Source: a virus
Virus record (IMG/VR): IMGVR_UViG_3300042448_000646
Coordinates: 32,001 to 96,000 of that record
Direction: 5' to 3' (one strand)
Length of the DNA: 64,000 bases
Shown one piece after another: positions 1 through 64,000 of the stretch. The first letter of the stretch is position 1. Every line of letters begins with the position of its first letter. The notes beneath the pieces are model-generated. The model did not search any database. It was not told the origin of the DNA and saw only the letters and a list, made by a program, of their open reading frames with translations. The position numbers and the translations under genes are program-made.

Positions 1-2
1 GT

Positions 3-659
3 ACTATCACTGAAACCAACACTGAAGATGCTGACTCTTTAGGTCAAATCTTCTTTATCATTGCTACTCCTGTGGTTGCAATTGGTGACATGCCTACTTA
101 CAATGGTATTGCTTGGGAAAAACAATTAGTATCTGCTAGTTCAGTAACTGCTTGTGGTATCAAAGTAACAGGTAAAGCTATGGATGCTTTTGGAAACGCT
201 TGTGTTCCTGATGCAGTTCCTTATGTATTCAATTTGGTTAAATTCCAAGTTAAAGTACACAGAGGTCCATTTAACTCTCAAGATTTTGACATCGATGATG
301 TACAAACTCCTTGGTATGTTACTACTGTTCAAAACATCCGTTATGCTATTGGACAAGGTTCTGCTATGGCTGAGCTAGAGCGTCATTACTTCCGCAATAA
401 CTTGCCTAACGTAGCTGAGTCTGTTTACTATTGGAATCCAATTTACAACGAAGATGTAAACCAATTCTTGTTTGTAAACAGTACTTTGTTGTACAACGTA
501 CTTTCTATTAAATTCTTGGATGATGCTCCTGTAGGATTTGAGAAGAAGTCTACTAATAGCCATGAAGTCTTGGTTATGGTTGACACAAGTAGCGAGACTT
601 CAAACGGAGTTATTGGAACTGCCAACGTATTGGCTTTCTTTAACTACTTTGCTGCCTAA
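3..659 (+). CDS. Capsid structural protein, C-terminal part (5'-truncated); most likely a crAss-like auxiliary capsid protein rather than the HK97-fold MCP
   Basis: Frame is open from position 3 (TITETNTEDAD...). Motifs CGIKVTGK and GQGSAMAELERHYF recall crAss-like auxiliary capsid proteins. Lies upstream of tail hub/ring genes and is followed by a strong terminator. Confidence 0.6.
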   Translation, partial: TITETNTEDADSLGQIFFIIATPVVAIGDMPTYNGIAWEKQLVSASSVTACGIKVTGKAMDAFGNACVPDAVPYVFNLVKFQVKVHRGPFNSQDFDIDDVQTPWYVTTVQNIRYAIGQGSAMAELERHYFRNNLPNVAESVYYWNPIYNEDVNQFLFVNSTLLYNVLSIKFLDDAPVGFEKKSTNSHEVLVMVDTSSETSNGVIGTANVLAFFNYFAA

Positions 660-669
660 CATTTAATTT

Positions 670-696
670 GGGGGGACTGAACTCCCCCCTTTTTTT
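670..696 (+). terminator. Rho-independent terminator
   Basis: GGGGGGA-ctgaac-TCCCCCC followed by T7. Confidence 0.85.
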
Positions 697-717
697 AACT
701 CTTTAAAAACTAAAAAA

Positions 718-1191
718 ATGGCAAAAGATATTATCCTAAAAACAGGAACCTACTTACAGACTGTCACTAATAAAGACATTGCTTCTGGTAAGATTCCTGG
801 TGCTTCTTTGGAAAAGTTCGTTGTGAACTTACTTAAGAGTCCTACATGTTGTGTTAAGTATGTAGCTTTAAGTAAAGCAAACTATACTCAGTTAACTTCA
901 TTAACTACTACAGTAGCAACAACTACTCCTGCAGGGGAAATTACTCCGTTCAGTACTTTAACTACTGGAGCTGGTTTAGCTGAAACTGGATTTAGTGTAA
1001 CAAATTCTTTTGTTACTGTTGATTCAATTATTTTGGCTAACGTTACTGACTACTCTGCTACTCACGGAACTTCAGGTCTTCCACAAGTAATTGTAGATGA
1101 CATTGCTGCAGGTTCTTTTAAACTAATTATAGTAAATGGAGGAGCTAACGCTCTTGCTGGTACTATAAAAATTGGTTACACAATTTTCTAA
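718..1191 (+). CDS. Putative virion structural/decoration protein (beta-rich C-terminal domain)
   Basis: 157 aa, Thr/Ala-rich. C-terminal VTNSFVTVDSIILA...GSFKLIIVN...IKIGYTIF pattern is seen in phage fibre/decoration proteins. Flanked by terminators. Confidence 0.55.
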   Translation: MAKDIILKTGTYLQTVTNKDIASGKIPGASLEKFVVNLLKSPTCCVKYVALSKANYTQLTSLTTTVATTTPAGEITPFSTLTTGAGLAETGFSVTNSFVTVDSIILANVTDYSATHGTSGLPQVIVDDIAAGSFKLIIVNGGANALAGTIKIGYTIF

Positions 1192-1196
1192 TTATA

Positions 1197-1218
1197 GGGG
1201 AGAGAAATCTCCCCTTTT
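1197..1218 (+). terminator. Rho-independent terminator
   Basis: GGGGAGA-GAAA-TCTCCCC-TTTT, GNRA loop. Confidence 0.85.
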
Positions 1219-1230
1219 ATTATAATCCAC

Positions 1231-1740
1231 ATGGCTGACTTACAGAGAAATATAGAAGTTTTAAAGGCAAAAGATTGTTCTTATTTGTCTATTTTAGATA
1301 CATCAGTATATCCTATTGCTCCTACTGAAGCAAACGTTCAGATTATCGTCCCTGGTTACGATACAGGTTTTGAGTTTGAGTTTATCTTGAATGAGGTAAA
1401 CGTATATAACTCTTACTCTTTTGGATTTACCACTAGCGCTACTACAGGTTTTACTGAGTTGCCTGATGGTTTATATACTTTGAATTTAACTACTTGCCCT
1501 GACACAGGAATATGTACTAGATACCACCTACGCACGTGTAGGATTGATTGTAGACTTGCTGTACAATGGGCTAAGTACGCACAAGATTGTGAAGATGAAA
1601 AGATTCTTTACTTCCTTGATAAGATAGAGTTTCTTCTTAGAGGTGGAGAAGCTAATGCAGATTTATGTAACTATAATAAAGCAATTGAACTTTATAGAAA
1701 AGCAGATGACATACTTAGAAGATTTGAACTTGACTGTTAA
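1231..1740 (+). CDS. Putative tail hub/structural protein (crAss-like)
   Basis: 169 aa with LPDGLY motif and Cys-rich helical C-terminus; syntenic position before fibre and ring genes. Confidence 0.5.
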   Translation: MADLQRNIEVLKAKDCSYLSILDTSVYPIAPTEANVQIIVPGYDTGFEFEFILNEVNVYNSYSFGFTTSATTGFTELPDGLYTLNLTTCPDTGICTRYHLRTCRIDCRLAVQWAKYAQDCEDEKILYFLDKIEFLLRGGEANADLCNYNKAIELYRKADDILRRFELDC

Positions 1741-1894
1741 GAAGAAACTTGCTATGGCTGCCGTTAAAGAAATGCAGCATATCAAGTATTTAACAAAACC
1801 ATACTACAAAAAGTCTAGGAAATACATGCGTTTTTTAAAATTAGCGCATTGTTTAGATTGTGTAGATACAGCTAACCTTAAAATTAAACTATAA
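1706..1894 (+). CDS. Small basic hypothetical (structural?) protein
   Basis: ORF 1643..1894; ATG at 1706 gives a smaller overlap; CxxC near C-terminus. Confidence 0.5.
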   Translation: MTYLEDLNLTVKKKLAMAAVKEMQHIKYLTKPYYKKSRKYMRFLKLAHCLDCVDTANLKIKL

Positions 1895-1905
1895 ATAATA
1901 ACAAA

Positions 1906-2457
1906 ATGGCACATAACGCATACAAACCTTGCTGCGAACCTAACAACTGCGGAGAAATTATCCCTTCAAAGTGTGTTAAGTATACTGGGACTCCTACTAC
2001 AAATGGTCCTATCGATACTGAGTTTACTTGTACTCCCTATCTAAATGATGTTATTAATTTATTCGATGACAACTTTAAAGATATTATTGAAAAAATTGGA
2101 ATTAGCAAAACTGCACTTGACGGTGCTAACTCTTCTTGCGGTCTTAACTTGGTTAATACTGGTGCTCTTACGACATATACTGTTAATGATACTCGCTATG
2201 TTCAAAGTGAAGTAGTAGTACAACTTTTAAATGTGGTTTGTGCCTTACAAAAACAAGTTAATTATCTTAAAAATGAAAATGCCGCTACTGATAGTGGCAA
2301 CGTTTTTTGGATGGATTTGCCTTTAGACCAGGATTTTAAAACTTGGTTGACTGTAAATGGGCAATGTATTTTAACTGAGCCTTGTGTACCTGCAGGTGGG
2401 ATAACAACCTTGCGTGGGTTACTTCAAGCTATGATAACTAAAATTTGTAATCCTTAA
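1906..2457 (+). CDS. Cys-rich fibre-associated structural protein
   Basis: N-terminal CC..C...SKCVKYTG motif resembles the N-terminus of the next gene (GKCITYSG); short coiled coils. Confidence 0.55.
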   Translation: MAHNAYKPCCEPNNCGEIIPSKCVKYTGTPTTNGPIDTEFTCTPYLNDVINLFDDNFKDIIEKIGISKTALDGANSSCGLNLVNTGALTTYTVNDTRYVQSEVVVQLLNVVCALQKQVNYLKNENAATDSGNVFWMDLPLDQDFKTWLTVNGQCILTEPCVPAGGITTLRGLLQAMITKICNP

Positions 2458-2472
2458 TTAATTTAAACTATA

Positions 2473-4398
2473 ATGACTAATTGTCTTGACTGTTACGGCA
2501 CAAACATAATTGAACCTTGTGCAGAAGTAGGTTGTCTTTCCACTAACTACGGAAAGTGTATAACCTATTCTGGCGCTGGTTTATATTGTTCAGTAGGCCC
2601 AATTAATACCTTTACCTTTTCAGGTACTGCTGTTGCTATTACACCTGCTGTTACAGTAGTTGTAGCAGCTACTGGAGGTACTGGATCGGGAGCTACCTTT
2701 AGTGTGACTAGAGGCCCTGCTTCAACTAGTTATACTGTTTCTATTGTAAATAAAGGAAGTGGTTATACAGTAGGAGATACTCTAACTATTGTAGGAGCTT
2801 CTTTAGGAGGAGCTACTACAGCTAACAACTTGACGATTTCAGTAGCTACTTTATCTGCTATCATTGATAGTACTTATACAGTAGATGCAGCTATTAAGAA
2901 TCTACATGATCGTCTCTGCAGCTTAACTCCTGTTGGTCTTTTATATACTGGATTTAACTATAGTTGTCTTAGAGTTGGGGGTAACTTAGCATCTACAGGT
3001 TCTGTTATCACAACAGCACAAGGATTTGCTGAAGCTGCTTCTGCTGCTTTGTGTTCTTTGAACACTCGTCTAATAGCAGTAGAAACTCCTACGTTTACTG
3101 TGCCTGCTTGTGTAACAGGATTGACTTCTGGAACTTCTACTTTAGGAGCAATTCTTACTGAGTATGGTTCTAAGCTTTGTGCCATTGTAAGTGGTTCAGG
3201 AGGTATTACAATTACAGGAGTTACAGTTCCTGGGTCTTGTACTATGACTGCACAACCTTCAGCAACTGCTGCTATTGGTACTTGGTTTGACTGGGTGGTA
3301 GATAACTTCTGTTCAATCACTACGGGATTGAATGCAGCCATTACCTCTACTAACACAAACGTAACTACAATTACTAACTTCTTAGGAAGTACAGTTAGAT
3401 TTAATAACAGTGCCAACTGTTTAACTGCTTTGGGCGGTACTGCAACTGATTCAGCTCATGCTACTATCGGTTACTTAACTACCAAAGTATGTGCAGTAGA
3501 TACAGTGGTTACTGCAATACCTAGTTATATTAAGAATGATAGTGTTGCACTTAACTGGGTAGGTTGTTTTGGATCGGCTCCGTATAGTTATGCTAACACA
3601 GGAACTACAATACAAACTCAATTACAACGTATTGTAGCAGTATTAAATGCAGAAAAAACTACATACTCTGGAGACTTTGTAGTAACTGCAGCAGGTTGTG
3701 GTTCTAAAATTGTTTCTCTAGCAGCAGGTGCAGCATTTTCATGTGCTTCTCTATCTGCTTGTTCTATTGATTCTTTGGGAGATGTAATAGTAACTAGCCC
3801 AGCTAACCCTCACGTACTTTACTATAATGGAACTAACTGGGTTAACAAGAACATCAACGCATTAGTTACACTTTCAAGTACTGACTTGAGTGTGGGTGTT
3901 ACTGCAACTACAACTGCAGGTAATGTAAACTTTGATTTGAGTGTTACGGGACTTACTGCTACAAGAACTAACCTTACTGCAATTGCGGTTACAGGAGCAA
4001 ACAACACATTTAATGGAGCTTTCCCTACTTCTCCTGGAAGTGGTTACGTACAAGCAACTAAACAAGGCAGTATTGTAACTTTAGCAGGTAGTATTGAACT
4101 AGTAGTAACAAGTGGACTTACTTTAGCTTATGGTACACCAGTGCCTATTGCAACTGTTCCCGCTGGTTTCAGACCTGTAGCAGGACCCATTAGTTTCTTT
4201 ACAAGAGTATTTAAAAAATCAGTTGCTCCATACACAGATCCTGATGGTGCTTTTGATGCAAGAATTACTATTGATACAGGTGGTACTGTGACTCTGATTC
4301 CTTATCCTGTTTACCCTGGATCAAGTTTAATACTTACTGTTGCTGGAAATAAAGTAGAAATATTAGTAGGAGCACACTCGTATAGTATCCTACCATAA
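2473..4398 (+). CDS. Tail fibre / receptor-binding protein
   Basis: 641 aa, T/A/G/S-rich. GSGYTVGDTLTI module, SLGDVIVTSP..VLYYNGTNWVN fibre repeat, C-terminal IATVPAGFRP-type head domain. Confidence 0.75.
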   Translation: MTNCLDCYGTNIIEPCAEVGCLSTNYGKCITYSGAGLYCSVGPINTFTFSGTAVAITPAVTVVVAATGGTGSGATFSVTRGPASTSYTVSIVNKGSGYTVGDTLTIVGASLGGATTANNLTISVATLSAIIDSTYTVDAAIKNLHDRLCSLTPVGLLYTGFNYSCLRVGGNLASTGSVITTAQGFAEAASAALCSLNTRLIAVETPTFTVPACVTGLTSGTSTLGAILTEYGSKLCAIVSGSGGITITGVTVPGSCTMTAQPSATAAIGTWFDWVVDNFCSITTGLNAAITSTNTNVTTITNFLGSTVRFNNSANCLTALGGTATDSAHATIGYLTTKVCAVDTVVTAIPSYIKNDSVALNWVGCFGSAPYSYANTGTTIQTQLQRIVAVLNAEKTTYSGDFVVTAAGCGSKIVSLAAGAAFSCASLSACSIDSLGDVIVTSPANPHVLYYNGTNWVNKNINALVTLSSTDLSVGVTATTTAGNVNFDLSVTGLTATRTNLTAIAVTGANNTFNGAFPTSPGSGYVQATKQGSIVTLAGSIELVVTSGLTLAYGTPVPIATVPAGFRPVAGPISFFTRVFKKSVAPYTDPDGAFDARITIDTGGTVTLIPYPVYPGSSLILTVAGNKVEILVGAHSYSILP

Positions 4399-4444
4399 GA
4401 TCTTGACAGTTTACTTGGGTTGGTTGTCTGTCAAAACCCCGAAT

Positions 4445-4469
4445 AGAGCCTAGGCAACTAGGCTCTTTT
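4445..4469 (+). terminator. Rho-independent terminator
   Basis: AGAGCCTAG-GCAA-CTAGGCTCT-TTT. Confidence 0.8.
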
Positions 4470-4486
4470 GGTTTAATTAAAAGTAA

Positions 4487-4517
4487 TTGACATTAGTAAT
4501 ACTTTAAATTATATTTG
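4487..4517 (+). promoter_or_regulatory. Bacteroidota sigma-A type promoter
   Basis: TTG(4487)-20 nt-TATATTTG(4510), matching the -33/-7 consensus TTG/TAnnTTTG; just upstream of ATG 4542. Confidence 0.75.
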
Positions 4518-4541
4518 TATAAAAGTAACTCTACATAAACT

Positions 4542-5171
4542 ATGACAATATCAGATATAATATCCAGAATTAAAATTTCTAATAAATTTATTAGTGACGA
4601 TGATTTCATATCTGATAGGTTTATCTATAATACTCTTAAGAGTAAAGCTAGTGCAGTACTAAGAAGAGAAATTAATCTTCGTAAGTTATTAACTTCTGAT
4701 AACGTTTACAGTGTTTATGAGTGTGTTGAGTTAATTCCTGCACCTGGAGCTGAGTGTGATTTAGGATGTGACATAAGAAGAACTAAGAAAAAGTTACCTA
4801 AGATTGAAGAAGGTTTGTATTCTTACTTTATTCAAGGTGTCTTTAACACATCTAACTCTGAGGAATTGTATCCTACAACTATACGAGATTTTATTAATCA
4901 CACTCGTCTAAGAGTTAAAACCAATAGATCTTACTATACAATTAGAAACGGGTATCTCTATGTCCTTAACCCTGACGTAGAAGCTGTTAATATGTATGCT
5001 TACTTTACTGAACCTATAAACGTAAGTCCTTGTGCTAGTATCTACGAACAAGAGTTTAAGTTTCCAGAGTATCTAATGGATTCTTTACTAGAGTTAACTA
5101 ATCAAAGTTTTATAAATTACCATAAATTACCTATGGAACCATTTAGTGATAACAAAGATGACGCAAGCTAA
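4542..5171 (+). CDS. Tail ring protein (crAss-like)
   Basis: 209 aa; ISDRFIY..L, CDIRRTKKKLP, YYTIRNGYLY and EFKFP motifs typical of crAss ring/neck proteins; synteny. Confidence 0.65.
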   Translation: MTISDIISRIKISNKFISDDDFISDRFIYNTLKSKASAVLRREINLRKLLTSDNVYSVYECVELIPAPGAECDLGCDIRRTKKKLPKIEEGLYSYFIQGVFNTSNSEELYPTTIRDFINHTRLRVKTNRSYYTIRNGYLYVLNPDVEAVNMYAYFTEPINVSPCASIYEQEFKFPEYLMDSLLELTNQSFINYHKLPMEPFSDNKDDAS

Positions 5172-5598
5172 AGAAAAGTTGTCTTTGAAGTCAGATGTTA
5201 ATCCTTCTTCTTTAAAAGCTTATAAAAAGTTTTTAAAGGAAACTGGGCGTTCTGAGATTTCTTATGAAAAGTTTAGAACAATCATTGTAAAAGTAAATGA
5301 AAAGGTTTTAGAAAAAGTAATGACAGGCCGTTATAAAATACGGTTTCCTAAAATTGGCTTGTTGTCGCTCATTAAGGTAACTCCTACTAAACTCTTAAAG
5401 AAAATAGATTGGGGTCGGTATCATAAAGATGGAGTATACACAACGTTTAAAAACTACCATACGGATGGTATGATGTACCGAATCTTTTTTTATCTTTACG
5501 AAAGAAAATACCCATACTTTGGGTTCTATAATTTTAGACTAAGCAAACCTAATCAAGTAATGTTAGGACAAAAGATTAAAAATAATGAAATACGATAA
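5158..5598 (+). CDS. IHF/HU-like DNA-binding protein (crAss-like)
   Basis: Basic; IRFPKIGLLSLIK...IDWG motif; conserved position before tail tubular gene. ATG 5158 preferred over GTG 5146. Confidence 0.65.
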   Translation: MTQAKEKLSLKSDVNPSSLKAYKKFLKETGRSEISYEKFRTIIVKVNEKVLEKVMTGRYKIRFPKIGLLSLIKVTPTKLLKKIDWGRYHKDGVYTTFKNYHTDGMMYRIFFYLYERKYPYFGFYNFRLSKPNQVMLGQKIKNNEIR

Positions 5599-6415
5599 CA
5601 TTAATTATATAACTTCTGAGCCTTTAATTGCTGAGGTAAAACAAGAACTAAAGTCTTATTTTGAAGCAGGTGCAATAAGTGAAGTACTTATACCCTCTTT
5701 CATTGACCAAGCATTACGGAAATTAAAGGTCCTAGCACTTCGCCCAGAAGAAGCTATTATTCGTTTTGAAAACTACAAATCAGAATTGCCCAACGATTTC
5801 TATCTACTAGACTACGCATTGTCTTATGAAAGTAATGTATTCTGGGAAACAGGATTGCAGACATACTCTGGTTACTGGTATAAGAATATAGCAGCAAGTT
5901 GTGAGGGATGTTCAGATAACATTGAAACCTTTGAACAAATAAGTGTAGTAGGCCCAGGATATAAAATTTCCTTAAAAGTTCCTAAATGGATTAGAGTTTA
6001 TTTTGATTCATCTTCTTTGTGTGTAGAAGGGTGTGACAACCTAAGAGTAGCTAGCACAGACATTATCAAAATCAATCAGCATAAAAAAGTTAGTGCAAAC
6101 TTTATAGAAGGTTGCGTATACTTAAGATACTTTTCTAGACCTGTAGATGATTATGGCATTCCTATGATTCCTGAAGTTTTAGAAGTGGAAGAATACATCA
6201 AGTCATATTTAAAGTATAAATTTTTTGAACAAATGTGGCATTCTGTAATGGATGAGTCCACAAAACAAGTAACAGACAAACTAACGTATTACAAGAAAGA
6301 ACAACTTGAAAAACTTCAAGCTGCTTATAACTATCTGATGACTAAATCAAAACAACAGATAGCTGATTCTATTGTACGTACTCGTAATCGTTTTAGTAAA
6401 TTCCACATTAGATAA
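5585..6415 (+). CDS. Tail tubular / ring protein
   Basis: 276 aa; NYKSELPNDFY and PVDDYGIPMIP motifs; immediately upstream of the muzzle gene (TAATG coupling). Confidence 0.7.
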   Translation: MKYDNINYITSEPLIAEVKQELKSYFEAGAISEVLIPSFIDQALRKLKVLALRPEEAIIRFENYKSELPNDFYLLDYALSYESNVFWETGLQTYSGYWYKNIAASCEGCSDNIETFEQISVVGPGYKISLKVPKWIRVYFDSSSLCVEGCDNLRVASTDIIKINQHKKVSANFIEGCVYLRYFSRPVDDYGIPMIPEVLEVEEYIKSYLKYKFFEQMWHSVMDESTKQVTDKLTYYKKEQLEKLQAAYNYLMTKSKQQIADSIVRTRNRFSKFHIR

Positions 6416-9400
6416 TGGAAATTAAAGGTAATCAAAATACCAAAGGTCTGAACCTTGATTCAGTAAATTGGCAGGTAGAAGGAAGCCAGCTTACTTGGGC
6501 ATTGAACGCAAACATCATGTCCCATGATGGTAATACGTTTACCTACACTAATGAAATGTCTAATCAAATTTGTGTTGATTTTAGTTCATTTAAAAACGGA
6601 TACAGAATTAATGGTCTACTTAACATAGTAGAACAGAACAAAGTAATTGTATTTTTAGTAGGGCCAGACGGCAAAGGAGAGATAGGAGTAATAACAAATA
6701 ATGGTTTAGACTGTGTTGAGTTAGATTCTGTTGAGACAGACTGTGGATGTGTAGGAGGTAAGGTAATTAAAGACTCAGTTGTAAAAGCAACTACTACAGT
6801 AACTTCAAATTCAACTACTTGTTTTTATGGAATTATTTACGAAACTATTGATGATGGCTCTGGAACTTATGTGAGTAATTATGGATTTAATTATGCAGAC
6901 TGTAACGGTAATAAAGTAAGTGGAAATACAAGTAGCTTAACATTTAAAACAATAGAACAATGGTATATTGAACTAGGTTATACTAATTTTACAAACACTA
7001 ATGCTACCTATTTAAGTCAAGTAGTATCTCTGATATGTTATGATTCTGTAGCTACTATAGATTACATTACTGAATTAGGAGCTATTTCAAGTAATGTATC
7101 TCCATTACAACATCCTAACCCTATACTATACGATACATTTCCTTGTGCTGCTACAGTTGTTGAGAAAACTTGTTGTGATTACGAACCTGTTTTAATTGAT
7201 GAGTGTTGCCAAGATTGTTGTCAGGATTGTTATACAGTAACTCTAGAAACATTTAATACCTCTGTTCCTCTTGGAGGATCTACAGGTCAAGTGGTAATTG
7301 AGTACACTGATTGTAATGGTATAGTTCGTGGTATCGAAACGCCTAACAATACATTTGAGGGATATGGTTCTTTTAACATGATTAAAGATTCATGGAGAGT
7401 TATTCAAAGAGGTAAACCTGGTGTTGAAGTAAGAGTAGCATATGAACAAGTGTTTTCTACTGGAAACTGTAAGCCTTGCTTGAATCCTGCTCCTGAAAAC
7501 TGTTGTTTAAACTTTGATATTGAGAATCCAATTTATGCTACTTACCGAGTAGACCAATGTGAAACTAGAGTTTACTTTGTAGATAAAAAGAATCCTCCTC
7601 GTTATCTTTCGTTAGAGTTTCCTTTAAACCGTGATGCTTGTGGAGAGGCACAAGATTGTGGCGGTAAGAAATTAGTAACTAAGAAGAGTTGTGGAGAGTT
7701 AAATATATTCCCAAATACTTGCCATCCTAAAGTAACTCCAATTAGAGTTTCTAATGGAGGTCAACTTAAAGCAGGTAACTATCAGTTTTCTATTGCTTAC
7801 ACAGATGAAGAAGGAGCAGAGCTTACTGATTACTTTGATTTTTGCCAACCTATTCCAATCTTTGAAAAGAAGTTAACTAATCTTACAGATTACCAAACCA
7901 ACTATGCTATTACAGTTCAAATAGATCATAAGGTTAATATCTTTGAATACTTTAGTTTAGTTGTAGCAGAGACAATACAAGGAGGAACTACTAATTATTA
8001 TTTGATTGGTACTTATAGAGTACAACAGCAATACTTAACTGATTCTATTATTTACACAGGAGAGTACAAATCAACATTTAGTTCTATAGCACCTTTAGTA
8101 AGAACTCCTTATTATAACACTGCAGGTATAGTAGAGAACCAAAACGACATTTTAATGTTGGCTGATTTGGAAAAAGAGTATCAGTATAACTTCCAACCTC
8201 TTGCTAATAAACTTAAGTTGCAGTGGGAAACTGTAAAAATGCCTCATGGGGATAAGTGGGACTACTCTAATCCCGAGGTAGTACACATGTTCCGTACATA
8301 CCAACGTGATGAGGTATATGCTTTCGGTATTAAGTTTAAACTAAAGACAGGTAAGTATACCGAAGTGTTCCATATTCCAGGAAGAGCTAAGAACGCAAGT
8401 CTAGGAGATACTACTTCTATTCCTATTACTAATACAGATTATTTTACTGAAGACGGAGATTGCTTAGATGTAGCAGCCCCTAAAGAAAAATGGCAAGTAT
8501 ATAATACAGCAGGGCAAGGTCAAGTTTTTACTGCTAATCCTCCTACTGAACTAGAAAAGCAATTCTCTTGTGCTATCTACAATGATAAGAGAGGGGAGTT
8601 TGCTTACTGGGAATCTACTGAAAAATATCCTTGTAACGAAGAGATATGGGATACAGACGCTTGGGGTAACTCATTAGCAAACCAACCTATTAGATTTCAT
8701 AAGTTTCCAGATTCTTTAGTTAATCATATTCATGATGGCATTTACGCAACAGGTAATGTATTTCCTGCTTTTGATAACAAGTCTCATATTTATCCTATTG
8801 GAGTTAGAGTAGATGCTGACGTATTTAATAATCTTATTAACACATTAGAAATTGCAAATCCTGCAAACGCTAATAAACCTTTTTATGCTAAAGATCTTAT
8901 CTGTGGATATGAAGTAGTATATGCAACTCGTGTAGGACATAAGTCTATAGTAGCAAAAGGTCTTCTTTATGACGTAGGAAAATATAGAACTGACGAGGGA
9001 AGTAAAGAATACTACTATCCTAACTATCCATTCAATGATATTAACTGGAGAGGAAGTAGTTCTGTATCTGACCCTTATTTACGAACTTCAGGAGATTGGT
9101 ATAAAAAACAAGATAGAAGAAATAAAAATGAAAATCTTGGTGACTTTAGCCATAATGGATTTACTGACAACAATATTATAAACTACAAGCACAGCAGATT
9201 CACATTCCACTCTCCAGATACTCACTTCTCCTATCCTAAGATTGGTAGTGAACTTAAGTTAGAGACTCTTGAGATTGGTAGTGTAATGGGACACTTTGTA
9301 GAGGTAGATGAGCACAGTAAAATAAAATTGTACACTGATAAGATACAAACTGTATCTAACCTTCTTTCTATCTTACTAAACATTAAAGACTACCGTATAA

Positions 9401-12009
9401 TGACTGAAAACTATTTCCAAGACAAGGAAATGTTTGCTCAGTTGATTGAAAGATTTACTCCTAAAGTAAACTTTGCTTGGCAGTATAACGGTGTGGCTAA
9501 ATACAATGGATACTTAAGTATTCCAAACTCAGGGCACAAACGTAGAAGTGTTAAGTTTGGTAATTATGCTCCAAGTGAAATTTTGAATTTTGGTCAGGGC
9601 GAAAAACCATTCCATAATAGATACAGAGAATCTAGTGTCTATTTATCTTTAAACACAACGTTTAATCATCATCACTCAAATATTATAGATAACTCTAGAT
9701 ACGTAGCGTCAGAGCATAATAAATCTCTACCTACTGACATAGATGATAGTAGAACGACAAGAGCATACTACGGGTCAATAAAAACTTACAGACCTAATCA
9801 ATATGGCCCGCTTACAAACTTGCGTTATTTGTCTACTGGGTATTCTGTAGATATTCAAATTAATCCAAATAACGGATTAGGGCAAATGCTAGAAACTTAC
9901 TATCCTGCATTTGGAGGAGATACATTTATCAATGCCTTTGCTTTAAAACGTAAGCATGCTTTCTTCCGTCAAAACTTAGCAGGTAGACCAGATGATATTC
10001 CATTTAACTATTACTTGTTTCCTAACTTAGGATATCCTAGTCACTTTTATGGATACAATGCTGCTGCTCAGGACATAGAAGCAGTTCTAAAAGACCAGTT
10101 GGACGACTTTCTTATTTGGGCATTAGTAGCGGCTGGTCTTGCAGGAGCCGCAGCTATATTTGGAGATGGTATTGCTGTAGGAGAAATAGCATTTGCTGCT
10201 TTAACTACAGGGTTTAAGTTAGCTACTTTAAATGTAGTATCCGACTTATTGGCTTCTACTAAACCTTATGTATTTTTAGATCAAGATGAAACATTTGCAA
10301 ACACTTGGTTAAGTATTGGAGTAGGTGGAACATACTTCTATTATAAGGGTATGATTTATTTATTCTCTTACGGTCTTCCTATTTTCTTTGTTGAGTCTGA
10401 CGTAAACGTAGATTTCCGTCATGGAAGAAATGACAAAGAAGAAAATTTCTATGGCTCAAAAGAACTTGGAGAAGTTCCTGACCAATGGTTGCAAGAAGTA
10501 ACTGTACCTATTAAGTACGATAACTTCTATAACTATAACTCTACTTACTCAATTCAGAATGTTATTAATCCTAACTTCCCATACAACGAAAATTACCCAG
10601 AACTGTATTGCGAAACTGACTTATACAATAGAGTAGTGTACTCAGATCCAGCAGGTAAATATGGTAAAGGAGATGCTTGGTTGAATTTTAGAAGAGGTAA
10701 CTTCTTTGACTTTCCTAAAAGTACAGGTAAATTAATTGCTTTAAATGGAGTAGAGAATGGTAAAGTGTATGCTCGTTTTGAAAATAATACTAAGGTATAC
10801 AATGCTTTAATTACTCTGGAGAGCAATAACCCTATTGCAATGGAGATTGGAAATGCTAGCATGTTTAACCAAAAGCCAATTGAGATGTCCACTGCGGATA
10901 TTGGGTATCTAGGTTCACAGCATAAAGCATTTGTAAAAACAACACACGGAGGATTTTGGGTTGACTCTCGTAGAGGTCATGTTTATCAAATTACAAGTGG
11001 AGGTATAGATGAAATTTCTTTAAGAGGATCGATGCAATGGTTTAAAGAAAACTTGCCTTTTAAAATTCTTAAGGACTTCCCTAACTTTCCTATAGACAAC
11101 ACCTTTAAAGGAATTGGTATATCTCTTGGATGGGACGAACGTTTCCACCGTTTATTCCTAACTAAGTTAGACTATAGACTAAAAGAACAATACCGAGGAT
11201 TTGTTACTTATGAGAATAAGAAACTATACTATAATGATACTGAGATTGAGTTTGGAGATTTGACCTATTTTGAAAATCATTCATTTACTATTTCTTACAG
11301 TGTACTTATTAAGTCTTGGATTTCTTTCCACTCTTTCTTACCAAGTGCATATGTTTCATTTGTAGATCACTTCCAGACTGTTACTCCCACAGGCACATGG
11401 AATCATAACCTATCTCCGTTAACCTATCAAACTTATTATAATCGTTTCTATCCTTACATCATTGAGTATACAGTAAACAATGCTCCAAATACTCACGTGG
11501 TTAACTCTATTAATTATAATCAAGATATCCACAAGTATTATAATAGGAACGATTACTATTCTTTAGGTTCGTATAACGATAAGAATACTCCTAACTTCAC
11601 TAAAGCTATAGTTTATAACAAAGAACAAACTTCAGGATTAGTTAATTTAATTGCTCAAATCCCAAATGATGCTCGTCAACGTTTACTATATCCAAGGGTA
11701 AGTAAGTTTGGAACAGAATTACTTGTAACTAAGAAAGATCTTAAAAATAACTTTAATGGATTCTGGGATGCTACTAACAATAAAGAAAACTTCCAAACTT
11801 TATTTAGCACTAAGTGGAATGATTTGAGTGCAGATTATCCAATTGACAAAGTAGTAAATCTAAAATCTGTTATTACCACAACAAGATTAGCAGGAAAACA
11901 AAAGATTCGTTCTACTTTCTGTAAAGTAAGACTTATTCAAGACAAGTTTAATAGATACAAGTTTATCAATAACCTACAATTTACACAAACAACAAACTCA
12001 ATAACATGA
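6415..12009 (+). CDS. Tail stabilization / muzzle protein
   Basis: 1864 aa; KGLNLD...ALNA N-terminus, YFVDKKNPPRYL, GGQLKAGNYQFSIAY, YQRDEVYAFGI, FTFHSPD, FGGDTFI, WISFHSFLP, typical of crAss Tstab/muzzle proteins. Confidence 0.8.
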   Translation: MEIKGNQNTKGLNLDSVNWQVEGSQLTWALNANIMSHDGNTFTYTNEMSNQICVDFSSFKNGYRINGLLNIVEQNKVIVFLVGPDGKGEIGVITNNGLDCVELDSVETDCGCVGGKVIKDSVVKATTTVTSNSTTCFYGIIYETIDDGSGTYVSNYGFNYADCNGNKVSGNTSSLTFKTIEQWYIELGYTNFTNTNATYLSQVVSLICYDSVATIDYITELGAISSNVSPLQHPNPILYDTFPCAATVVEKTCCDYEPVLIDECCQDCCQDCYTVTLETFNTSVPLGGSTGQVVIEYTDCNGIVRGIETPNNTFEGYGSFNMIKDSWRVIQRGKPGVEVRVAYEQVFSTGNCKPCLNPAPENCCLNFDIENPIYATYRVDQCETRVYFVDKKNPPRYLSLEFPLNRDACGEAQDCGGKKLVTKKSCGELNIFPNTCHPKVTPIRVSNGGQLKAGNYQFSIAYTDEEGAELTDYFDFCQPIPIFEKKLTNLTDYQTNYAITVQIDHKVNIFEYFSLVVAETIQGGTTNYYLIGTYRVQQQYLTDSIIYTGEYKSTFSSIAPLVRTPYYNTAGIVENQNDILMLADLEKEYQYNFQPLANKLKLQWETVKMPHGDKWDYSNPEVVHMFRTYQRDEVYAFGIKFKLKTGKYTEVFHIPGRAKNASLGDTTSIPITNTDYFTEDGDCLDVAAPKEKWQVYNTAGQGQVFTANPPTELEKQFSCAIYNDKRGEFAYWESTEKYPCNEEIWDTDAWGNSLANQPIRFHKFPDSLVNHIHDGIYATGNVFPAFDNKSHIYPIGVRVDADVFNNLINTLEIANPANANKPFYAKDLICGYEVVYATRVGHKSIVAKGLLYDVGKYRTDEGSKEYYYPNYPFNDINWRGSSSVSDPYLRTSGDWYKKQDRRNKNENLGDFSHNGFTDNNIINYKHSRFTFHSPDTHFSYPKIGSELKLETLEIGSVMGHFVEVDEHSKIKLYTDKIQTVSNLLSILLNIKDYRIMTENYFQDKEMFAQLIERFTPKVNFAWQYNGVAKYNGYLSIPNSGHKRRSVKFGNYAPSEILNFGQGEKPFHNRYRESSVYLSLNTTFNHHHSNIIDNSRYVASEHNKSLPTDIDDSRTTRAYYGSIKTYRPNQYGPLTNLRYLSTGYSVDIQINPNNGLGQMLETYYPAFGGDTFINAFALKRKHAFFRQNLAGRPDDIPFNYYLFPNLGYPSHFYGYNAAAQDIEAVLKDQLDDFLIWALVAAGLAGAAAIFGDGIAVGEIAFAALTTGFKLATLNVVSDLLASTKPYVFLDQDETFANTWLSIGVGGTYFYYKGMIYLFSYGLPIFFVESDVNVDFRHGRNDKEENFYGSKELGEVPDQWLQEVTVPIKYDNFYNYNSTYSIQNVINPNFPYNENYPELYCETDLYNRVVYSDPAGKYGKGDAWLNFRRGNFFDFPKSTGKLIALNGVENGKVYARFENNTKVYNALITLESNNPIAMEIGNASMFNQKPIEMSTADIGYLGSQHKAFVKTTHGGFWVDSRRGHVYQITSGGIDEISLRGSMQWFKENLPFKILKDFPNFPIDNTFKGIGISLGWDERFHRLFLTKLDYRLKEQYRGFVTYENKKLYYNDTEIEFGDLTYFENHSFTISYSVLIKSWISFHSFLPSAYVSFVDHFQTVTPTGTWNHNLSPLTYQTYYNRFYPYIIEYTVNNAPNTHVVNSINYNQDIHKYYNRNDYYSLGSYNDKNTPNFTKAIVYNKEQTSGLVNLIAQIPNDARQRLLYPRVSKFGTELLVTKKDLKNNFNGFWDATNNKENFQTLFSTKWNDLSADYPIDKVVNLKSVITTTRLAGKQKIRSTFCKVRLIQDKFNRYKFINNLQFTQTTNSIT

Positions 12010-12383
12010 TACCAGAAGTAATCAGTTCAGTAAAACCCGAAGTGGTTTTAGGACAGATGTTTCAGTCTAGAGATATGATGCACATTGCACATTTTCAAAC
12101 TACATCTTACGCACAGCACACTACATTGCAAAAGTATTACGAAGGAATTCTAGGACTTGCAGATGAGATAACAGAAGTATACTTCGGTTGTCTAGGAAAA
12201 AGGTTAAATTTTAAAATTCCTTCCTCTGACTATATGAATCCTGAGACTCACTTAAAACAGTTTAAGGATTATATAAAAAAGCACCGAACTGTTTTTGGTT
12301 CTGACAGAACAGATGTACAAAATCTTATAGATGAATTAATCGCTTTAATCAATAAGACATTATATTTGCTTACCTTAAGTTAA
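12006..12383 (+). CDS. Ferritin/Dps-like four-helix protein (DUF5856-like)
   Basis: HIAHFQTTSYAQH...YYE...ADEITE...QNLIDE...TLYLLTL. Confidence 0.75.
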   Translation: MIPEVISSVKPEVVLGQMFQSRDMMHIAHFQTTSYAQHTTLQKYYEGILGLADEITEVYFGCLGKRLNFKIPSSDYMNPETHLKQFKDYIKKHRTVFGSDRTDVQNLIDELIALINKTLYLLTLS

Positions 12384-12387
12384 ACTA

Positions 12388-13623
12388 ATGAAATCATCTC
12401 TGTTTGAATACTATAAATCCAAGTATAAGGTAGGAGGTAAAACTCCTGTCAACTCTAAGGGTATGTGGTATCAAGATGGTGATGTAGTAGTTCCTTCTAA
12501 TCAAATTACTATGAAGGGCCCTAACGGAGAAAAGGATTATTTTGATTCTCCTATCTTAGGTATAGGTATGTTATCAGGAGATAGTCAAGTAATGCAGCCT
12601 GGACAAGACTATTCATTTCCTAAGGACAATGCAGTTTTTGAAAAGAAAATGCAGATGGGAGCAAAAACTAAAGACTTAACTCTTGATCAACAGACTCGTT
12701 TAAGGAACTATATAAAAGAACCCCAAATTGAAAATATTAATTTACCCTCATGGTTAGGTCTATCCTCAGGTGCTACTGACTATGCAAAAAGAATGGGGCA
12801 AAGAAGTTCTGAACAGTTAATAAATAATCCTGGAGATATCTCAAACCAAGTAAGTGATGCTTTTAAAGAAGGTTTAGATTATTCTATAAATGCGGCATTG
12901 CCTACTAAACTAGGACAACTTAGTAGTGAAGGGACTTATAATCCTTTTGGAGAGAATACTTTACAAAGTATGTATAGTGGTTTAACTTATAATAAATCAT
13001 TCCCAAAAGGATCTATCACTTTAAGTCCAGATAGACAAGAAGTACAACTTAGAGGTAAGTCAGGTAATGTTGGATATAAAAGAAACCTATCTAATGAAGA
13101 GACTATTTCTCAATTGGCGTTTAATTTAAATATCTTGCCTGAGGCTTTGGCTTTATATGGAGAAGGTAGAATTTCAGATAAAAATATGATTCCTTCAGAT
13201 TATGATAGCGCTATGAATACTGCTAACTATAATCTGAATGCTGGTGTTAGAGGAAACGCAGGTGCGCTGACCTATGATGTGAGTGGTAATTATAATCCAA
13301 AAGAAGGTTATGCTTATCAAGGAAATGCAGAACTGTCTTTACTTAAAGATAAATTAAAACTAAAAGGAAATGTTTCTGGTAGTCAAAAAGCAGGTGTAGA
13401 ATCTATGTCTGCAGAAGCAAGAGCCCGCCTTTTGAAAAATTTAGAATTAAAAGCAGGTTATAATCAATCTGGAAAAGACCGTGGTAATTTTAACTTAGGT
13501 TTAAGTTACAGCAAAGCTTTTCAAATGGGAGGCGGTATATCTATCCCTGGGATTAATGGAAGCGTTGTAGCTAACGTTAACTCAAGTACATTAAAAGATA
13601 GCTATAAAAAGAATAAAAAATGA
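12388..13623 (+). CDS. Putative virion cargo protein with beta-barrel-like central module
   Basis: No Cys. N-terminal VPSNQITMKG..PILG..MQPGQDYSFP domain; xQxGG-type motifs; amphipathic beta strands. Confidence 0.55.
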   Translation: MKSSLFEYYKSKYKVGGKTPVNSKGMWYQDGDVVVPSNQITMKGPNGEKDYFDSPILGIGMLSGDSQVMQPGQDYSFPKDNAVFEKKMQMGAKTKDLTLDQQTRLRNYIKEPQIENINLPSWLGLSSGATDYAKRMGQRSSEQLINNPGDISNQVSDAFKEGLDYSINAALPTKLGQLSSEGTYNPFGENTLQSMYSGLTYNKSFPKGSITLSPDRQEVQLRGKSGNVGYKRNLSNEETISQLAFNLNILPEALALYGEGRISDKNMIPSDYDSAMNTANYNLNAGVRGNAGALTYDVSGNYNPKEGYAYQGNAELSLLKDKLKLKGNVSGSQKAGVESMSAEARARLLKNLELKAGYNQSGKDRGNFNLGLSYSKAFQMGGGISIPGINGSVVANVNSSTLKDSYKKNKK

Positions 13624-15206
13624 AAAAGCAAATGATAAAACGGGCTGACGGTTCCTACTCTCAGAGAGGGTTGTGGGATAACATTAGAGCGAATAGAGGT
13701 AGTGGTAAAAAACCTACTGCCCAGATGCTCAAACAGGAACGTAAGATTAAATCTAACATGGCAGATGGGGGAATAAACAATCCTGGATTCCAAGCATTGC
13801 CAGGATACGTTCAAGCTAAGATAAGATCTAATATGCAAGAAGGAGGAATGACAGGTTCCCCTATTGTAGATATGATTAATAGTCAACCGCAGATGCCTAT
13901 GATGCAAATGGGAGGAAGTATGCCTCAGACTAGTGCAGGGCGTTCTGTGCTTCAAGAAGCAATGTCAATGAGTACAATGCAGTCAGGAGGTAAAATGCCT
14001 GCTGATATTGCACGTGCCCGTTTTATGGCTGCGGCTAATGGCGATGCCTCTCAAGCAAAAGAAACTGCTTCTAAGTATGGCTACAAAATGCAAACAGGAG
14101 GTTACAGACCTTCTATAAGAATTGGAGATAGAGGAAACTATAGTGGGTCTGATAATACTATGGCTCCTAACCCAGCAATCATGCAACAGAGAGTTGCAGA
14201 GGGACAAGCTTTAATAAAAAAGACAAGTACCGAACAAGGAAAAATTCAAGCTCAACAAGCAAAACAAAGAGCACAAAGTAATATTGCTGCAAACAGAGTT
14301 AAGCAAGAACAAAAAGCGGCTGCTGCTAAAGCTCAACAAGTTTCTGATATGAAGGCTAGAATTGAAGATTCTAAAGTTGTACAAGATATGTCTTTATCAG
14401 ATCAATTTAAACCTGAGAATATTGAAAGAGCTACACAAGCTACTGGTGATAAATTCCGTTTGTTTGGGCCTTCTTCTCCATTAGTTACTAGCGGATTGTT
14501 TGAAGCTGACCCTAGTAGTATGTTTGATAACTATCTAAACCCTGCAAAACTTGTAGGTGATATGGCTACTAACTTAGGACAAGGTATTAATGAAACTGCT
14601 AAGACAGGAGATTTTACAGCACTTGGTACAGCATTAGCTACTCCTGTTATTGCTGGTGCAACTATGGGATATTTAAAAGCACCAATACATTCTTTGGAAA
14701 AACAAGCAGTTAACTATTTAACTAAAAATGTAAATAGCGCAGCCTTAGGTACAGCACTTGCTAACCCAACTATATCTACTGGAGTTGGAGTAGGTGCTGG
14801 TTTATTAAGTCAAGGAATTAGAGGAAGTGTTAAAACTGCAGCACAAGCAGCTGAACATGATTTAGTACATAGAGCAACAGCTCCTACTATTTTAGCAGCT
14901 CATAAGAATGGAGGTACTATTAAAGATATGTACTACATGAAAAAAGGAGGGCAGTTCCCAGACCGTTATAAAAAGATGGGATTCTCTGGAGTAGACCAAC
15001 CAAAGAAAACTACTAGTGGTGGTAAGAGTCATGCTGTAGTTACTAAAGTTGATGGTAACTATAAGTTAATTCGTTTTGGTCAAGCAGGTGTGTCAGGGTC
15101 TCCTGATGGTTCTGCTCGTAATGAAAGATTTAAATCACGTCATGCAAAGAATATAGCTAAAGGTAAATCTTCTGCTGCATACTGGGCTAATAAAGTTAAA
15201 TGGTAA
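13620..15206 (+). CDS. Putative modular virion cargo/core protein
   Basis: No Cys. Seven [MH][QAK]xGG motifs; basic N-terminal GLWDNIRA module; basic C-terminal IRFGQ...FKSRH...SAAYWANKVKW module. Confidence 0.6.
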   Translation: MKKQMIKRADGSYSQRGLWDNIRANRGSGKKPTAQMLKQERKIKSNMADGGINNPGFQALPGYVQAKIRSNMQEGGMTGSPIVDMINSQPQMPMMQMGGSMPQTSAGRSVLQEAMSMSTMQSGGKMPADIARARFMAAANGDASQAKETASKYGYKMQTGGYRPSIRIGDRGNYSGSDNTMAPNPAIMQQRVAEGQALIKKTSTEQGKIQAQQAKQRAQSNIAANRVKQEQKAAAAKAQQVSDMKARIEDSKVVQDMSLSDQFKPENIERATQATGDKFRLFGPSSPLVTSGLFEADPSSMFDNYLNPAKLVGDMATNLGQGINETAKTGDFTALGTALATPVIAGATMGYLKAPIHSLEKQAVNYLTKNVNSAALGTALANPTISTGVGVGAGLLSQGIRGSVKTAAQAAEHDLVHRATAPTILAAHKNGGTIKDMYYMKKGGQFPDRYKKMGFSGVDQPKKTTSGGKSHAVVTKVDGNYKLIRFGQAGVSGSPDGSARNERFKSRHAKNIAKGKSSAAYWANKVKW

Positions 15207-15207
15207 T

Positions 15208-15360
15208 ATGGCAACTAAAAAATCTGCGAAAGTAACAACTAACTCTACTTCATTTAAAGAGAAGTCAAAAGTTAGTCGTCCTGGAGTTCATGCTAAAACT
15301 AAATCTTCTAAGTTAAAGCAGAGTAAGAACTACCAGAAAGCTTCTAGAGGTCAGGGTTAG
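15208..15360 (+). CDS. 50-aa highly basic protein (not in ORF track)
   Basis: MATKKSAKVTTNSTSFKEKSKVSRPGVHAKTKSSKLKQSKNYQKASRGQG*; starts 1 nt after the upstream stop. Confidence 0.75.
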   Translation: MATKKSAKVTTNSTSFKEKSKVSRPGVHAKTKSSKLKQSKNYQKASRGQG

Positions 15361-15367
15361 TATACTC

Positions 15368-15397
15368 TTGATTTTTATTGACAATAGAGTATATTTG
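15368..15397 (+). promoter_or_regulatory. Bacteroidota sigma-A type promoter
   Basis: TTG(15368)-19 nt-TATATTTG(15390); overlapped by a 14-bp inverted repeat 15392-15422. Confidence 0.7.
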
Positions 15398-15458
15398 CAT
15401 TTAAACTTTTTAAGTGCAAATACACTTAACTTATAAAGTTAATTAATATTTGAAGTTA

Positions 15459-18400
15459 ATGAACACTGGAAAAAATAGAGTTAAAGGTCTAAAGACTGAA
15501 CTTTTTAAGAAGAAGTATCAGACTGACCCTGTAGTAACAAACCCATCAGAGGTTGTGTTGAATGCACAGGGATCAAAGTTAAGGAATGGGCAGGTAAGTA
15601 AAATAGAAGGAAGAAGTTTGTCGGATATGGTCACAGACCAAACTAAACAATTTGAAGACAAACTAGCAAGTCAGCAATCCTACTTTAATAGATACCCTGT
15701 ACAAGGAACTGCTCCAAAGCAATATACTCCAGAACAGATAAAGGCAATGCGTGAAGCATTTCCAATGTCTCCTGAAGATTTCCAAACAGCTAATAGTTAT
15801 GGAATTACAGGTATTCCTGATCTAACTGCAGGTCAAGGAATTAATGATTTTCGTAATCAAGAACAAGTACTAGGTGCTACTGAACAGCTTACCTCTACTC
15901 CTAAATCACTTCAAAATTTCCAAGACCCTGCATTTAACGAAAGAGTAAAAGCAGCCTCTGAAGAATCTCTTAACGCTAAACCTAGTTTTGGGAATAATTG
16001 GAGAACTATGGTTAATGATACTGATTGGAGAAATGTAATTCGCACAGGTACAGGTCTAGTTTCTGCTACAAAGGGAATTTATGAGGATGTTCAAACCCGA
16101 GGAGACATAAACCAACGTATTCAGAATTTAAATGATAAACCTAGGTATATGCCTAATGAATACGAGTATATGGGAAAGCCTGGAAGTCAAAGTGTAATTT
16201 ATGCTAAAGACGGGGCTATGATTCGTAGAGGTACAGACTCAGGTGCAGAGGAAGCAGAGTTAGAACGTGGTGAGATGTTTATGTTGCCTAACATGGATAG
16301 CTATGTAGTAGGAGGAAAGAAGCACTCACAAGGTGGAGAAGATTTTGTTTTGCCTGAGGGCACTATTGTATTCTCAGACTACTTAAAAGTTCCTGGTTTA
16401 AAAACCACTTTTGCAGAAGAAGCTAAGAAGTTTGATATAACTAAATACAAAGAGACTCTTGAGAATCTTCATAGCAAGTCTGTAGATAGAACTACTGCTG
16501 AAGTAATGATGGGGCGTAACACAAAGAAACTTCAAGAGTTGTTTCAGATTCAACAAGGTATTAATGGGAACTCTAATGGAGAGATGGAACCTGAAGGTAT
16601 TAGGCAAGGACAAAAAGGTTTAGTTAGTGTAGGATCCGTAGTTGCAGCAAACCAACCTCAAACTGCTTCTATGGCTCTCACTCCTGAGCAACAAAAAGAA
16701 TACTATCATAATCAAGGGATGTTTGATAACCCTAGCTATACATATGAAAATCAAGTAAAAAAGGCTTTTCCTGAAAAGTCTTCAAGTTGGAAAGAACAAG
16801 ACTTGAGTATTGTAGCAGATGAGGCGGATGCATTAACTAAACAGATACAAGATAGAGTTCAAGCTGCAGAAAATAATAGAGTAGCGGCACAAGCAACTCC
16901 TAATCCATCTGGTACTTTAGGAGCAAATCCAGTAACAGTAGCAAATAGTGCAACTGAACTAGTTAATAAAACAGCTGACCCTAGTGCTGCAGGAACTGTA
17001 ACTAATTCAAATGCAACAGATCCTTCTTCAATGCATTACAAAACTTTACCTAATGGTAAAAAAGTATTTGTAGAAGGTCAAGGAGAATTTAAAGGAAAAA
17101 GTTATAGAGACCAGTACGGAGGAGATGTATTTAACTTAGTTAGAAACAGATTAAATGAATACGGAGAAACTTTAAACCCTACTCTTTTATCTGCTTACCA
17201 ACTACAGATAAAGGATAAGAACTTAATGGTAAAAGACTCTAACGAACTTGTAGATATTATGGAATCAGGAAACCATTCTTTAGATTCTATGAGACAATTC
17301 TACAAAGGTATTGGCATGGAAGATGTTTTGTTTAATCCTGAGTTAGATAGATCTAAAGATGGAAATGAAGCTCAAAAGAAATCAGCTCAATTATTTGCAG
17401 ACTATGTTAAAAGTCCTCAGTACCTAGCGGATGTTAAAGCAGGTAAAGCGTCTCCTTATATTCCTTGGTTAAAGACTCAACCAAAAGAAGTTAAAAATGC
17501 TAAAGGAGAAGTAACAGGATATACTTTAGACGCTCCTGAGATGAGTCAGGAGTTTACTCAAAAATATCAAGCAGCTTACAAAGCTTTTGGTGCAGTTAAA
17601 CAAACGCAGAAAGGAAAGTCCACAGACATGCTGAAAGGTTTTAGGATTGCTCCTGAAGGACTTTCAGATCACATGTGGATGGGACTTCCTATATCTCCTG
17701 TAGATGAATGGGGGGGTAATACAACAATTGGGCAGATTAGTGCTTTTGAAGATGAAGAGCCTAAGAAGCCCGAAAAACCTCCAGGAACCCCAGTAAAAAC
17801 TACTGATAATGGAAATACTTATAATAAGCAACTAGAAAATGCTACTATGGGTAAGTATACTCCTGAAGGTTTTGATTATCCTCAGTTAGCTCCAGAGATT
17901 TATGGAGCAGCGGCTAGTCAAATGTTTGCTTATGCTCCTATGGATTATAATGCACCATATGTAATGCCTCAGACTTTGAACATTCAACCTCAACTTCAAG
18001 ATGTAGATAGTTCATACATGGCTGCACTTAATGCAGGAGCTGATCCTAATAGTGCATTGATTGCTACTTTAGGTGCTAAACAAAAACTATACTCAGAGAA
18101 ACAAAACTTTGATGGACAGCAAAGAGCACAAGTAGACCAAATAAATGCAAGTGCTCGTTGGCAAGAAGATGTATCTGATATGCAGTCTTTGGATAAAGTA
18201 TACAATAGTTTAATTGCACAAGCCGATGATGCTGTTACTGCACAACGTCAAGCTTTAGTAAAATCAGCATCTGATAAAAGAGCTGTTTGGAAAATGGAAG
18301 AAGCTAGAAAACAATTCTGGTATAACAACTTTGTTAAGAGTTTTGACTACGACCCTAAGACACGTTCTATGGTTGTTAAGAAAGACGCAAGTAAAGAGTT

Positions 18401-18503
18401 TGTTAATCAACTTCAAACAGTCTATGGAGATGGGTTCTCAATTCCAGAAGTAACAGGAACTGAATCCTCTACTTCAAATACCACAACTACTAAAACCAAC
18501 TAA
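15459..18503 (+). CDS. Virion cargo protein (crAss cargo C1-like)
   Basis: About 1014 aa, no Cys; AELERGE...GKKHSQGG...TIVFSDYLK...TFAEEAKK motif. ATG 15459 preferred over TTG 15450. Confidence 0.65.
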   Translation: MNTGKNRVKGLKTELFKKKYQTDPVVTNPSEVVLNAQGSKLRNGQVSKIEGRSLSDMVTDQTKQFEDKLASQQSYFNRYPVQGTAPKQYTPEQIKAMREAFPMSPEDFQTANSYGITGIPDLTAGQGINDFRNQEQVLGATEQLTSTPKSLQNFQDPAFNERVKAASEESLNAKPSFGNNWRTMVNDTDWRNVIRTGTGLVSATKGIYEDVQTRGDINQRIQNLNDKPRYMPNEYEYMGKPGSQSVIYAKDGAMIRRGTDSGAEEAELERGEMFMLPNMDSYVVGGKKHSQGGEDFVLPEGTIVFSDYLKVPGLKTTFAEEAKKFDITKYKETLENLHSKSVDRTTAEVMMGRNTKKLQELFQIQQGINGNSNGEMEPEGIRQGQKGLVSVGSVVAANQPQTASMALTPEQQKEYYHNQGMFDNPSYTYENQVKKAFPEKSSSWKEQDLSIVADEADALTKQIQDRVQAAENNRVAAQATPNPSGTLGANPVTVANSATELVNKTADPSAAGTVTNSNATDPSSMHYKTLPNGKKVFVEGQGEFKGKSYRDQYGGDVFNLVRNRLNEYGETLNPTLLSAYQLQIKDKNLMVKDSNELVDIMESGNHSLDSMRQFYKGIGMEDVLFNPELDRSKDGNEAQKKSAQLFADYVKSPQYLADVKAGKASPYIPWLKTQPKEVKNAKGEVTGYTLDAPEMSQEFTQKYQAAYKAFGAVKQTQKGKSTDMLKGFRIAPEGLSDHMWMGLPISPVDEWGGNTTIGQISAFEDEEPKKPEKPPGTPVKTTDNGNTYNKQLENATMGKYTPEGFDYPQLAPEIYGAAASQMFAYAPMDYNAPYVMPQTLNIQPQLQDVDSSYMAALNAGADPNSALIATLGAKQKLYSEKQNFDGQQRAQVDQINASARWQEDVSDMQSLDKVYNSLIAQADDAVTAQRQALVKSASDKRAVWKMEEARKQFWYNNFVKSFDYDPKTRSMVVKKDASKEFVNQLQTVYGDGFSIPEVTGTESSTSNTTTTKTN

Positions 18504-18509
18504 CAAATT

Positions 18510-20219
18510 ATGGCTATCTCAGCACAACATACACAATTTGTAACTAGTCCTTACGTAAACGCACTCCCCGCAGAAGACCTTATTAAGGTTGCTCTGAAAA
18601 AACAGGAGATGTATGATGAAGGGAAAAAACAAATTAAACAGAACTTAGATAACTATGGAAAGTTACGTAGTAATATCATTAACGAGAACGAACGGAACTA
18701 TTTTGACCAAGAGTTAAATAAAATGGTAAAGAACGTTCAGCAAAATGCTGGCTTAGACTTTTCTAACATGTCAAATGTAGAAGCTGTAATCAACTTAGGT
18801 AAGCCTTTTGAGAATGATAACTACATTAGAACTGCTCTTGACAACGGAGCAGAGTATCAACGTCGTCAGAAAGAATTAGCATCTGTACCTAAAGACAAAA
18901 GGAATGCAGATAATGATTTAGTTTATATGTACGATATCCAAAAGCACATTGAAGGTGGAGGACTTGGGCAAAAGTTACAAAAAAATGCAAGTTACACTCA
19001 GTATGTTGATATCAAAAAGAAGTTAGCAGATATTGAAAAAGATGTACAAGGGGAGATGTCTACTGTCTATCGTCAAGGACCTGCAGGATACATTGAGAAA
19101 GTAGACATAGAAAGAAAAACTAGAGAGCAGATTGCTGCTCGTATTTCTCAAAGTCTTACACCAGACGAACAAGCGCAGATTCAAGTGCATGCACAAGCTC
19201 AAATGTATCGTATGGGTAGTGATGTTGTTTATCAAACATGGGTAGGAGCAAACAAAGAAGAGGCATTAATGGCTGACCAAGAATCAAAGAAAGCAATGTA
19301 TGCTTTAGGAGATTTAAGGAAGATTAAGAATCCAACAGCTCAACAACTTGCAGATATGCAAAATGCTGAAAGAGTTATTAAAGAAGCTCAAGATATTAAA
19401 GCTGCTACTAGAGCTAATATTGACATGGATCCTGATGAGTTTGACATGGGCGAGTATCTTCCTTTCTTTACCAATAGATTCATTTCTGGTATTGCAGGAA
19501 ACCAAGTTAAAGAAGTAATTAAGACTGACTTAAAAGAAGACAAAGTCTACTTAAAGAATATGGAGCATCGTCAAACTATGTCAGAGATATATGCAAGAGG
19601 TGCTGAGGATAGAAAAAATGCTCAGTTTGAAAATGAACTCGAATACATAACACAAAGTGGAGCATCTACCAATCTTCTTAAAGGTATTAGTAAAGTAGTA
19701 ACTAACGTTACTGGAGCTACTGGATCCGATAAAGTAAATAGTATGATTGCTCAAGTTAGAGATAATGCTAAATTAGGTGCTACTGTTAAAGATAGAATGA
19801 CAAGTCAGTTAGAAACTTTAAAAAGAACTTATGAATATGCTGAAGCTAATAAAGATAAAGGATATGTGGTTAGCATCAATCGTAGTCTAGGTAATGGTTA
19901 TGTCACTAGTGTAGAAGATTTCTTATCGTCTGATCCTGTTCAACTTATTGAAAGTGGGGTTGCTAATTCTATCGAAGTACGTGCTAAGACAGCAGGTGGT
20001 AAGTCAGGCAGTAAGACTCCTGAACAAATAGAAGCTGAAGAAGGTGCAAAGACAAGAGGAGACTTAAATGCAAAAGCTAAATTCTTTGAAACCAACCCAG
20101 AGTTAGGTAAAATGCTTTTTGGTAAAACTGGTACTGCTAGTGGAGGAAGTGATAAACCACTGACTGCAGAAGACTTAAAGAACGCAGCTGAAGCAATTAA
20201 AAAGAAAAACGACGGATAA
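18510..20219 (+). CDS. Virion cargo/ejection protein
   Basis: 569 aa, no Cys, helical; N-terminal PYVNALPAE motif; directly precedes the giant cargo genes. Confidence 0.6.
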   Translation: MAISAQHTQFVTSPYVNALPAEDLIKVALKKQEMYDEGKKQIKQNLDNYGKLRSNIINENERNYFDQELNKMVKNVQQNAGLDFSNMSNVEAVINLGKPFENDNYIRTALDNGAEYQRRQKELASVPKDKRNADNDLVYMYDIQKHIEGGGLGQKLQKNASYTQYVDIKKKLADIEKDVQGEMSTVYRQGPAGYIEKVDIERKTREQIAARISQSLTPDEQAQIQVHAQAQMYRMGSDVVYQTWVGANKEEALMADQESKKAMYALGDLRKIKNPTAQQLADMQNAERVIKEAQDIKAATRANIDMDPDEFDMGEYLPFFTNRFISGIAGNQVKEVIKTDLKEDKVYLKNMEHRQTMSEIYARGAEDRKNAQFENELEYITQSGASTNLLKGISKVVTNVTGATGSDKVNSMIAQVRDNAKLGATVKDRMTSQLETLKRTYEYAEANKDKGYVVSINRSLGNGYVTSVEDFLSSDPVQLIESGVANSIEVRAKTAGGKSGSKTPEQIEAEEGAKTRGDLNAKAKFFETNPELGKMLFGKTGTASGGSDKPLTAEDLKNAAEAIKKKNDG

Positions 20220-23200
20220 TGATTTCTCCAGGAACTATACGAGCAGCATCTTTAGTTAGTAAGGGTGTCTCTCCCGAAGCGGCTTTAAGAACTGCTAATA
20301 ATATTGACATCTATACTGAAAATAGAAGAAGTTTTTTGGCTTCTAATCCTAGCACAACTACAGTTACTCCTAATATAAGTATTAATGGTAGTAGTACTAG
20401 TGGAGTTCCAAGTACAGTAGTAAATACTCCAACACCTAGCCCAATGGCCAAAGGAGTATCTCTAGGTAACATAAACTCTTCTCTTAGTAACGTAGCAGTT
20501 AAGGCTAGTAAAGATTTTACAAAAGACGAAGCAGATGCAATAAGTAAATTAGCAGCTAGTGTAGAAAATCCTATTAAAAAGAAAGCAATTGTTTTTGGAG
20601 ACCCTACAGCTTTAATAGATGATCAAGCAACTTCTGAGGGGTTAGCTAAACTTAGCCCTAAACAATTAGGACAACTAGGAGCAAATCTTCAATCTACTTT
20701 ACACCAGAATTACATTGACAATCTTCCTAATGCTTCAAGTAAAATTAATTTTGTTCCTGATCAATACAAGAATAAGAATTACGAGAAAGAATTAATTAAG
20801 AGTTTAGATAAGTTATACATTGACTATAACAGTGGTTTGATGGATTCTCCTACAGTTGCAGGTTTGATGAAGGCAGAACACACTAAAAGATTAAGTAGTT
20901 ACCAAGGACTTGTAAAAGGGTTTACAACTTCAAAAGATTTTAATGGGCTATCAAAGAGCTATGAAGGTTTAATTAGTGAACTAGATCTTCAAGATAAAAA
21001 TGCCACTGATGAATTTGAGAATGCACAAAGACAATACAATCGAGGTAAGTCAGATATAAAACAAACTTCTTTAACTGTTGGGCAAGGTTCTCAAGATTAC
21101 CAAAGAAACAAGAATAAATACAAAGCATTAAAAGAAGAACTATCTAGCGTATATAATAAACGAGCTAATGCTATGTTAGCTAATGAAGTTTTAGACGTAA
21201 TTGATACTAGATATAAAGAAGCTTCAAAGGTTAATCCACAGTTATCTAAAGAAAAGTTTTTTGAGCAACAGCAAAAACAATATGGATTAGATAAGAGTGC
21301 ATTTGGACTTGGTCAGATATTAGTAGAGTCAGGAAGATTTGAAAGCTACCAAGATTATATTCGTTTCACTAATCCTACTAAATATTCTAAAAAGTCAACT
21401 GCATCAGGAAGAGAACAAGGGTTTACATTAGAAGACCCTTTTGTAAAAAATAACACAGAGGCCTTAGACCTTAGTAGATCTTACGAAGGTATGTCTAAAG
21501 TGCAAGGCTATGACCAAACTAGAAATAGAGAAACAGGTAACTATAAATATAACGATACTAAAGATGATCTTATTTTTAGCGGTATTAAGTTTGCTCAATC
21601 AATTTCAGAAGAACTAGACAATAGAACTATTAAGTCAATTAAAGAACGTGAGCAATTAAAATTAAATTACAATAAAAAAGAAATGCTGGGTACGTCTACT
21701 AAAGAAGACAAACAGCAATACGAAACTCGACTAGCAGAGTTAGATAGTCAAGTAGAGTATAGTGATACTTTTAGCAAAACAATTCCAGAAGTATACAAGT
21801 ACGATAAGATAAAAAACAATGAGCTGATAAAAAGTTTTGCGGAAGATCGTAGATTGTTTTTAGATAAACAAAAAAATTGGAATGACTTAAAGAATGCTCC
21901 CGTACAAACTGCTTGGTATGAAGATGTAGCCTTAAGTATGATGGTTGGAAACTTTAGTACAACTCAAACAGGAGCTTATTGGAATGAACTTGGTAATCGA
22001 GTATGGGGGAAATCACTTGGTATGGGTGCTGACATTGCAAAGTTTACTGACCAAACATTATTAAATGAAACGTTAGGAGTTCCTAAGAGTGCTAGTTATA
22101 ACGATAGAAACCAATTCTATAATTATATGAGGCAACGTTTAGATGTTCCTGAAGTAATTGATGAACGGGCAAGTTTAATGGCAGGCAAGCCCATTAGAAG
22201 TACAACAATCTTTTGGACAGATCCAGCAGCAAGTTGGTACAATCCTACGGGTTGGAATTTTAGTTGGAAAGGTACTTTAATGACAGGAGCTGAAACCTTA
22301 CCACAACTATATGCTTTCTCAGGAGCAGGTAGAATAGCACAGAATTTAGGAGGAGGTTTTTTAAAAGCTGGATTAACTAGCGGGATTACTGCTTCATTAC
22401 TAGGGGAAGCTAATGCTGCTAGGTTTGCATTGACCTTACAAAAGACAGGAAATACAGCTGCTGCTTGGAGTAATACATTTAGAAACAGTAACAATGTTTT
22501 TTTAAAAGAAGCATTGGCAGATCGTATTCCTTCTGCTTTAGGTATGGCTACAGTAATGTATCCAGAACAATATAATAGAACTTTAGAAAGATTAGAAATG
22601 CAAGGGGTTAAAAATGCACGTAGCATTGCAACCAATGTAGCTTTGCTAAGTACAGGTATTGAACTTATTGCTGAGAATATTATTCCTAACATTAGATACC
22701 TAGATGACTTTGCTGAAAAAGGAACTGGGTTTAAAAGTCTTTTAGGAAAAGCAGGAGCAAAAAGTTGGATAGGTAACTTTGACCAATACCGTGCATTGTA
22801 CTCTGGAGTACTTGGAGATAAGTTTTCAGAGAAGTCAATTAATTATTTAGCTCGTAACTCTGCAGAACTCTTTGGTAAAGTAGGAGCAGCAGGTAGATTC
22901 TATGCGTCACGTGGGGCAGAGGAAGGTACAGAAGAAGTATTTTCAGAACTTGTTAATGGTGTAATTGATGCTAAGACTAGTTATGCTAATTACAGACAGG
23001 AAGCCCCCAATGAATTAAGTTTTGATAGTATTGTAAATGCTTTTGCTGGAGGATTCTTTGTTCCTTCTGCAGGTGCTAGTAATCAGATGAAAATATACAC
23101 TGAGAATAAAAAATATTCTGCAATGTATGACATGATGATTAACTCGGATTACTACAAGAACAAAATCAATACAGCATTCAAAGCAGGTGAGATTAATCAG

Positions 23201-26200
23201 GAACAGGCTACTAACATGTTAAGTAGGATTCAAGATTTAGTTTCAGTTGCAGATGAGTTTGGTGTACAAAATTTAAAGAGACGCCCTGATGCTGCTAAAT
23301 TTACTGCTGACTTAGTTAATGATGAGGATAAACAGTTTGATTATTTTAAACAAGTACTTAAGGTAAGAGGTATTGAAGAAAAGTTTGGTAAGGACAATGC
23401 TGTTATAAAAGATGAAGAACGCAATGCATTACTTGCTGAGTCTGGAGAAGCGACTAAAAGAATTGATAAGTATAAAAGACAAGTGTCAGTATTTGAGAGT
23501 ATGTCTGATGATCAAAAGACTCAGATAGTCAATGACACTATTGCAGCTAAAGTTCAGACTGCTAAGTTTTCATCTACTACACAAATATTATCTGAGTCTA
23601 TCGAGAACGCAGACAATCAACTTGCACGTGCTATTCAACAGAAAGCTCCAGAGACTCGCATTAGTGCTCTAAAAGAATATCGTAATGCTTTAATACAAGT
23701 TTCTGAAGATAGAGCATCTGGAAAACAAATTGCTTTAGATAGAGGAACTTATAATCCCGTTATCAATGCTGTCACTTCTACAGGAGAAGCAGCGCCTTTA
23801 GATTTGTCAGAAGTAAGGACGGGAGAAGATGCTATAGATGTAGTAGTACAATCCATGTTAGATCCTGAAAATGGTATGGATATGTATTATCATATTACAG
23901 GACAAACCCAACAAAGTTTAGAGCAAGTAAAACAAGATAAAGAAAATCTTATTGATAATTTCTTAGATTACTTAGAGCAAACTGAAGGAGGAGCTACTGT
24001 TGATAATACAAGAGAAAGTACAACTACTACTGCTGATAGCGCTGCAGAGAGAGTTAAGTATAAAACTATTTCAGATTTGAACGATTCTCAAAAAGATATG
24101 TTTGAGGATTTAGCAGAAAGAATAGACGATGAACTGTCTGACCTACAAACAAAAGTAGAAAAGTATGATTCTGTTTTAACTCAAGTTTTACAGCATGGGG
24201 CTCTCAATGCGAATATGTCACTAGAACAACAAGAGAAGTTTAGTGATCTTATATTTAAAAAGTTTGCAGCAGTTAAAAAAGTTGGGTTTAAGACTAGCCA
24301 AGATAGAGGTTCAGAATTATTTGACCTACAAGATTTTGGTTTATACTTAGGAAGAAATCAAAAAGAAATTGAGAAAGCATCAAATGAGATTGATGCCGCA
24401 GTTAAGAAAGAAGAAAATGCCCAACAAATTCAAAGAGAAGAAATATCTTTAGATGGTTTGGGAAATGTAGATGCTATTGAAGAACTAACAGTTCCAGAAC
24501 TTACTCCAGAAGACATTACTGATTCTTTTACTAGTAACTTAAGTCTACTAGAAAGTATAGTAGAGCAGCAACAAGTAGAAGTTGTAGAGAATCAAATTAC
24601 AGGAGAAGTAGATACTTTGGTTGATTTGCCTAAAGAACGTTCTAGAATCATTAGTGCTTTAATAACAGAGATGGCAATGAATCCTGATATCAAAGGAGCT
24701 CAAGCTATGATGGCTGCAGTAATGCAAGTCTTAGGTAAATCTAATCAAGAGATTGCAAAGACTTTATCTCAGATGGCAGAGATAGCAGAAAACAAACCAG
24801 TCAATGAATCCGATTATACGCATATGTTTAATCTGTATCAATTGGCTCGTATGACTGAGAATGTTCCTGCAAGTACTGAAGCAATTGAAAATGCGGCTGA
24901 GGATTTAACTACAGTAGAACCTGTTGTTGTAGATCCGATTATAGAACCTATAGTTGAAGTTATTCCAACACCTGTTGTTACGCCTCCTGCTACAGAGAAT
25001 CAAAAAGATGAGTTAGCAGATAAGACACAAATATCTTCTACTACTCCTATGTTTAGACCTACTAGTAAAAAAGACTCTATTAATCTTGTTAGTTACGAGA
25101 TACAAGAAGCAATTATTTTTGGATTAAACAAAGAGATTAGAGACAAGAAAGATGTAAACACCGCCATAGTAGATTTATTTACTATGATAGATGAAGTTCT
25201 TGGAGAAGAAACTCTTGCAGGTTTAGAAAAAGTTTTTAATGAAGCTGTTAGTTTGGCTGTAGGAGAACAGAAGTTACAAGAGTTACGTGCAGAATTTATG
25301 TCTTTGTTTCCTAACGGATTCTTAAGACAAAGTGTATTGGACTATATGTTTGATCAGATTATTGTTAACAAAGCTGCTCAGTCTGATATTACGGAAAAAG
25401 GAAAAGAAAAACTAGATGCCAGTGATGAAGAACTAATTGCTCTTAACAAAAACAGAGCAGTATCAATTGAGATGGCAGATGGGCGTAAGTTTGCTAAAGT
25501 TAAAGTAGTAAGTAAAGATGGAATATTGTTATATGCAGTAGAGGAAGGGAAGGAAGATGGCAAAACACTTTGGTTAAAAGTAGATAGAACTAAAGACAAA
25601 ATCATTGGACTTAAGTATCCTATCTTAGGAACTAGACCTATTCAATTTACTGACTTAAATGCTTTGTTGTTTACTGTACTTGATAATAATGGCAATGTGC
25701 AGAAGTACGGAGAGGACGGGAACAGAAATGAATCAGGAGATAAATCTCTAGCATTTTATTTGCCTACTGCTAAATATAAAGCAGAACCTACAGAAACGCA
25801 GAAACAGTTTAGCGGGCTAAGACAAAAGATAGTAGCTGGAGACAGAGTAAAAGTAAGTGCTCCTGTAAAAGGTATGTCTGTAAGTAAAGGAGTAGTTACT
25901 ATTGAACAACCTGATGGTTCTACTATAACTAAGAATACAGACTATGCACTTGAGTTTAGTACTGAGAACCTATCTATAAAGGAACAAGCCCCAAGTGAAG
26001 CTACTCAATTTGCTCAAGCTAAAGAAGCAAAAGTTATAAGTGAGAACATCCCACCGACACAAGCAACTACAATTGCTGCTGTTGAGAAAATGATTGCTGA
26101 TTCTAAAAAGATTCCTGATCCAAGTAAAGAAGGTTATCTTATTAATGGTAAACGTTATGAAAGACAATCTAATTTTGTTAAACGAGCCTTAGGAGATACT

Positions 26201-27154
26201 AGTGTTGTTACCGAAGACTCTATTGTTAATATGGAGATGGGAGCAGCTGTAGGTAACTTACTTGATATTATAGGTCGTGATGTACTTGGAGGTAATAAAA
26301 TAAAGTCTTTGTCTGGGTATCTTAAAGAAGCTGAACGTATGGGCAAATCTCTTAAGGGAGGTACTGGGTATAAGATTAACTTTACTCAAGAACAGTTTGA
26401 CGAATTATTAGCAGAACTTACAGAAGTTAAAGAGGAATTAAATGCACAAGGATGGAAGTTGTTTACTGAAGGATTGATTGTACACCGTGAGTTTACTGAA
26501 AAAGAAAAAGAAGAAACTGGCTATGAAGGTGTAGCTGGAGCAATGGATATCTTAGCAGTAGATCCTGAAGGTAAAGTACACATTATTGACTTTAAGAATA
26601 AGAAGTACAGAACTCAAGATAAATTTACAAGTACTCTCTATAGTTCTAAACAGGGGTATCCTTCTAACGTAAGCAAGTGGTCTATTCAACAAACTACCTA
26701 TGCTATCTTAGGAGAGGACTTTGGGCTACCCGTAGATTCAATTAGTATCTTAGCATTTGCATCAGAGTATGCAGAAGCTAATGGCACAGTTACTATAGGT
26801 GGCTTAACTTTAGGTAGTAAGAAAGCAGAAGTACTTGACAAGCATAAGAGTCCTGTGTCAACTAATTTGATTAAACTTGGATTTGATTCTAAGATTATCA
26901 AACACATTAAACTACGTACTGAAAAGCCTTCTAAGACACCAGCTGCTGCACCTACTACTACTGAACCTGTAATTGCAGACCAAACAAACTTAAGTAAGCT
27001 AGAAGAGAATTTACCACAAATAGGTTCAGAAAATGCTGAAAACGTTTTTGATGTATTAAATTTGTTAGGTATAGAAATGGATACATTAGGAGTAATTCTT
27101 CCAACTGAAGGAAGTACTGACCCTGATGCCCTTAACCCACCCCCATGTCAGTAA
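20219..27154 (+). CDS. Giant ejected protein A with C-terminal PD-(D/E)XK nuclease domain
   Basis: 2311 aa; Gly/Ala-rich hydrophobic region and EEGTEEV motif; GVAGAMDILAVD..GKVHIIDFK...WSIQQTTYA nuclease motif near C-terminus. Confidence 0.75.
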   Translation: MISPGTIRAASLVSKGVSPEAALRTANNIDIYTENRRSFLASNPSTTTVTPNISINGSSTSGVPSTVVNTPTPSPMAKGVSLGNINSSLSNVAVKASKDFTKDEADAISKLAASVENPIKKKAIVFGDPTALIDDQATSEGLAKLSPKQLGQLGANLQSTLHQNYIDNLPNASSKINFVPDQYKNKNYEKELIKSLDKLYIDYNSGLMDSPTVAGLMKAEHTKRLSSYQGLVKGFTTSKDFNGLSKSYEGLISELDLQDKNATDEFENAQRQYNRGKSDIKQTSLTVGQGSQDYQRNKNKYKALKEELSSVYNKRANAMLANEVLDVIDTRYKEASKVNPQLSKEKFFEQQQKQYGLDKSAFGLGQILVESGRFESYQDYIRFTNPTKYSKKSTASGREQGFTLEDPFVKNNTEALDLSRSYEGMSKVQGYDQTRNRETGNYKYNDTKDDLIFSGIKFAQSISEELDNRTIKSIKEREQLKLNYNKKEMLGTSTKEDKQQYETRLAELDSQVEYSDTFSKTIPEVYKYDKIKNNELIKSFAEDRRLFLDKQKNWNDLKNAPVQTAWYEDVALSMMVGNFSTTQTGAYWNELGNRVWGKSLGMGADIAKFTDQTLLNETLGVPKSASYNDRNQFYNYMRQRLDVPEVIDERASLMAGKPIRSTTIFWTDPAASWYNPTGWNFSWKGTLMTGAETLPQLYAFSGAGRIAQNLGGGFLKAGLTSGITASLLGEANAARFALTLQKTGNTAAAWSNTFRNSNNVFLKEALADRIPSALGMATVMYPEQYNRTLERLEMQGVKNARSIATNVALLSTGIELIAENIIPNIRYLDDFAEKGTGFKSLLGKAGAKSWIGNFDQYRALYSGVLGDKFSEKSINYLARNSAELFGKVGAAGRFYASRGAEEGTEEVFSELVNGVIDAKTSYANYRQEAPNELSFDSIVNAFAGGFFVPSAGASNQMKIYTENKKYSAMYDMMINSDYYKNKINTAFKAGEINQEQATNMLSRIQDLVSVADEFGVQNLKRRPDAAKFTADLVNDEDKQFDYFKQVLKVRGIEEKFGKDNAVIKDEERNALLAESGEATKRIDKYKRQVSVFESMSDDQKTQIVNDTIAAKVQTAKFSSTTQILSESIENADNQLARAIQQKAPETRISALKEYRNALIQVSEDRASGKQIALDRGTYNPVINAVTSTGEAAPLDLSEVRTGEDAIDVVVQSMLDPENGMDMYYHITGQTQQSLEQVKQDKENLIDNFLDYLEQTEGGATVDNTRESTTTTADSAAERVKYKTISDLNDSQKDMFEDLAERIDDELSDLQTKVEKYDSVLTQVLQHGALNANMSLEQQEKFSDLIFKKFAAVKKVGFKTSQDRGSELFDLQDFGLYLGRNQKEIEKASNEIDAAVKKEENAQQIQREEISLDGLGNVDAIEELTVPELTPEDITDSFTSNLSLLESIVEQQQVEVVENQITGEVDTLVDLPKERSRIISALITEMAMNPDIKGAQAMMAAVMQVLGKSNQEIAKTLSQMAEIAENKPVNESDYTHMFNLYQLARMTENVPASTEAIENAAEDLTTVEPVVVDPIIEPIVEVIPTPVVTPPATENQKDELADKTQISSTTPMFRPTSKKDSINLVSYEIQEAIIFGLNKEIRDKKDVNTAIVDLFTMIDEVLGEETLAGLEKVFNEAVSLAVGEQKLQELRAEFMSLFPNGFLRQSVLDYMFDQIIVNKAAQSDITEKGKEKLDASDEELIALNKNRAVSIEMADGRKFAKVKVVSKDGILLYAVEEGKEDGKTLWLKVDRTKDKIIGLKYPILGTRPIQFTDLNALLFTVLDNNGNVQKYGEDGNRNESGDKSLAFYLPTAKYKAEPTETQKQFSGLRQKIVAGDRVKVSAPVKGMSVSKGVVTIEQPDGSTITKNTDYALEFSTENLSIKEQAPSEATQFAQAKEAKVISENIPPTQATTIAAVEKMIADSKKIPDPSKEGYLINGKRYERQSNFVKRALGDTSVVTEDSIVNMEMGAAVGNLLDIIGRDVLGGNKIKSLSGYLKEAERMGKSLKGGTGYKINFTQEQFDELLAELTEVKEELNAQGWKLFTEGLIVHREFTEKEKEETGYEGVAGAMDILAVDPEGKVHIIDFKNKKYRTQDKFTSTLYSSKQGYPSNVSKWSIQQTTYAILGEDFGLPVDSISILAFASEYAEANGTVTIGGLTLGSKKAEVLDKHKSPVSTNLIKLGFDSKIIKHIKLRTEKPSKTPAAAPTTTEPVIADQTNLSKLEENLPQIGSENAENVFDVLNLLGIEMDTLGVILPTEGSTDPDALNPPPCQ

Positions 27155-27157
27155 AAG

Positions 27158-30100
27158 ATGAACGCCTGTAGTATAAAAGGAACTTCCTACGAAAAAGAGT
27201 ACAGACAGATTTTGTCTGAACCTGCTATGATATTTGTTTGGAATGCAAACAATGAACAACCTTTAGACAAAAAGAAAGTAGGAAATGAGGTAATAGAAAA
27301 TCCTCTCTATACTGCTCTACTAAACCACCCAGTAACAAAAGGAGAAAGACAGAATGCACTTAAGTTAGTAGCACAAAGTTTTTTACCTGCATTTACTAGA
27401 GAGTACACTCCTAACGAAGAGGGCGACTATTCTTTAGAACAGGTGGTAAGTTATATAGAGAAGAGACAGAAGCAAGCACAAGATCAAAGAGAGCAACTTA
27501 AGTCAAGTATTAACTTACCAACTAGTATGGCAATTAATATTCCAGATGGTGTTATTAATGAGACTGCTCGTCAAATATTCTTTTCAGAAGAACAAGGCCA
27601 AGACATCTATGACACACTTCAGTATCTACTAGGAGTAAAGAAGTCATGGGATGGTGTGTACAGTGAGTTAGTAAATCAACGTAATACTATTCTAGGTAGA
27701 GTAAAAGCAGGACAACACTTTTCTGAAGACCCTGAGAGATTAGCATACAATGAAATCCTTGTACAAAACTTCGATAAGATTAAGTCTTGGTACGATTCTA
27801 AAGAAGGTTTAGTAGGAGAGGCAGAACTTGAAAGTCAGTTTGGAGATTCTGAAGATTGGAAATCAAAAGACAAGTCACAAGCTCAAAGGGCATCTTCAGT
27901 TATACTAGGGTTAGTTACTTCACTACCTGCTTATCGTACTGCTATTCCAGGAGAGATAGATTTTGAAACAGGAGAAGAGTATCAAGAAGTTACACAAGTT
28001 CAAGTTCAATCAAATGTAACGGGTCTACCTAAGTCAGGTGACTTTCAAAAGAATTGGAGTTTACTAGGAAGTACATTGTCAGGTATGACTAATTATTCTG
28101 ATATGTATGAAGCTATTGAAAGTTTAGCTAGTAGATATCCTCAGTTTAGTTATTTGTTGAGCAAGATACCAAATGCTAAAATCCCTGGAAGTTTTAAGGA
28201 TATTAGACAATTCTTGCTGGCTAGTGAATTTAAAAGAGTGTTTAGTGTACCTGAAGTTTCTTCTGTAGTAGTAGATGTTACATTAAAAGAAGATGGAAAG
28301 ATTGCTACAACTCAGCAACTAAAAGGGTTTCAACCTGTTAGAAATGCCGTAGCTCTTTATGATTCTCAGTATTTTAGTTATAATCAAAAGTATCTAGTAA
28401 AAGGTCTAGAAGGAAATGAAGTAAATCTAGAAGGAATTCTTGAAGACTTTCAAGCTTTATTTAATGACTTAGGAAGTGCTTTGGCTAAGAAAGTTCCTAT
28501 GCAAAACTTTTTATTCCCTACTCGGGTAGATAAGTTTGTGCAGTTTTTACAATCAGTTGGGTTAGGACTTAACAATCAAGAGTATCTTAAAAGTACTAAC
28601 GTTAACGGGACTAAAGAATTTATACAAGCAAACTTAGATAAGTTAAAAACTCTTTACGAGAAGTTAAAGATTGTTAGTATTGTAAATGAGTATCTAGTAG
28701 ATGATGCTAAGATAAAAGTAGATAAGCCTCTTTCATTTCTTAGAGATACCATTCAAGATATTTATGTATCTAAAGGTAAAGTAAGACCTGACGTAGAAGC
28801 AGCATTAGCACAAGCTTTTGCTGATAATAAGTTACGTTACAAAGGAGGTGTTCCACAAGCTATTGGATACTTAGGTATTAAGAAAACTGAAATTAAACCT
28901 TTTATCACTTTCTTTACTCAGTACGATGCCGAGTTTAGACCAAGTTCTTATATGAACGCAGCGGACAAGAAAAAGTTTGTAAGAGGTCCTTGGTTTTATT
29001 TGACTCAGCAGACAAAAGTAATTAATGCAGTAGGCAGTTACGATGAGTTAATTAACATACCAGGTTTTGAGAGATTTGATTACCGAAAGAACCCAGATAT
29101 TCTAGGGTCACTTTGGTTACAAAGAATGTTTGGATTACCTAGAACTAAGAATGCTATAGAAGCAAGCCCTCTAGCTACTTATGTACGTAAAAAAGATACG
29201 TTAGGTAATCCTATAGAACTTAACATAGCCAACTTTGATGGTATGGAGATTAAGAATTTTGGAGCTAAGTCAGGTAGGACAACTACTGACCAGCATCCAA
29301 ATGATAAAATCTTCCAAGACTTTGCTAGTTTTTTCCAATCTCTTGAGATGGAAAATATACGTTTTGGAGATAAGACATCTGCGTTTACAGTACGTGCTTC
29401 TAATCCAATTCTTTCTGAGAAGATATATGTGGCTTTAAATGCTGCTGAAATGATTACTCCTACAGAAAGAGTAGAGGCAGAGAAAGATTTAACCAATTTA
29501 TTTAATGGATACTTAGCTTCAGAAGCAACAAGAATCATAAAGCTAATAGAAGAAACAGGCAGAGGTACAACGTACGATAGATTAGGTAAGAACCTATTTA
29601 TCTTCAATGATATCCTTCCTGAAGAAACATTAAATAAGTTTAAAAACGCTACATCTAAAGAAGAAGTAATTGCAGCATACACAGAAGCTACATCAATGAT
29701 GTCTTCTGTTTTACAAGATTACTTTGCACAAGAGTCTCAGAAGTTAGTAGACAAGTTACTAGATACCTTTAGTACTTCTGTAAATATTAAAACAGGACAA
29801 GAGGTAACTCAAGCTCAGAGACTAAAGCAAACTGTAGAGAAGTTAAATAAACTTAATCTTATAAGTACTCAGTTATTGCCAAGTGAGCTTAGAGACAATC
29901 CTCCAAAGATTACAGTAGAGAACCTACCGTACCTAGCAGAAATCTATTTAAAGAACGGCTTTGTACATAACGTTGAGTTCTTGAAAATGTTTGTTGGAGA
30001 TTTATCAAATTTTAATAAGACTAATATAGATGCTCGTGAAATATTTAAACGTATTCCTTTCACCTCTTCTCCTGGTAATGTATTCTTTTGGGATGAAGCA

Positions 30101-33100
30101 GCTCAAGAGTTCTTTGATAATGATACAAACCAAGATGCATTAAGTATTGCATATACAGGAGTTGCTAATAAGTTTAGTCCAATTCTTAAAACAGTTGTCT
30201 ATAATGATGTAAATACTTTTAGTACTGAATCTTACGAAGAGTATAAGAAAGTTTATGATACTGATGACAGTTGGGATGCTTTAACTGAGAATGAGAAATC
30301 AGAATTTTCTGCGTACGTAAATAAAAGTGACGAAGAAGCCAATGCTCAAGGAGTAATTACTCTAGACTCTTACCGTAACTATCTACTAGGAATTAATCGT
30401 TGGAGTTCAGAACAGGAACAAGCATATAACAAACAAATAAGACTAGTAAAAATTAATCAAGAGTTAAGGAACAATCCAACAAATGCAGAAGAACTATATA
30501 AAGAGAAGAATGAGATTGTAGAAAACTTTGGCTCTGCGCTATTCCCACCTCTTAAGTTAGGTCACTACGGAGCTATTGTAGAAGACCCTAAGTTAATAGC
30601 ATTACATAAATACTCATTGATTCCTTTGATTCCTAGTGCCATAGAAGGTAAAGCTTTAGAGAAACAACTTGAGTTAATGTATAGGAACAAAATAAATTAC
30701 TATACATTTAAGTCTGGTTCTAAGATGGCTCAGTATGGAGAGTCTATTGATTTCTACAAAGAAGTAACTAACGAGCAAGGAGAAAAAGTACTTGTAGTAA
30801 ATGACGCACTAGGCGAAAATAACGTTACATCTATTCACCTTGAGAACTTAAGAGAACAGCAGTACCAAGCCCCTAAGTTTAAGACTCAGGCTACACTTGC
30901 TACTCAGATGATGAAGTTGGTATTTGGAGACTTCTTTGAGAATGGGGAGATATCTTCTGACTTTAGTGAAGGAACACAAAGACAGATTCAATCTTTGTAC
31001 GATTCATTTAAAAACAATATTAATGACTTAGTTACTTTTGAAACAGTTAAACTAGAAAGAAAGTTAGGAATTAAACGCAATGAAGCTAGAGAAATTGTAG
31101 GAGTAGACCAGTTACAAATGGCTAGGTTCTTTGCAGAAGAGTTAGAGAATAAAGAAGCTCCTGATGCATTACGTAGATTTATTCAAGTAAACGAAGATGG
31201 TACATTCAAGTATCCTCTAGATGCAATCAATAACAGAAATCAACTAGAGAGTCTTGTTCTAAATGTAATTAATAATAAAGTTATTTCTCAGAAAATCAAT
31301 GGGGAAAGTTACATTCAAGTAGCAGGTACAGGATTTGAGGCTAAGCGATACGTTAAACCAACAGCCGAACAGTTAAAAGAGTTTGGAGCTAACGATCTTC
31401 AATTCTATACAAGAGACCCTATTACAGGAGAAACTTTACCTATGGAAGTTAAAGTAGGATTCAATGTTAAAAAACATGGAGGCTTACTCAATCTACAGTA
31501 TGGTAAAGGAAAAGTAGAAACTTTAAAGCAGTTAAATAAAATTCTAGGATCTAAAGCTCCTTTAGATGTTGCTTGGAAAAAGAAGCACATGGATAAGTTA
31601 ACTATGGTAGGGGTTCGTATTCCTGTGCAAGGATTTTCTCAGATGGAGTATGCAATTGTTAAGGAGTTTTTGCCAGAGACTGTTGGAGCAATCATGGTTC
31701 TTCCTGCACAAATCGTGGTTAAGTCAGGAGGAGACTATGACATTGATAAGTTAACTTTCTTTGAAACAGCTTACGACAACAAAGGTGAGACTTATAAGAA
31801 AGAATTCAATATAAAGGACTACGAAAGTAAGTTAGAGAAACAAAAGGAATTAAAGAAAACCAAACAAGAACTTATAGCTTTAACTGAGTTAATAGAAAAA
31901 GAGATTGCTGACAATGACATCTTTAGAGAAAGAGAGTCTCTTAAGAAAGAAATTAATGAAATCCAAAAAGAAATTAAAGAAGCTAAAGAACTCGTAGAAG
32001 ATTTCTTGGATAGTGGCTTCCTAACAAAAGAAGATGCTACTTGGGCAAGAGAAGCTGCTTCTGATAAAGAAGATTTGCAAAGAGCTTTTGCAGACTTAGA
32101 TAGTTTTGATAATGCAAACGATGTTCGTGTATTACAAACTATGTCTTTAATTAAAAATAAACTTAGAGAACTTAGCCAAGAGGTAGCAAGTATAGATGCT
32201 TACAAAAAGAGTTTAAGTAACAACTTAGTAGACACTCTTAAGGGGGTGTTGATGCAAGGAGAGTTATACAATGCATTGATTACCCCAAATACAAATAGTG
32301 TTTTAACTCAGTATACAACTCCAGGAGAAAAGATAAGCACTACCGCTGTGTTCAGTCCTTTAACTTCTTGGAGAATCTATATGGAGAACATTCTTTCTAA
32401 AGATGCACTAGGTATTGATGCTAAGATAAATACGCTTCAGAAAGAATTCCAAAGAGCAGGATTGAAGATTACAGGTAGTTTACTAAAGAAGTATTACTTT
32501 GAGTCTAATAAAGACAGCGAAGGGAATATACTTTTAGGAGGCAAGAAAGATGCACGGGGAGAAAACCGTATCTCTAAGGTATTAAGTGAGTTTATTAATG
32601 GGCACGTAGATATTGCTAAAGAAGATTGGATCATCCTATTAGGATTAGATGCAGAGACTAGCCCATTGGCACACGCAATGATTCTTACAGGAACCCCAGT
32701 AGAACAAGTGTTAGGATTGATTAACTCTCCTATCATTAAAACAGTTTTTCAGTTGGGTAACAGACCAGAGATTCAAAAGAAACTAGATAATATTAGACCT
32801 AATAAAAAGAAAGCAATTCTTGGTTTAATTAAAAATAGACTTACTAAAGTTACAGACCCTGAGGTTAAAGCATTAATTGATGCTGCTCAGTTAGGCATTA
32901 GTAATTTAAAAGTAAAATCTACCAACAGTATTACAGATACTTTCGTAAACAATCTATTAGTAAATCCTAGATTTAACAAACACATAGGCAACTTTAATCC
33001 TAAAGAAAGTTTAAGTGAGGAAGAGGCTGCTATAAGAGATTTAGCATACTTGATGCAGTTCTATGTAGTAGTAAGACAACAGGATAGTTTAAGAGAGTTA

Positions 33101-34723
33101 ACTTCTATGAGTGACTTTAACACTACTAATTATAGAACTTCTTTCCAATCTGAAGAATTATTAACAGCTAGTAGCAAACTAAAGAATAACTTTAACGCAG
33201 AAGCTATTGACTTTATGTTTAAAGACTCTGCCTTAGCACAGTTTAATGTAGGTAATCTTGTTCAACAAACTATGAGACAGATTTATCCTCTATCAGATTC
33301 TAAAGAAGTCCATTCAGATATTTATACCTTTATGGAGAGGAAAGGATTGTTCAAAGAAGAGGAAAAGATGCTAGCGATTCAAAGTTACAAGAACAATATA
33401 CTAGTCCCTTATGTTCTACTAAACGCCCAAACGCCAGAGAAAGGAAACTTACTAGACTACTATAGAGGTAAGAAAGGAATATTTGTAAGAACAACTGCTA
33501 ATAATATGGCAGAAAGATTCCAGAAATTATTACAGAATCCAGAAATGAGAAACAACTTTGTCATGACTAACATCTACATAGATGTAGAGAATCAAGGCAA
33601 AGAGATTGAGTTTAAACTAAAGAACACTGATGTAGATGAGAACAGCAAAAGTTATAGAATTGCTTTCTTAGAAGGTTTAAACAGCCCTAATGCAGAAGTT
33701 AAAAGTTTCTTTGAAGACTTAGGTATGGGTTCTTACTTGCAGTACGCAGGTTCATTTGCATCTGGTCATGTATCTACTATTGTGCCTCACGAAGTTTATG
33801 TGAGCTATACTACAAATGCTTTCAACAAGCTAACAGAACTTAAAGATACCGATAGTCCTAAGTTTGAGGCTTACTTAAGTTTAGTTAGATTCTCTACTAA
33901 AATGGCTCTTGAGACTGCGGGACCTATCAAAGGTTCAAGTACATTCTTTGTAGATAACTATGGGGAGATGGCTAAGACCATTACTGGATTAAGCCCAGAA
34001 GTACTTAAGGTATATAAGAACAGAGAAAACCTCACCTCAGGTAAAGTAGAACCTGTGCAGCAATCTACTGCAGTTAATTCTTTAGTAGAGGCAGGAGTTA
34101 AGCCTACTGATATGGCAGGTAATGCTGCTAAAGATATACAGATGGCTTCTGAGTCTACTCAGTTTATTGGCTTCCAATCAGGAACTGCTACAGTAAGTTC
34201 TACCAATAAATACAAAGAAGCTTGGGGAAATAAAGCAAACACAGGAAACTACACAGCAAATGATGTAGTGATGGTTTCAGGTAGTGGTTTATTTAGGGGA
34301 GTTACTGAAGCTCAGATAAAAGAAACTTTAACTAATCAATACAAACCTTTGTTAGAACAGGCTATTGCTGCTGGTGCTTCTTTTAGAGTAGGTAATCAAT
34401 ATGCTAAAGGAAATCTTTCCGATCAGTTAATTGCTCAGTATCTAAAAACTAAAGGATATCAAGAAGAGAAATTTGATGGGTATTCTAGATGGACTCCTGA
34501 AGTTACTGAAACAAGTCAACAGACTCAAGCAGAAGTTATAGAAAACTTTGAAGAAGATTCTGATGTTACGGATACCAATGTGCCCAATACTCCGACACAG
34601 TTTCCTCCAACGAAAACAGATGCCATTCAACTTACCTTAAAGTTAGACCCTGATCAGAAAGATGATGATAAGGGTAACTTAGATGACTTAGGGTTTGAAG
34701 AAGATACCTGTGAGATAGTTTAA
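27158..34723 (+). CDS. Virion-associated DNA-dependent RNA polymerase (crAss-like single-chain two-barrel RNAP)
   Basis: 2521 aa; GVRIPVQG...LPAQIVVKSGGDYDIDKL (DxDxD at 31733-31747), FPPLK, LHKYS, SGSK, TQMMKL and HVDIAKE motifs of the phi14:2 gp66 type. Confidence 0.92.
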   Translation: MNACSIKGTSYEKEYRQILSEPAMIFVWNANNEQPLDKKKVGNEVIENPLYTALLNHPVTKGERQNALKLVAQSFLPAFTREYTPNEEGDYSLEQVVSYIEKRQKQAQDQREQLKSSINLPTSMAINIPDGVINETARQIFFSEEQGQDIYDTLQYLLGVKKSWDGVYSELVNQRNTILGRVKAGQHFSEDPERLAYNEILVQNFDKIKSWYDSKEGLVGEAELESQFGDSEDWKSKDKSQAQRASSVILGLVTSLPAYRTAIPGEIDFETGEEYQEVTQVQVQSNVTGLPKSGDFQKNWSLLGSTLSGMTNYSDMYEAIESLASRYPQFSYLLSKIPNAKIPGSFKDIRQFLLASEFKRVFSVPEVSSVVVDVTLKEDGKIATTQQLKGFQPVRNAVALYDSQYFSYNQKYLVKGLEGNEVNLEGILEDFQALFNDLGSALAKKVPMQNFLFPTRVDKFVQFLQSVGLGLNNQEYLKSTNVNGTKEFIQANLDKLKTLYEKLKIVSIVNEYLVDDAKIKVDKPLSFLRDTIQDIYVSKGKVRPDVEAALAQAFADNKLRYKGGVPQAIGYLGIKKTEIKPFITFFTQYDAEFRPSSYMNAADKKKFVRGPWFYLTQQTKVINAVGSYDELINIPGFERFDYRKNPDILGSLWLQRMFGLPRTKNAIEASPLATYVRKKDTLGNPIELNIANFDGMEIKNFGAKSGRTTTDQHPNDKIFQDFASFFQSLEMENIRFGDKTSAFTVRASNPILSEKIYVALNAAEMITPTERVEAEKDLTNLFNGYLASEATRIIKLIEETGRGTTYDRLGKNLFIFNDILPEETLNKFKNATSKEEVIAAYTEATSMMSSVLQDYFAQESQKLVDKLLDTFSTSVNIKTGQEVTQAQRLKQTVEKLNKLNLISTQLLPSELRDNPPKITVENLPYLAEIYLKNGFVHNVEFLKMFVGDLSNFNKTNIDAREIFKRIPFTSSPGNVFFWDEAAQEFFDNDTNQDALSIAYTGVANKFSPILKTVVYNDVNTFSTESYEEYKKVYDTDDSWDALTENEKSEFSAYVNKSDEEANAQGVITLDSYRNYLLGINRWSSEQEQAYNKQIRLVKINQELRNNPTNAEELYKEKNEIVENFGSALFPPLKLGHYGAIVEDPKLIALHKYSLIPLIPSAIEGKALEKQLELMYRNKINYYTFKSGSKMAQYGESIDFYKEVTNEQGEKVLVVNDALGENNVTSIHLENLREQQYQAPKFKTQATLATQMMKLVFGDFFENGEISSDFSEGTQRQIQSLYDSFKNNINDLVTFETVKLERKLGIKRNEAREIVGVDQLQMARFFAEELENKEAPDALRRFIQVNEDGTFKYPLDAINNRNQLESLVLNVINNKVISQKINGESYIQVAGTGFEAKRYVKPTAEQLKEFGANDLQFYTRDPITGETLPMEVKVGFNVKKHGGLLNLQYGKGKVETLKQLNKILGSKAPLDVAWKKKHMDKLTMVGVRIPVQGFSQMEYAIVKEFLPETVGAIMVLPAQIVVKSGGDYDIDKLTFFETAYDNKGETYKKEFNIKDYESKLEKQKELKKTKQELIALTELIEKEIADNDIFRERESLKKEINEIQKEIKEAKELVEDFLDSGFLTKEDATWAREAASDKEDLQRAFADLDSFDNANDVRVLQTMSLIKNKLRELSQEVASIDAYKKSLSNNLVDTLKGVLMQGELYNALITPNTNSVLTQYTTPGEKISTTAVFSPLTSWRIYMENILSKDALGIDAKINTLQKEFQRAGLKITGSLLKKYYFESNKDSEGNILLGGKKDARGENRISKVLSEFINGHVDIAKEDWIILLGLDAETSPLAHAMILTGTPVEQVLGLINSPIIKTVFQLGNRPEIQKKLDNIRPNKKKAILGLIKNRLTKVTDPEVKALIDAAQLGISNLKVKSTNSITDTFVNNLLVNPRFNKHIGNFNPKESLSEEEAAIRDLAYLMQFYVVVRQQDSLRELTSMSDFNTTNYRTSFQSEELLTASSKLKNNFNAEAIDFMFKDSALAQFNVGNLVQQTMRQIYPLSDSKEVHSDIYTFMERKGLFKEEEKMLAIQSYKNNILVPYVLLNAQTPEKGNLLDYYRGKKGIFVRTTANNMAERFQKLLQNPEMRNNFVMTNIYIDVENQGKEIEFKLKNTDVDENSKSYRIAFLEGLNSPNAEVKSFFEDLGMGSYLQYAGSFASGHVSTIVPHEVYVSYTTNAFNKLTELKDTDSPKFEAYLSLVRFSTKMALETAGPIKGSSTFFVDNYGEMAKTITGLSPEVLKVYKNRENLTSGKVEPVQQSTAVNSLVEAGVKPTDMAGNAAKDIQMASESTQFIGFQSGTATVSSTNKYKEAWGNKANTGNYTANDVVMVSGSGLFRGVTEAQIKETLTNQYKPLLEQAIAAGASFRVGNQYAKGNLSDQLIAQYLKTKGYQEEKFDGYSRWTPEVTETSQQTQAEVIENFEEDSDVTDTNVPNTPTQFPPTKTDAIQLTLKLDPDQKDDDKGNLDDLGFEEDTCEIV

Positions 34724-34753
34724 CTTACAAAGTGAAGGGGTGCAAGTCTTTAC

Positions 34754-34783
34754 TTGCATTCCTTGTTATTTCGATTAAATTTG
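34754..34783 (+). promoter_or_regulatory. Bacteroidota sigma-A type promoter overlapped by a hairpin
   Basis: TTG(34754)-19 nt-TAAATTTG(34776); hairpin aaggggtgcaagt-cttt-acttgcattcctt (34735-34764). Confidence 0.7.
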
Positions 34784-34809
34784 TATAACTAATAATACAA
34801 CATTCTACA

Positions 34810-37800
34810 ATGTCTTGTTTTGCAAAAATAAAATCTCCACTCAACGGTAAAACTATAACTAGTCCTGCCTACTACCAATTAACATCATTTTTTCCACCTG
34901 CTGAAGGGAGAAGAATATATGAGGCTACTACCACTATTAGTTTTAAAACCGAAATTGGTTTTGATTGGACTAAACGTCAACAAGGATACAGCCCTAAGCT
35001 AAACTTTGCTGGGGAGCCTACTTTAGATCAAATCAATACACACCTTAGACTAAACTTAAACCCACGGGAGATTAGGGCAGGAGAGCAAATGGATGAGGTA
35101 GCAAGTCTAGGTTACTTAAACAAAGGTTATGCTAATCCAAATGCTTTTAACCTAATCACCAATGAGATTAACTTAAACCCCAAGTACAGTTTAATAGAGA
35201 GTGAGGTATTAGCAAGAGACGGCAAGTATTATCTGTCAGTTAAACCAGCTATCTCTGCACAGACCGCCTTAGAGTTTAAGCAGAGCTCAGACAAACGTAG
35301 TACAGAGAGTGACAATATCAAGTTTACAAAAGATTCTGTTGTTGCAGATGCGAATGGAAATCCTATTGTAGTATACAATAATACAAACGAACCTGCAACT
35401 AGATTTACAGAAGGCAGACCTACAGGTTTATTCTTTACTCCGAATGTTGAAATGTTTTCTGAGTATGGTGCTACTAAGTATGGAGCAGTTTTAAATATCA
35501 AAAATCCGTACTACGCTGCTAGTAATGCTATAAGAAAAGAAACAGACATACAAAAGTTAAAAGATGCTGGTTACGATGGTGTTATAACTCATCCTGAATA
35601 TAAATTTGATAGATATATATCTAATATACAAAATGAAGATGCTGCTATAGATGATTATATTAAAAATCAGAATGTCAATGATAATACCAAAGGCAAGGAC
35701 AATAGAGATGCATTAGATTTATCTAAAGCTCTTGAGTTTATTGCTTTTGATTCTAGTCAAGTAAAAGTAATTAATTCGGCAGATAATAAATCTCTTTCAA
35801 CAGCTGCCGCTGCAAAGTCTGTAAAACCTGTAAGTAAAGATTATTTAAGAACAGTAAAGTTTCCTGATATGATTGTTAATAATGTTGCGGATTTTTCCAA
35901 TGCAGGATTAATAGAGTTGATGGATAACTTACTTAAGAACAAAGAGTTACCTCCTTTCCAACATAAGATGTTAGAAAGACTGCGTAATTTAATGAAGATA
36001 AATCCAACACTCAAACTTGCAGTATTCGATGATGCTGAAGTAGACGAAGAGTTCCAAAGGTCTTTTTACGACCCGAAGAGTAACACCATATACATTGGTA
36101 AAACAGTAACATCAGAATTTAATAAAGAGTCATTTGCTCGGGAGTTAATTCACGAAGCAGTACACGCTTACACGATATCAGCTTTAACCAATCCAGTAAC
36201 TGCAGAAGAAATTAAATTTAGACAGGAGATGGAGAAATACATCTCTGAATATAAATCTAAATTTCCTAGACTACAGCACCACTACGGCTTTAAGAATGTT
36301 GAAGAGTTTGTGTCAGAGTATCTCTCTAATCCCTACTTTAGAAACGATCTACAAGAAGCAGAGAGAACAAATAAAGACAAAACATTTGTAGGACGTGTTA
36401 CAGAAAACATAAAGAGATTCTTAAAGAATGTATTAGGTTTAGGAGATACCTTGTTTGATAGAGTTAATCAAACAGTAGATGATTACTTTGACTATCTGGA
36501 TAATCTAGAAGATATGCCAGACTTAGCAGGTGAACATGAACTAAGATTTAACCAACCATATGCAGCACAACCTTTAAACCCACTTAGTGTTAACTTAAGT
36601 CAGTTCCAACAGTATGTTGATAGTACTTTTAATAGTTCTAGTTGGAAACAACTAAGTCAGGGGTTGTCTGAGATTGACCCACGTTTTGCTTCTATTGAAA
36701 GAATCAGAGAAAAATTTGGTAATATATCAAGTGCATCCTTAGCAAGTACTATTAAATCTTCTATTGATTATTTAGTAGCAATAGAGCAGTTAGTAGATAG
36801 AGTTATTAAAGATGTTGACTTACATAGAAATAACTTAGGATATTATAGTTCAGAAGATGCTGTATCAGTGTTTAACCATGCAATACACATAGCTGACTTT
36901 GTTCAAGAACAGATGGCTGCTTACAATCAGTATCTAATGCCTCAGTTGAGGATGGAACAAACAAAGACTGACTTAGATATAAATCCTATAGGAGCTGCAG
37001 AGTTTAGACAAGAACGCAGAAGTCAAGTAGAGAACTTTGATATTGTTTCTCAAGAGTTAATTGCCAAGCTTAAAAACATTTCTGATAGATCAAACAGTTT
37101 GAGAAATGAAGCTAAGTCTTCTATCTTAGCTCCAGTAGCTTCTCAATTAAGTGAGCCTTTTAGATTAATTGCTGCTCAGTTAAAAGAGCCAAACAGTCAG
37201 TTGAATCAAGAGATTGATGCCAAAGAAAAGTTATACAACCAAGCTTTAGCAAACAACCAGACTAAGAAAGCAGCTGATATGTTAAAGGACTTGAGTCAGC
37301 TTAGGATGTTTAGAGATTGGGTTCCTACTCAACAAAACATTATTAAGTTACTTCAAACTGGTATGAACCCTCAATACACGGGTGCTAACTTCTTTACTAT
37401 TTACTTGGGAGTTGCTAACATGACAGGCAGTCCTTTGGTTCAGGTAGTTAAAGAATACTTAGACGTACACTTAACTGAGGCGGGTAACAAGAGTCTTGAG
37501 TATACTAACAGAGCTAAAAAATTATTTGATAAAGTTGAAGCCAGAAATAAAAAGCAAGGTATTCGTTGGACACAAAGTATAGACAACTTTTACAAGAATT
37601 TAACTCGTGAAGTTGATATGGTTTACTATGACGCCAATGGTGTTCGTAAAGTAGTAAAACAACTTGCTTATAATACAAAGTTTAAAGAGGCTGAGTTTAG
37701 AAATGATTTGCAGGAGTTAAAAAGAAATGTAGACTCGGCTAAAAAAGGAGGAGTAGAAGCAGAAATAATAGAGGCTCAAGAAAAATTACAAAAGTTCCTA

Positions 37801-40800
37801 GATGATTACGCAGTACGCCCTTACACAGACGAGTATTACGAAGCAGAAGACTTATTAATTTCAGAAGCTAGAGAAGCTCGTACAGACTTACTAGACCAAC
37901 TAGAAGAACACCAGGCTGTCTTTGGAGATGCAGAGGCTAGTCAAGAAGAAAGAAAGCATAGAACAGAGTTAAGAAGAGCTTATGAAAGACTAGGTTCTAT
38001 TTATAATGAGGATGGTACGGAGAAACCTAAAGGGACTAAGGAAAGAAACATTGCAGATTCTATTATTGCTTACAAGAATAAACGTAAAGCATTAGAAGCC
38101 ATTGAATTTGTAATCCCAGATAAAGTTAAAGTACGTTTTGAGATTGAGAAGAACTCACGTAAACAAAAAGTAGCTGACTTAGAACGTAAAATTAGTATCT
38201 TAAATACAGACATTGCAGATGAGATTGCCCTTGGTCAGGATGTTACTACTAAACAAAATGAGTTAGTAGATATAACAGCACAATTAGAAGTAGCTAAAAA
38301 CGAGTTAAACAAGTGGTTAAACGCTAACACTCGTACTGAGATTGACCCTGAGTTTTTTGAATTACAAAGAAGCATTGCAGATAAAATCAAAAACATCTTC
38401 CTTAAGTATGGAGAAGACCCTTTGTTGAGTGAGGCATATGATGAACTCTTTAATTCAGTTAAAGGGTACAGAGACCAGGATGGTATTATAGTAGGTAGCC
38501 AAATTCAAAGAGGGTTAGGACAAACTATTAGAGACTTAGAGACAAAGATTGAAAAACTTAAAGAGGACGCAGAAGAAAATAGACAGATATCTGACCAAGA
38601 TAAAGAAACTCTAAAAGTTCTATTCAAACAGATCAGCGATATTCAAACTAAAGAAACTACCGAATACTACGTAGAGCAGTACAACAGTGTTGCTCGTGCC
38701 GCTAGGGTAGACTTATATGCAGATGCTCAACAAGTAATAGAGATTAAAGCACTTGCGGAGAAATTAGCAGATCAGTATATTGAGAATGAAGGTTTAGTTG
38801 ATGAAGATTTAGAGCTAGACGATAACTTACCTGTCTTAAATCATCCTTCTGAGTTTGGTACAGATAAACATAGGAATGATCTGGTATCTTCCTATGAGAA
38901 TATGATTACTGAGTTGCGTTTGCAACAAAGAATCAAAGAGAGTGATTGGTATAAAGCAAACCATATCTCCATTAAGAAGAGTTACACGGACAAGAAATCA
39001 GGAAAAAAGATAGTTAAAGTTTACGAAAGACCTATTTATATCTGGAACCGTACTATTCCTCGTAACGCTGCTTATATAAAACAAGAGAATCCAAACTTTG
39101 ATTGGGCAGTACCTAGAGTTAGAGATGAATATAAAAACAAAGATTACAACTTCTTAGGGTCCGCTAGACCTAGACAAACTACAGACAATAAATACACCAA
39201 CGAAGTTTACACTAAATCACTTCAAGACGATAAAGATATTGCTGATGAGATGGTAGGTCTTTACGAGGACATACAAAGAAACCTACCAGTATCACAACGT
39301 CTTGAAGGTTATGTTGTTCCTAACAAGACTAGAGATGCTAAAGAAAATATAACTGATATGTACACCAATCCTTTGGCTAGATTCAAAGGTTGGGTAGATG
39401 GTTGGAAACTTATCTTTAAACCAGGTTTAGCAGGGGAAGATCAGTATGAAGATGAAATATCTAGTTTAGTTGATTCAGAAGACAAACAGAAGATAGCAAA
39501 ATCAAACAGAAAAGTACAGTTAATTAAAACTAGATACAAAGAACCTTTAAATACAAATCAAGTATCTCGTGTATTGGTTCAGTCACTTGCTGAGTATGGT
39601 GCATATGCTTCTGAATTTGCAGGGTTAAAGAAAGCAATGCCTGCAGTATTTGCGGCTAGAGAGGCTGCTTTAGGTACAAACATACCTGATGGAGATGTTC
39701 AGATGCTTGATAACGAGATTCAAAGATTTTTTTATGGAGGCGAAGTAAGCAACACTAGTTTGGGAGATAACCCATACATGAAAGCTACTATGCGTGCTAT
39801 GAGAAGAGTTTTTAGATTTAGTCAGAGTCGAGTATTGTTATTTAACTTTCTACGTGTATTCAAAAACATCTTTAACAACTTTCTTAAAATTGTCTTAAGT
39901 AAAAATAAATATGGGTTAACCCGAAAAGAATTACTTAGAGCGTGGTGGAAAGGCTTAACTATGAGGCGAAGCTTAGTTTCACTCGAGATAGGATCTAAGC
40001 AACATAGTGAGTATGCATTAAAACTAGTTCACTTCAGAGCATTGCCTGCTGCAGATCCAACTAAACTAGCTACAAACGTACACCAGACAAGTATTTATAA
40101 GTATGCTAATGCTGAGAATTTTAGTGGACAGATATTTGGATACATGGAGATGGCTTCTACTCTACCCATCTATGAGGCATTGATTGCTCGTTTAGACGTA
40201 CCTATTGTAATTAACGGTCAACAAACTAGAGTTAATCTAAGTGATGCTTATGAAGTAATTGACGGTATCCTTGTTCCAAAAGAAGGAGTATTTGGATTAG
40301 AGTTAAACGCAATGCGTTCTTTAATAGAAGACAGAAAGCAAATCATATCAACGTTTTTAGCCCAAGAAGGAGTCTCTACTATAGAAAATCTAAGCAGTGC
40401 GCAAAAGACAAAATTAAAAGGACTATTAACCTCAATAGACGTAAAAATTAATAGTTTAGAAAAAGTAAACTCAGTAAAGCAAGAAAAGTTAAGACTAGTA
40501 GAACAACAGTTAAGAGATCAAATTCACGAATTATACACTAGTACTCAAGGTAACTACTACGGAAGGTCTCGTTCTGCTTATGAGAAGAATCTCTTTGCAA
40601 GTGTGGTGATGTCTATGAGACGCTGGTTAGCTCCTAACCTCCAGACAAACTTTGGACAACGTAGACTTTCTTTGTATACAGGTAATCTAGAGGGGGGATT
40701 TTACGCAGAAGGTGGAAAATCCTTACTTAGAAAAATGCGATACTTAGTTGCAGGAGAAAGAATGGACTTGGGAAGTACTGAATTTGAGAAAGAAAAACAT

Positions 40801-41802
40801 CAAAGAATATTCAGAGATACTTTAAACGTAGTAGGACTACATGCTATCTCATTAGGATTAACTTCACTTTTATTTATGGGATTAGGAGGGGGAGGAGATG
40901 ACGACCCTTCTAAGTTGCTATCAATTTTAGCTATTATCTCCTTAGGTACATATGATGAAGCAATTAGCTTACATCCATTACTTGCTCCTTCTAACTGGAT
41001 TTATAAAACATTCTTTAGACAACCTTTAGCAAGACCAGGAGATGAAGAAGGAGGTGCTAGTAGTGCAGTAAGACATGGACTCTATGCTTTATTTGGACCT
41101 CAGATGAGAAGTTTTGACCAAATCTTTGAAGCTATTTTTGATGTAAGAAATATCACAGACCCATTTGAACCTTACTACGAACAAAGAAGAGACATGGGAG
41201 GTAACAGTATTGTTAATACCCCTGCTCCTACTAGAGGATTACCTAGAGTACTTGCAATGGCTATGAAATACTATGGAGTAGAGTCAGGTTTAAAACCATT
41301 CTATGCACCTAGAAAAAGAGTTATGGATATGTTAAAGCTTAATCCAATGTTAGGAATGCAAGATCCTTTGGGAGATTATGTACAGATTCAACAAAAAATA
41401 TCTGGTTTGCAAAAAGAAATTTTAGCGAGAGACCCTCAAGACAATGTCTACTTCATGGAAGGAGAATGGGATAAAATGTCCAAGCCTAACGTAGAAGAGA
41501 TGAAATCTAAAGTTGCTGAGTGGGGAGTTCTTAAAGTAGAAAAGATGATGATGGAATCTACAAACCCAGTTATTGAGGCTGCTAAGATGGAAAAAGACAT
41601 TAGTGCTTATGAAGGTTCTCAAGATGTAAAACAAATAGAATTTATGTTACAGGACTTTTACGATGTCAAGTTACCTAAAGCTCCTAAGAATGAACAGACT
41701 GAATTTTATAAATCAGTAGAGAAAGCATTTCAAAAGAATAGACGTAGCACTATTCAGAAAAGTTTTGAGCAACTACAACAAAGCCAGATGTCTCCAGACT
41801 AA
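34810..41802 (+). CDS. Giant ejected polyvalent protein C with ART-like domain, zincin metalloprotease and C-terminal hydrophobic helices
   Basis: 2330 aa; VADANGNPIVVY...GLFFT...VLNIKNP...LKDAGYDGVI...FIAFDSSQVK; ELIHEAVHAYT...EEFVSEYLSNP; hydrophobic segment near 40820-40950. Confidence 0.8.
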   Translation: MSCFAKIKSPLNGKTITSPAYYQLTSFFPPAEGRRIYEATTTISFKTEIGFDWTKRQQGYSPKLNFAGEPTLDQINTHLRLNLNPREIRAGEQMDEVASLGYLNKGYANPNAFNLITNEINLNPKYSLIESEVLARDGKYYLSVKPAISAQTALEFKQSSDKRSTESDNIKFTKDSVVADANGNPIVVYNNTNEPATRFTEGRPTGLFFTPNVEMFSEYGATKYGAVLNIKNPYYAASNAIRKETDIQKLKDAGYDGVITHPEYKFDRYISNIQNEDAAIDDYIKNQNVNDNTKGKDNRDALDLSKALEFIAFDSSQVKVINSADNKSLSTAAAAKSVKPVSKDYLRTVKFPDMIVNNVADFSNAGLIELMDNLLKNKELPPFQHKMLERLRNLMKINPTLKLAVFDDAEVDEEFQRSFYDPKSNTIYIGKTVTSEFNKESFARELIHEAVHAYTISALTNPVTAEEIKFRQEMEKYISEYKSKFPRLQHHYGFKNVEEFVSEYLSNPYFRNDLQEAERTNKDKTFVGRVTENIKRFLKNVLGLGDTLFDRVNQTVDDYFDYLDNLEDMPDLAGEHELRFNQPYAAQPLNPLSVNLSQFQQYVDSTFNSSSWKQLSQGLSEIDPRFASIERIREKFGNISSASLASTIKSSIDYLVAIEQLVDRVIKDVDLHRNNLGYYSSEDAVSVFNHAIHIADFVQEQMAAYNQYLMPQLRMEQTKTDLDINPIGAAEFRQERRSQVENFDIVSQELIAKLKNISDRSNSLRNEAKSSILAPVASQLSEPFRLIAAQLKEPNSQLNQEIDAKEKLYNQALANNQTKKAADMLKDLSQLRMFRDWVPTQQNIIKLLQTGMNPQYTGANFFTIYLGVANMTGSPLVQVVKEYLDVHLTEAGNKSLEYTNRAKKLFDKVEARNKKQGIRWTQSIDNFYKNLTREVDMVYYDANGVRKVVKQLAYNTKFKEAEFRNDLQELKRNVDSAKKGGVEAEIIEAQEKLQKFLDDYAVRPYTDEYYEAEDLLISEAREARTDLLDQLEEHQAVFGDAEASQEERKHRTELRRAYERLGSIYNEDGTEKPKGTKERNIADSIIAYKNKRKALEAIEFVIPDKVKVRFEIEKNSRKQKVADLERKISILNTDIADEIALGQDVTTKQNELVDITAQLEVAKNELNKWLNANTRTEIDPEFFELQRSIADKIKNIFLKYGEDPLLSEAYDELFNSVKGYRDQDGIIVGSQIQRGLGQTIRDLETKIEKLKEDAEENRQISDQDKETLKVLFKQISDIQTKETTEYYVEQYNSVARAARVDLYADAQQVIEIKALAEKLADQYIENEGLVDEDLELDDNLPVLNHPSEFGTDKHRNDLVSSYENMITELRLQQRIKESDWYKANHISIKKSYTDKKSGKKIVKVYERPIYIWNRTIPRNAAYIKQENPNFDWAVPRVRDEYKNKDYNFLGSARPRQTTDNKYTNEVYTKSLQDDKDIADEMVGLYEDIQRNLPVSQRLEGYVVPNKTRDAKENITDMYTNPLARFKGWVDGWKLIFKPGLAGEDQYEDEISSLVDSEDKQKIAKSNRKVQLIKTRYKEPLNTNQVSRVLVQSLAEYGAYASEFAGLKKAMPAVFAAREAALGTNIPDGDVQMLDNEIQRFFYGGEVSNTSLGDNPYMKATMRAMRRVFRFSQSRVLLFNFLRVFKNIFNNFLKIVLSKNKYGLTRKELLRAWWKGLTMRRSLVSLEIGSKQHSEYALKLVHFRALPAADPTKLATNVHQTSIYKYANAENFSGQIFGYMEMASTLPIYEALIARLDVPIVINGQQTRVNLSDAYEVIDGILVPKEGVFGLELNAMRSLIEDRKQIISTFLAQEGVSTIENLSSAQKTKLKGLLTSIDVKINSLEKVNSVKQEKLRLVEQQLRDQIHELYTSTQGNYYGRSRSAYEKNLFASVVMSMRRWLAPNLQTNFGQRRLSLYTGNLEGGFYAEGGKSLLRKMRYLVAGERMDLGSTEFEKEKHQRIFRDTLNVVGLHAISLGLTSLLFMGLGGGGDDDPSKLLSILAIISLGTYDEAISLHPLLAPSNWIYKTFFRQPLARPGDEEGGASSAVRHGLYALFGPQMRSFDQIFEAIFDVRNITDPFEPYYEQRRDMGGNSIVNTPAPTRGLPRVLAMAMKYYGVESGLKPFYAPRKRVMDMLKLNPMLGMQDPLGDYVQIQQKISGLQKEILARDPQDNVYFMEGEWDKMSKPNVEEMKSKVAEWGVLKVEKMMMESTNPVIEAAKMEKDISAYEGSQDVKQIEFMLQDFYDVKLPKAPKNEQTEFYKSVEKAFQKNRRSTIQKSFEQLQQSQMSPD

Positions 41803-41810
41803 GAAATAAC

Positions 41811-41840
41811 TTGACAAAACAGCAATTAAAATTAACTTTG
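41811..41840 (+). promoter_or_regulatory. Bacteroidota sigma-A type promoter for the lysis region
   Basis: TTG(41811)-19 nt-TAACTTTG(41833). Confidence 0.75.
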
Positions 41841-41878
41841 TAATGTCGGACGCAAGTCGGTTTTAATAACGAAAGAAA

Positions 41879-42181
41879 ATGGATAATAATCAACAAGTAA
41901 ATGAACAAGGAAAACGCTTGAGAGCGATTTCAGCACACACAGGACTTTCTGTAGGCTCAGGAGGCTTTAAACGCCACGGCACAGGTACAGTATCAAATGT
42001 ACGTTACAACGCACTAGTAGTACAAGAAGACACTATATTCACAGAATTTCTTGTCAATGGTGCTTCTGAGTTGGCTAACAATGGTATGAGTGCTATCACC
42101 TTCAAGCAAGGAGCATTTCTTCCTGGAGGAGTGATTACTGGTTTTACTATCTCTTCAGGTAGTGTAATTGCCTATAAGTAA
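41879..42181 (+). CDS. Small beta-rich structural protein
   Basis: 100 aa ending ...GVITGFTISSGSVIAYK, a pattern common in small phage beta-sandwich proteins. Confidence 0.6.
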   Translation: MDNNQQVNEQGKRLRAISAHTGLSVGSGGFKRHGTGTVSNVRYNALVVQEDTIFTEFLVNGASELANNGMSAITFKQGAFLPGGVITGFTISSGSVIAYK

Positions 42182-42219
42182 TGATTGGCATCGGTATAGG
42201 TATAGGTGTGCGAAAATGA
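42181..42219 (+). pseudogene. 12-aa mini-ORF MIGIGIGIGVRK, possible gene remnant or micropeptide
   Basis: TAATG overlap with the upstream stop and ATGA overlap with the holin start. Confidence 0.5.
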
Positions 42220-42635
42220 AAACCTCTTTCCTCTTATACACAGGTACAACTCTCTTAGCTTTCTTAGGAGCTTACTTCCTTAATCTAGGAGCAGATAATG
42301 CCGAACAGTACTTAGCTGTTGTATCTGTAGTATTCATTGACGGATTTTTTGGTGTATGGGCTGGTACAAAAATGGAAGGCTTTAAGACCAAGAAAGCATT
42401 AAGTGTACTTAAGACCTTAATGGTTTGGGTATTTATGCTTACAGGAATCCTGATGATTGAGAGAGGCTTTGAGGGCACTTTCTGGTTAAGCGAAACTATC
42501 TGTGCTCCTTTTATTCTCTTTCAGCTTATAAGTGCACTCAAGAACGCAGGTAGGGCAGGGTTGATAAAGAATGAGTTACTGCAGTTAATCTTAGATAAAA
42601 TCGACCAACATAAAGTAAATGAAAAACAAGATTGA
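42216..42635 (+). CDS. Phage holin (holin family 4-like)
   Basis: Several TM segments; IDGFFGVWAG and QLISALKNAGRAGLI motifs; start at MKTSF (42216). Confidence 0.75.
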   Translation: MKTSFLLYTGTTLLAFLGAYFLNLGADNAEQYLAVVSVVFIDGFFGVWAGTKMEGFKTKKALSVLKTLMVWVFMLTGILMIERGFEGTFWLSETICAPFILFQLISALKNAGRAGLIKNELLQLILDKIDQHKVNEKQD

Positions 42636-42939
42636 AGTTATTGTTATAGGGCTACTACTAATCACAGTAGCTTTTTTGTTATGGGAAAGACAAAGCTTAA
42701 GTAGCGGTAGTGAAGAGAAGTTTATGGCTTACATGGACTCAATGGAAAAACGTAATGAGACTTTCCTTGGTAGGGTAGATTCGTTATCTACACTTAAACA
42801 CGAACAATTCAGTTATTATGAAAAAATTAACCTCAAGTATGACACTATTCAGATTGCTCTTGACACTATGCCTGATATTGACGGCACAAAGTTCTTACTC
42901 ACAATCTCTAGACAGCTTACCGCTAAAGGAATTGAATAA
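42619..42939 (+). CDS. Putative inner-membrane spanin-like protein
   Basis: N-terminal TM helix plus coiled coil; follows the holin and overlaps the next gene by about 100 nt. Confidence 0.55.
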   Translation: MKNKIEVIVIGLLLITVAFLLWERQSLSSGSEEKFMAYMDSMEKRNETFLGRVDSLSTLKHEQFSYYEKINLKYDTIQIALDTMPDIDGTKFLLTISRQLTAKGIE

Positions 42940-43189
42940 CGAATTTCTCAAAGGTATTAAAGCTAGAGAGAGAGTCGTTGTGCTTAAAGAGGTTATCCAC
43001 TTGGATAGTCAGCAAATCAATCTATACAGGGATTCAATTGTTCCTAGTTATCAACAGATGGTAGAAGTGTCTAAAGTAGAGGTCACTAGATTAAACCGTG
43101 TAATAGATCGGAAGAATCTTGAAATGAAAATGTACAAATATGGTTTCTTGGGTATGTCCTTGTTAGCAGTACTTAGTTTTATCTTCTAA
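42839..43189 (+). CDS. Putative spanin partner (signal peptide, coiled coil, C-terminal TM)
   Basis: MTLFRLLLTLCLILTAQSSYS signal; C-terminal YGFLGMSLLAVLSFIF; overlapping arrangement. Confidence 0.5.
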   Translation: MTLFRLLLTLCLILTAQSSYSQSLDSLPLKELNNEFLKGIKARERVVVLKEVIHLDSQQINLYRDSIVPSYQQMVEVSKVEVTRLNRVIDRKNLEMKMYKYGFLGMSLLAVLSFIF

Positions 43190-43191
43190 CT

Positions 43192-43770
43192 ATGAAAAAA
43201 TCTATTATACTATTGTTATTTTTAGTTGCTGTAAAGATCTATGCTCAGAGAGACAGCGTATTTATTAAGACTCCAATCTATTCTTGTGTTTATTCTGAGA
43301 TTTTACAACAACCTAAGCGTATATGGTACACAGTTCAATGCCCTTTAGGTTCTTATCCTCGTAAAGGAATGGACTTCTACACTAACGATAGTGTAAAGAC
43401 ATCTGATGGTAAGGATTATGAAGGAAATGTATGGGACAAAGGACACGGTGCTCCTGCTGCTGACTTTAACTGCACAAGAGAAACCTTGTGGCAGACGTTT
43501 TCGTATTTAAATTGTATTCTCCAGCACGAGAAACTTAATAGAGGTGCTTGGAGATTACTTGAGGTACGTGAGCGAGAGTTAGCCAAATTAAGTAAAGTAG
43601 AAGTAGAAATAAGAGTTATCTATGGACCTAAAGCAGTTAAGTTACCAACAGGTGCTACTATACCAACGGCTTTCTACAAGACTATAAAGTTTGGAAATAC
43701 AAAAGAAGTGTATTACTTTGCAAACGAAGCACCCGCTACTACAGATTATACTAAGTATAAGGTGCAATAA
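43192..43770 (+). CDS. Secreted DNA/RNA non-specific endonuclease (NucA/EndoG beta-beta-alpha-Me family)
   Basis: Signal peptide MKKSIILLLFLVAVKIYA; WDKGHGAPAADF, TFSYLN..LQ..LNRGAWRLLE, IPTAFYK. Confidence 0.88.
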   Translation: MKKSIILLLFLVAVKIYAQRDSVFIKTPIYSCVYSEILQQPKRIWYTVQCPLGSYPRKGMDFYTNDSVKTSDGKDYEGNVWDKGHGAPAADFNCTRETLWQTFSYLNCILQHEKLNRGAWRLLEVRERELAKLSKVEVEIRVIYGPKAVKLPTGATIPTAFYKTIKFGNTKEVYYFANEAPATTDYTKYKVQ

Positions 43771-43781
43771 AAAGCACTGTT

Positions 43782-44072
43782 ATGATTAAGACAATCAACG
43801 AAAAAATCCACGAGTATTTTTTAGAGTCGGAAAGAGACGGACTAGAAAATAATAAGACAAGGTCAAGAGGGGAATACCCAAATGCCCTACTTATTACCAA
43901 AGAGCAGTATAAAGAGACATTAAAGCAAATGTTTAAACTCCAAGATGACGTATCTGATGAAGTCTTATCAGAGATTAAAGTAATGTCTATAGAAGGTCTC
44001 AAAGTAATCATTACAGACTACTTAGAAGAGCCTAAAGTTATTCGGATGACTACAATAAAAAACCCCTCATAA
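43782..44072 (+). CDS. Hypothetical protein
   Basis: 96-aa ORF continuing the operon up to the convergent terminator. Confidence 0.6.
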   Translation: MIKTINEKIHEYFLESERDGLENNKTRSRGEYPNALLITKEQYKETLKQMFKLQDDVSDEVLSEIKVMSIEGLKVIITDYLEEPKVIRMTTIKNPS

Positions 44073-44081
44073 AGAGGGGTT
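44057..44081 (-). terminator. Terminator at the convergence of the two transcription blocks
   Basis: AACCCCTC-ataaa-GAGGGGTT; A-run on plus strand gives a U-tail on minus. Confidence 0.75.
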
Positions 44082-44093
44082 GAGTAATTAGTT

Positions 44094-44429
44094 CTAAGAC
44101 TCACTTAAACTTTCTGGGCCTCCTGTTAACTTTAGGAAACTTTTAATTTCTGTAATGTCTTTTAGTATAACCACTATTGGCTCACTAGTAACTTCAAATT
44201 TTGTGATTTTTACTGGTTCTTTTTGTTTAGTATTAGGGTTGATTTTATATTGGTAGTCAATTGGATTTAACTTATCCGCATTCCTTCCTAATACTACTGC
44301 CAATCCTTCCTTCTCTGGATAAGTCATAATCACTGACTCTAAGCTGAAAGAGTAACCATTCTTACGAGTGATGTTCATTTCATCCTCGTGAGATTCCTTT
44401 TCAATTTGTGTATAGTAGAATAAATTCAT
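44094..44429 (-). CDS. Hypothetical protein
   Basis: 111-aa ORF downstream of groES. Confidence 0.65.
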   Translation of the reverse strand: MNLFYYTQIEKESHEDEMNITRKNGYSFSLESVIMTYPEKEGLAVVLGRNADKLNPIDYQYKINPNTKQKEPVKITKFEVTSEPIVVILKDITEIKSFLKLTGGPESLSES

Positions 44430-44452
44430 ATTTTTAGTTATAGTTAATTAAC

Positions 44453-44737
44453 TTACCAGATTAAAACAACATCCATCTCACGGATTAAGAATTTTTGACT
44501 TGCATCCACGTCAACAAGTTCAGCATGCATAATTGTACTAGGAGAAATGTACACTTTGTCTCCTACTTCAATGTCTGTTACAGCATCACCAATAGCAAAT
44601 ACATCTAAAGATGTCATTTCAGTTAGCTGTTTAATTAAAAGTTCTTTTTGGGCTTCTTCAGTTAAGTGAAGTCCTAGGTCTTTACGAGGGGGGCAATTCA
44701 ACAATACCCGTGAACCTCTTAGTTTGATTATACTCAT
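44453..44737 (-). CDS. groES: GroES-like co-chaperonin
   Basis: KLRGSRVLL...GLHL...VFAIGDAVTDIEVGDKVYI...KFLIREMDVVLIW. Confidence 0.8.
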   Translation of the reverse strand: MSIIKLRGSRVLLNCPPRKDLGLHLTEEAQKELLIKQLTEMTSLDVFAIGDAVTDIEVGDKVYISPSTIMHAELVDVDASQKFLIREMDVVLIW

Positions 44738-44780
44738 GTGGGTTTTATATTAGTTTTTTAATTTTAGGTTAATTACTTAA

Positions 44781-44812
44781 TTTGCAAAGTTATAAGAAAT
44801 ATCTTATTTTTG
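44781..44812. promoter_or_regulatory. Overlapping divergent Bacteroidota-type promoters
   Basis: Plus: TTTG(44781)-20 nt-TATTTTTG(44805). Minus: TAACTTTG at 44792-44785 toward groES, with a weak -33. Confidence 0.6.
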
Positions 44813-44831
44813 AACACATAAAATAGATTTT

Positions 44832-45134
44832 ATGACTACTGAAACAAACCAACCGCAAGCAGAAGAAGGTACCGTGTACTGGAAACCTGACGAACAAATT
44901 ACTATTAAGGGAACTGAACTAGCAGCTTTGTTGCATCTAGTTGATTTACAGACAGTTGCTATTACACAAGTTCCTTTAACTACACTTATGGAGCTATTTT
45001 CCACTGCAAATGCTGCCAAAAATGATATTATGGCTAGACTTGAAAGTGAAGGTAAACTAAGTAATAGTCCTGTAGAACCTGTTGAGCCAGTAACTTTGGA
45101 GAACTTAGATGAAAACTCAGACGAAATTTTGTAA
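44832..45134 (+). CDS. Acidic hypothetical protein, oriented opposite to its neighbours
   Basis: 100 aa with its own promoter and a downstream bidirectional terminator. Confidence 0.7.
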   Translation: MTTETNQPQAEEGTVYWKPDEQITIKGTELAALLHLVDLQTVAITQVPLTTLMELFSTANAAKNDIMARLESEGKLSNSPVEPVEPVTLENLDENSDEIL

Positions 45135-45158
45135 TTAACAATAACTTTAGGGGTTAAT

Positions 45159-45186
45159 AAAAAAGGAGGACTAAATGTCCTCCTTT
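45159..45186. terminator. Bidirectional terminator
   Basis: AAAGGAGGAC-taaat-GTCCTCCTTT between convergent genes. Confidence 0.8.
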
Positions 45187-45647
45187 GTTGTTTCTAAGTG
45201 AGGGTAAAATCTGTAGATTTCCTGAGTGATGTCTAGTTTTATAGCACTAAAGTCAACTTCAGAATCAGAGATTTTCCTAAAATATGAGGTAAATTCATCA
45301 AATCTAGCATGCTTATAACTAAATAAATCTCTTCTATACAAGTCATGTACTTTAAATACGTACATTCTCATTGTATTGCTTGGAGTAATTACATCGTAAA
45401 AGTCATAGAAAGATGTGAAGTCTGCAAGTTTAAACTGAAACTCATCAAAATCTTTATCATCTTTTAGATGAAATAGAAAGAACAAACAGTCTTTATACCT
45501 TTTGGTATGTCCGTAATCGTCCAAGTAAACATTAACCAACCCATAAATTCTGAGTGTAGCTAATGCATCCTTGTTGAAAATCATACAGGTTAAGAACCTA
45601 GCAGTATTAGTAGGGGCATTCACTAATACAAAATTAACAGAAGGCAT
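45171..45647 (-). CDS. Conserved crAss-like hypothetical protein
   Basis: 158 aa; LVNVYL...YVFKV motif; follows the PD-(D/E)XK nuclease. Confidence 0.6.
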   Translation of the reverse strand: MPSVNFVLVNAPTNTARFLTCMIFNKDALATLRIYGLVNVYLDDYGHTKRYKDCLFFLFHLKDDKDFDEFQFKLADFTSFYDFYDVITPSNTMRMYVFKVHDLYRRDLFSYKHARFDEFTSYFRKISDSEVDFSAIKLDITQEIYRFYPHLETTKEDI

Positions 45648-45658
45648 AGATTAATCAA

Positions 45659-46630
45659 CTATTGTCCAATAATACGTACACCCTTGTTCTGATAGTCGTG
45701 CATAGGGTATTTCCACAAATCATTTTCTACGTGCCACTCATATCTTTCAATGGCTTGATGAAATCCTTCGTACTGACGCCCGTTATGCTCACCTCCATAT
45801 TGACCTATCTCTAAGATGTCTTCGGACATCTCATAGATGAGTGGACTTCCAGGGTAATCTTGATTCTCTACAATAAACCTAAAGGGGTGTAGTGTCTTTC
45901 CTCCTAGTTCTTTTACCAACCCAGAAGCAATTGCTCCATAAGTGTAGAAAGCAGCTTGTATGTCATACCTAAACTTCCAAAACATACCCATCCAATAGTG
46001 TGTTGGACTTGAGGTTGTCTTTAAGTCTATGGGGTATACAACTCCTGTTGCTTTGTCGACCACTACTAAGTCTAGTAGCCCCTTACATTTATGACCATTG
46101 TATTCAAATTCTACCACTACTTGTTTATGGACTTCGTATATCTCTGACCCATTAATCCATTCTGAGGTAAAGTCATTATACTTAAGGCTTTCTACAATAG
46201 CGTCAATCTTTGCTTTTTGACTAGTTGTAATTACACTTTTGCCTTTTGATTCTAGTAAAGCTTCATAGTAATACTTACCTTCTTTCTCAAATCGCTCAAG
46301 TACTTTGTCTACTTTAATCTTAAACCCTGACCTTTCATAAGCAATTTGTACAGCATCTGTACTATCTCTATTGATAAACAAAGTCCATACAAATAATCCC
46401 ATCATAGCTCCAGGCTTCTCTACATCAGTTACGTAGAAGGCATCATAGAAAGCATCATGACTTTGTGTTAGAATAAGATCTACTCCGTCTCCAATAACGG
46501 TAGTTTCTTTTGGTTCGTCTGTGTCATCCTCGTTGTTGTAGTTAATAAAGAGCTGCGGATGCGCTAATAGCTTCTTCAACTTGCTCTGACTAAGAGCCGT
46601 ACTACTTAGGTATTCTTCGTTTATTATCAT
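45659..46630 (-). CDS. PD-(D/E)XK exonuclease (RecE/DUF3799-like)
   Basis: LSQSKLK, CKGLLDLVVVD...PIDLKTT...YDIQAAFY. Confidence 0.85.
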   Translation of the reverse strand: MIINEEYLSSTALSQSKLKKLLAHPQLFINYNNEDDTDEPKETTVIGDGVDLILTQSHDAFYDAFYVTDVEKPGAMMGLFVWTLFINRDSTDAVQIAYERSGFKIKVDKVLERFEKEGKYYYEALLESKGKSVITTSQKAKIDAIVESLKYNDFTSEWINGSEIYEVHKQVVVEFEYNGHKCKGLLDLVVVDKATGVVYPIDLKTTSSPTHYWMGMFWKFRYDIQAAFYTYGAIASGLVKELGGKTLHPFRFIVENQDYPGSPLIYEMSEDILEIGQYGGEHNGRQYEGFHQAIERYEWHVENDLWKYPMHDYQNKGVRIIGQ

Positions 46631-46817
46631 ATCGTAGGTAGGTAATGTTTACATTCCAAAACAACCACCCTAAATGAAGAGTAAAGTATTCTTGTTTGGC
46701 TGTTCTTGAAATAGTTAACATGGGAAAAAGATAGAAAAAAAGATAAGATGTACCTCTTTGCCCCCATGTTCGTTTAAAGAAACTATTAAAGTTTATTTGA
46801 ATTTTGTCGATCATCAT
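46602..46817 (-). CDS. Small hydrophobic hypothetical protein
   Basis: 71 aa filling the gap between neighbours; LFPMLTI...LGWLFW. Confidence 0.55.
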   Translation of the reverse strand: MMIDKIQINFNSFFKRTWGQRGTSYLFFYLFPMLTISRTAKQEYFTLHLGWLFWNVNITYLRYDNKRRIPK

Positions 46818-47175
46818 AGTTTGATTTCTCTTTTAATATGTACTCAATAAACATTGCATTGCACAATACGTGGGAGATGTGTCGACAACCTGACTCAGGA
46901 TCTATGTCTTCCCCACCTAAAAATGCAAACAAATGCCTCATCAAAGACTCACTAACTTTAGTTACAGGCATGCCTTTTTTCCAGTTGTCTCTTGCGTACT
47001 TATCTGCGCCATACTCTAAAACTTTAACCATACCTTCTAGTGAGTCAAAGTCTACTAGCGACCACTGTAACTTGTCTTGGTTGTATCTTAATGCTTGTTT
47101 GTCTCTATCTAGTAGAGCTCTCTCAAAATCGTCAACCTCGTTGGCAATTTCTTCTCTAATTGTTTTATTTTCCAT
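46786..47175 (-). CDS. dATP/dGTP diphosphohydrolase domain protein (DUF5664)
   Basis: RYNQDKLQWSLV...VLEYGADKYARDNWKKG...LMRHL...DPESGCRHISH..CN. Confidence 0.88.
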   Translation of the reverse strand: MENKTIREEIANEVDDFERALLDRDKQALRYNQDKLQWSLVDFDSLEGMVKVLEYGADKYARDNWKKGMPVTKVSESLMRHLFAFLGGEDIDPESGCRHISHVLCNAMFIEYILKEKSNYDDRQNSNKL

Positions 47176-47179
47176 ATTT

Positions 47180-47620
47180 TTATGTGGTTTCTGGTATGTG
47201 TGTGCCTAAAACTCCATTTGCAAACTGAAGTACTTTAGTTATGAATTTAGTTACATCTTCTTTAGTTGCTTTTGAAAAAGACATAGGGAGTTTAATAAAC
47301 TGACCTGCCATTGCTACTTCTTCATAAAAGAATTTGTCTTTAAGGAACATAACAACTTCTTCTTTAGTTAGTTCTTCTCCTTGTAGTTCCTCCAATGAGT
47401 TTTTGATAACAGGAAGTATTACTCCATAAAAATATCGTAATTGTTGCAGACTCTTTTTGCCTTCAACCTTTACAATATTTAACTCTATCTCTACTTCAGG
47501 CTCCCCATTCATAATTTCAGTTAAGTACTTTTGAAGTATAGTAGAGTCATCGGGTTTAAAATACCTACTACCATCTAATTTGATGGCTAACTTTCCTGGT
47601 ATATAAATTTTATTTATCAT
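47180..47620 (-). CDS. ninB: NinB/Orf-like recombination protein
   Basis: KSLQQLRYFYGVI...SFSKATKEDVTKFITKV....LGTHIP. Confidence 0.65.
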   Translation of the reverse strand: MINKIYIPGKLAIKLDGSRYFKPDDSTILQKYLTEIMNGEPEVEIELNIVKVEGKKSLQQLRYFYGVILPVIKNSLEELQGEELTKEEVVMFLKDKFFYEEVAMAGQFIKLPMSFSKATKEDVTKFITKVLQFANGVLGTHIPETT

Positions 47621-47885
47621 CTTGCTTTTTTTCTAGTTCTTCAAGTAATCTAAATGCTAATTCTTCTTCTTTTTCTAGTTGACTTCCTAAGTTATGCTTA
47701 TCAAAAGCTAAGTCAATCTGTTTTATAAAGTAAGAGTTAGTACCTTTAGCGTTACTTATTGCTTTGTACAAATCTGGATTAACGTATTCTCTGATAAACT
47801 GATATTGGATATTAAGGGCCCGTGCTAACACATAGGCCCTTTTGATATCCGCTAAGATTTGTTCTTCAGATGGTTTTTTGCTCAT
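47610..47885 (-). CDS. Hypothetical protein
   Basis: 91-aa ORF overlapping its neighbours in the operon. Confidence 0.6.
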   Translation of the reverse strand: MSKKPSEEQILADIKRAYVLARALNIQYQFIREYVNPDLYKAISNAKGTNSYFIKQIDLAFDKHNLGSQLEKEEELAFRLLEELEKKQDDK

Positions 47886-48537
47886 CGATTGACGCTTGAT
47901 AAGTCTTAAACTGTTGTTTTAAGTCTTCTTCTTCTTGATTTGTAAGTGCCCATAGCTTAGGATTAAATTCTTGGTATATAGAATCTAAATCACCATAACA
48001 GCCGTCTTCTATATTGCACATAATCAAGTCCCAGTAACTATCAGGATTATTCTTTTGTTCAAACTCCCTATAAGTCATGTGGTCTTCTTCTATATTACCA
48101 TCCTTGTCAATCACAAACTCTCCTGCAAAATCCATTCCTGACTCTTCATAGTTACCTTCACAAGTTAACTTATACTTCTTACAAAGTTTACCAAAGAAAG
48201 GTAACACAGGACTCCAAGCACTGTCGCCTCTAATTACGAGTCCTGCTTCATCATCAGTATGATCTGTTTGTATTTCAAAGTAAGCTTCAAACCACTTAGA
48301 GCCGTACTTATCGTACACGTCAAAATTAGTAGGAAATGAACCATCTTCACTTTGTTCAGGTTTGTTCATTAAGATTTTACAAAAGTTACCTGCCCATAGA
48401 GTAAATTGAGCACTATTATCACCTTGACGGTAATTAGTCTCAGTCTCTAGGTCAATCTTTTTAGCTTGTGCAAACAACTTCTTAATCTCCTCTGCCTTGC
48501 CTACAAAGTAGCCGTAATTGTAACAATGATTTGCCAT
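47866..48537 (-). CDS. YubB/DUF1281-like ferredoxin-fold protein
   Basis: MANHCYN...YGSKW...SAWSP...YEESGMDFAG. Confidence 0.7.
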   Translation of the reverse strand: MANHCYNYGYFVGKAEEIKKLFAQAKKIDLETETNYRQGDNSAQFTLWAGNFCKILMNKPEQSEDGSFPTNFDVYDKYGSKWFEAYFEIQTDHTDDEAGLVIRGDSAWSPVLPFFGKLCKKYKLTCEGNYEESGMDFAGEFVIDKDGNIEEDHMTYREFEQKNNPDSYWDLIMCNIEDGCYGDLDSIYQEFNPKLWALTNQEEEDLKQQFKTYQASIDEQKTI

Positions 48538-48539
48538 AA

Positions 48540-48827
48540 CTAGAACTGATGAAATTTAGCAGAAGGTAGTTGTACAACTAATACTCCAGAGTTATTACCT
48601 TCTCCATCTTTACTAGGGTAAAACAAAGTGCCGTCTTCCAACTCTAAAACGATTAACTCCTCGTCCCAATGTAAATCTTCAAGTTCTTCTTGAGAAGCAT
48701 AACGTACTGACTTAATCTTCTTTCCAACAAAGATATCTTGAGCTAGTTCCATTCTTTCTACTTGATATTCTATCATTGCTTTCATTATTCTGCTGCTAGT
48801 GCTATAAAGTGATAGAAACCAGGACAT
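48540..48827 (-). CDS. Hypothetical protein
   Basis: GKKIKSVRY...W....VLELEDGT..YPSKDGEGN motif common in phage proteins; true start is probably an internal Met. Confidence 0.6.
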   Translation of the reverse strand: MSWFLSLYSTSSRIMKAMIEYQVERMELAQDIFVGKKIKSVRYASQEELEDLHWDEELIVLELEDGTLFYPSKDGEGNNSGVLVVQLPSAKFHQF

Positions 48828-49342
48828 TCTTTGTCTGCTTTCTTATAACTAATCTCAGAGACTAGTGTTTTACTACCTACTAACTGCTTAGAAATATGCA
48901 CAGACGTAGCTTCTTTGGTTCTTTCAGTGTACTCACGAGCTTTCTTAATAGCATCAATCTGAAACTCGCTACTAGCAATAACATCTCCGTTGTATACTTT
49001 TACTTGGTAGACTGTCTTCCAGGTACGAGTTCCCTTTTGAGGTGTAGTAGCAACTTGAGTTTTAATCTTGTTAGTATTAACTACAGGCTCACCAGTACAA
49101 ATACCTAATGCAGGTCCCCACTTTTCTAATTTATTATTCTCGTAGAGGTAGTATGCATAATCATCCAGACTTTTACCTGACGCTCTAAACTCTTTAGTTC
49201 CGTCTACAACCCCGTTAGTGGTACTGATAGTACCATTATACGGATCGTTGCCATTTTCATACACAGCATCTTCTACTGCATTGTTGTATGCCTCACGCAT
49301 TGAGGCTCCTCTGCTTCTTACTTCAATTAAACTTGCTCCCAT
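48785..49342 (-). CDS. Conserved phage hypothetical protein
   Basis: MGAS...AVEDAVYENGNDPYNGTIST...KWGPA. Confidence 0.65.
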   Translation of the reverse strand: MGASLIEVRSRGASMREAYNNAVEDAVYENGNDPYNGTISTTNGVVDGTKEFRASGKSLDDYAYYLYENNKLEKWGPALGICTGEPVVNTNKIKTQVATTPQKGTRTWKTVYQVKVYNGDVIASSEFQIDAIKKAREYTERTKEATSVHISKQLVGSKTLVSEISYKKADKECPGFYHFIALAAE

Positions 49343-49364
49343 AATTTTTTTTGTTTAGTTAGTT

Positions 49365-51398
49365 TTATTTTTTCCAATAAGGTGCGATACAAGGGTCAGC
49401 TTTTAAAGGTACAGTTTTACAAAACTTTTTACCTGCTTTCTCCATTGCATCTTGTAATGCATTAGCACATTCCTCCGCTAATGATAGAGGACACTCTACT
49501 AGATTTTCATCGTGTATTGTGTTTACAAATTTTACTGTAAATAATAATTTGTTGGGTACTAGATAGTTATGCCAAAACAAAACACATGATAGTTTTGTTA
49601 TTTCCGAAGACTCGCCTTGTATTGGGTAGTTAAGTGACATACGTTCAATCTCACCTTTCTTCATTGAAAATGCTTGCACCTCTTTCTTTATTTCTTTAAA
49701 AGTAGGTGTGTTATTTTCTTTATGTTTTCTGTACCCTTCCCAAAACTTTTGAACTTCTGGGTTTTTACCCTCCATCTTCTTTTTCTTCTCTATGTACCAT
49801 TCGTAGTTATCTACGTAGGATTTTTTACCTGTTATTTCTGAAATCAATACAAAGCCGTTCTGTAACCCGAACTTTTTAGCTTTCTCAAAGTATGATTTCA
49901 ATCCAGGAAAGGCTTTAAAGTAGGAATCGTAGATATGCTGACCTTGAGTTAGACTTAACCCTAGTTGATCTGCAATACCTTTCCCACTACCACCATAGTT
50001 GATAGCAAATCCTGCTACCTTAGCTGCTTGACGTTTATCTTTATGCTTTTCCTTAATTATATCAAGGGGCACATCGTCTAGCTCAGGATACATCTTAGAT
50101 GCCACAAATGAGTGCATATCTCCAAGATCCTTCCTGTAAAACAATAATAGGTTTTCGTCTAAGCATTTATTAACTAAGACTATTTGTTCTTGACCAGTAT
50201 AGTCACACCCTATTAATGTATTTCCTTCTTCTGCTACAAAACAACTTCTAGTTTCTTTATCACTAGGAATGTTTTGAAAGTTTGGATAAGATTCCCCTGT
50301 AGCTTTGTTTCTTCCACCACTAGACAAGCGTCCTGTGTTCATCAACTGCGTGTAACTAGTGTGTACTCTACCGCTTACAGGATTAATTAATCTTAACCAG
50401 TTCTCACCATACGTACCGATATTCTTTTGGCATTCTTTGTATCGGATATATGTTCTTAAGATAGGAAATTCTTCAATTTGTTTAGACAGTTGTCCTGCCT
50501 CTGTTGTCTTTTTGACTACACCTTTATCTATTATTTCGACATTGACTCCCATCATTTCAAATAGTTGAATGACTTGGGTAGCGCTGTTCCAATTAATGCA
50601 AGTGTGTAATCCAGGACTAAATAAATCACCTTGTCTATCTATAAACTTATCAAAGTCGTTTTTTATTAAGTAGGAGTCTAGCTCTATTCTTAATTCTTCT
50701 GCCTCATTCTTTATTTTTCCCAGTCGGTTGAGCCATTTTTCTACATCTAGCTTCATACCACAGTACTCTATATAAGAAAGCACAATTACAAAACGATTAT
50801 CTAGTTCAATAGATAACTCACAGTTCTTTTCTTTAACTAATACTTCTTGTTTACTCCTAATAGCATGCAGATATTGTACATCTTTACCACTATACTTAAT
50901 AAATTCAGGACTAAACCTGCCTGTAATATTAAGTCTTTGGGTTTTGTCCATGTAAACTCCACAATATCGATCTGCACAATCCGCTAAAGAGCACCTATGC
51001 TTATCTACTCCAAGATAAATGGTCTTTTCCGTAATAAATGTATCAAATATCTTGTTAGGTATAATTCTATTGTGCATCAAGAATCTAATGTCAAACTTTA
51101 AGTTGTGACCAATTAGTTCTTTGTCCTCTAGAATTGATTTAAATGCTTGAATATCTAATGTATTTGTATCAATTACAAACTGATTTTCAGCATTACCCAA
51201 TTGGATACATACAATACGATCTCTGTACGGATCAAATCCTAGAGTCTCAATGTCAAATCCAAGTATGTCTTGACTACTTAAGTACTTAAGACAGGTGTCT
51301 ACATTGCATGCTATAATCTCTCCATTAGAAGAATCTTGCATCTCCTTCTGAAGTTGTTTGTCTGCTGATACAAAATACAATCCCATTACTAATCCCAA
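49365..51398 (-). CDS. polA: Family A DNA polymerase with 3'-5' exonuclease
   Basis: FDIETLG, GHNLKFD, TGRLSS, NFQNIP; motif A DYTGQE, motif B RQAAKVAGFAINYG, motif C IHDE. Confidence 0.95.
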   Translation of the reverse strand: MGLVMGLYFVSADKQLQKEMQDSSNGEIIACNVDTCLKYLSSQDILGFDIETLGFDPYRDRIVCIQLGNAENQFVIDTNTLDIQAFKSILEDKELIGHNLKFDIRFLMHNRIIPNKIFDTFITEKTIYLGVDKHRCSLADCADRYCGVYMDKTQRLNITGRFSPEFIKYSGKDVQYLHAIRSKQEVLVKEKNCELSIELDNRFVIVLSYIEYCGMKLDVEKWLNRLGKIKNEAEELRIELDSYLIKNDFDKFIDRQGDLFSPGLHTCINWNSATQVIQLFEMMGVNVEIIDKGVVKKTTEAGQLSKQIEEFPILRTYIRYKECQKNIGTYGENWLRLINPVSGRVHTSYTQLMNTGRLSSGGRNKATGESYPNFQNIPSDKETRSCFVAEEGNTLIGCDYTGQEQIVLVNKCLDENLLLFYRKDLGDMHSFVASKMYPELDDVPLDIIKEKHKDKRQAAKVAGFAINYGGSGKGIADQLGLSLTQGQHIYDSYFKAFPGLKSYFEKAKKFGLQNGFVLISEITGKKSYVDNYEWYIEKKKKMEGKNPEVQKFWEGYRKHKENNTPTFKEIKKEVQAFSMKKGEIERMSLNYPIQGESSEITKLSCVLFWHNYLVPNKLLFTVKFVNTIHDENLVECPLSLAEECANALQDAMEKAGKKFCKTVPLKADPCIAPYWKK

Positions 51399-52006
51399 AC
51401 GTTAAGTTTCTTCCTCAATTCGCTTACTAAATCTTCATAAACAGTAATTAAATCCATCATCTCTGCACTAGTAAACTTCTTAACCTCACGTGACGTACGT
51501 ACCATTAATTCAGCTGTACCTTCCCCATGTAGTTTATCTAAGTTTACTCCAAAAATGTATTGATTACCACTTAAGCCGATGTTACATCCGTAGCATTGGG
51601 GCTTGCAATTTAATACATGAAATCGAGTTGAATAGAATCTTCTCGACTGAAAATGTCCACATTGTATTTCTCGCCAGTGTAAAACTTTCTCACAAGTAAA
51701 ACATTTGGCACTGTGCTCATGTTTAATACCCGACAGTCTGACATATACACTAAATATTCTGTCTAGTTTCTTGGTCAGTACCCCGATAGACTCAGCTTTC
51801 TTTTTACGTGCTTTATCCTTACGCTCCTTAACCTTAACTATTTGTGATTTTTTCACACAAACGGCACATAACTTCTTCGTTTTGTTACTATATAGACGTT
51901 TTTTGCCACATTCTGTGCAAATTGTCTCAATAACAGCTTTGTCTTTATTTACAGGTTCTCCCTTAACTGGAATCTTTTTAGCCTGTGTTGGTTTTCTTGA
52001 TAACAT
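51389..52006 (-). CDS. ninG: NinG/Rap-like HNH endonuclease
   Basis: KLDRIFSVYVR...CFTC...QCGHFQSR...TRF...NCKPQCYGCN. Confidence 0.85.
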   Translation of the reverse strand: MLSRKPTQAKKIPVKGEPVNKDKAVIETICTECGKKRLYSNKTKKLCAVCVKKSQIVKVKERKDKARKKKAESIGVLTKKLDRIFSVYVRLSGIKHEHSAKCFTCEKVLHWREIQCGHFQSRRFYSTRFHVLNCKPQCYGCNIGLSGNQYIFGVNLDKLHGEGTAELMVRTSREVKKFTSAEMMDLITVYEDLVSELRKKLNVWD

Positions 52007-52016
52007 AATACAATAT

Positions 52017-52069
52017 ACAAAGGAAAAGAATAACCCAAGCTTTCCTTAGGCTATTCTGTTTTCCTTTGT
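52017..52069. repeat. Long imperfect inverted repeat (terminator/regulatory hairpin)
   Basis: ACAAAGGAAAAGAATA ... TATTCTGTTTTCCTTTGT in the intergenic gap. Confidence 0.6.
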
Positions 52070-52078
52070 TATTAGACA

Positions 52079-52927
52079 TTAGATGTAAATCTCTACTGGT
52101 CTGCTGGTAACAAACTTGTTCTCAATCAAGTCAAAAGCACGTTGGTTGATACGAGCCCCTGAACCAAACATCAATGCCTTACGTTTAGCATCTATGTCTT
52201 TGTAAGTAGTCATGTGGTTAGTGAAACGTGTAACTGCATTAAACAATCCGTAGGCTGATTCACCGTGTGCTGCATACTCTGTAGACATTGCTGCTTTCAA
52301 ATCATTCAAACGATTAGTACTACGAGTAGACTCCAAGTGACCTCCGATAATCTCAAACAAGAAATCATCATCAATCTTACTAGGTACTACTGTATTGCTC
52401 ATTTGAATCATACGCTGGATTGTTTGCTCTTCTGCATTCATTGATTCACGCAAAGAGTTGATAATACCGCCTAACCTTTCTTTATGGTTAGGAGTATGTT
52501 TAACTGCTTCACAATCTTTGAATGCTTGGAAGAATGTGTTCTGGCAAATAACAACTACGTTAGTTGCACCAAAGCCAATTTTAGTCAAGCCGTCATGTGC
52601 TGTAAGACCTGTCAAGTAACGCATGTTTTTAGAGCCACCGATAGTTACTTCAGGCAATTGGAACTGGTAGTAAATCCTTTCTCCCATACCTAAAGCTCCG
52701 CCACGTACCGCAGGGATGTTTAAAGCTCCTGCAGCATCCATTAGCATCTCAACAACTTCATGATTCTGAGTGATAGTGTACTTGCCTCCAACTAGACCTA
52801 AACAACGGTCATTGTCTTTTCTGAAAATTCCGTAGCCATTAGTTGTTTCTCCGTTAGGACCAAACAAAGCTCTCTTTTCGACTGTCCAATCAGTCTTTGA
52901 TGTGGTTAATAATTCTTGTGAATTCAT
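52079..52927 (-). CDS. DUF932/DUF945 family protein
   Basis: DWTVEKR...LGLVGGKYTITQN...AHDG...VVICQN...KHT...AYGLFNAVTRF. Confidence 0.85.
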   Translation of the reverse strand: MNSQELLTTSKTDWTVEKRALFGPNGETTNGYGIFRKDNDRCLGLVGGKYTITQNHEVVEMLMDAAGALNIPAVRGGALGMGERIYYQFQLPEVTIGGSKNMRYLTGLTAHDGLTKIGFGATNVVVICQNTFFQAFKDCEAVKHTPNHKERLGGIINSLRESMNAEEQTIQRMIQMSNTVVPSKIDDDFLFEIIGGHLESTRSTNRLNDLKAAMSTEYAAHGESAYGLFNAVTRFTNHMTTYKDIDAKRKALMFGSGARINQRAFDLIENKFVTSRPVEIYI

Positions 52928-52931
52928 GTTT

Positions 52932-53171
52932 TTAATGTTTTAAGTTTCTTAGTGTTTTTAGTAATTCTTTTAATTCATTTACTCTTCCTGTAATCTCGCA
53001 ATAATCGTACTCTGTTTTCTGGTCAGCATCTTGCAACTCATCTATACGATGAATAACAAAATCAATGATGTAGTTGCTTACTTCTTTAGCAACTCTATCT
53101 TCTACCATGTTTACTAGTTGATCTAGTGTTTGTTGAAAATCTTCGGATGCGGTTAATTTCTTGTCTGTCAT
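52932..53171 (-). CDS. Hypothetical protein
   Basis: 79-aa helical ORF coupled to ung. Confidence 0.6.
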   Translation of the reverse strand: MTDKKLTASEDFQQTLDQLVNMVEDRVAKEVSNYIIDFVIHRIDELQDADQKTEYDYCEITGRVNELKELLKTLRNLKH

Positions 53172-53866
53172 GTTTTAATCCAATTAATTGTGTTTAAGTT
53201 AGCTTTTTCTAGATGTTTGTTTACTTCAATAAAGTGGTTACAATTCCAAGGTCTGCCCTGATAGTTTGCCGCTACTGGATGTTCTGACTCTAAGATAACA
53301 TGATGATCAGCGATTTGTGTTTTAAAAGCTTGTGCATCTTTACCCCATAAACAGAAAATAATGTCAGTAGTGTGCTCATTAAGGGCTTTAATTACCTCTT
53401 TGGTCCACAGTTCCCATACTTTCATATGGCTTCCAGCTTTACCCTGCTCAACGGTTAACGCTGCGTTGAGCATAAGTATACCCTGTTTTGCCCAATACTC
53501 AATATCTAAATCAACAGCAAAGGTTAGTTCGCTGTCGTAAAAGTCCTCTTTAATTCTGTCATAAATCTTTCTAAGACTTGGAGGAACATATTCTCGGTCA
53601 CGAGGTGCAAATGATAGCCCACATGCCACAGGTTTGTTTTTGTAGAGTGTAGGATATGGATCCATACCTATCACTACTACACATACTTTACTTAAAGGAG
53701 TTAGTTGGAATGCCCTAAATATCTCTTTACTAGGGGGAAATACCTCTACTTCTTCTCGTTTAGTTTTAATGTGATTTGCTACTTTACTGAAATGCTCAGA
53801 TTCTATGTAGCTTTTTAGCCGCCTATACCAATCATCTGGTATATTTATTCGTTTAGTTAACTGCAT
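53168..53866 (-). CDS. ung: Uracil-DNA glycosylase, family 1
   Basis: VVIGMDPYP, ACGLSF, PPSL, WAKQGILMLNAALTV, LWG, HP. Confidence 0.92.
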   Translation of the reverse strand: MQLTKRINIPDDWYRRLKSYIESEHFSKVANHIKTKREEVEVFPPSKEIFRAFQLTPLSKVCVVVIGMDPYPTLYKNKPVACGLSFAPRDREYVPPSLRKIYDRIKEDFYDSELTFAVDLDIEYWAKQGILMLNAALTVEQGKAGSHMKVWELWTKEVIKALNEHTTDIIFCLWGKDAQAFKTQIADHHVILESEHPVAANYQGRPWNCNHFIEVNKHLEKANLNTINWIKT

Positions 53867-54440
53867 TTTTTATTCTTTTGACTTTTCGTTCTGCTTTGAT
53901 TTTGGCATACTCAGCTGACTGATTCTCTAGGACAAACTTATCTATAAACAAATGAGGCATTTCTTCTTGTAGTTTTACAATTGTGTTAAAATACTTTATT
54001 ACATACAAATGATCGCTGTCTAGTAAATCTTCATGAGTACCTGTGTTATGGATAATAGTGCTATGGTCTCTGCCAAACATATTACCCAAGTCAGTATAAG
54101 TGTATGCTCTATAGTAGTAAAAGAAACAAATAAGAATCATTCTAATTTCAACTATTCCTCTTATTCTACAACTAGAGAAAATCACGTTGAACTCAGAATG
54201 GTTGAAATCACAGACTATTTGAACTATTTTTAGTTCTTCTTTAGTCATCGGTCTGTATCCTTTAATCTTGAAAGGTTTTTTCTTTACAATACTGCCATAG
54301 GTCTTATCCTTGTATGGTTTAATTGAGTCTAAAGCTAAAATCTTTGCAACTGTCTTTTCTACGTACCAAGTATCTACATGGTCCATATCTTTTGAGCATT
54401 CTTTAACTACAATTTCTACAATATTTCGTATTGTTTGCAT
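53853..54440 (-). CDS. DnaA C-terminal-like HTH DNA-binding protein
   Basis: SSCRIRGIVEIRMI...DLGNMFGRDHSTIIH. Confidence 0.75.
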   Translation of the reverse strand: MQTIRNIVEIVVKECSKDMDHVDTWYVEKTVAKILALDSIKPYKDKTYGSIVKKKPFKIKGYRPMTKEELKIVQIVCDFNHSEFNVIFSSCRIRGIVEIRMILICFFYYYRAYTYTDLGNMFGRDHSTIIHNTGTHEDLLDSDHLYVIKYFNTIVKLQEEMPHLFIDKFVLENQSAEYAKIKAERKVKRIKNAVN

Positions 54441-55372
54441 AATTCTATTAGTTTTGTGATTCCGTGATTTTTGACAATGTCGCTAGTGTCTTTGCCTAGT
54501 ATACTATTGTGACTAACTCTAATAAGTCTTTTATCTCTACTACATAAGTTAGTAGACATTTGTTCCCCAGGCTCGTCAGCGTCATACCAGACAAATACTT
54601 TCTTAAATCTATCGCATAACTCATCTAAAGTTTCTTGAGTAAGCTTACTAGCTTCTGTAGTTGGGCAAACAGCATTAATTCCTAAAGTAGAGAAGACCAT
54701 TACATCTTTAGTTGCTTTAGTTATAATAAGTTTGTTTCCTCTTTCTGGTAGCATAGATGTACACTCTAACTGAAGACTGTAGTTATTTCTAAATTTAACT
54801 TTTTTGTTAAAAGGACGATATAGCTTAATCTTATCAACTTCTAAGTACCTGTAACAAGGATCTTTGTCTGAGTATAAATACCTAAGCTCTCCATTAATCC
54901 ATGCTTTTCTTACTTTACGCACATTGAATTTTTGAAGAGTCGCTAAAGTAATGTTAAACTGTTGCCAATACTCTAAATCTTTGTTATCATAAGGCATCAC
55001 CTCTACTTTAATTGTAGTAGTTGACTCAGTATCATCTGGATCATATTTAATAGTAGGCTTGGGAACATCTAGTACATGAAGATTAGACATTTGGTTGTAA
55101 ATCTTTTGAGCTGTCAGTTTTTCTCCACATCGTAAATTAGCAATACTAAAACAGTTGTATTGTTTACCTGCACTAAAGTCATTAAAAACCAGCTGTCCAC
55201 CTTTTGTATAGAAGAAGTAACACTTTGGAAAAGTGTCTTTCCTAAATGGATTCAAATAGGGATGCTTTAACTTAATAGGTTCTCCAAAGTAAAACTCCAT
55301 AATTTGTTCCTCACTAAAAACTTGTAAAAGTTTAGGAGTGTCTATAACTACTCTTATATTATCTAGGTTCAT
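54416..55372 (-). CDS. dnaG: DNA primase (Toprim, crAss-type)
   Basis: NPFRKD..P.C, KLYRP, IITKATKDVM, WYDADEPG, KDTSD. Confidence 0.85.
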   Translation of the reverse strand: MNLDNIRVVIDTPKLLQVFSEEQIMEFYFGEPIKLKHPYLNPFRKDTFPKCYFFYTKGGQLVFNDFSAGKQYNCFSIANLRCGEKLTAQKIYNQMSNLHVLDVPKPTIKYDPDDTESTTTIKVEVMPYDNKDLEYWQQFNITLATLQKFNVRKVRKAWINGELRYLYSDKDPCYRYLEVDKIKLYRPFNKKVKFRNNYSLQLECTSMLPERGNKLIITKATKDVMVFSTLGINAVCPTTEASKLTQETLDELCDRFKKVFVWYDADEPGEQMSTNLCSRDKRLIRVSHNSILGKDTSDIVKNHGITKLIELCKQYEIL

Positions 55373-55390
55373 GTTTTTTATATAATAAAC

Positions 55391-55417
55391 TAAAGGGGCA
55401 CTATAAGCACCCCTTAG
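55391..55417 (-). terminator. Rho-independent terminator after ssb
   Basis: Minus strand AAGGGGTGC-ttata-GTGCCCCTT then TTTAGTTT; G-U pairs support the minus strand. Confidence 0.65.
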
Positions 55418-55445
55418 CTTACTAACTAATGGTACTTAGATTTAA

Positions 55446-56306
55446 TTATCCAAACAAATCATCCTCAAAAGGACTCTCTGATTTTGCTGGGGTTACACTA
55501 GGCACATCTCCAAATGGATCACTCTCAGTTGTCCAAGCATTGTCGCCAGTTTCTACAGAATTTGGTTCTGCATCTGCAACATACTCTTTGAACTGAAGAC
55601 TATCCGCATAGTGGTGTTTGTAGCCATAGTTAGAATCTGTGATTCTTCCTTTTGTGTAGTCGGTAATTTTTGCAGTCAAAGTTAGGAACAAACTATTCCA
55701 AACATCTTGATACTGACCATCTTTAACGCCCATAAGAACTCTGACACCCCCATCTTTCTTGTTGAAGTAATCAAAGAAGTCACGAAGTTCTTTTACGTTA
55801 CCTTTAATGATATTCTTAATATCATCCAACATAAGAGCAGAATTATTGGTATCAATATTACCATAAGAACGTAGTAAGGTATACAAATCTTCTTCGCCAC
55901 GCAAAGCTTCACGTACATTATCTAACTTTAGTTTGTTGTAGTCAGCCAATTTGCTGTTACGTTCAGATAAATCTCCAAGACTATCTGCCCACGTTACTTT
56001 GCTATGGTTGTCAATATACTGTGTTTTTCCAGACTGGCTAACACGAGTTTGAGCACTGATAAATAACGCAAACTTACCCAATAATGGAGTAGTAAGGCTT
56101 TCATGATTCTTGTAGAAGAAGTCAATACGTGTACTATCTTCTGTAAAATAGTTTGGTTCTTTTACTTTCTCTACATCTACCTCATAAAGAGCTGCAATTT
56201 GCTCACGAGTTGGATTAACTGCTACGATTTTGATTGGTGCAATACCTGTAAACAACTTCTTGTTGCTTGTACCGCTTGTTCTGGTTTCTAAATTTTCTAA
56301 ATTCAT
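55446..56306 (-). CDS. ssb: Single-stranded DNA-binding protein (crAss-type)
   Basis: LFTGIAPIKIVAVNPT, GKTQYID, GEEDL; acidic tail EDDLFG; between ATPase and primase. Confidence 0.7.
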   Translation of the reverse strand: MNLENLETRTSGTSNKKLFTGIAPIKIVAVNPTREQIAALYEVDVEKVKEPNYFTEDSTRIDFFYKNHESLTTPLLGKFALFISAQTRVSQSGKTQYIDNHSKVTWADSLGDLSERNSKLADYNKLKLDNVREALRGEEDLYTLLRSYGNIDTNNSALMLDDIKNIIKGNVKELRDFFDYFNKKDGGVRVLMGVKDGQYQDVWNSLFLTLTAKITDYTKGRITDSNYGYKHHYADSLQFKEYVADAEPNSVETGDNAWTTESDPFGDVPSVTPAKSESPFEDDLFG

Positions 56307-56335
56307 GATTTTGCTTTTAATTTTTTTAAGTTAGG

Positions 56336-57007
56336 TTAAGAATAATACTCATCAATGTGCTCACACACTTGTTTTAAGTCATTAGGAATACGGGTTTCAG
56401 GAAACATTCCATCAGGTGATTTAGCTGGATACTTCTTCCATCTGTTAGTTACAAATTCATAAGTTGCGTTACCCTGATTATCTTCTGACACATGGGTATA
56501 CAAAGCAACTGTGAATAGACCTTCTAACACAATCTGATTATCCAACAACTTCCCAGCTGTTTTCATTTTGTAAGAAACAATTGATCCATCGTCCATAATT
56601 TCCTCGGGATGAGAAAAGTAGAAAATTTTCAAGTCGTCTCTTAGTTTGCGGGCCTCCGTTAATAACGTGACCATGTCCTTAGCCATTACGGAAAATTTGG
56701 TAAAACCTGTTTCTGTAGCTTTTCTTACCATGTTGAATCCCATGATGTAATTAGAGTCTTCTAAAATTACATTCTTGATGTGTGGGGCTTTCTCATTGAT
56801 ACTTTGAAGATACTTAACAACTTGCAGGGCTTCATCTATTTCTGCATAGTTCTTGTTTTCTAGATTGTACATTTTGTTAGAGCCTTTAAATGGAAGTTCT
56901 TTACGAGCTACATTGATGATGTAAGTTTCTTTTGGATCTAAATTTTTAACTGATGTTGATTTCCCACTACCTGTGGGTCCTACGACTGCGATTAATTTGC
57001 TTGACAT
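56336..57007 (-). CDS. AAA_24 / Sak4-like P-loop ATPase
   Basis: GPTGSGKST, KELPFKG, KMKTAGKLLD, EGLFTV, AKSPDGMF. Confidence 0.85.
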   Translation of the reverse strand: MSSKLIAVVGPTGSGKSTSVKNLDPKETYIINVARKELPFKGSNKMYNLENKNYAEIDEALQVVKYLQSINEKAPHIKNVILEDSNYIMGFNMVRKATETGFTKFSVMAKDMVTLLTEARKLRDDLKIFYFSHPEEIMDDGSIVSYKMKTAGKLLDNQIVLEGLFTVALYTHVSEDNQGNATYEFVTNRWKKYPAKSPDGMFPETRIPNDLKQVCEHIDEYYS

Positions 57008-57010
57008 TTT

Positions 57011-57361
57011 TTAGTTTTTAGTTTTCTTTGGTTTATGTTCTTTTATATTTTCCAAATCAGACTCTTCTTTCAATGCCCAGCCATAAAACAAAGTGAACTC
57101 TTTTACTAATGTCATTAGTTGCGTTGTGGTAAATGGTTCATTTGTTTGATAGGTAGATATCTCAGTTAGAGCGTCATTATTGGTCACTAAATATTTATAC
57201 AGCCAGTCTTGGAATTTCTTTTCTTCCTCTACTGACCATTCAAACGCCTCATGCCATTCGTCTTGTAATATATCTATTTTAGTAATGTCAGTTCCTACTT
57301 GCTCACACATTTCACTAAAAATGATGTTTAAATGATGTCCTAATTTAATTTTCTTTAACAT
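57011..57361 (-). CDS. Hypothetical protein
   Basis: 116-aa ORF in the operon. Confidence 0.6.
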   Translation of the reverse strand: MLKKIKLGHHLNIIFSEMCEQVGTDITKIDILQDEWHEAFEWSVEEEKKFQDWLYKYLVTNNDALTEISTYQTNEPFTTTQLMTLVKEFTLFYGWALKEESDLENIKEHKPKKTKN

Positions 57362-57363
57362 GT

Positions 57364-58482
57364 TTACTTTTTCTCTCTAAATTGTTCGTAGTAGGCTCCA
57401 GTACTCATCGTTTCAGCACGAGGAAGTTCCTGAAAAAACCCACTTGCTCCTTCAAAATGTAACCCTAGACTAGCATTTTCTAGTCCATAGTGTCTGTCTT
57501 TGAGGAATTTAAGACAACGATAGTTTCTTCCCAAGATAGATATGTCATATCCATTGTGAGTTTCTATATCGTAACGTGATGGGTTGAACAGTCCCAACAC
57601 AATCTCGTAGTCTTGGTGTACACCTTTGTTAATGTGTAACTCTTCTAAAGAAGGTTCTATCTTCTCCTCTATTAGATGCCCTTTGTTTGTGTACACAGCT
57701 TTTTCTGAAGAAGGAGTTTGTTGATGTACAACAATATTTACCATTTGGAATCTTTTTGAAAAGACATCCAACATATAGTCTTTAACCATCAAATCAAAAG
57801 TTTGATAAGGGGTGTATTTCATCTTACTATCAGGGATAGTTTCATTGTAAAGCAAACTGATATGGTCTACTATACAAAATACCCACAGATTATCTGACTT
57901 GTATTTATACCCAGTAAGTACTTTTCTTCCGTCAGGCATTTCTTTATGCACGTATTCACCTATCTCAGGGTTGTCAAAATATGCTTTTACATACTTGAGT
58001 ATACCTGTGGGGTTTCTGATGTAATCTATACACTCTACGGTATCTTGTAGGGCATTTATGTATCTTTCTGCTTCTTTGATTTTACTCATCAAGTCAGAAC
58101 TAACATTAAAATTACCTATTGATTTTAGTTGTGCTATACTTATATTCAACTTGTATTGTTGATATAGATAGCTTGAAATAAACGAAAGCCAAAAGTCTGT
58201 TTGGTTTTCTTCTAATGCAAAATAAAATATCTTGACTTTGATATTGGTCTTATGTGTTTTTCTCAACACATTGTGTACTGTCAAATACTTTACAAATTTT
58301 GTTTTACCTACACCAGATGATGCAGTAATGGCTGTTAAGGAGCCTTTAGTAAATCCCCCATAGTGTTGTGATAGTCTGTCAAATGGACCTAAGATAGAGG
58401 TAATACCTCCTTCTTCTTTGATTCTTTTGTTGTTTTCTATTACTTTTACTAAATCTTGAAAATTAACTAAGTGATGTGACAT
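57364..58482 (-). CDS. dnaB: DnaB-like replicative helicase
   Basis: Walker A ASSGVGKT, YFALE, IVDHISL, VHQQ, VLGLFNPSRY, LKDRHYG. Confidence 0.85.
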   Translation of the reverse strand: MSHHLVNFQDLVKVIENNKRIKEEGGITSILGPFDRLSQHYGGFTKGSLTAITASSGVGKTKFVKYLTVHNVLRKTHKTNIKVKIFYFALEENQTDFWLSFISSYLYQQYKLNISIAQLKSIGNFNVSSDLMSKIKEAERYINALQDTVECIDYIRNPTGILKYVKAYFDNPEIGEYVHKEMPDGRKVLTGYKYKSDNLWVFCIVDHISLLYNETIPDSKMKYTPYQTFDLMVKDYMLDVFSKRFQMVNIVVHQQTPSSEKAVYTNKGHLIEEKIEPSLEELHINKGVHQDYEIVLGLFNPSRYDIETHNGYDISILGRNYRCLKFLKDRHYGLENASLGLHFEGASGFFQELPRAETMSTGAYYEQFREKK

Positions 58483-58525
58483 AATTCTTCATATGGGTTA
58501 TTAGTTCAGTACGGAAAAGAAAAAA

Positions 58526-59074
58526 TTAAAGTATTGTGTGGCTAGTATATCGCTTATTGTTACCATTTCTAACCTCATCACACCACTTTGCCAAATTACT
58601 TATCTGAACTCCATTATGTAGTTTGTTAATAAAGTAGTGAGCTTCTTGTACAAAAGCCATACTATTAGTTCTTTTAAGATTGTCTAGATATAAGTCTACC
58701 CCTGCTAAAATCTCTTCTTTGGTATAGTCGTACTCTGCTAGAAATAAATGCATCTTTTTAACGATTGCTTTCACATTTCCACCTTTTCCTGCTATTCCAA
58801 TATTTTTAGCACTAAACTTATTAGTAAACTCTTCTACCCAATCAAGCAATCCAACTACTACTGATGAAGTTACTTCTCTTGCTGTCTTTTTAGGCTCTTG
58901 GTCACTTAGATTAACACCTCCAATAGACGCCTCAAGCTCTAGGATTTCTAGAGCCTTTGGTGTCCAAAATGTAGTATTTTTCTTAGTAACTAAAAGACCT
59001 TCATCAAACCATTTTTGTAGGATTCCCTGTTTCTCCAACAGGCTCCACATTGTTTCGTAAAATGTCTTTTTCAT
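58526..59074 (-). CDS. Conserved helicase-adjacent replication protein
   Basis: 182 aa; KKMHLFL..YDYTKEEIL..V..Y.....AHYFINK; position upstream of the helicase. Confidence 0.55.
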   Translation of the reverse strand: MKKTFYETMWSLLEKQGILQKWFDEGLLVTKKNTTFWTPKALEILELEASIGGVNLSDQEPKKTAREVTSSVVVGLLDWVEEFTNKFSAKNIGIAGKGGNVKAIVKKMHLFLAEYDYTKEEILAGVDLYLDNLKRTNSMAFVQEAHYFINKLHNGVQISNLAKWCDEVRNGNNKRYTSHTIL

Positions 59075-59312
59075 TGTTAGTTAGTTGTTTTAAAAGTAAA
59101 TTTTTCTTTAGCGGGGTATCAAAATTAGGGATGTGTTCTGAAATTTGCAAGTCATTTTTTACATTGTTATCCCCCTCATTCCAATCTACTAAAGATTCTT
59201 CATAAGCTCTTTTTGCTAAAAGAAAATCTGGACTGGTGTCCAGACTCTCTCCATAGCAATTAAACGATAAATTATTCACAGCCTTCATTAGGTATGTTCC
59301 AAGTGCTTTCAC
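59004..59312 (-). CDS. Hypothetical protein
   Basis: 102 aa; SPDFLLA motif. Confidence 0.5.
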   Translation of the reverse strand: MKALGTYLMKAVNNLSFNCYGESLDTSPDFLLAKRAYEESLVDWNEGDNNVKNDLQISEHIPNFDTPLKKNLLLKQLTNNEKDILRNNVEPVGETGNPTKMV

Positions 59313-60639
59313 AACAGTCGCAAGTAACGTATAGCAATAAACTATTATCCACCTCTACAGGTGTCCAACAGTTAGGGCAAAGTGAGTCTACTAAAGCTTC
59401 GTCAATATCACTCTGTATGGATGGTTCGTTATCTACGTAAGATGGATAACCAATGTTATGAGTTAGTTGTTCGGCTCTGTTGAAAGGAGTGTGCAGATCA
59501 GAGTACATTTCCTTAAAATACTCATCTTGTTCTTTACAATCTAAAGGAAGTTCAATTGATCCTGCAGGTGTGTGTGCTACATAAGACTCTACTTTAACTT
59601 TCTCATCCTCTAAGTCATCAAACAAGTCAAAGCTTCTCTGAGCACCTTGCCTCCAGCTATACCCAGTACCATAAGTACCATACCCGCTGTAACGAGTGTT
59701 CTCATATACAGGAATTTCTGCTTTGTGCTGCCACACTTTGTCTACGCCCATCTTCAGTAATTCATAACCAAAGTTAATTGCATTTTCAAAGTGAGGTATA
59801 GAAATCATCTCGTTGTCACCATGCTCATTGATGTAACCACAAGACACGTTCATTGCTACACAATTCACCGTATCGTACTTCTTTAGACCACCGATGTCTG
59901 TACAACTACCGTTGTTTTTCTTGTACATATACTTATCCATAATAGAGCCAGCAGCTGTTACAAACTCATCACTACAAACAGTAAGACCATTTGTGTAAGT
60001 AATTAAGTCATTCTTGTAAGAGTTCCTGTCTAGTTGAACAAGCATACTGCAATCTGTAAAGAAGTGTTTGTCTGCTTTGTAAGTACCTATAAGACCTACC
60101 TCCTCGTCTTTGGGGAAGAATAGTTTTATGTTGTCAAACAAATCAAACATGTGTACTGCAAAGTAGATACCTACTTTATCGTCTGCCCCCATACCGCATT
60201 GTTCTGCCTCTTCTGTGTCAAAGCCAAACATCCAAGGATATGCAGTCATAATTTTAACATTATGTCTTACCTCTTGGTTGATGTCTGTATGCGCTACTAC
60301 ACAGGGATAGAATTCAGCATTACCTTTAGTTACGTATAAGTTTCCGTAGGCATCTTTGGTAGTAGTTGCACCTAAAGTAGAGAAATGAGTTTGTAGTTTC
60401 TCAATGAACTTATCTTGAGCTGGTCCCATAGAATAGGTTCTCATGTCAAGTAGCATTGTCAATTTCTCATAGTCAGGCTTTATCTCTAGATGCATACTAG
60501 GTATAGCCGTTAGGGACTCTACTTTAATTACATCTCTTGGGGGAGTTTCAGTTACTTGTAACTTAACTTTATTTCTGTTTTGTCTTGTTGCGTTTTTCAA
60601 ATTTTGTATTTTTCTAATTGTGTTGTTAATCCAACTCAT
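59272..60639 (-). CDS. M28/M20-like zinc peptidase
   Basis: VVAHTD, GADDKVG, DEEVG, QLDR, GSCTD, SCGYINEH; C-terminal CPNC..CDCC zinc ribbon. Confidence 0.85.
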   Translation of the reverse strand: MSWINNTIRKIQNLKNATRQNRNKVKLQVTETPPRDVIKVESLTAIPSMHLEIKPDYEKLTMLLDMRTYSMGPAQDKFIEKLQTHFSTLGATTTKDAYGNLYVTKGNAEFYPCVVAHTDINQEVRHNVKIMTAYPWMFGFDTEEAEQCGMGADDKVGIYFAVHMFDLFDNIKLFFPKDEEVGLIGTYKADKHFFTDCSMLVQLDRNSYKNDLITYTNGLTVCSDEFVTAAGSIMDKYMYKKNNGSCTDIGGLKKYDTVNCVAMNVSCGYINEHGDNEMISIPHFENAINFGYELLKMGVDKVWQHKAEIPVYENTRYSGYGTYGTGYSWRQGAQRSFDLFDDLEDEKVKVESYVAHTPAGSIELPLDCKEQDEYFKEMYSDLHTPFNRAEQLTHNIGYPSYVDNEPSIQSDIDEALVDSLCPNCWTPVEVDNSLLLYVTCDCCESTWNIPNEGCE

Positions 60640-60643
60640 GGCT

Positions 60644-62218
60644 TTAGATTAAGTTTAAGTTTAAGTAAGTGTCAAGATCTGGTTTATACCATATCTCTCC
60701 ATTGTGTTCTTGAGTAACCTTTATTGGATAATAATTACCGTTGGTAGCCTGTAAACATTCTTCGGGCTTGTAATACGAATCGTTCCACTCAATAGCCTCA
60801 AAGTTGGTATTACTCATTAGGAAATAACCTCCACTAGCGTATTCATACATGTCTTCATCATCGTGGTGAGCATAAGAACCATCCACTAACTCTACTGCAT
60901 CTTCAGCTAAGATATAGTTGTCGTCCCAGTCTCTAATTGCTTCTGAAGTTAGTACCCAATCACTGATGCTGTCTATATAAGTAGCATTATCACGAGTTAT
61001 GTAAGTGCTATGATGATCTGAGTATACACTGCAACAAGAACAAAGAGTCTGATCATGGTTGTCGTCAATACGTAAATCTACATAACAACTGTCATCTTCA
61101 TCCATTTCCCTACCACAAGCATGACACTCTACTGAATCATCGCCACCTACTTCTTCGTAGCCACCTGCAGTATCGTTTAAGTGAAGATACTCAGACGAGC
61201 TATCCATGTTAGATACTTCGTTACTAAGAATGTTATAATCTGAACTCAAGAACTTTAAGCTATCCATGTAGGGATACTTACGGTGACTCAAAAGTACTCT
61301 TTTGTTGATGTCAAGATTTGTAGTGTCTTGCTCTATTACAACTTCTTCGTGAGGAAAATATCCAGGAAAACAAGTTTTAATACCTTTAACTAAGAAGAAA
61401 GCTTTCATTCTATCTTGTATAAGATCTGAAGTAGCATAAATTCTGTCATAGTAATCAGTATTTCCAACTGTCCACACTAAAGCTCTACCTTGTACTTTAC
61501 CTTCTTGGTTCAGTAGTACGGCCATCTTACAGATGTTTAGGTTCTTTGTGTAGAGGTCTAGATACCCATTAGTTCTATCATAGCGCATACAAGAGTTACC
61601 TAAGTTACCTGAAATAGAGGCATAGTTCTTTTCGTGATACAGTTCTGCAATCCAATGACCTTTTACATAGATTACTTCACCAGAATCTCCCTGTCTAAAT
61701 CCTTCGATACGGAATAGATTGTTGAATTGGTCAAACTCTGCTTCAGTAAATAGTTCTGCAAGGTTGGTAATAGAAGCTTCGGAAGGAGATACTCCTTTCA
61801 ACTCAAGTTCTTCTCTTACAAAACCTTGTAAGATATCAAGAATAGGAATTGAAGAAAATAACTTCTTAACTACTTTACCTGCACCGCTGTGGTAACGATA
61901 GTCTTTGTCTTCCCAAATCCTATGTCCTTGTCCACTGTCATAAGCTCTAGAAACCCTGTCATACGTCATATAAGACAGTTTAGTAGGGTCATCTATACTT
62001 ATACCAAGATAGTTTAGGTTGGCAGGTATTGTAGGGATAGATGCTCCAAAACTACAAGTAAGCTTTAGGATAGCGGCAGCAATTCGATTGTCATTGATAG
62101 CCGTAAGTCGTGTACTTAGATCCTGAGATATGTTCAGGTAATGATAAGTAATAACTGGCTGAGGAACTTCTACAGCAATTCCTTCTGTTAAATTTGGTTC
62201 ATTTTCAAAATCTGGCAT
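60644..62218 (-). CDS. Uncharacterised SCM-motif protein with C-terminal acidic/aromatic repeats
   Basis: GNLGNSCMRY, GRALVW, YYDRIY, YPYMDS; CxxC...LCxxC followed by repeats. Confidence 0.65.
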   Translation of the reverse strand: MPDFENEPNLTEGIAVEVPQPVITYHYLNISQDLSTRLTAINDNRIAAAILKLTCSFGASIPTIPANLNYLGISIDDPTKLSYMTYDRVSRAYDSGQGHRIWEDKDYRYHSGAGKVVKKLFSSIPILDILQGFVREELELKGVSPSEASITNLAELFTEAEFDQFNNLFRIEGFRQGDSGEVIYVKGHWIAELYHEKNYASISGNLGNSCMRYDRTNGYLDLYTKNLNICKMAVLLNQEGKVQGRALVWTVGNTDYYDRIYATSDLIQDRMKAFFLVKGIKTCFPGYFPHEEVVIEQDTTNLDINKRVLLSHRKYPYMDSLKFLSSDYNILSNEVSNMDSSSEYLHLNDTAGGYEEVGGDDSVECHACGREMDEDDSCYVDLRIDDNHDQTLCSCCSVYSDHHSTYITRDNATYIDSISDWVLTSEAIRDWDDNYILAEDAVELVDGSYAHHDDEDMYEYASGGYFLMSNTNFEAIEWNDSYYKPEECLQATNGNYYPIKVTQEHNGEIWYKPDLDTYLNLNLI

Positions 62219-62272
62219 AATAACTTTTTTTGTTTTAGGTTAGTTTTTCTTATTGTTTAGTTATATCGAGAT

Positions 62273-62307
62273 AAAAAAGAAAAAGAGGACCCTTTTGGAG
62301 CCCTCTT
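62273..62307 (-). terminator. Rho-independent terminator
   Basis: Minus strand AAGAGGGCTC-caaaa-GGGTCCTCTT then a long T-rich run. Confidence 0.75.
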
Positions 62308-62333
62308 CGTAGATAATTGAGAGTAATCTGTGT

Positions 62334-62645
62334 TTATTTACTTTGTAGGTAGGCTTCAACCCCTTTCCAAAATTCTAAAACCATTCCTAGTCTTTCTAAA
62401 GCTGCTCCATTTAATCCTTCGAGCTTTTCTTTAGGTAAACTATCAAAGGGGCTCTTGAATGGCTTAATGTGAGCTAAAGCACATGCTTTTGCAATGTCTT
62501 TACTTAGGGTTGGAGATAGTTGTGTTACAGCATCTGTGATTTGTGGGCTTACTATTTCAAAAAACATATCAAAGATTTCGTTTCCTTTTTTTTCTACTGC
62601 CTGATTCATTTGTTCAGGGGTAAATTCTGGCATTACATTTTCCAT
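62334..62645 (-). CDS. Hypothetical protein
   Basis: 103 aa; AKACAL...FWKGVEAYL. Confidence 0.65.
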   Translation of the reverse strand: MENVMPEFTPEQMNQAVEKKGNEIFDMFFEIVSPQITDAVTQLSPTLSKDIAKACALAHIKPFKSPFDSLPKEKLEGLNGAALERLGMVLEFWKGVEAYLQSK

Positions 62646-62655
62646 ATTATTTTAG

Positions 62656-62910
62656 TTATTTTTTTGATATTTCAAAACTTCCTGTAATGTATGTTAGTCT
62701 GTCTGTTACTACGATTTGACCATAACCTATGTTTTCGTTATTTAGGTTGTAATGGTCTTTCTTAATAAATTTACTGACTAACATATCTTCAATTATTGGA
62801 TCTTTTAGTAGACCCCAATTTTCTCCATCTTTTTCTAAGATACTGATTAACTCAGTTTTGCCTTTGCCTGAAAAATATTGTATTTTGTACATTTCTGAAC
62901 CTATTAACAT
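62656..62910 (-). CDS. Hypothetical protein
   Basis: 84-aa ORF in the operon. Confidence 0.55.
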   Translation of the reverse strand: MLIGSEMYKIQYFSGKGKTELISILEKDGENWGLLKDPIIEDMLVSKFIKKDHYNLNNENIGYGQIVVTDRLTYITGSFEISKK

Positions 62911-63113
62911 AGTTTGTCTCCTTTTCTTTTGTAGGTGTCATTTTTTAATTGCTTGCCGTCTTTTCTCCTCTGCCAAATCAAGTGCAATTGCCAACGATAC
63001 CAATCCCGCAAATTTATGTTATTTAAGTTACAATAATCTACAAACTCAGGTGTTATTTTACCTTGTAATGATTGTAATTTACGCATAGTTGGTGTGTCTA
63101 CTTTATTAGTCAT
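62904..63113 (-). CDS. Hypothetical protein
   Basis: 69-aa ORF coupled to its neighbours. Confidence 0.55.
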   Translation of the reverse strand: MTNKVDTPTMRKLQSLQGKITPEFVDYCNLNNINLRDWYRWQLHLIWQRRKDGKQLKNDTYKRKGDKLC

Positions 63114-63307
63114 TAAATCTGTTTTTTGTTACGATTCTCTTCCTTTTTTTCGTAATACTCTAATGGGTGTATTGGACAAGCAAAGCAAATAGGCCTTTGT
63201 TGACTTAAAGGCCTATCGCATACAGGACAAGCAAATCCAAAATACCTACGTTCTTCTTTTTCGTAAGTTGTCTCACGATACTTGTTAGTAGGTTTCTTGT
63301 CAAACAT
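63113..63307 (-). CDS. Small zinc-finger-like protein
   Basis: CPVC...CFAC in 64 aa. Confidence 0.55.
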   Translation of the reverse strand: MFDKKPTNKYRETTYEKEERRYFGFACPVCDRPLSQQRPICFACPIHPLEYYEKKEENRNKKQI

Positions 63308-63750
63308 TACTTCTTTCTTTTGTTCTTGTTACCACTTCTAAGTGGGGCTTGAGTAGAACTTACAGAAATAGTTGTAGGGGCACTTAAAGTAGCAGCAGGA
63401 GTGATAGTTTCTTCGGCTACCTCACTAGTGACTTCTTTAGTTGTTTTTGTTGCTTCTAATTCTGCAGTAAGAGCTGTTGCTCTGTCATTGATTACTTTAA
63501 TTCCTGCTTTTAGTGCTGCAACCTCTTCTTGCAATTTGCTTTTCTCTTGTTGTAAACTAAGTAGTTTCATACGAACTTGAGAGATTTCCTCAAAACGATT
63601 TAAACTTTCTTTAGAATAGAAACTAGCAGAAGTAGTCTTTTGTTCTAAAGAATCTTCTAGTTCTTTGACTCTTCTGATTAAAGCAATAATAGCTCCAGTT
63701 CCGATAAGGAATAAAATTGCTAGTCCGATAATGATGTTAATTTGATCCAT
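63307..63750 (-). CDS. Membrane-anchored coiled-coil protein
   Basis: N-terminal TM helix, long coiled coil, basic tail. Confidence 0.65.
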   Translation of the reverse strand: MDQINIIIGLAILFLIGTGAIIALIRRVKELEDSLEQKTTSASFYSKESLNRFEEISQVRMKLLSLQQEKSKLQEEVAALKAGIKVINDRATALTAELEATKTTKEVTSEVAEETITPAATLSAPTTISVSSTQAPLRSGNKNKRKK

Positions 63751-63785
63751 AGGTGTGTTTTTAGTTTTTTAGGTTTATAATGTTG

Positions 63786-63816
63786 CAAGTTAATATGTTC
63801 TATTATATAATGCAAA
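63786..63816 (-). promoter_or_regulatory. Possible Bacteroidota-type promoter (variant -7)
   Basis: Minus strand TTTG(63816)-19 nt-TTAACTTG, imperfect TAnnTTTG. Confidence 0.4.
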
Positions 63817-63819
63817 TAG

Positions 63820-63999
63820 TTAATTGTTAAGTTTAAGTTTTGCTCTTCTGTATGCATTTGAAGCAGCATTTCTACTTATTCCTAACTTATCACCTGATTT
63901 AGTAAAACTGTACTTTAGCTCATCCCGAAGAATGAGCATACAGTACTGTTTAAGTGTAAATCCCTGTAAGTCAAACGTTAGTTCATCCATCAGATAGAG
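63820..63999 (-). CDS. Sigma-70 region-4-like HTH protein (C-terminal part or small ORF; not in ORF track)
   Basis: ...GFTLKQYCMLILRDELKYSFTKSGDKLGISRNAASNAYRRAKLKLNN*. Confidence 0.6.
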   Translation of the reverse strand, partial: LYLMDELTFDLQGFTLKQYCMLILRDELKYSFTKSGDKLGISRNAASNAYRRAKLKLNN

Positions 64000-64000
64000 T

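Follow-up and report, generated by a model that had tools for sequence, protein, structure and literature searches.

Paired terminal cysteines suggest that three giant, probable cargo proteins of a crAss-like phage may be linked head-to-tail

Results and Discussion

Cysteine content of three consecutive giant proteins

Three consecutive genes of a crAss-like phage encode giant proteins, here termed A, B and C, whose Cys residues are confined to the termini that face a neighboring protein. Judging from the sequences, from structure models and from the analogous gp27-gp26 pair of phage A4, we consider it likely that these proteins are cargo joined by disulfides into an A-B-C chain. The window analyzed here spans 64,000 nucleotides of IMG/VR record IMGVR_UViG_3300042448_000646 and contains the following features:

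6415-12009: virion structural protein of 1864 aa with 32 Cys, matching virion structural PHROGs
12388-20219, plus strand: four ORFs in a row without any Cys (411, 528, 1014/1017 and 569 aa), lying between the 1864-aa structural protein and A
20219-27154, plus strand: gene A (2311 aa, 256.0 kDa), proposed to start the chain
27146-27148, plus strand: codon of A Cys 2310 (TGT), the proposed partner of B Cys 4
27158-34723, plus strand: gene B (2521 aa, 285.1 kDa), encoding the virion RNA polymerase; Cys near each end, proposed middle link
27158-27517, plus strand: B head, type-I family, ~120 residues, Cys 4 in the N-terminal coil ahead of the first helix
27167-27169, plus strand: codon of B Cys 4 (TGT)
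31733-31747, plus strand: DxDxD catalytic motif of the two-barrel RNA polymerase, read as DYDID at B residues 1526-1530
34586-34720, plus strand: B tail peptide (roughly 45 residues at the C-terminus, ...LTLKLDPDQKDDDKGNLDDLGFEEDTCEIV), holding Cys 2518 and proposed to dock on the C head
34709-34711, plus strand: codon of B Cys 2518 (TGT)
34810-41802, plus strand: gene C (2330 aa, 266.8 kDa), which corresponds to phi14:2 g065 and would be the last link
34810-35259, plus strand: C head, type-II family, 150 residues, Cys 3 ahead of the first strand
34816-34818, plus strand: codon of C Cys 3 (TGT)
35347-35778, plus strand: ART-PolyVal domain of C (ADP-ribosyltransferase of polyvalent proteins; PF18760), residues 180-323

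The three proteins contain four Cys in 7162 residues, namely A-2310, B-4, B-2518 and C-3. The sole Cys of A is the second residue from its C-terminus (...DALNPPPCQ), B has one near each end (MNAC... and ...EEDTCEIV) and C a single one at its start (MSC...). A recount reproduced exactly the number, the codons and the distance of at most four residues from a terminus given in an earlier note on this DNA, and the translations confirmed that the N-terminus of A and the C-terminus of C are without Cys. With the mean Cys content of 1.76% found in 51 ordinary ORFs from the window and related loci, the three proteins together would hold more than 100 Cys, and random placement would bring all four to within four residues of one of the six termini with P = 9.7e-11. 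The last 60 residues of A (D+E 11, P 6) and B (D+E 18, P 5) are acidic and fairly Pro-rich, as had been described, and the summed mass of 807.9 kDa agrees with the roughly 800 kDa suggested for the chain.

The phi14:2 counterparts of A, B and C are packaged, which makes all three most likely cargo of the virion. Residues 917-1555 of B matched phi14:2 gp66 (23% identity, E 2e-11), and the three Asp of the DxDxD motif were invariant in an alignment of B with phi14:2, LMMB, Kolpuevirus and FPSV-S29. C matched phi14:2 g065 over residues 420-547 (33% identity, E 3e-12), and its ART-PolyVal domain scored 32.5 bits (E 1.8e-07) at a cut-off of 31.2. For A, tblastn against phages gave one weak match only, and its orthology to phi14:2 g067 is therefore assigned by position. 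Among the four Cys-free upstream ORFs only the second matched a PHROG (function unknown). By their position they are probably further cargo or ejection proteins, like crAss001 gp45 and gp46 (PMC10172136); lacking a terminal Cys, they would have no covalent place in the chain. A search of this genome for a thioredoxin, glutaredoxin or DsbA able to make or break such bonds found none.

Conservation at protein boundaries

In eight close IMG/VR relatives (98% to 48% identity) a Cys was present at every visible junction end of A, B and C, internal Cys were absent, and the tail Cys of A was kept in all seven loci with a visible A end. The wider sample comprised the best 80 of 451 relatives (52 clusters at ≥80% core identity), which are the loci nearest to the query alignment and not a random sample. 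A boundary was scored as paired when the final 25 residues of the upstream protein and the first 8 of the downstream one each held a Cys; these windows were set after seeing the data. Among these best 80 of 451 relatives, Cys occurred on both sides of the polymerase-to-next boundary in 74/74 cases (47/47 for cluster representatives) and of the previous-to-polymerase boundary in 30/32 cases among unfused forms. The two exceptions, L052 and L079, carry neither Cys and have frames that overlap as in a frameshift; boundaries with just one of the two Cys were not found in the best 80 of 451 loci. The giant low-Cys proteins of the 52 representatives contain 128 terminal vs 35 internal Cys in 293,157 residues.

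The same rule was obeyed in 10/10 named phages (phi14:2, FPSV-S29, LMMB, Kolpuevirus, cr60_1, cr4_1, cr85_1, cr53_1, cr108_1 and cr106_1), which were hand-picked from 72 records and are not a random sample. The A gene of Kolpuevirus, cr85_1 and cr106_1 is encoded on the opposite strand, and the sole Cys of its product is still 3-4 residues from the end. As Cys codons are also mixed (58 TGT and 11 TGC in tails, 57 TGT and 11 TGC in heads), the pattern is not an effect of the DNA junction. The interior is not always Cys-free, because gut relatives tolerate up to 7 internal Cys. Taken from the alignments, the terminal Cys are conserved and junction-matched over polymerase-core identities from 98% to about 24%, which bears out what the earlier note had expected of homologues.

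These counts bear on two explanations that do not involve a chain. The first holds that interior Cys were purged from ejected proteins and that disordered termini merely tolerate Cys, without any pairing function. Although Schitoviridae are known to suppress Cys in their ejected proteins (PMC11445570, in the portion available), tolerance would neither yield two-sided Cys at every polymerase-to-next boundary of the best 80 of 451 relatives nor leave the outer chain termini and the four upstream cargo ORFs Cys-free; it also leaves the invariant Cys column of the head and tail alignments and the coordinated absence of Cys in fusions unexplained. We strongly disfavor this explanation and regard it as very improbable. 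The second holds that the partner of a terminal Cys is, for instance, a portal or capsid protein, a host factor or another copy of its own protein, or that the Cys cross-link after ejection in the oxidizing periplasm, a compartment that holds disulfide-forming enzymes (part of PMC11445570). A lone terminal Cys can indeed occur without a neighbor, as in the 861-aa upstream protein of LMMB, whose sole Cys lies at 860 and has no evident partner. Against such other partners stand the pairing across boundaries, where even the two exceptions have neither Cys, and the Cys-free outer ends, with a head Cys in 0/16 complete unfused A proteins from the best 80 of 451 loci. Moreover, 9/9 'next' proteins with a tail Cys in the best 80 of 451 relatives are followed by a protein with a head Cys, and the type of tail tracks the head that follows. 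We judge this second explanation improbable.

Fusions, additional splits and an intron break

In 37 of the best 80 of 451 loci, fused polypeptides of 3600-5000 aa stand in for the split forms, and a head Cys was found in only one of the 37 fused A-B forms of this sample. This exception (L048) is an A-B form split at a different point, the upstream piece of which ends in ...KKC. The A-B fusion of FPSV-S29 (4419 aa) has its sole Cys at 4418 and that of L061 (3902 aa) at 3890; the latter is colinear with the split relative L066, whose A carries Cys 1524 and whose B carries Cys 5. The B-C fusion of LMMB starts with MSC and is without a tail Cys. Fused forms were also found in cr60_1, cr4_1, cr53_1 and cr108_1, again with no Cys at the fusion points.

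Additional splits showed the reverse pattern. A Cys pair was gained where a separate protein X of 170-216 aa is split off (L005, L015, L019, L021, L022 and L023), as well as in L038, where C is broken around a GIY-YIG endonuclease gene. In L039 the ART-PolyVal domain forms a free-standing link of 328 aa with Cys at both ends. The polymerase gene of cr108_1 served as a negative control: a group I intron (RF00028, 80 bits, E 9.6e-21) splits it at the DxDxD motif, and there is no Cys on either side of this break. In the sequences compared, the Cys pair is thus strictly coupled to breaks at the protein level, absent in fusions and present at extra splits. Pairs at breaks that are missing in fusions and new at splits are what a linear A-B-C chain predicts.

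Head and tail modules

The type-I heads share M1, C4, W28, L36 and A67 as invariant positions in the B-head alignment, and the type-II heads M1, C3, S18, W53 and E69 in the C-head alignment. The B head was modeled with pLDDT ~90 over residues 11-110, and a Foldseek search against the PDB gave no match at E ≤ 0.001. The C head model (pLDDT 90.8) had residues 3-95 of phi14:2 gp66 (6vr4_B) as its top structural match (Z 7.3, rmsd 3.0, 76 aligned), followed by a next row at only Z 4.8, and the type-II head HMM matched residues 1-68 of the same protein (E 7.4e-10). The type-I head HMM also matched the C heads of cr4_1, cr53_1 and cr60_1. A similarity between the small domains at the start of B and C had been suggested. 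A single docking domain common to both was rejected, since the profile-profile comparison of 13 B heads with 13 C heads gave a probability of 0.2% (E 0.25) and the predicted folds differ in the order of their secondary-structure elements. By sequence profiles and models, there are at least two unrelated families of portable heads.

The tail of B is homologous to that of the separate protein X in L005, L015, L019 and L021, and all 12 tails compared have F52 and C57, counted within their last 60 residues. The F-x(3-5)-C tail precedes 15/17 type-II heads, 0/17 type-I heads and 5/42 other heads, and its carrier may be B, X or an A-B fusion. L039 and L042 diverge beyond B residue 2604, yet have the last 22 residues in common before the same C head. 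Judged by sequence, the F..C tail motif goes with the type-II head, whichever protein bears the tail.

Prediction of the complex between the C head and the B tail, a joint proposed in the earlier note, scored 0.42 (runs of 0.42, 0.38 and 0.42), compared with 0.01 for the best of three controls. At least 90% of the contacts agreed between runs, and the pLDDT of the partner peptide was at least 49 (about 50). The mark for a complex fold was reached by 58/80 solved complexes and 2/110 mismatched pairs, passing scores of 0.60 or less being found for just 7 of those 80 and for both passing mismatches; these counts hold only roughly, because custom alignments were fed to the fold. The prediction lends weak support to a B tail that may dock on the C head; no interface was reported for the pair.

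The earlier note had also raised a metal ion shared between the junction Cys, and other covalent chemistry such as a thioether may be added. Sequence cannot distinguish a disulfide from a bis-thiolate site. However, each partner contributes one Cys per junction and no other invariant metal ligand adjoins it: type-I heads are invariant in M, C, W, L and A, type-II heads in M, C, S, W and E, and tails in P, F and C. In A4, where the signature is identical, cryo-EM shows it to be a disulfide (PMC12002296, in the part available), and we consider a metal or thioether joint quite improbable.

Comparison with known systems

In cyanopodophage A4 (Anabaena phage A-4L), gp27 (1717 aa) has its sole Cys at 1715 (...DNPCQF) and gp26 (1114 aa) at 5 (MSKHC...). 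As in the crAss-like window, consecutive genes for giant ejection proteins thus encode sole Cys that face each other. According to the available part of PMC12002296, cryo-EM of the virion revealed a Cys1715-Cys5 disulfide, with gp27 inserting its C-terminal helix into a gp26 cleft. The earlier note knew of no description of such a mechanism, a claim that this head-to-tail disulfide between consecutive ejection proteins overturns. In A4, unlike in the window, only one joint is present, connecting two proteins of a fivefold ring, and no RNA polymerase takes part; the part of the report available gives the disulfide as a structural detail, with no mention of a rule tied to gene fusion or splitting (PMC12002296, PNAS 2025). 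Searches of A4 gp26-gp29 against the crAss head, tail and body by hmmsearch and blastp found no homology and nothing significant at the termini.

The A4 structure also suggests an alternative in which the disulfides are real but only stabilize a static assembly of cargo or pre-ejectosome inside the capsid, as proposed for gp27-gp26, with no threading of a single chain. There the bond is described as stabilizing the helix-in-cleft contact in the fivefold ring above the portal (PMC12002296, same part). The A-tail Cys of the L029-L038 clade and its relatives, which lie 19-24 residues from the end and not at the tip, suit docking over threading and weaken the argument from a minimal stub. On the other hand, the tail Cys is mostly close to the end, within 1-3 residues in 38/48 representative polymerase tails. 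The replacement of split forms by fused polypeptides in the best 80 of 451 loci likewise speaks against a static role, as it makes ejection of one continuous chain at least conceivable. We regard the static assembly as possible but doubtful, and continue to favor the linked A-B-C chain.

The module seen in the window is also that of the crAss001 cargo proteins gp47, gp49 and gp50 and of gp67-gp66-gp65 of Cellulophaga phage phi14:2 (gp66 structure, PDB 6VR4). The phi14:2 proteins share gene order and Cys pattern with the window: g067 has its sole Cys at 1797, the last residue, g066 at 3 and 2179, and g065 at 3. The type-II head is found on the polymerase in phi14:2 and on C in the window, where the polymerase bears a type-I head. 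The words 'cysteine', 'Cys' and 'disulfide' each occur 0 times in the available portion of the phi14:2 preprint (bioRxiv 10.1101/2020.03.07.982082). In the crAss001 atlas, where the cargo proteins gp47, gp49 and gp50 are unresolved in the structure, 'cysteine' occurs 0 times and 'disulfide' is used just for other bonds, which this virion has in its tail and portal vertex (PMC10172136). Our literature search found no paper describing a terminal-Cys junction rule in Crassvirales.

That N4-type ejected proteins are Cys-free, as the earlier note had stated, is in print: the ejection proteins of Schitoviridae (N4 gp50-gp52, DEV gp71-gp73) are virtually Cys-free, the few Cys found being regarded there as probable errors. 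Schitoviridae are thus like the window in their giant ejected virion RNA polymerase and in the strong Cys suppression of the ejection operon, and unlike it in that one polypeptide of 3400-3500 aa suffices and no terminal Cys pairs are reported (all PMC11445570, portion available).

Proposed chain and its meaning

In the mechanism that we propose, each protein would use the short peptide at its C-terminal end to dock on the small N-terminal head of its successor, and a disulfide formed in the virion between the tail Cys of the one and the head Cys of the other (A-2310/B-4 and B-2518/C-3) would lock the joint. Linked in the order A-B-C, the three would then act like a polyprotein of about 808 kDa, the equivalent of what many relatives encode as a single fused polypeptide. 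Such a chain would fix the order and stoichiometry of packaging and ejection, putatively at 1:1:1, and Cys at the extreme termini could let the joints pass a narrow channel as the chain threads through the tail. The links would be reduced in the host cytoplasm, which would release the proteins. Several points count against disulfide formation: phages assemble in a cytoplasm that is reducing, the gut habitat of crassviruses is oxygen-free, and this genome encodes none of the redox proteins named above. Overall, the Cys pattern agrees with the linear chain envisaged in the earlier note; the common docking domain and the novelty of the mechanism had to be given up.

Fused relatives have the same domains in the same order, with peptide bonds where the window has the proposed disulfides. 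The available portion of the phi14:2 preprint mentions a fused 'polyprotein' that is probably cleaved to its components (bioRxiv 10.1101/2020.03.07.982082). The Cys rule suggests the opposite logic, in which split forms are re-joined. Polyvalent proteins of phages and conjugative elements, ascribed to Iyer and colleagues, 2017, are reportedly giant multi-domain proteins delivered with the DNA, and C resembles them in its ART-PolyVal domain. Unlike these one-polypeptide proteins, the domains studied here can be separate and Cys-ended, as with the free-standing ART-PolyVal link, and would make a modular chain in place of one polypeptide.

Gene content and identity of the giant proteins

The source virus record is that of a crAss-like phage and comprises 121,956 bp, of which the window is a part. 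Three consecutive giant genes, termed A, B and C, follow a large virion structural protein gene and a series of smaller ORFs:

6415-12009, + strand: virion structural protein of 1864 aa with 32 Cys (PHROG virion structural protein)
between the 1864-aa structural protein and the four ORFs of the next line, + strand: 125-aa ORF with one Cys
12388-20219, + strand: four consecutive ORFs of 411, 528, 1014 and 569 aa, each with 0 Cys
20219-27154, + strand: A, 2311 aa
27158-34723, + strand: B, 2521 aa, a distant relative of the phi14:2 virion RNA polymerase gp66
34810-41802, + strand: C, 2330 aa

The similarity of B to gp66 of Cellulophaga phage phi14:2 spans B residues 917-1555 (23% identity, E 2e-11), and B contains a two-barrel RNA polymerase core whose DxDxD catalytic motif (DYDID, residues 1526-1530) has three Asp that were invariant in the alignment. 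C carries an ART-PolyVal domain (residues 180-323) and matched phi14:2 g065 with 33% identity over residues 420-547. No similarity of A to g067 was detectable and almost no relatives of A were found among named phages; A can be equated with g067 by position only. The arrangement A-polymerase-C downstream of a large virion structural protein and small cargo genes is that of the phi14:2 module. According to the annotation of the phi14:2 record, its three giant proteins were detected in virions by mass spectrometry, and the available text of the crAss001 structural atlas reports the same for the crAss001 counterparts (PMC10172136). Searches of PHROGs and Pfam left A, B and the upstream ORFs almost entirely without annotation, and Rfam yielded no RNA families between positions 12000 and 43000 of the window.

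Several features of the module vary or recur among its relatives, which are designated L001 and so on. A homologue of the 569-aa ORF (MAISAQHT...) is kept upstream of A, or of an A-B fusion, in many loci. The length of the polymerase differs widely among near-identical phages: that of L001 (6549-14867, 98% identity) has 2773 aa and that of L002 has 2686 aa, compared with 2521 aa for the window's B. The gap between B and C (34724-34809, 86 nt) contains an inverted repeat (gtgcaagt...acttgcat), and the corresponding gap of close relatives measures 550-710 nt and encodes a small additional protein, X.

Cysteine distribution in A, B and C

A, B and C contain exactly four Cys in 7162 residues, in agreement with the reading of the translations in the earlier note: A-2310 (...NPPPCQ), B-4 (MNAC), B-2518 (...EEDTCEIV) and C-3 (MSC), with the codons located where that reading had placed them. 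The probability that random placement would bring all four to within four residues of a terminus is 9.7e-11, and the mean Cys content of 51 ordinary ORFs from the window and its relatives is 1.76%. The summed mass of the three proteins is 807.9 kDa. The C-terminal peptides with their Cys (tails) are acidic, as described, and moderately Pro-rich. The proposed likeness between the N-terminal domains (heads) of B and C did not hold, since profile-profile comparison (hhalign, 13 B heads versus 13 C heads) gave a probability of 0.2%, and a docking domain shared by B and C was rejected on this basis. The predicted folds are also unlike: the B head consists mainly of helices and has a single hairpin, and that of C is mixed alpha/beta.

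Conservation of terminal cysteines among relatives

The conservation of terminal Cys that the earlier note had asked about was found in eight IMG/VR loci whose identity to B ranges from 98% to 48%, all of which have the same four Cys and no others. A wider set consisted of the best 80 of 451 relatives from a polymerase-core alignment search (94% to 24% identity), which form 52 clusters at a core identity of at least 80% and include four contigs of the eight-locus set. The first ATG was taken as the start, and a Cys within the first 8 residues was counted as a head Cys and one within the last 25 as a tail Cys, windows that were set after viewing the data. With these definitions, both tail and head Cys were present at all 74 polymerase-to-next-protein boundaries (47 of 47 cluster representatives) among the best 80 of 451 relatives. 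In the same set, 30 of 32 boundaries between separate A and polymerase proteins had both Cys (17 of 19 representatives), and none of 16 complete A proteins had a head Cys.

The two exceptions, L052 and L079, had neither Cys. In both, the downstream frame is already open ahead of the stop codon of the preceding frame, the pattern left by a frameshift, and the close relatives of L079 are fused forms; a frameshift is the likely cause of both Cys-less breaks. At the gathering score, Rfam detected no introns at these two breaks or in the broken C gene of L029, which consists of a 204-aa piece with a type-II head (the family of the window's C head), a gap of about 900 nt and a 1760-aa Cys-less piece (L029 14606-16146).

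Head Cys occupied positions 3-6 among the best 80 of 451 relatives, and of 48 representatives, 38 had the polymerase tail Cys 1-3 residues from the end and 42 had it 1-4 residues from the end, while the A tail Cys of one clade lies 19-24 residues from the end. Overall, the giant low-Cys proteins of the 52 representatives contained 128 terminal versus 35 internal Cys in 293,157 residues. The rule was also obeyed by ten of ten named phages chosen from 72 matching records (phi14:2, FPSV-S29, crAssphage LMMB, Kolpuevirus 'frurule', cr60_1, cr4_1, cr85_1, cr53_1, cr108_1 and cr106_1), a sample that spans Steigviridae, Intestiviridae, Suoliviridae and Fipvunavirus and whose gut members have up to seven internal Cys. 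In phi14:2 the facing pairs are g067 Cys1797 and g066 Cys3 at the first junction, and g066 Cys2179 and g065 Cys3 at the second.

Three further occurrences of Cys were recorded in these loci. A single internal Cys, clade-specific and conserved, recurs in fused forms (L058, L067, L068, L070, L078, L081, L082, L086 and L093) about 370 residues past the start of the polymerase-core match, e.g. at 3192 with a core start of 2821. CrAssphage LMMB encodes, two genes upstream of A, an 861-aa protein with a single Cys at 860 (...QSCR; L011 5639-8224), an orphan outside the pair rule in that neither following protein has a head Cys. A Cys-rich family beginning M..(L/I/V)C.A.PCPVILN..CVFYEG is located downstream of C (L057 19171, L067 20175, L077 18816, L078 18904, L086 20313 and L090 18670), and its head Cys also falls outside the chain rule.

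Fusions, splits and an intron as natural experiments

Loci in which the giant genes are fused or divided differently allowed the Cys to be compared with the protein boundaries. The A-polymerase fusion of FPSV-S29 (4419 aa) has its only Cys at 4418, and the next protein starts MAC. A-polymerase fusions were found in 37 IMG/VR loci among the best 80 of 451 relatives, and only one of them, L048, has a head Cys; this protein is split at another point and the preceding piece ends ...KKC. The fusion of L061 (3902 aa, sole Cys 3890) is colinear with the split form of L066, which has A Cys 1524 and polymerase Cys 5. In the polymerase-C fusion of LMMB, the protein starts MSC and lacks a tail Cys, and the preceding protein ends ...SFSCM.

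Additional breaks were accompanied by additional Cys. Protein X (170-216 aa), inserted between B and C in L005, L015, L019, L021, L022 and L023, has Cys 4 or 5 as well as a Cys 3-4 residues from its end. L039 encodes a free-standing ART-PolyVal protein of 328 aa with Cys 3 and 325, and further double-ended links are present in L045, L050 and L058. C is encoded in two pieces in L038, the first ending ...DRVC and the second starting MATC, that flank a GIY-YIG homing endonuclease gene, and the splitting of these giant genes may be due to mobile endonucleases. Among the best 80 of 451 relatives, proteins next to the polymerase that had a tail Cys were followed by a protein with a head Cys in nine of nine cases. 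The endonuclease of L038 (17642-18289, 215 aa, 3 Cys) is a free-standing GIY-YIG and NUMOD3 protein. A ferritin-like or rubrerythrin-like ORF (158 aa, PF00210, E 1.5e-16; L045 14585-15061) lies in the cargo module of L045, between the polymerase and a 258-aa double-ended link.

A break that exists in the gene and is mended in the RNA was found in cr108_1, where a group I intron (RF00028, 80 bits, E 9.6e-21; L099 17310-17628, MT774385.1) interrupts the polymerase gene exactly within DxDxD (...GSD / YDIDK...), and no Cys is present on either side. MT774385.1 annotates the two parts of this polymerase as separate hypothetical proteins. The A gene of Kolpuevirus, cr85_1 and cr106_1 is on the opposite strand, yet its sole Cys is 3-4 residues from the end. 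A signal at the nucleotide level of the gene junction was rejected because of these opposite-strand A genes, because B and C can be separated by as much as about 700 nt, and because both TGT and TGC serve as terminal Cys codons.

Heads and tails as modules

HMMs of the two head alignments separated type-I heads, the family of the window's B head, from type-II heads, the family of its C head. The type-I HMM matched the C heads of cr4_1, cr53_1 and cr60_1 (E 9e-24 to 7e-14) and the type-II HMM matched the N-terminus of the phi14:2 polymerase (E 7.4e-10), so that, judged from these sequence matches, head type is independent of chain position. The predicted C head (pLDDT 90.8) had its best match among 48,161 PDB representatives in residues 3-95 of 6vr4_B, the phi14:2 polymerase (Z 7.3, rmsd 3.0, 76 aligned residues; next row Z 4.8). 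A Z of about 7 is middling by itself and agrees here with the match of the type-II HMM to the same polymerase. Foldseek returned nothing at E <=0.001 against the PDB for either the B or the C head, and no A4- or T7-type ejection proteins were among the 50 best structural matches listed for the C head. In fused relatives no internal head domains were matched when both head HMMs were run against proteins of at least 1000 aa from the window and the 52 representatives, the fused forms being too distant.

The window and the 52 representatives together provided 76 paired boundaries. Most type-II heads (15 of 17) follow a tail of the form F-x(3-5)-C, and such a tail precedes none of the 17 type-I heads and 5 of the 42 other heads, counts that ignore shared ancestry, and F and C were invariant in an alignment of 12 such tails borne by either B or X. 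L039 and L042 diverge past residue 2604, yet have the last 22 residues before the same C head in common. Tail type thus follows the downstream head rather than the protein that carries it. The window's B is not demonstrably a fusion of B and X, as only its last 45 or so residues are homologous to X of relatives and the body of X is not, i.e. the two proteins share a tail.

Docking of the B tail on the C head was weakly supported. When the C head (150 aa, alignment of 13 rows) and the B tail (60 aa, alignment of 12 rows) were folded as a complex, the score was 0.42, and that of the best of three controls was 0.01; repeated runs scored 0.42, 0.38 and 0.42 with at least 90% of contacts in agreement, a partner pLDDT of at least 49 (about 50) and no interface reported. 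Of 80 solved complexes, 58 reach the mark for such folds, as do 2 of 110 mismatched pairs, rates that are only rough here since own alignments were used, and scores that passed at <=0.60 comprised only 7 of the 80 solved complexes together with both passing mismatches.

Comparison with known systems

A precedent was found in cyanopodophage A4, where, according to the available text on its pre-ejectosome, a cleft of gp26 accommodates the C-terminal helix of gp27, with a Cys1715-Cys5 disulfide stabilising the contact (PMC12002296, PNAS 2025). In Anabaena phage A-4L, Cys 1715 is the only Cys of gp27 (1717 aa) and Cys 5 the only one of gp26 (1114 aa). The window has this signature as well: the upstream protein carries a sole or near-sole Cys at its C-terminal tip, and the downstream protein carries one among its first 6 residues. 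Neither the head and tail HMMs nor blastp of the window proteins revealed significant homology to A-4L gp26-gp29, and at the level of sequence the gp27-gp26 pair is an analogue of the window module, not a member of its family.

Split inteins, which would join the proteins by trans-splicing, also involve Cys at protein junctions. The N-fragment of a split intein has about 100 residues, starts with Cys and is located at the end of the upstream protein, and the C-fragment precedes a Cys, Ser or Thr of the downstream part. This explanation was rejected because an intein fragment does not fit behind a tail Cys that is 1-4 residues from the end, as it is in the window and in the polymerases of 42 of 48 representatives, and because Pfam matched neither an intein nor a Hint domain in any of the three giant proteins.

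Cys suppression in N4-like ejection proteins is described in the available text of the DEV paper (PMC11445570), and the Cys-free interior of A, B and C is of that kind. The giant virion RNA polymerase of the Schitoviridae is virtually Cys-free, whereas B has terminal Cys. Membership in a Schitoviridae ejection operon was rejected on account of these conserved terminal Cys and of the phi14:2 type of the polymerase.

For crAss-like phages themselves, the available text of the crAss001 atlas lists gp45, gp46, gp47, gp49 and gp50 as cargo, which was not resolved, and describes disulfides in the tail and portal vertex; the word cysteine is absent from this text (PMC10172136). Its Extended Data comprise a disulfide list and mass spectrometry of reduced and non-reduced virions, which might bear on the claim made here. 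The available text of the phi14:2 polymerase preprint (bioRxiv 10.1101/2020.03.07.982082) mentions neither cysteine nor disulfide and reports that some phages have the three proteins as a fusion. No paper on terminal cysteines or a disulfide chain in crAss-like cargo was found in full-text searches of the main texts of open-access articles.

Discussion

A head-to-tail disulfide at each junction is the simplest account of the Cys described here because they occur only in pairs across breaks at the protein level and never at the outer ends of the chain. By analogy, A4 lends this account a bond of the proposed kind that was directly seen for the same Cys signature. We consider a disulfide-linked chain of A, B and C, as proposed in the earlier note, to be probable. 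As the two junctions of this phage differ in head and tail type, the proteins would be ordered A-B-C, and split and fused forms are interchangeable, so that the continuous chain is what would matter. Such a chain might thread through the tail as one unit or might only organise the cargo within the capsid, and it could be released by reduction. The genome of 121,956 bp lacks genes for thioredoxin, glutaredoxin and DsbA.

A more far-reaching version, which we put forward as a possibility that is rather doubtful in its entirety, would extend this to a protein-coupling code of the Crassvirales and their relatives. Portable heads of at least two unrelated families, with one Cys each, would capture a matching one-Cys tail peptide and lock it by a disulfide, and modules with cargo or effector functions (polymerase, ADP-ribosyltransferase, protease) could in this way be assembled, in any number and in a set order, into one injectable thread. 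During its passage through the tail, this thread would behave as one unfolded polypeptide, and it would disassemble once it is reduced in the cytoplasm. The evolutionary moves of such a system would be the fusion of genes, their splitting by homing endonucleases and swaps of heads between chain positions.

For the question of how these phages package and inject nearly a megadalton of protein, among it the polymerase with which infection begins, the order-wide sequence rule leads to a directly testable model. The rule is one Cys pair wherever the protein is really broken and none where genes are fused or an intron heals the break, and in the model disulfides would link the cargo into a chain that is the equivalent of a polyprotein. 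For annotation, the rule distinguishes true protein boundaries from frameshifts and introns and indicates which neighbouring ORFs form part of the injected set, and it shows that effector domains such as ART-PolyVal can join as separate links. It also suggests that the single disulfide of A4 is one case of a wider principle among podophages.
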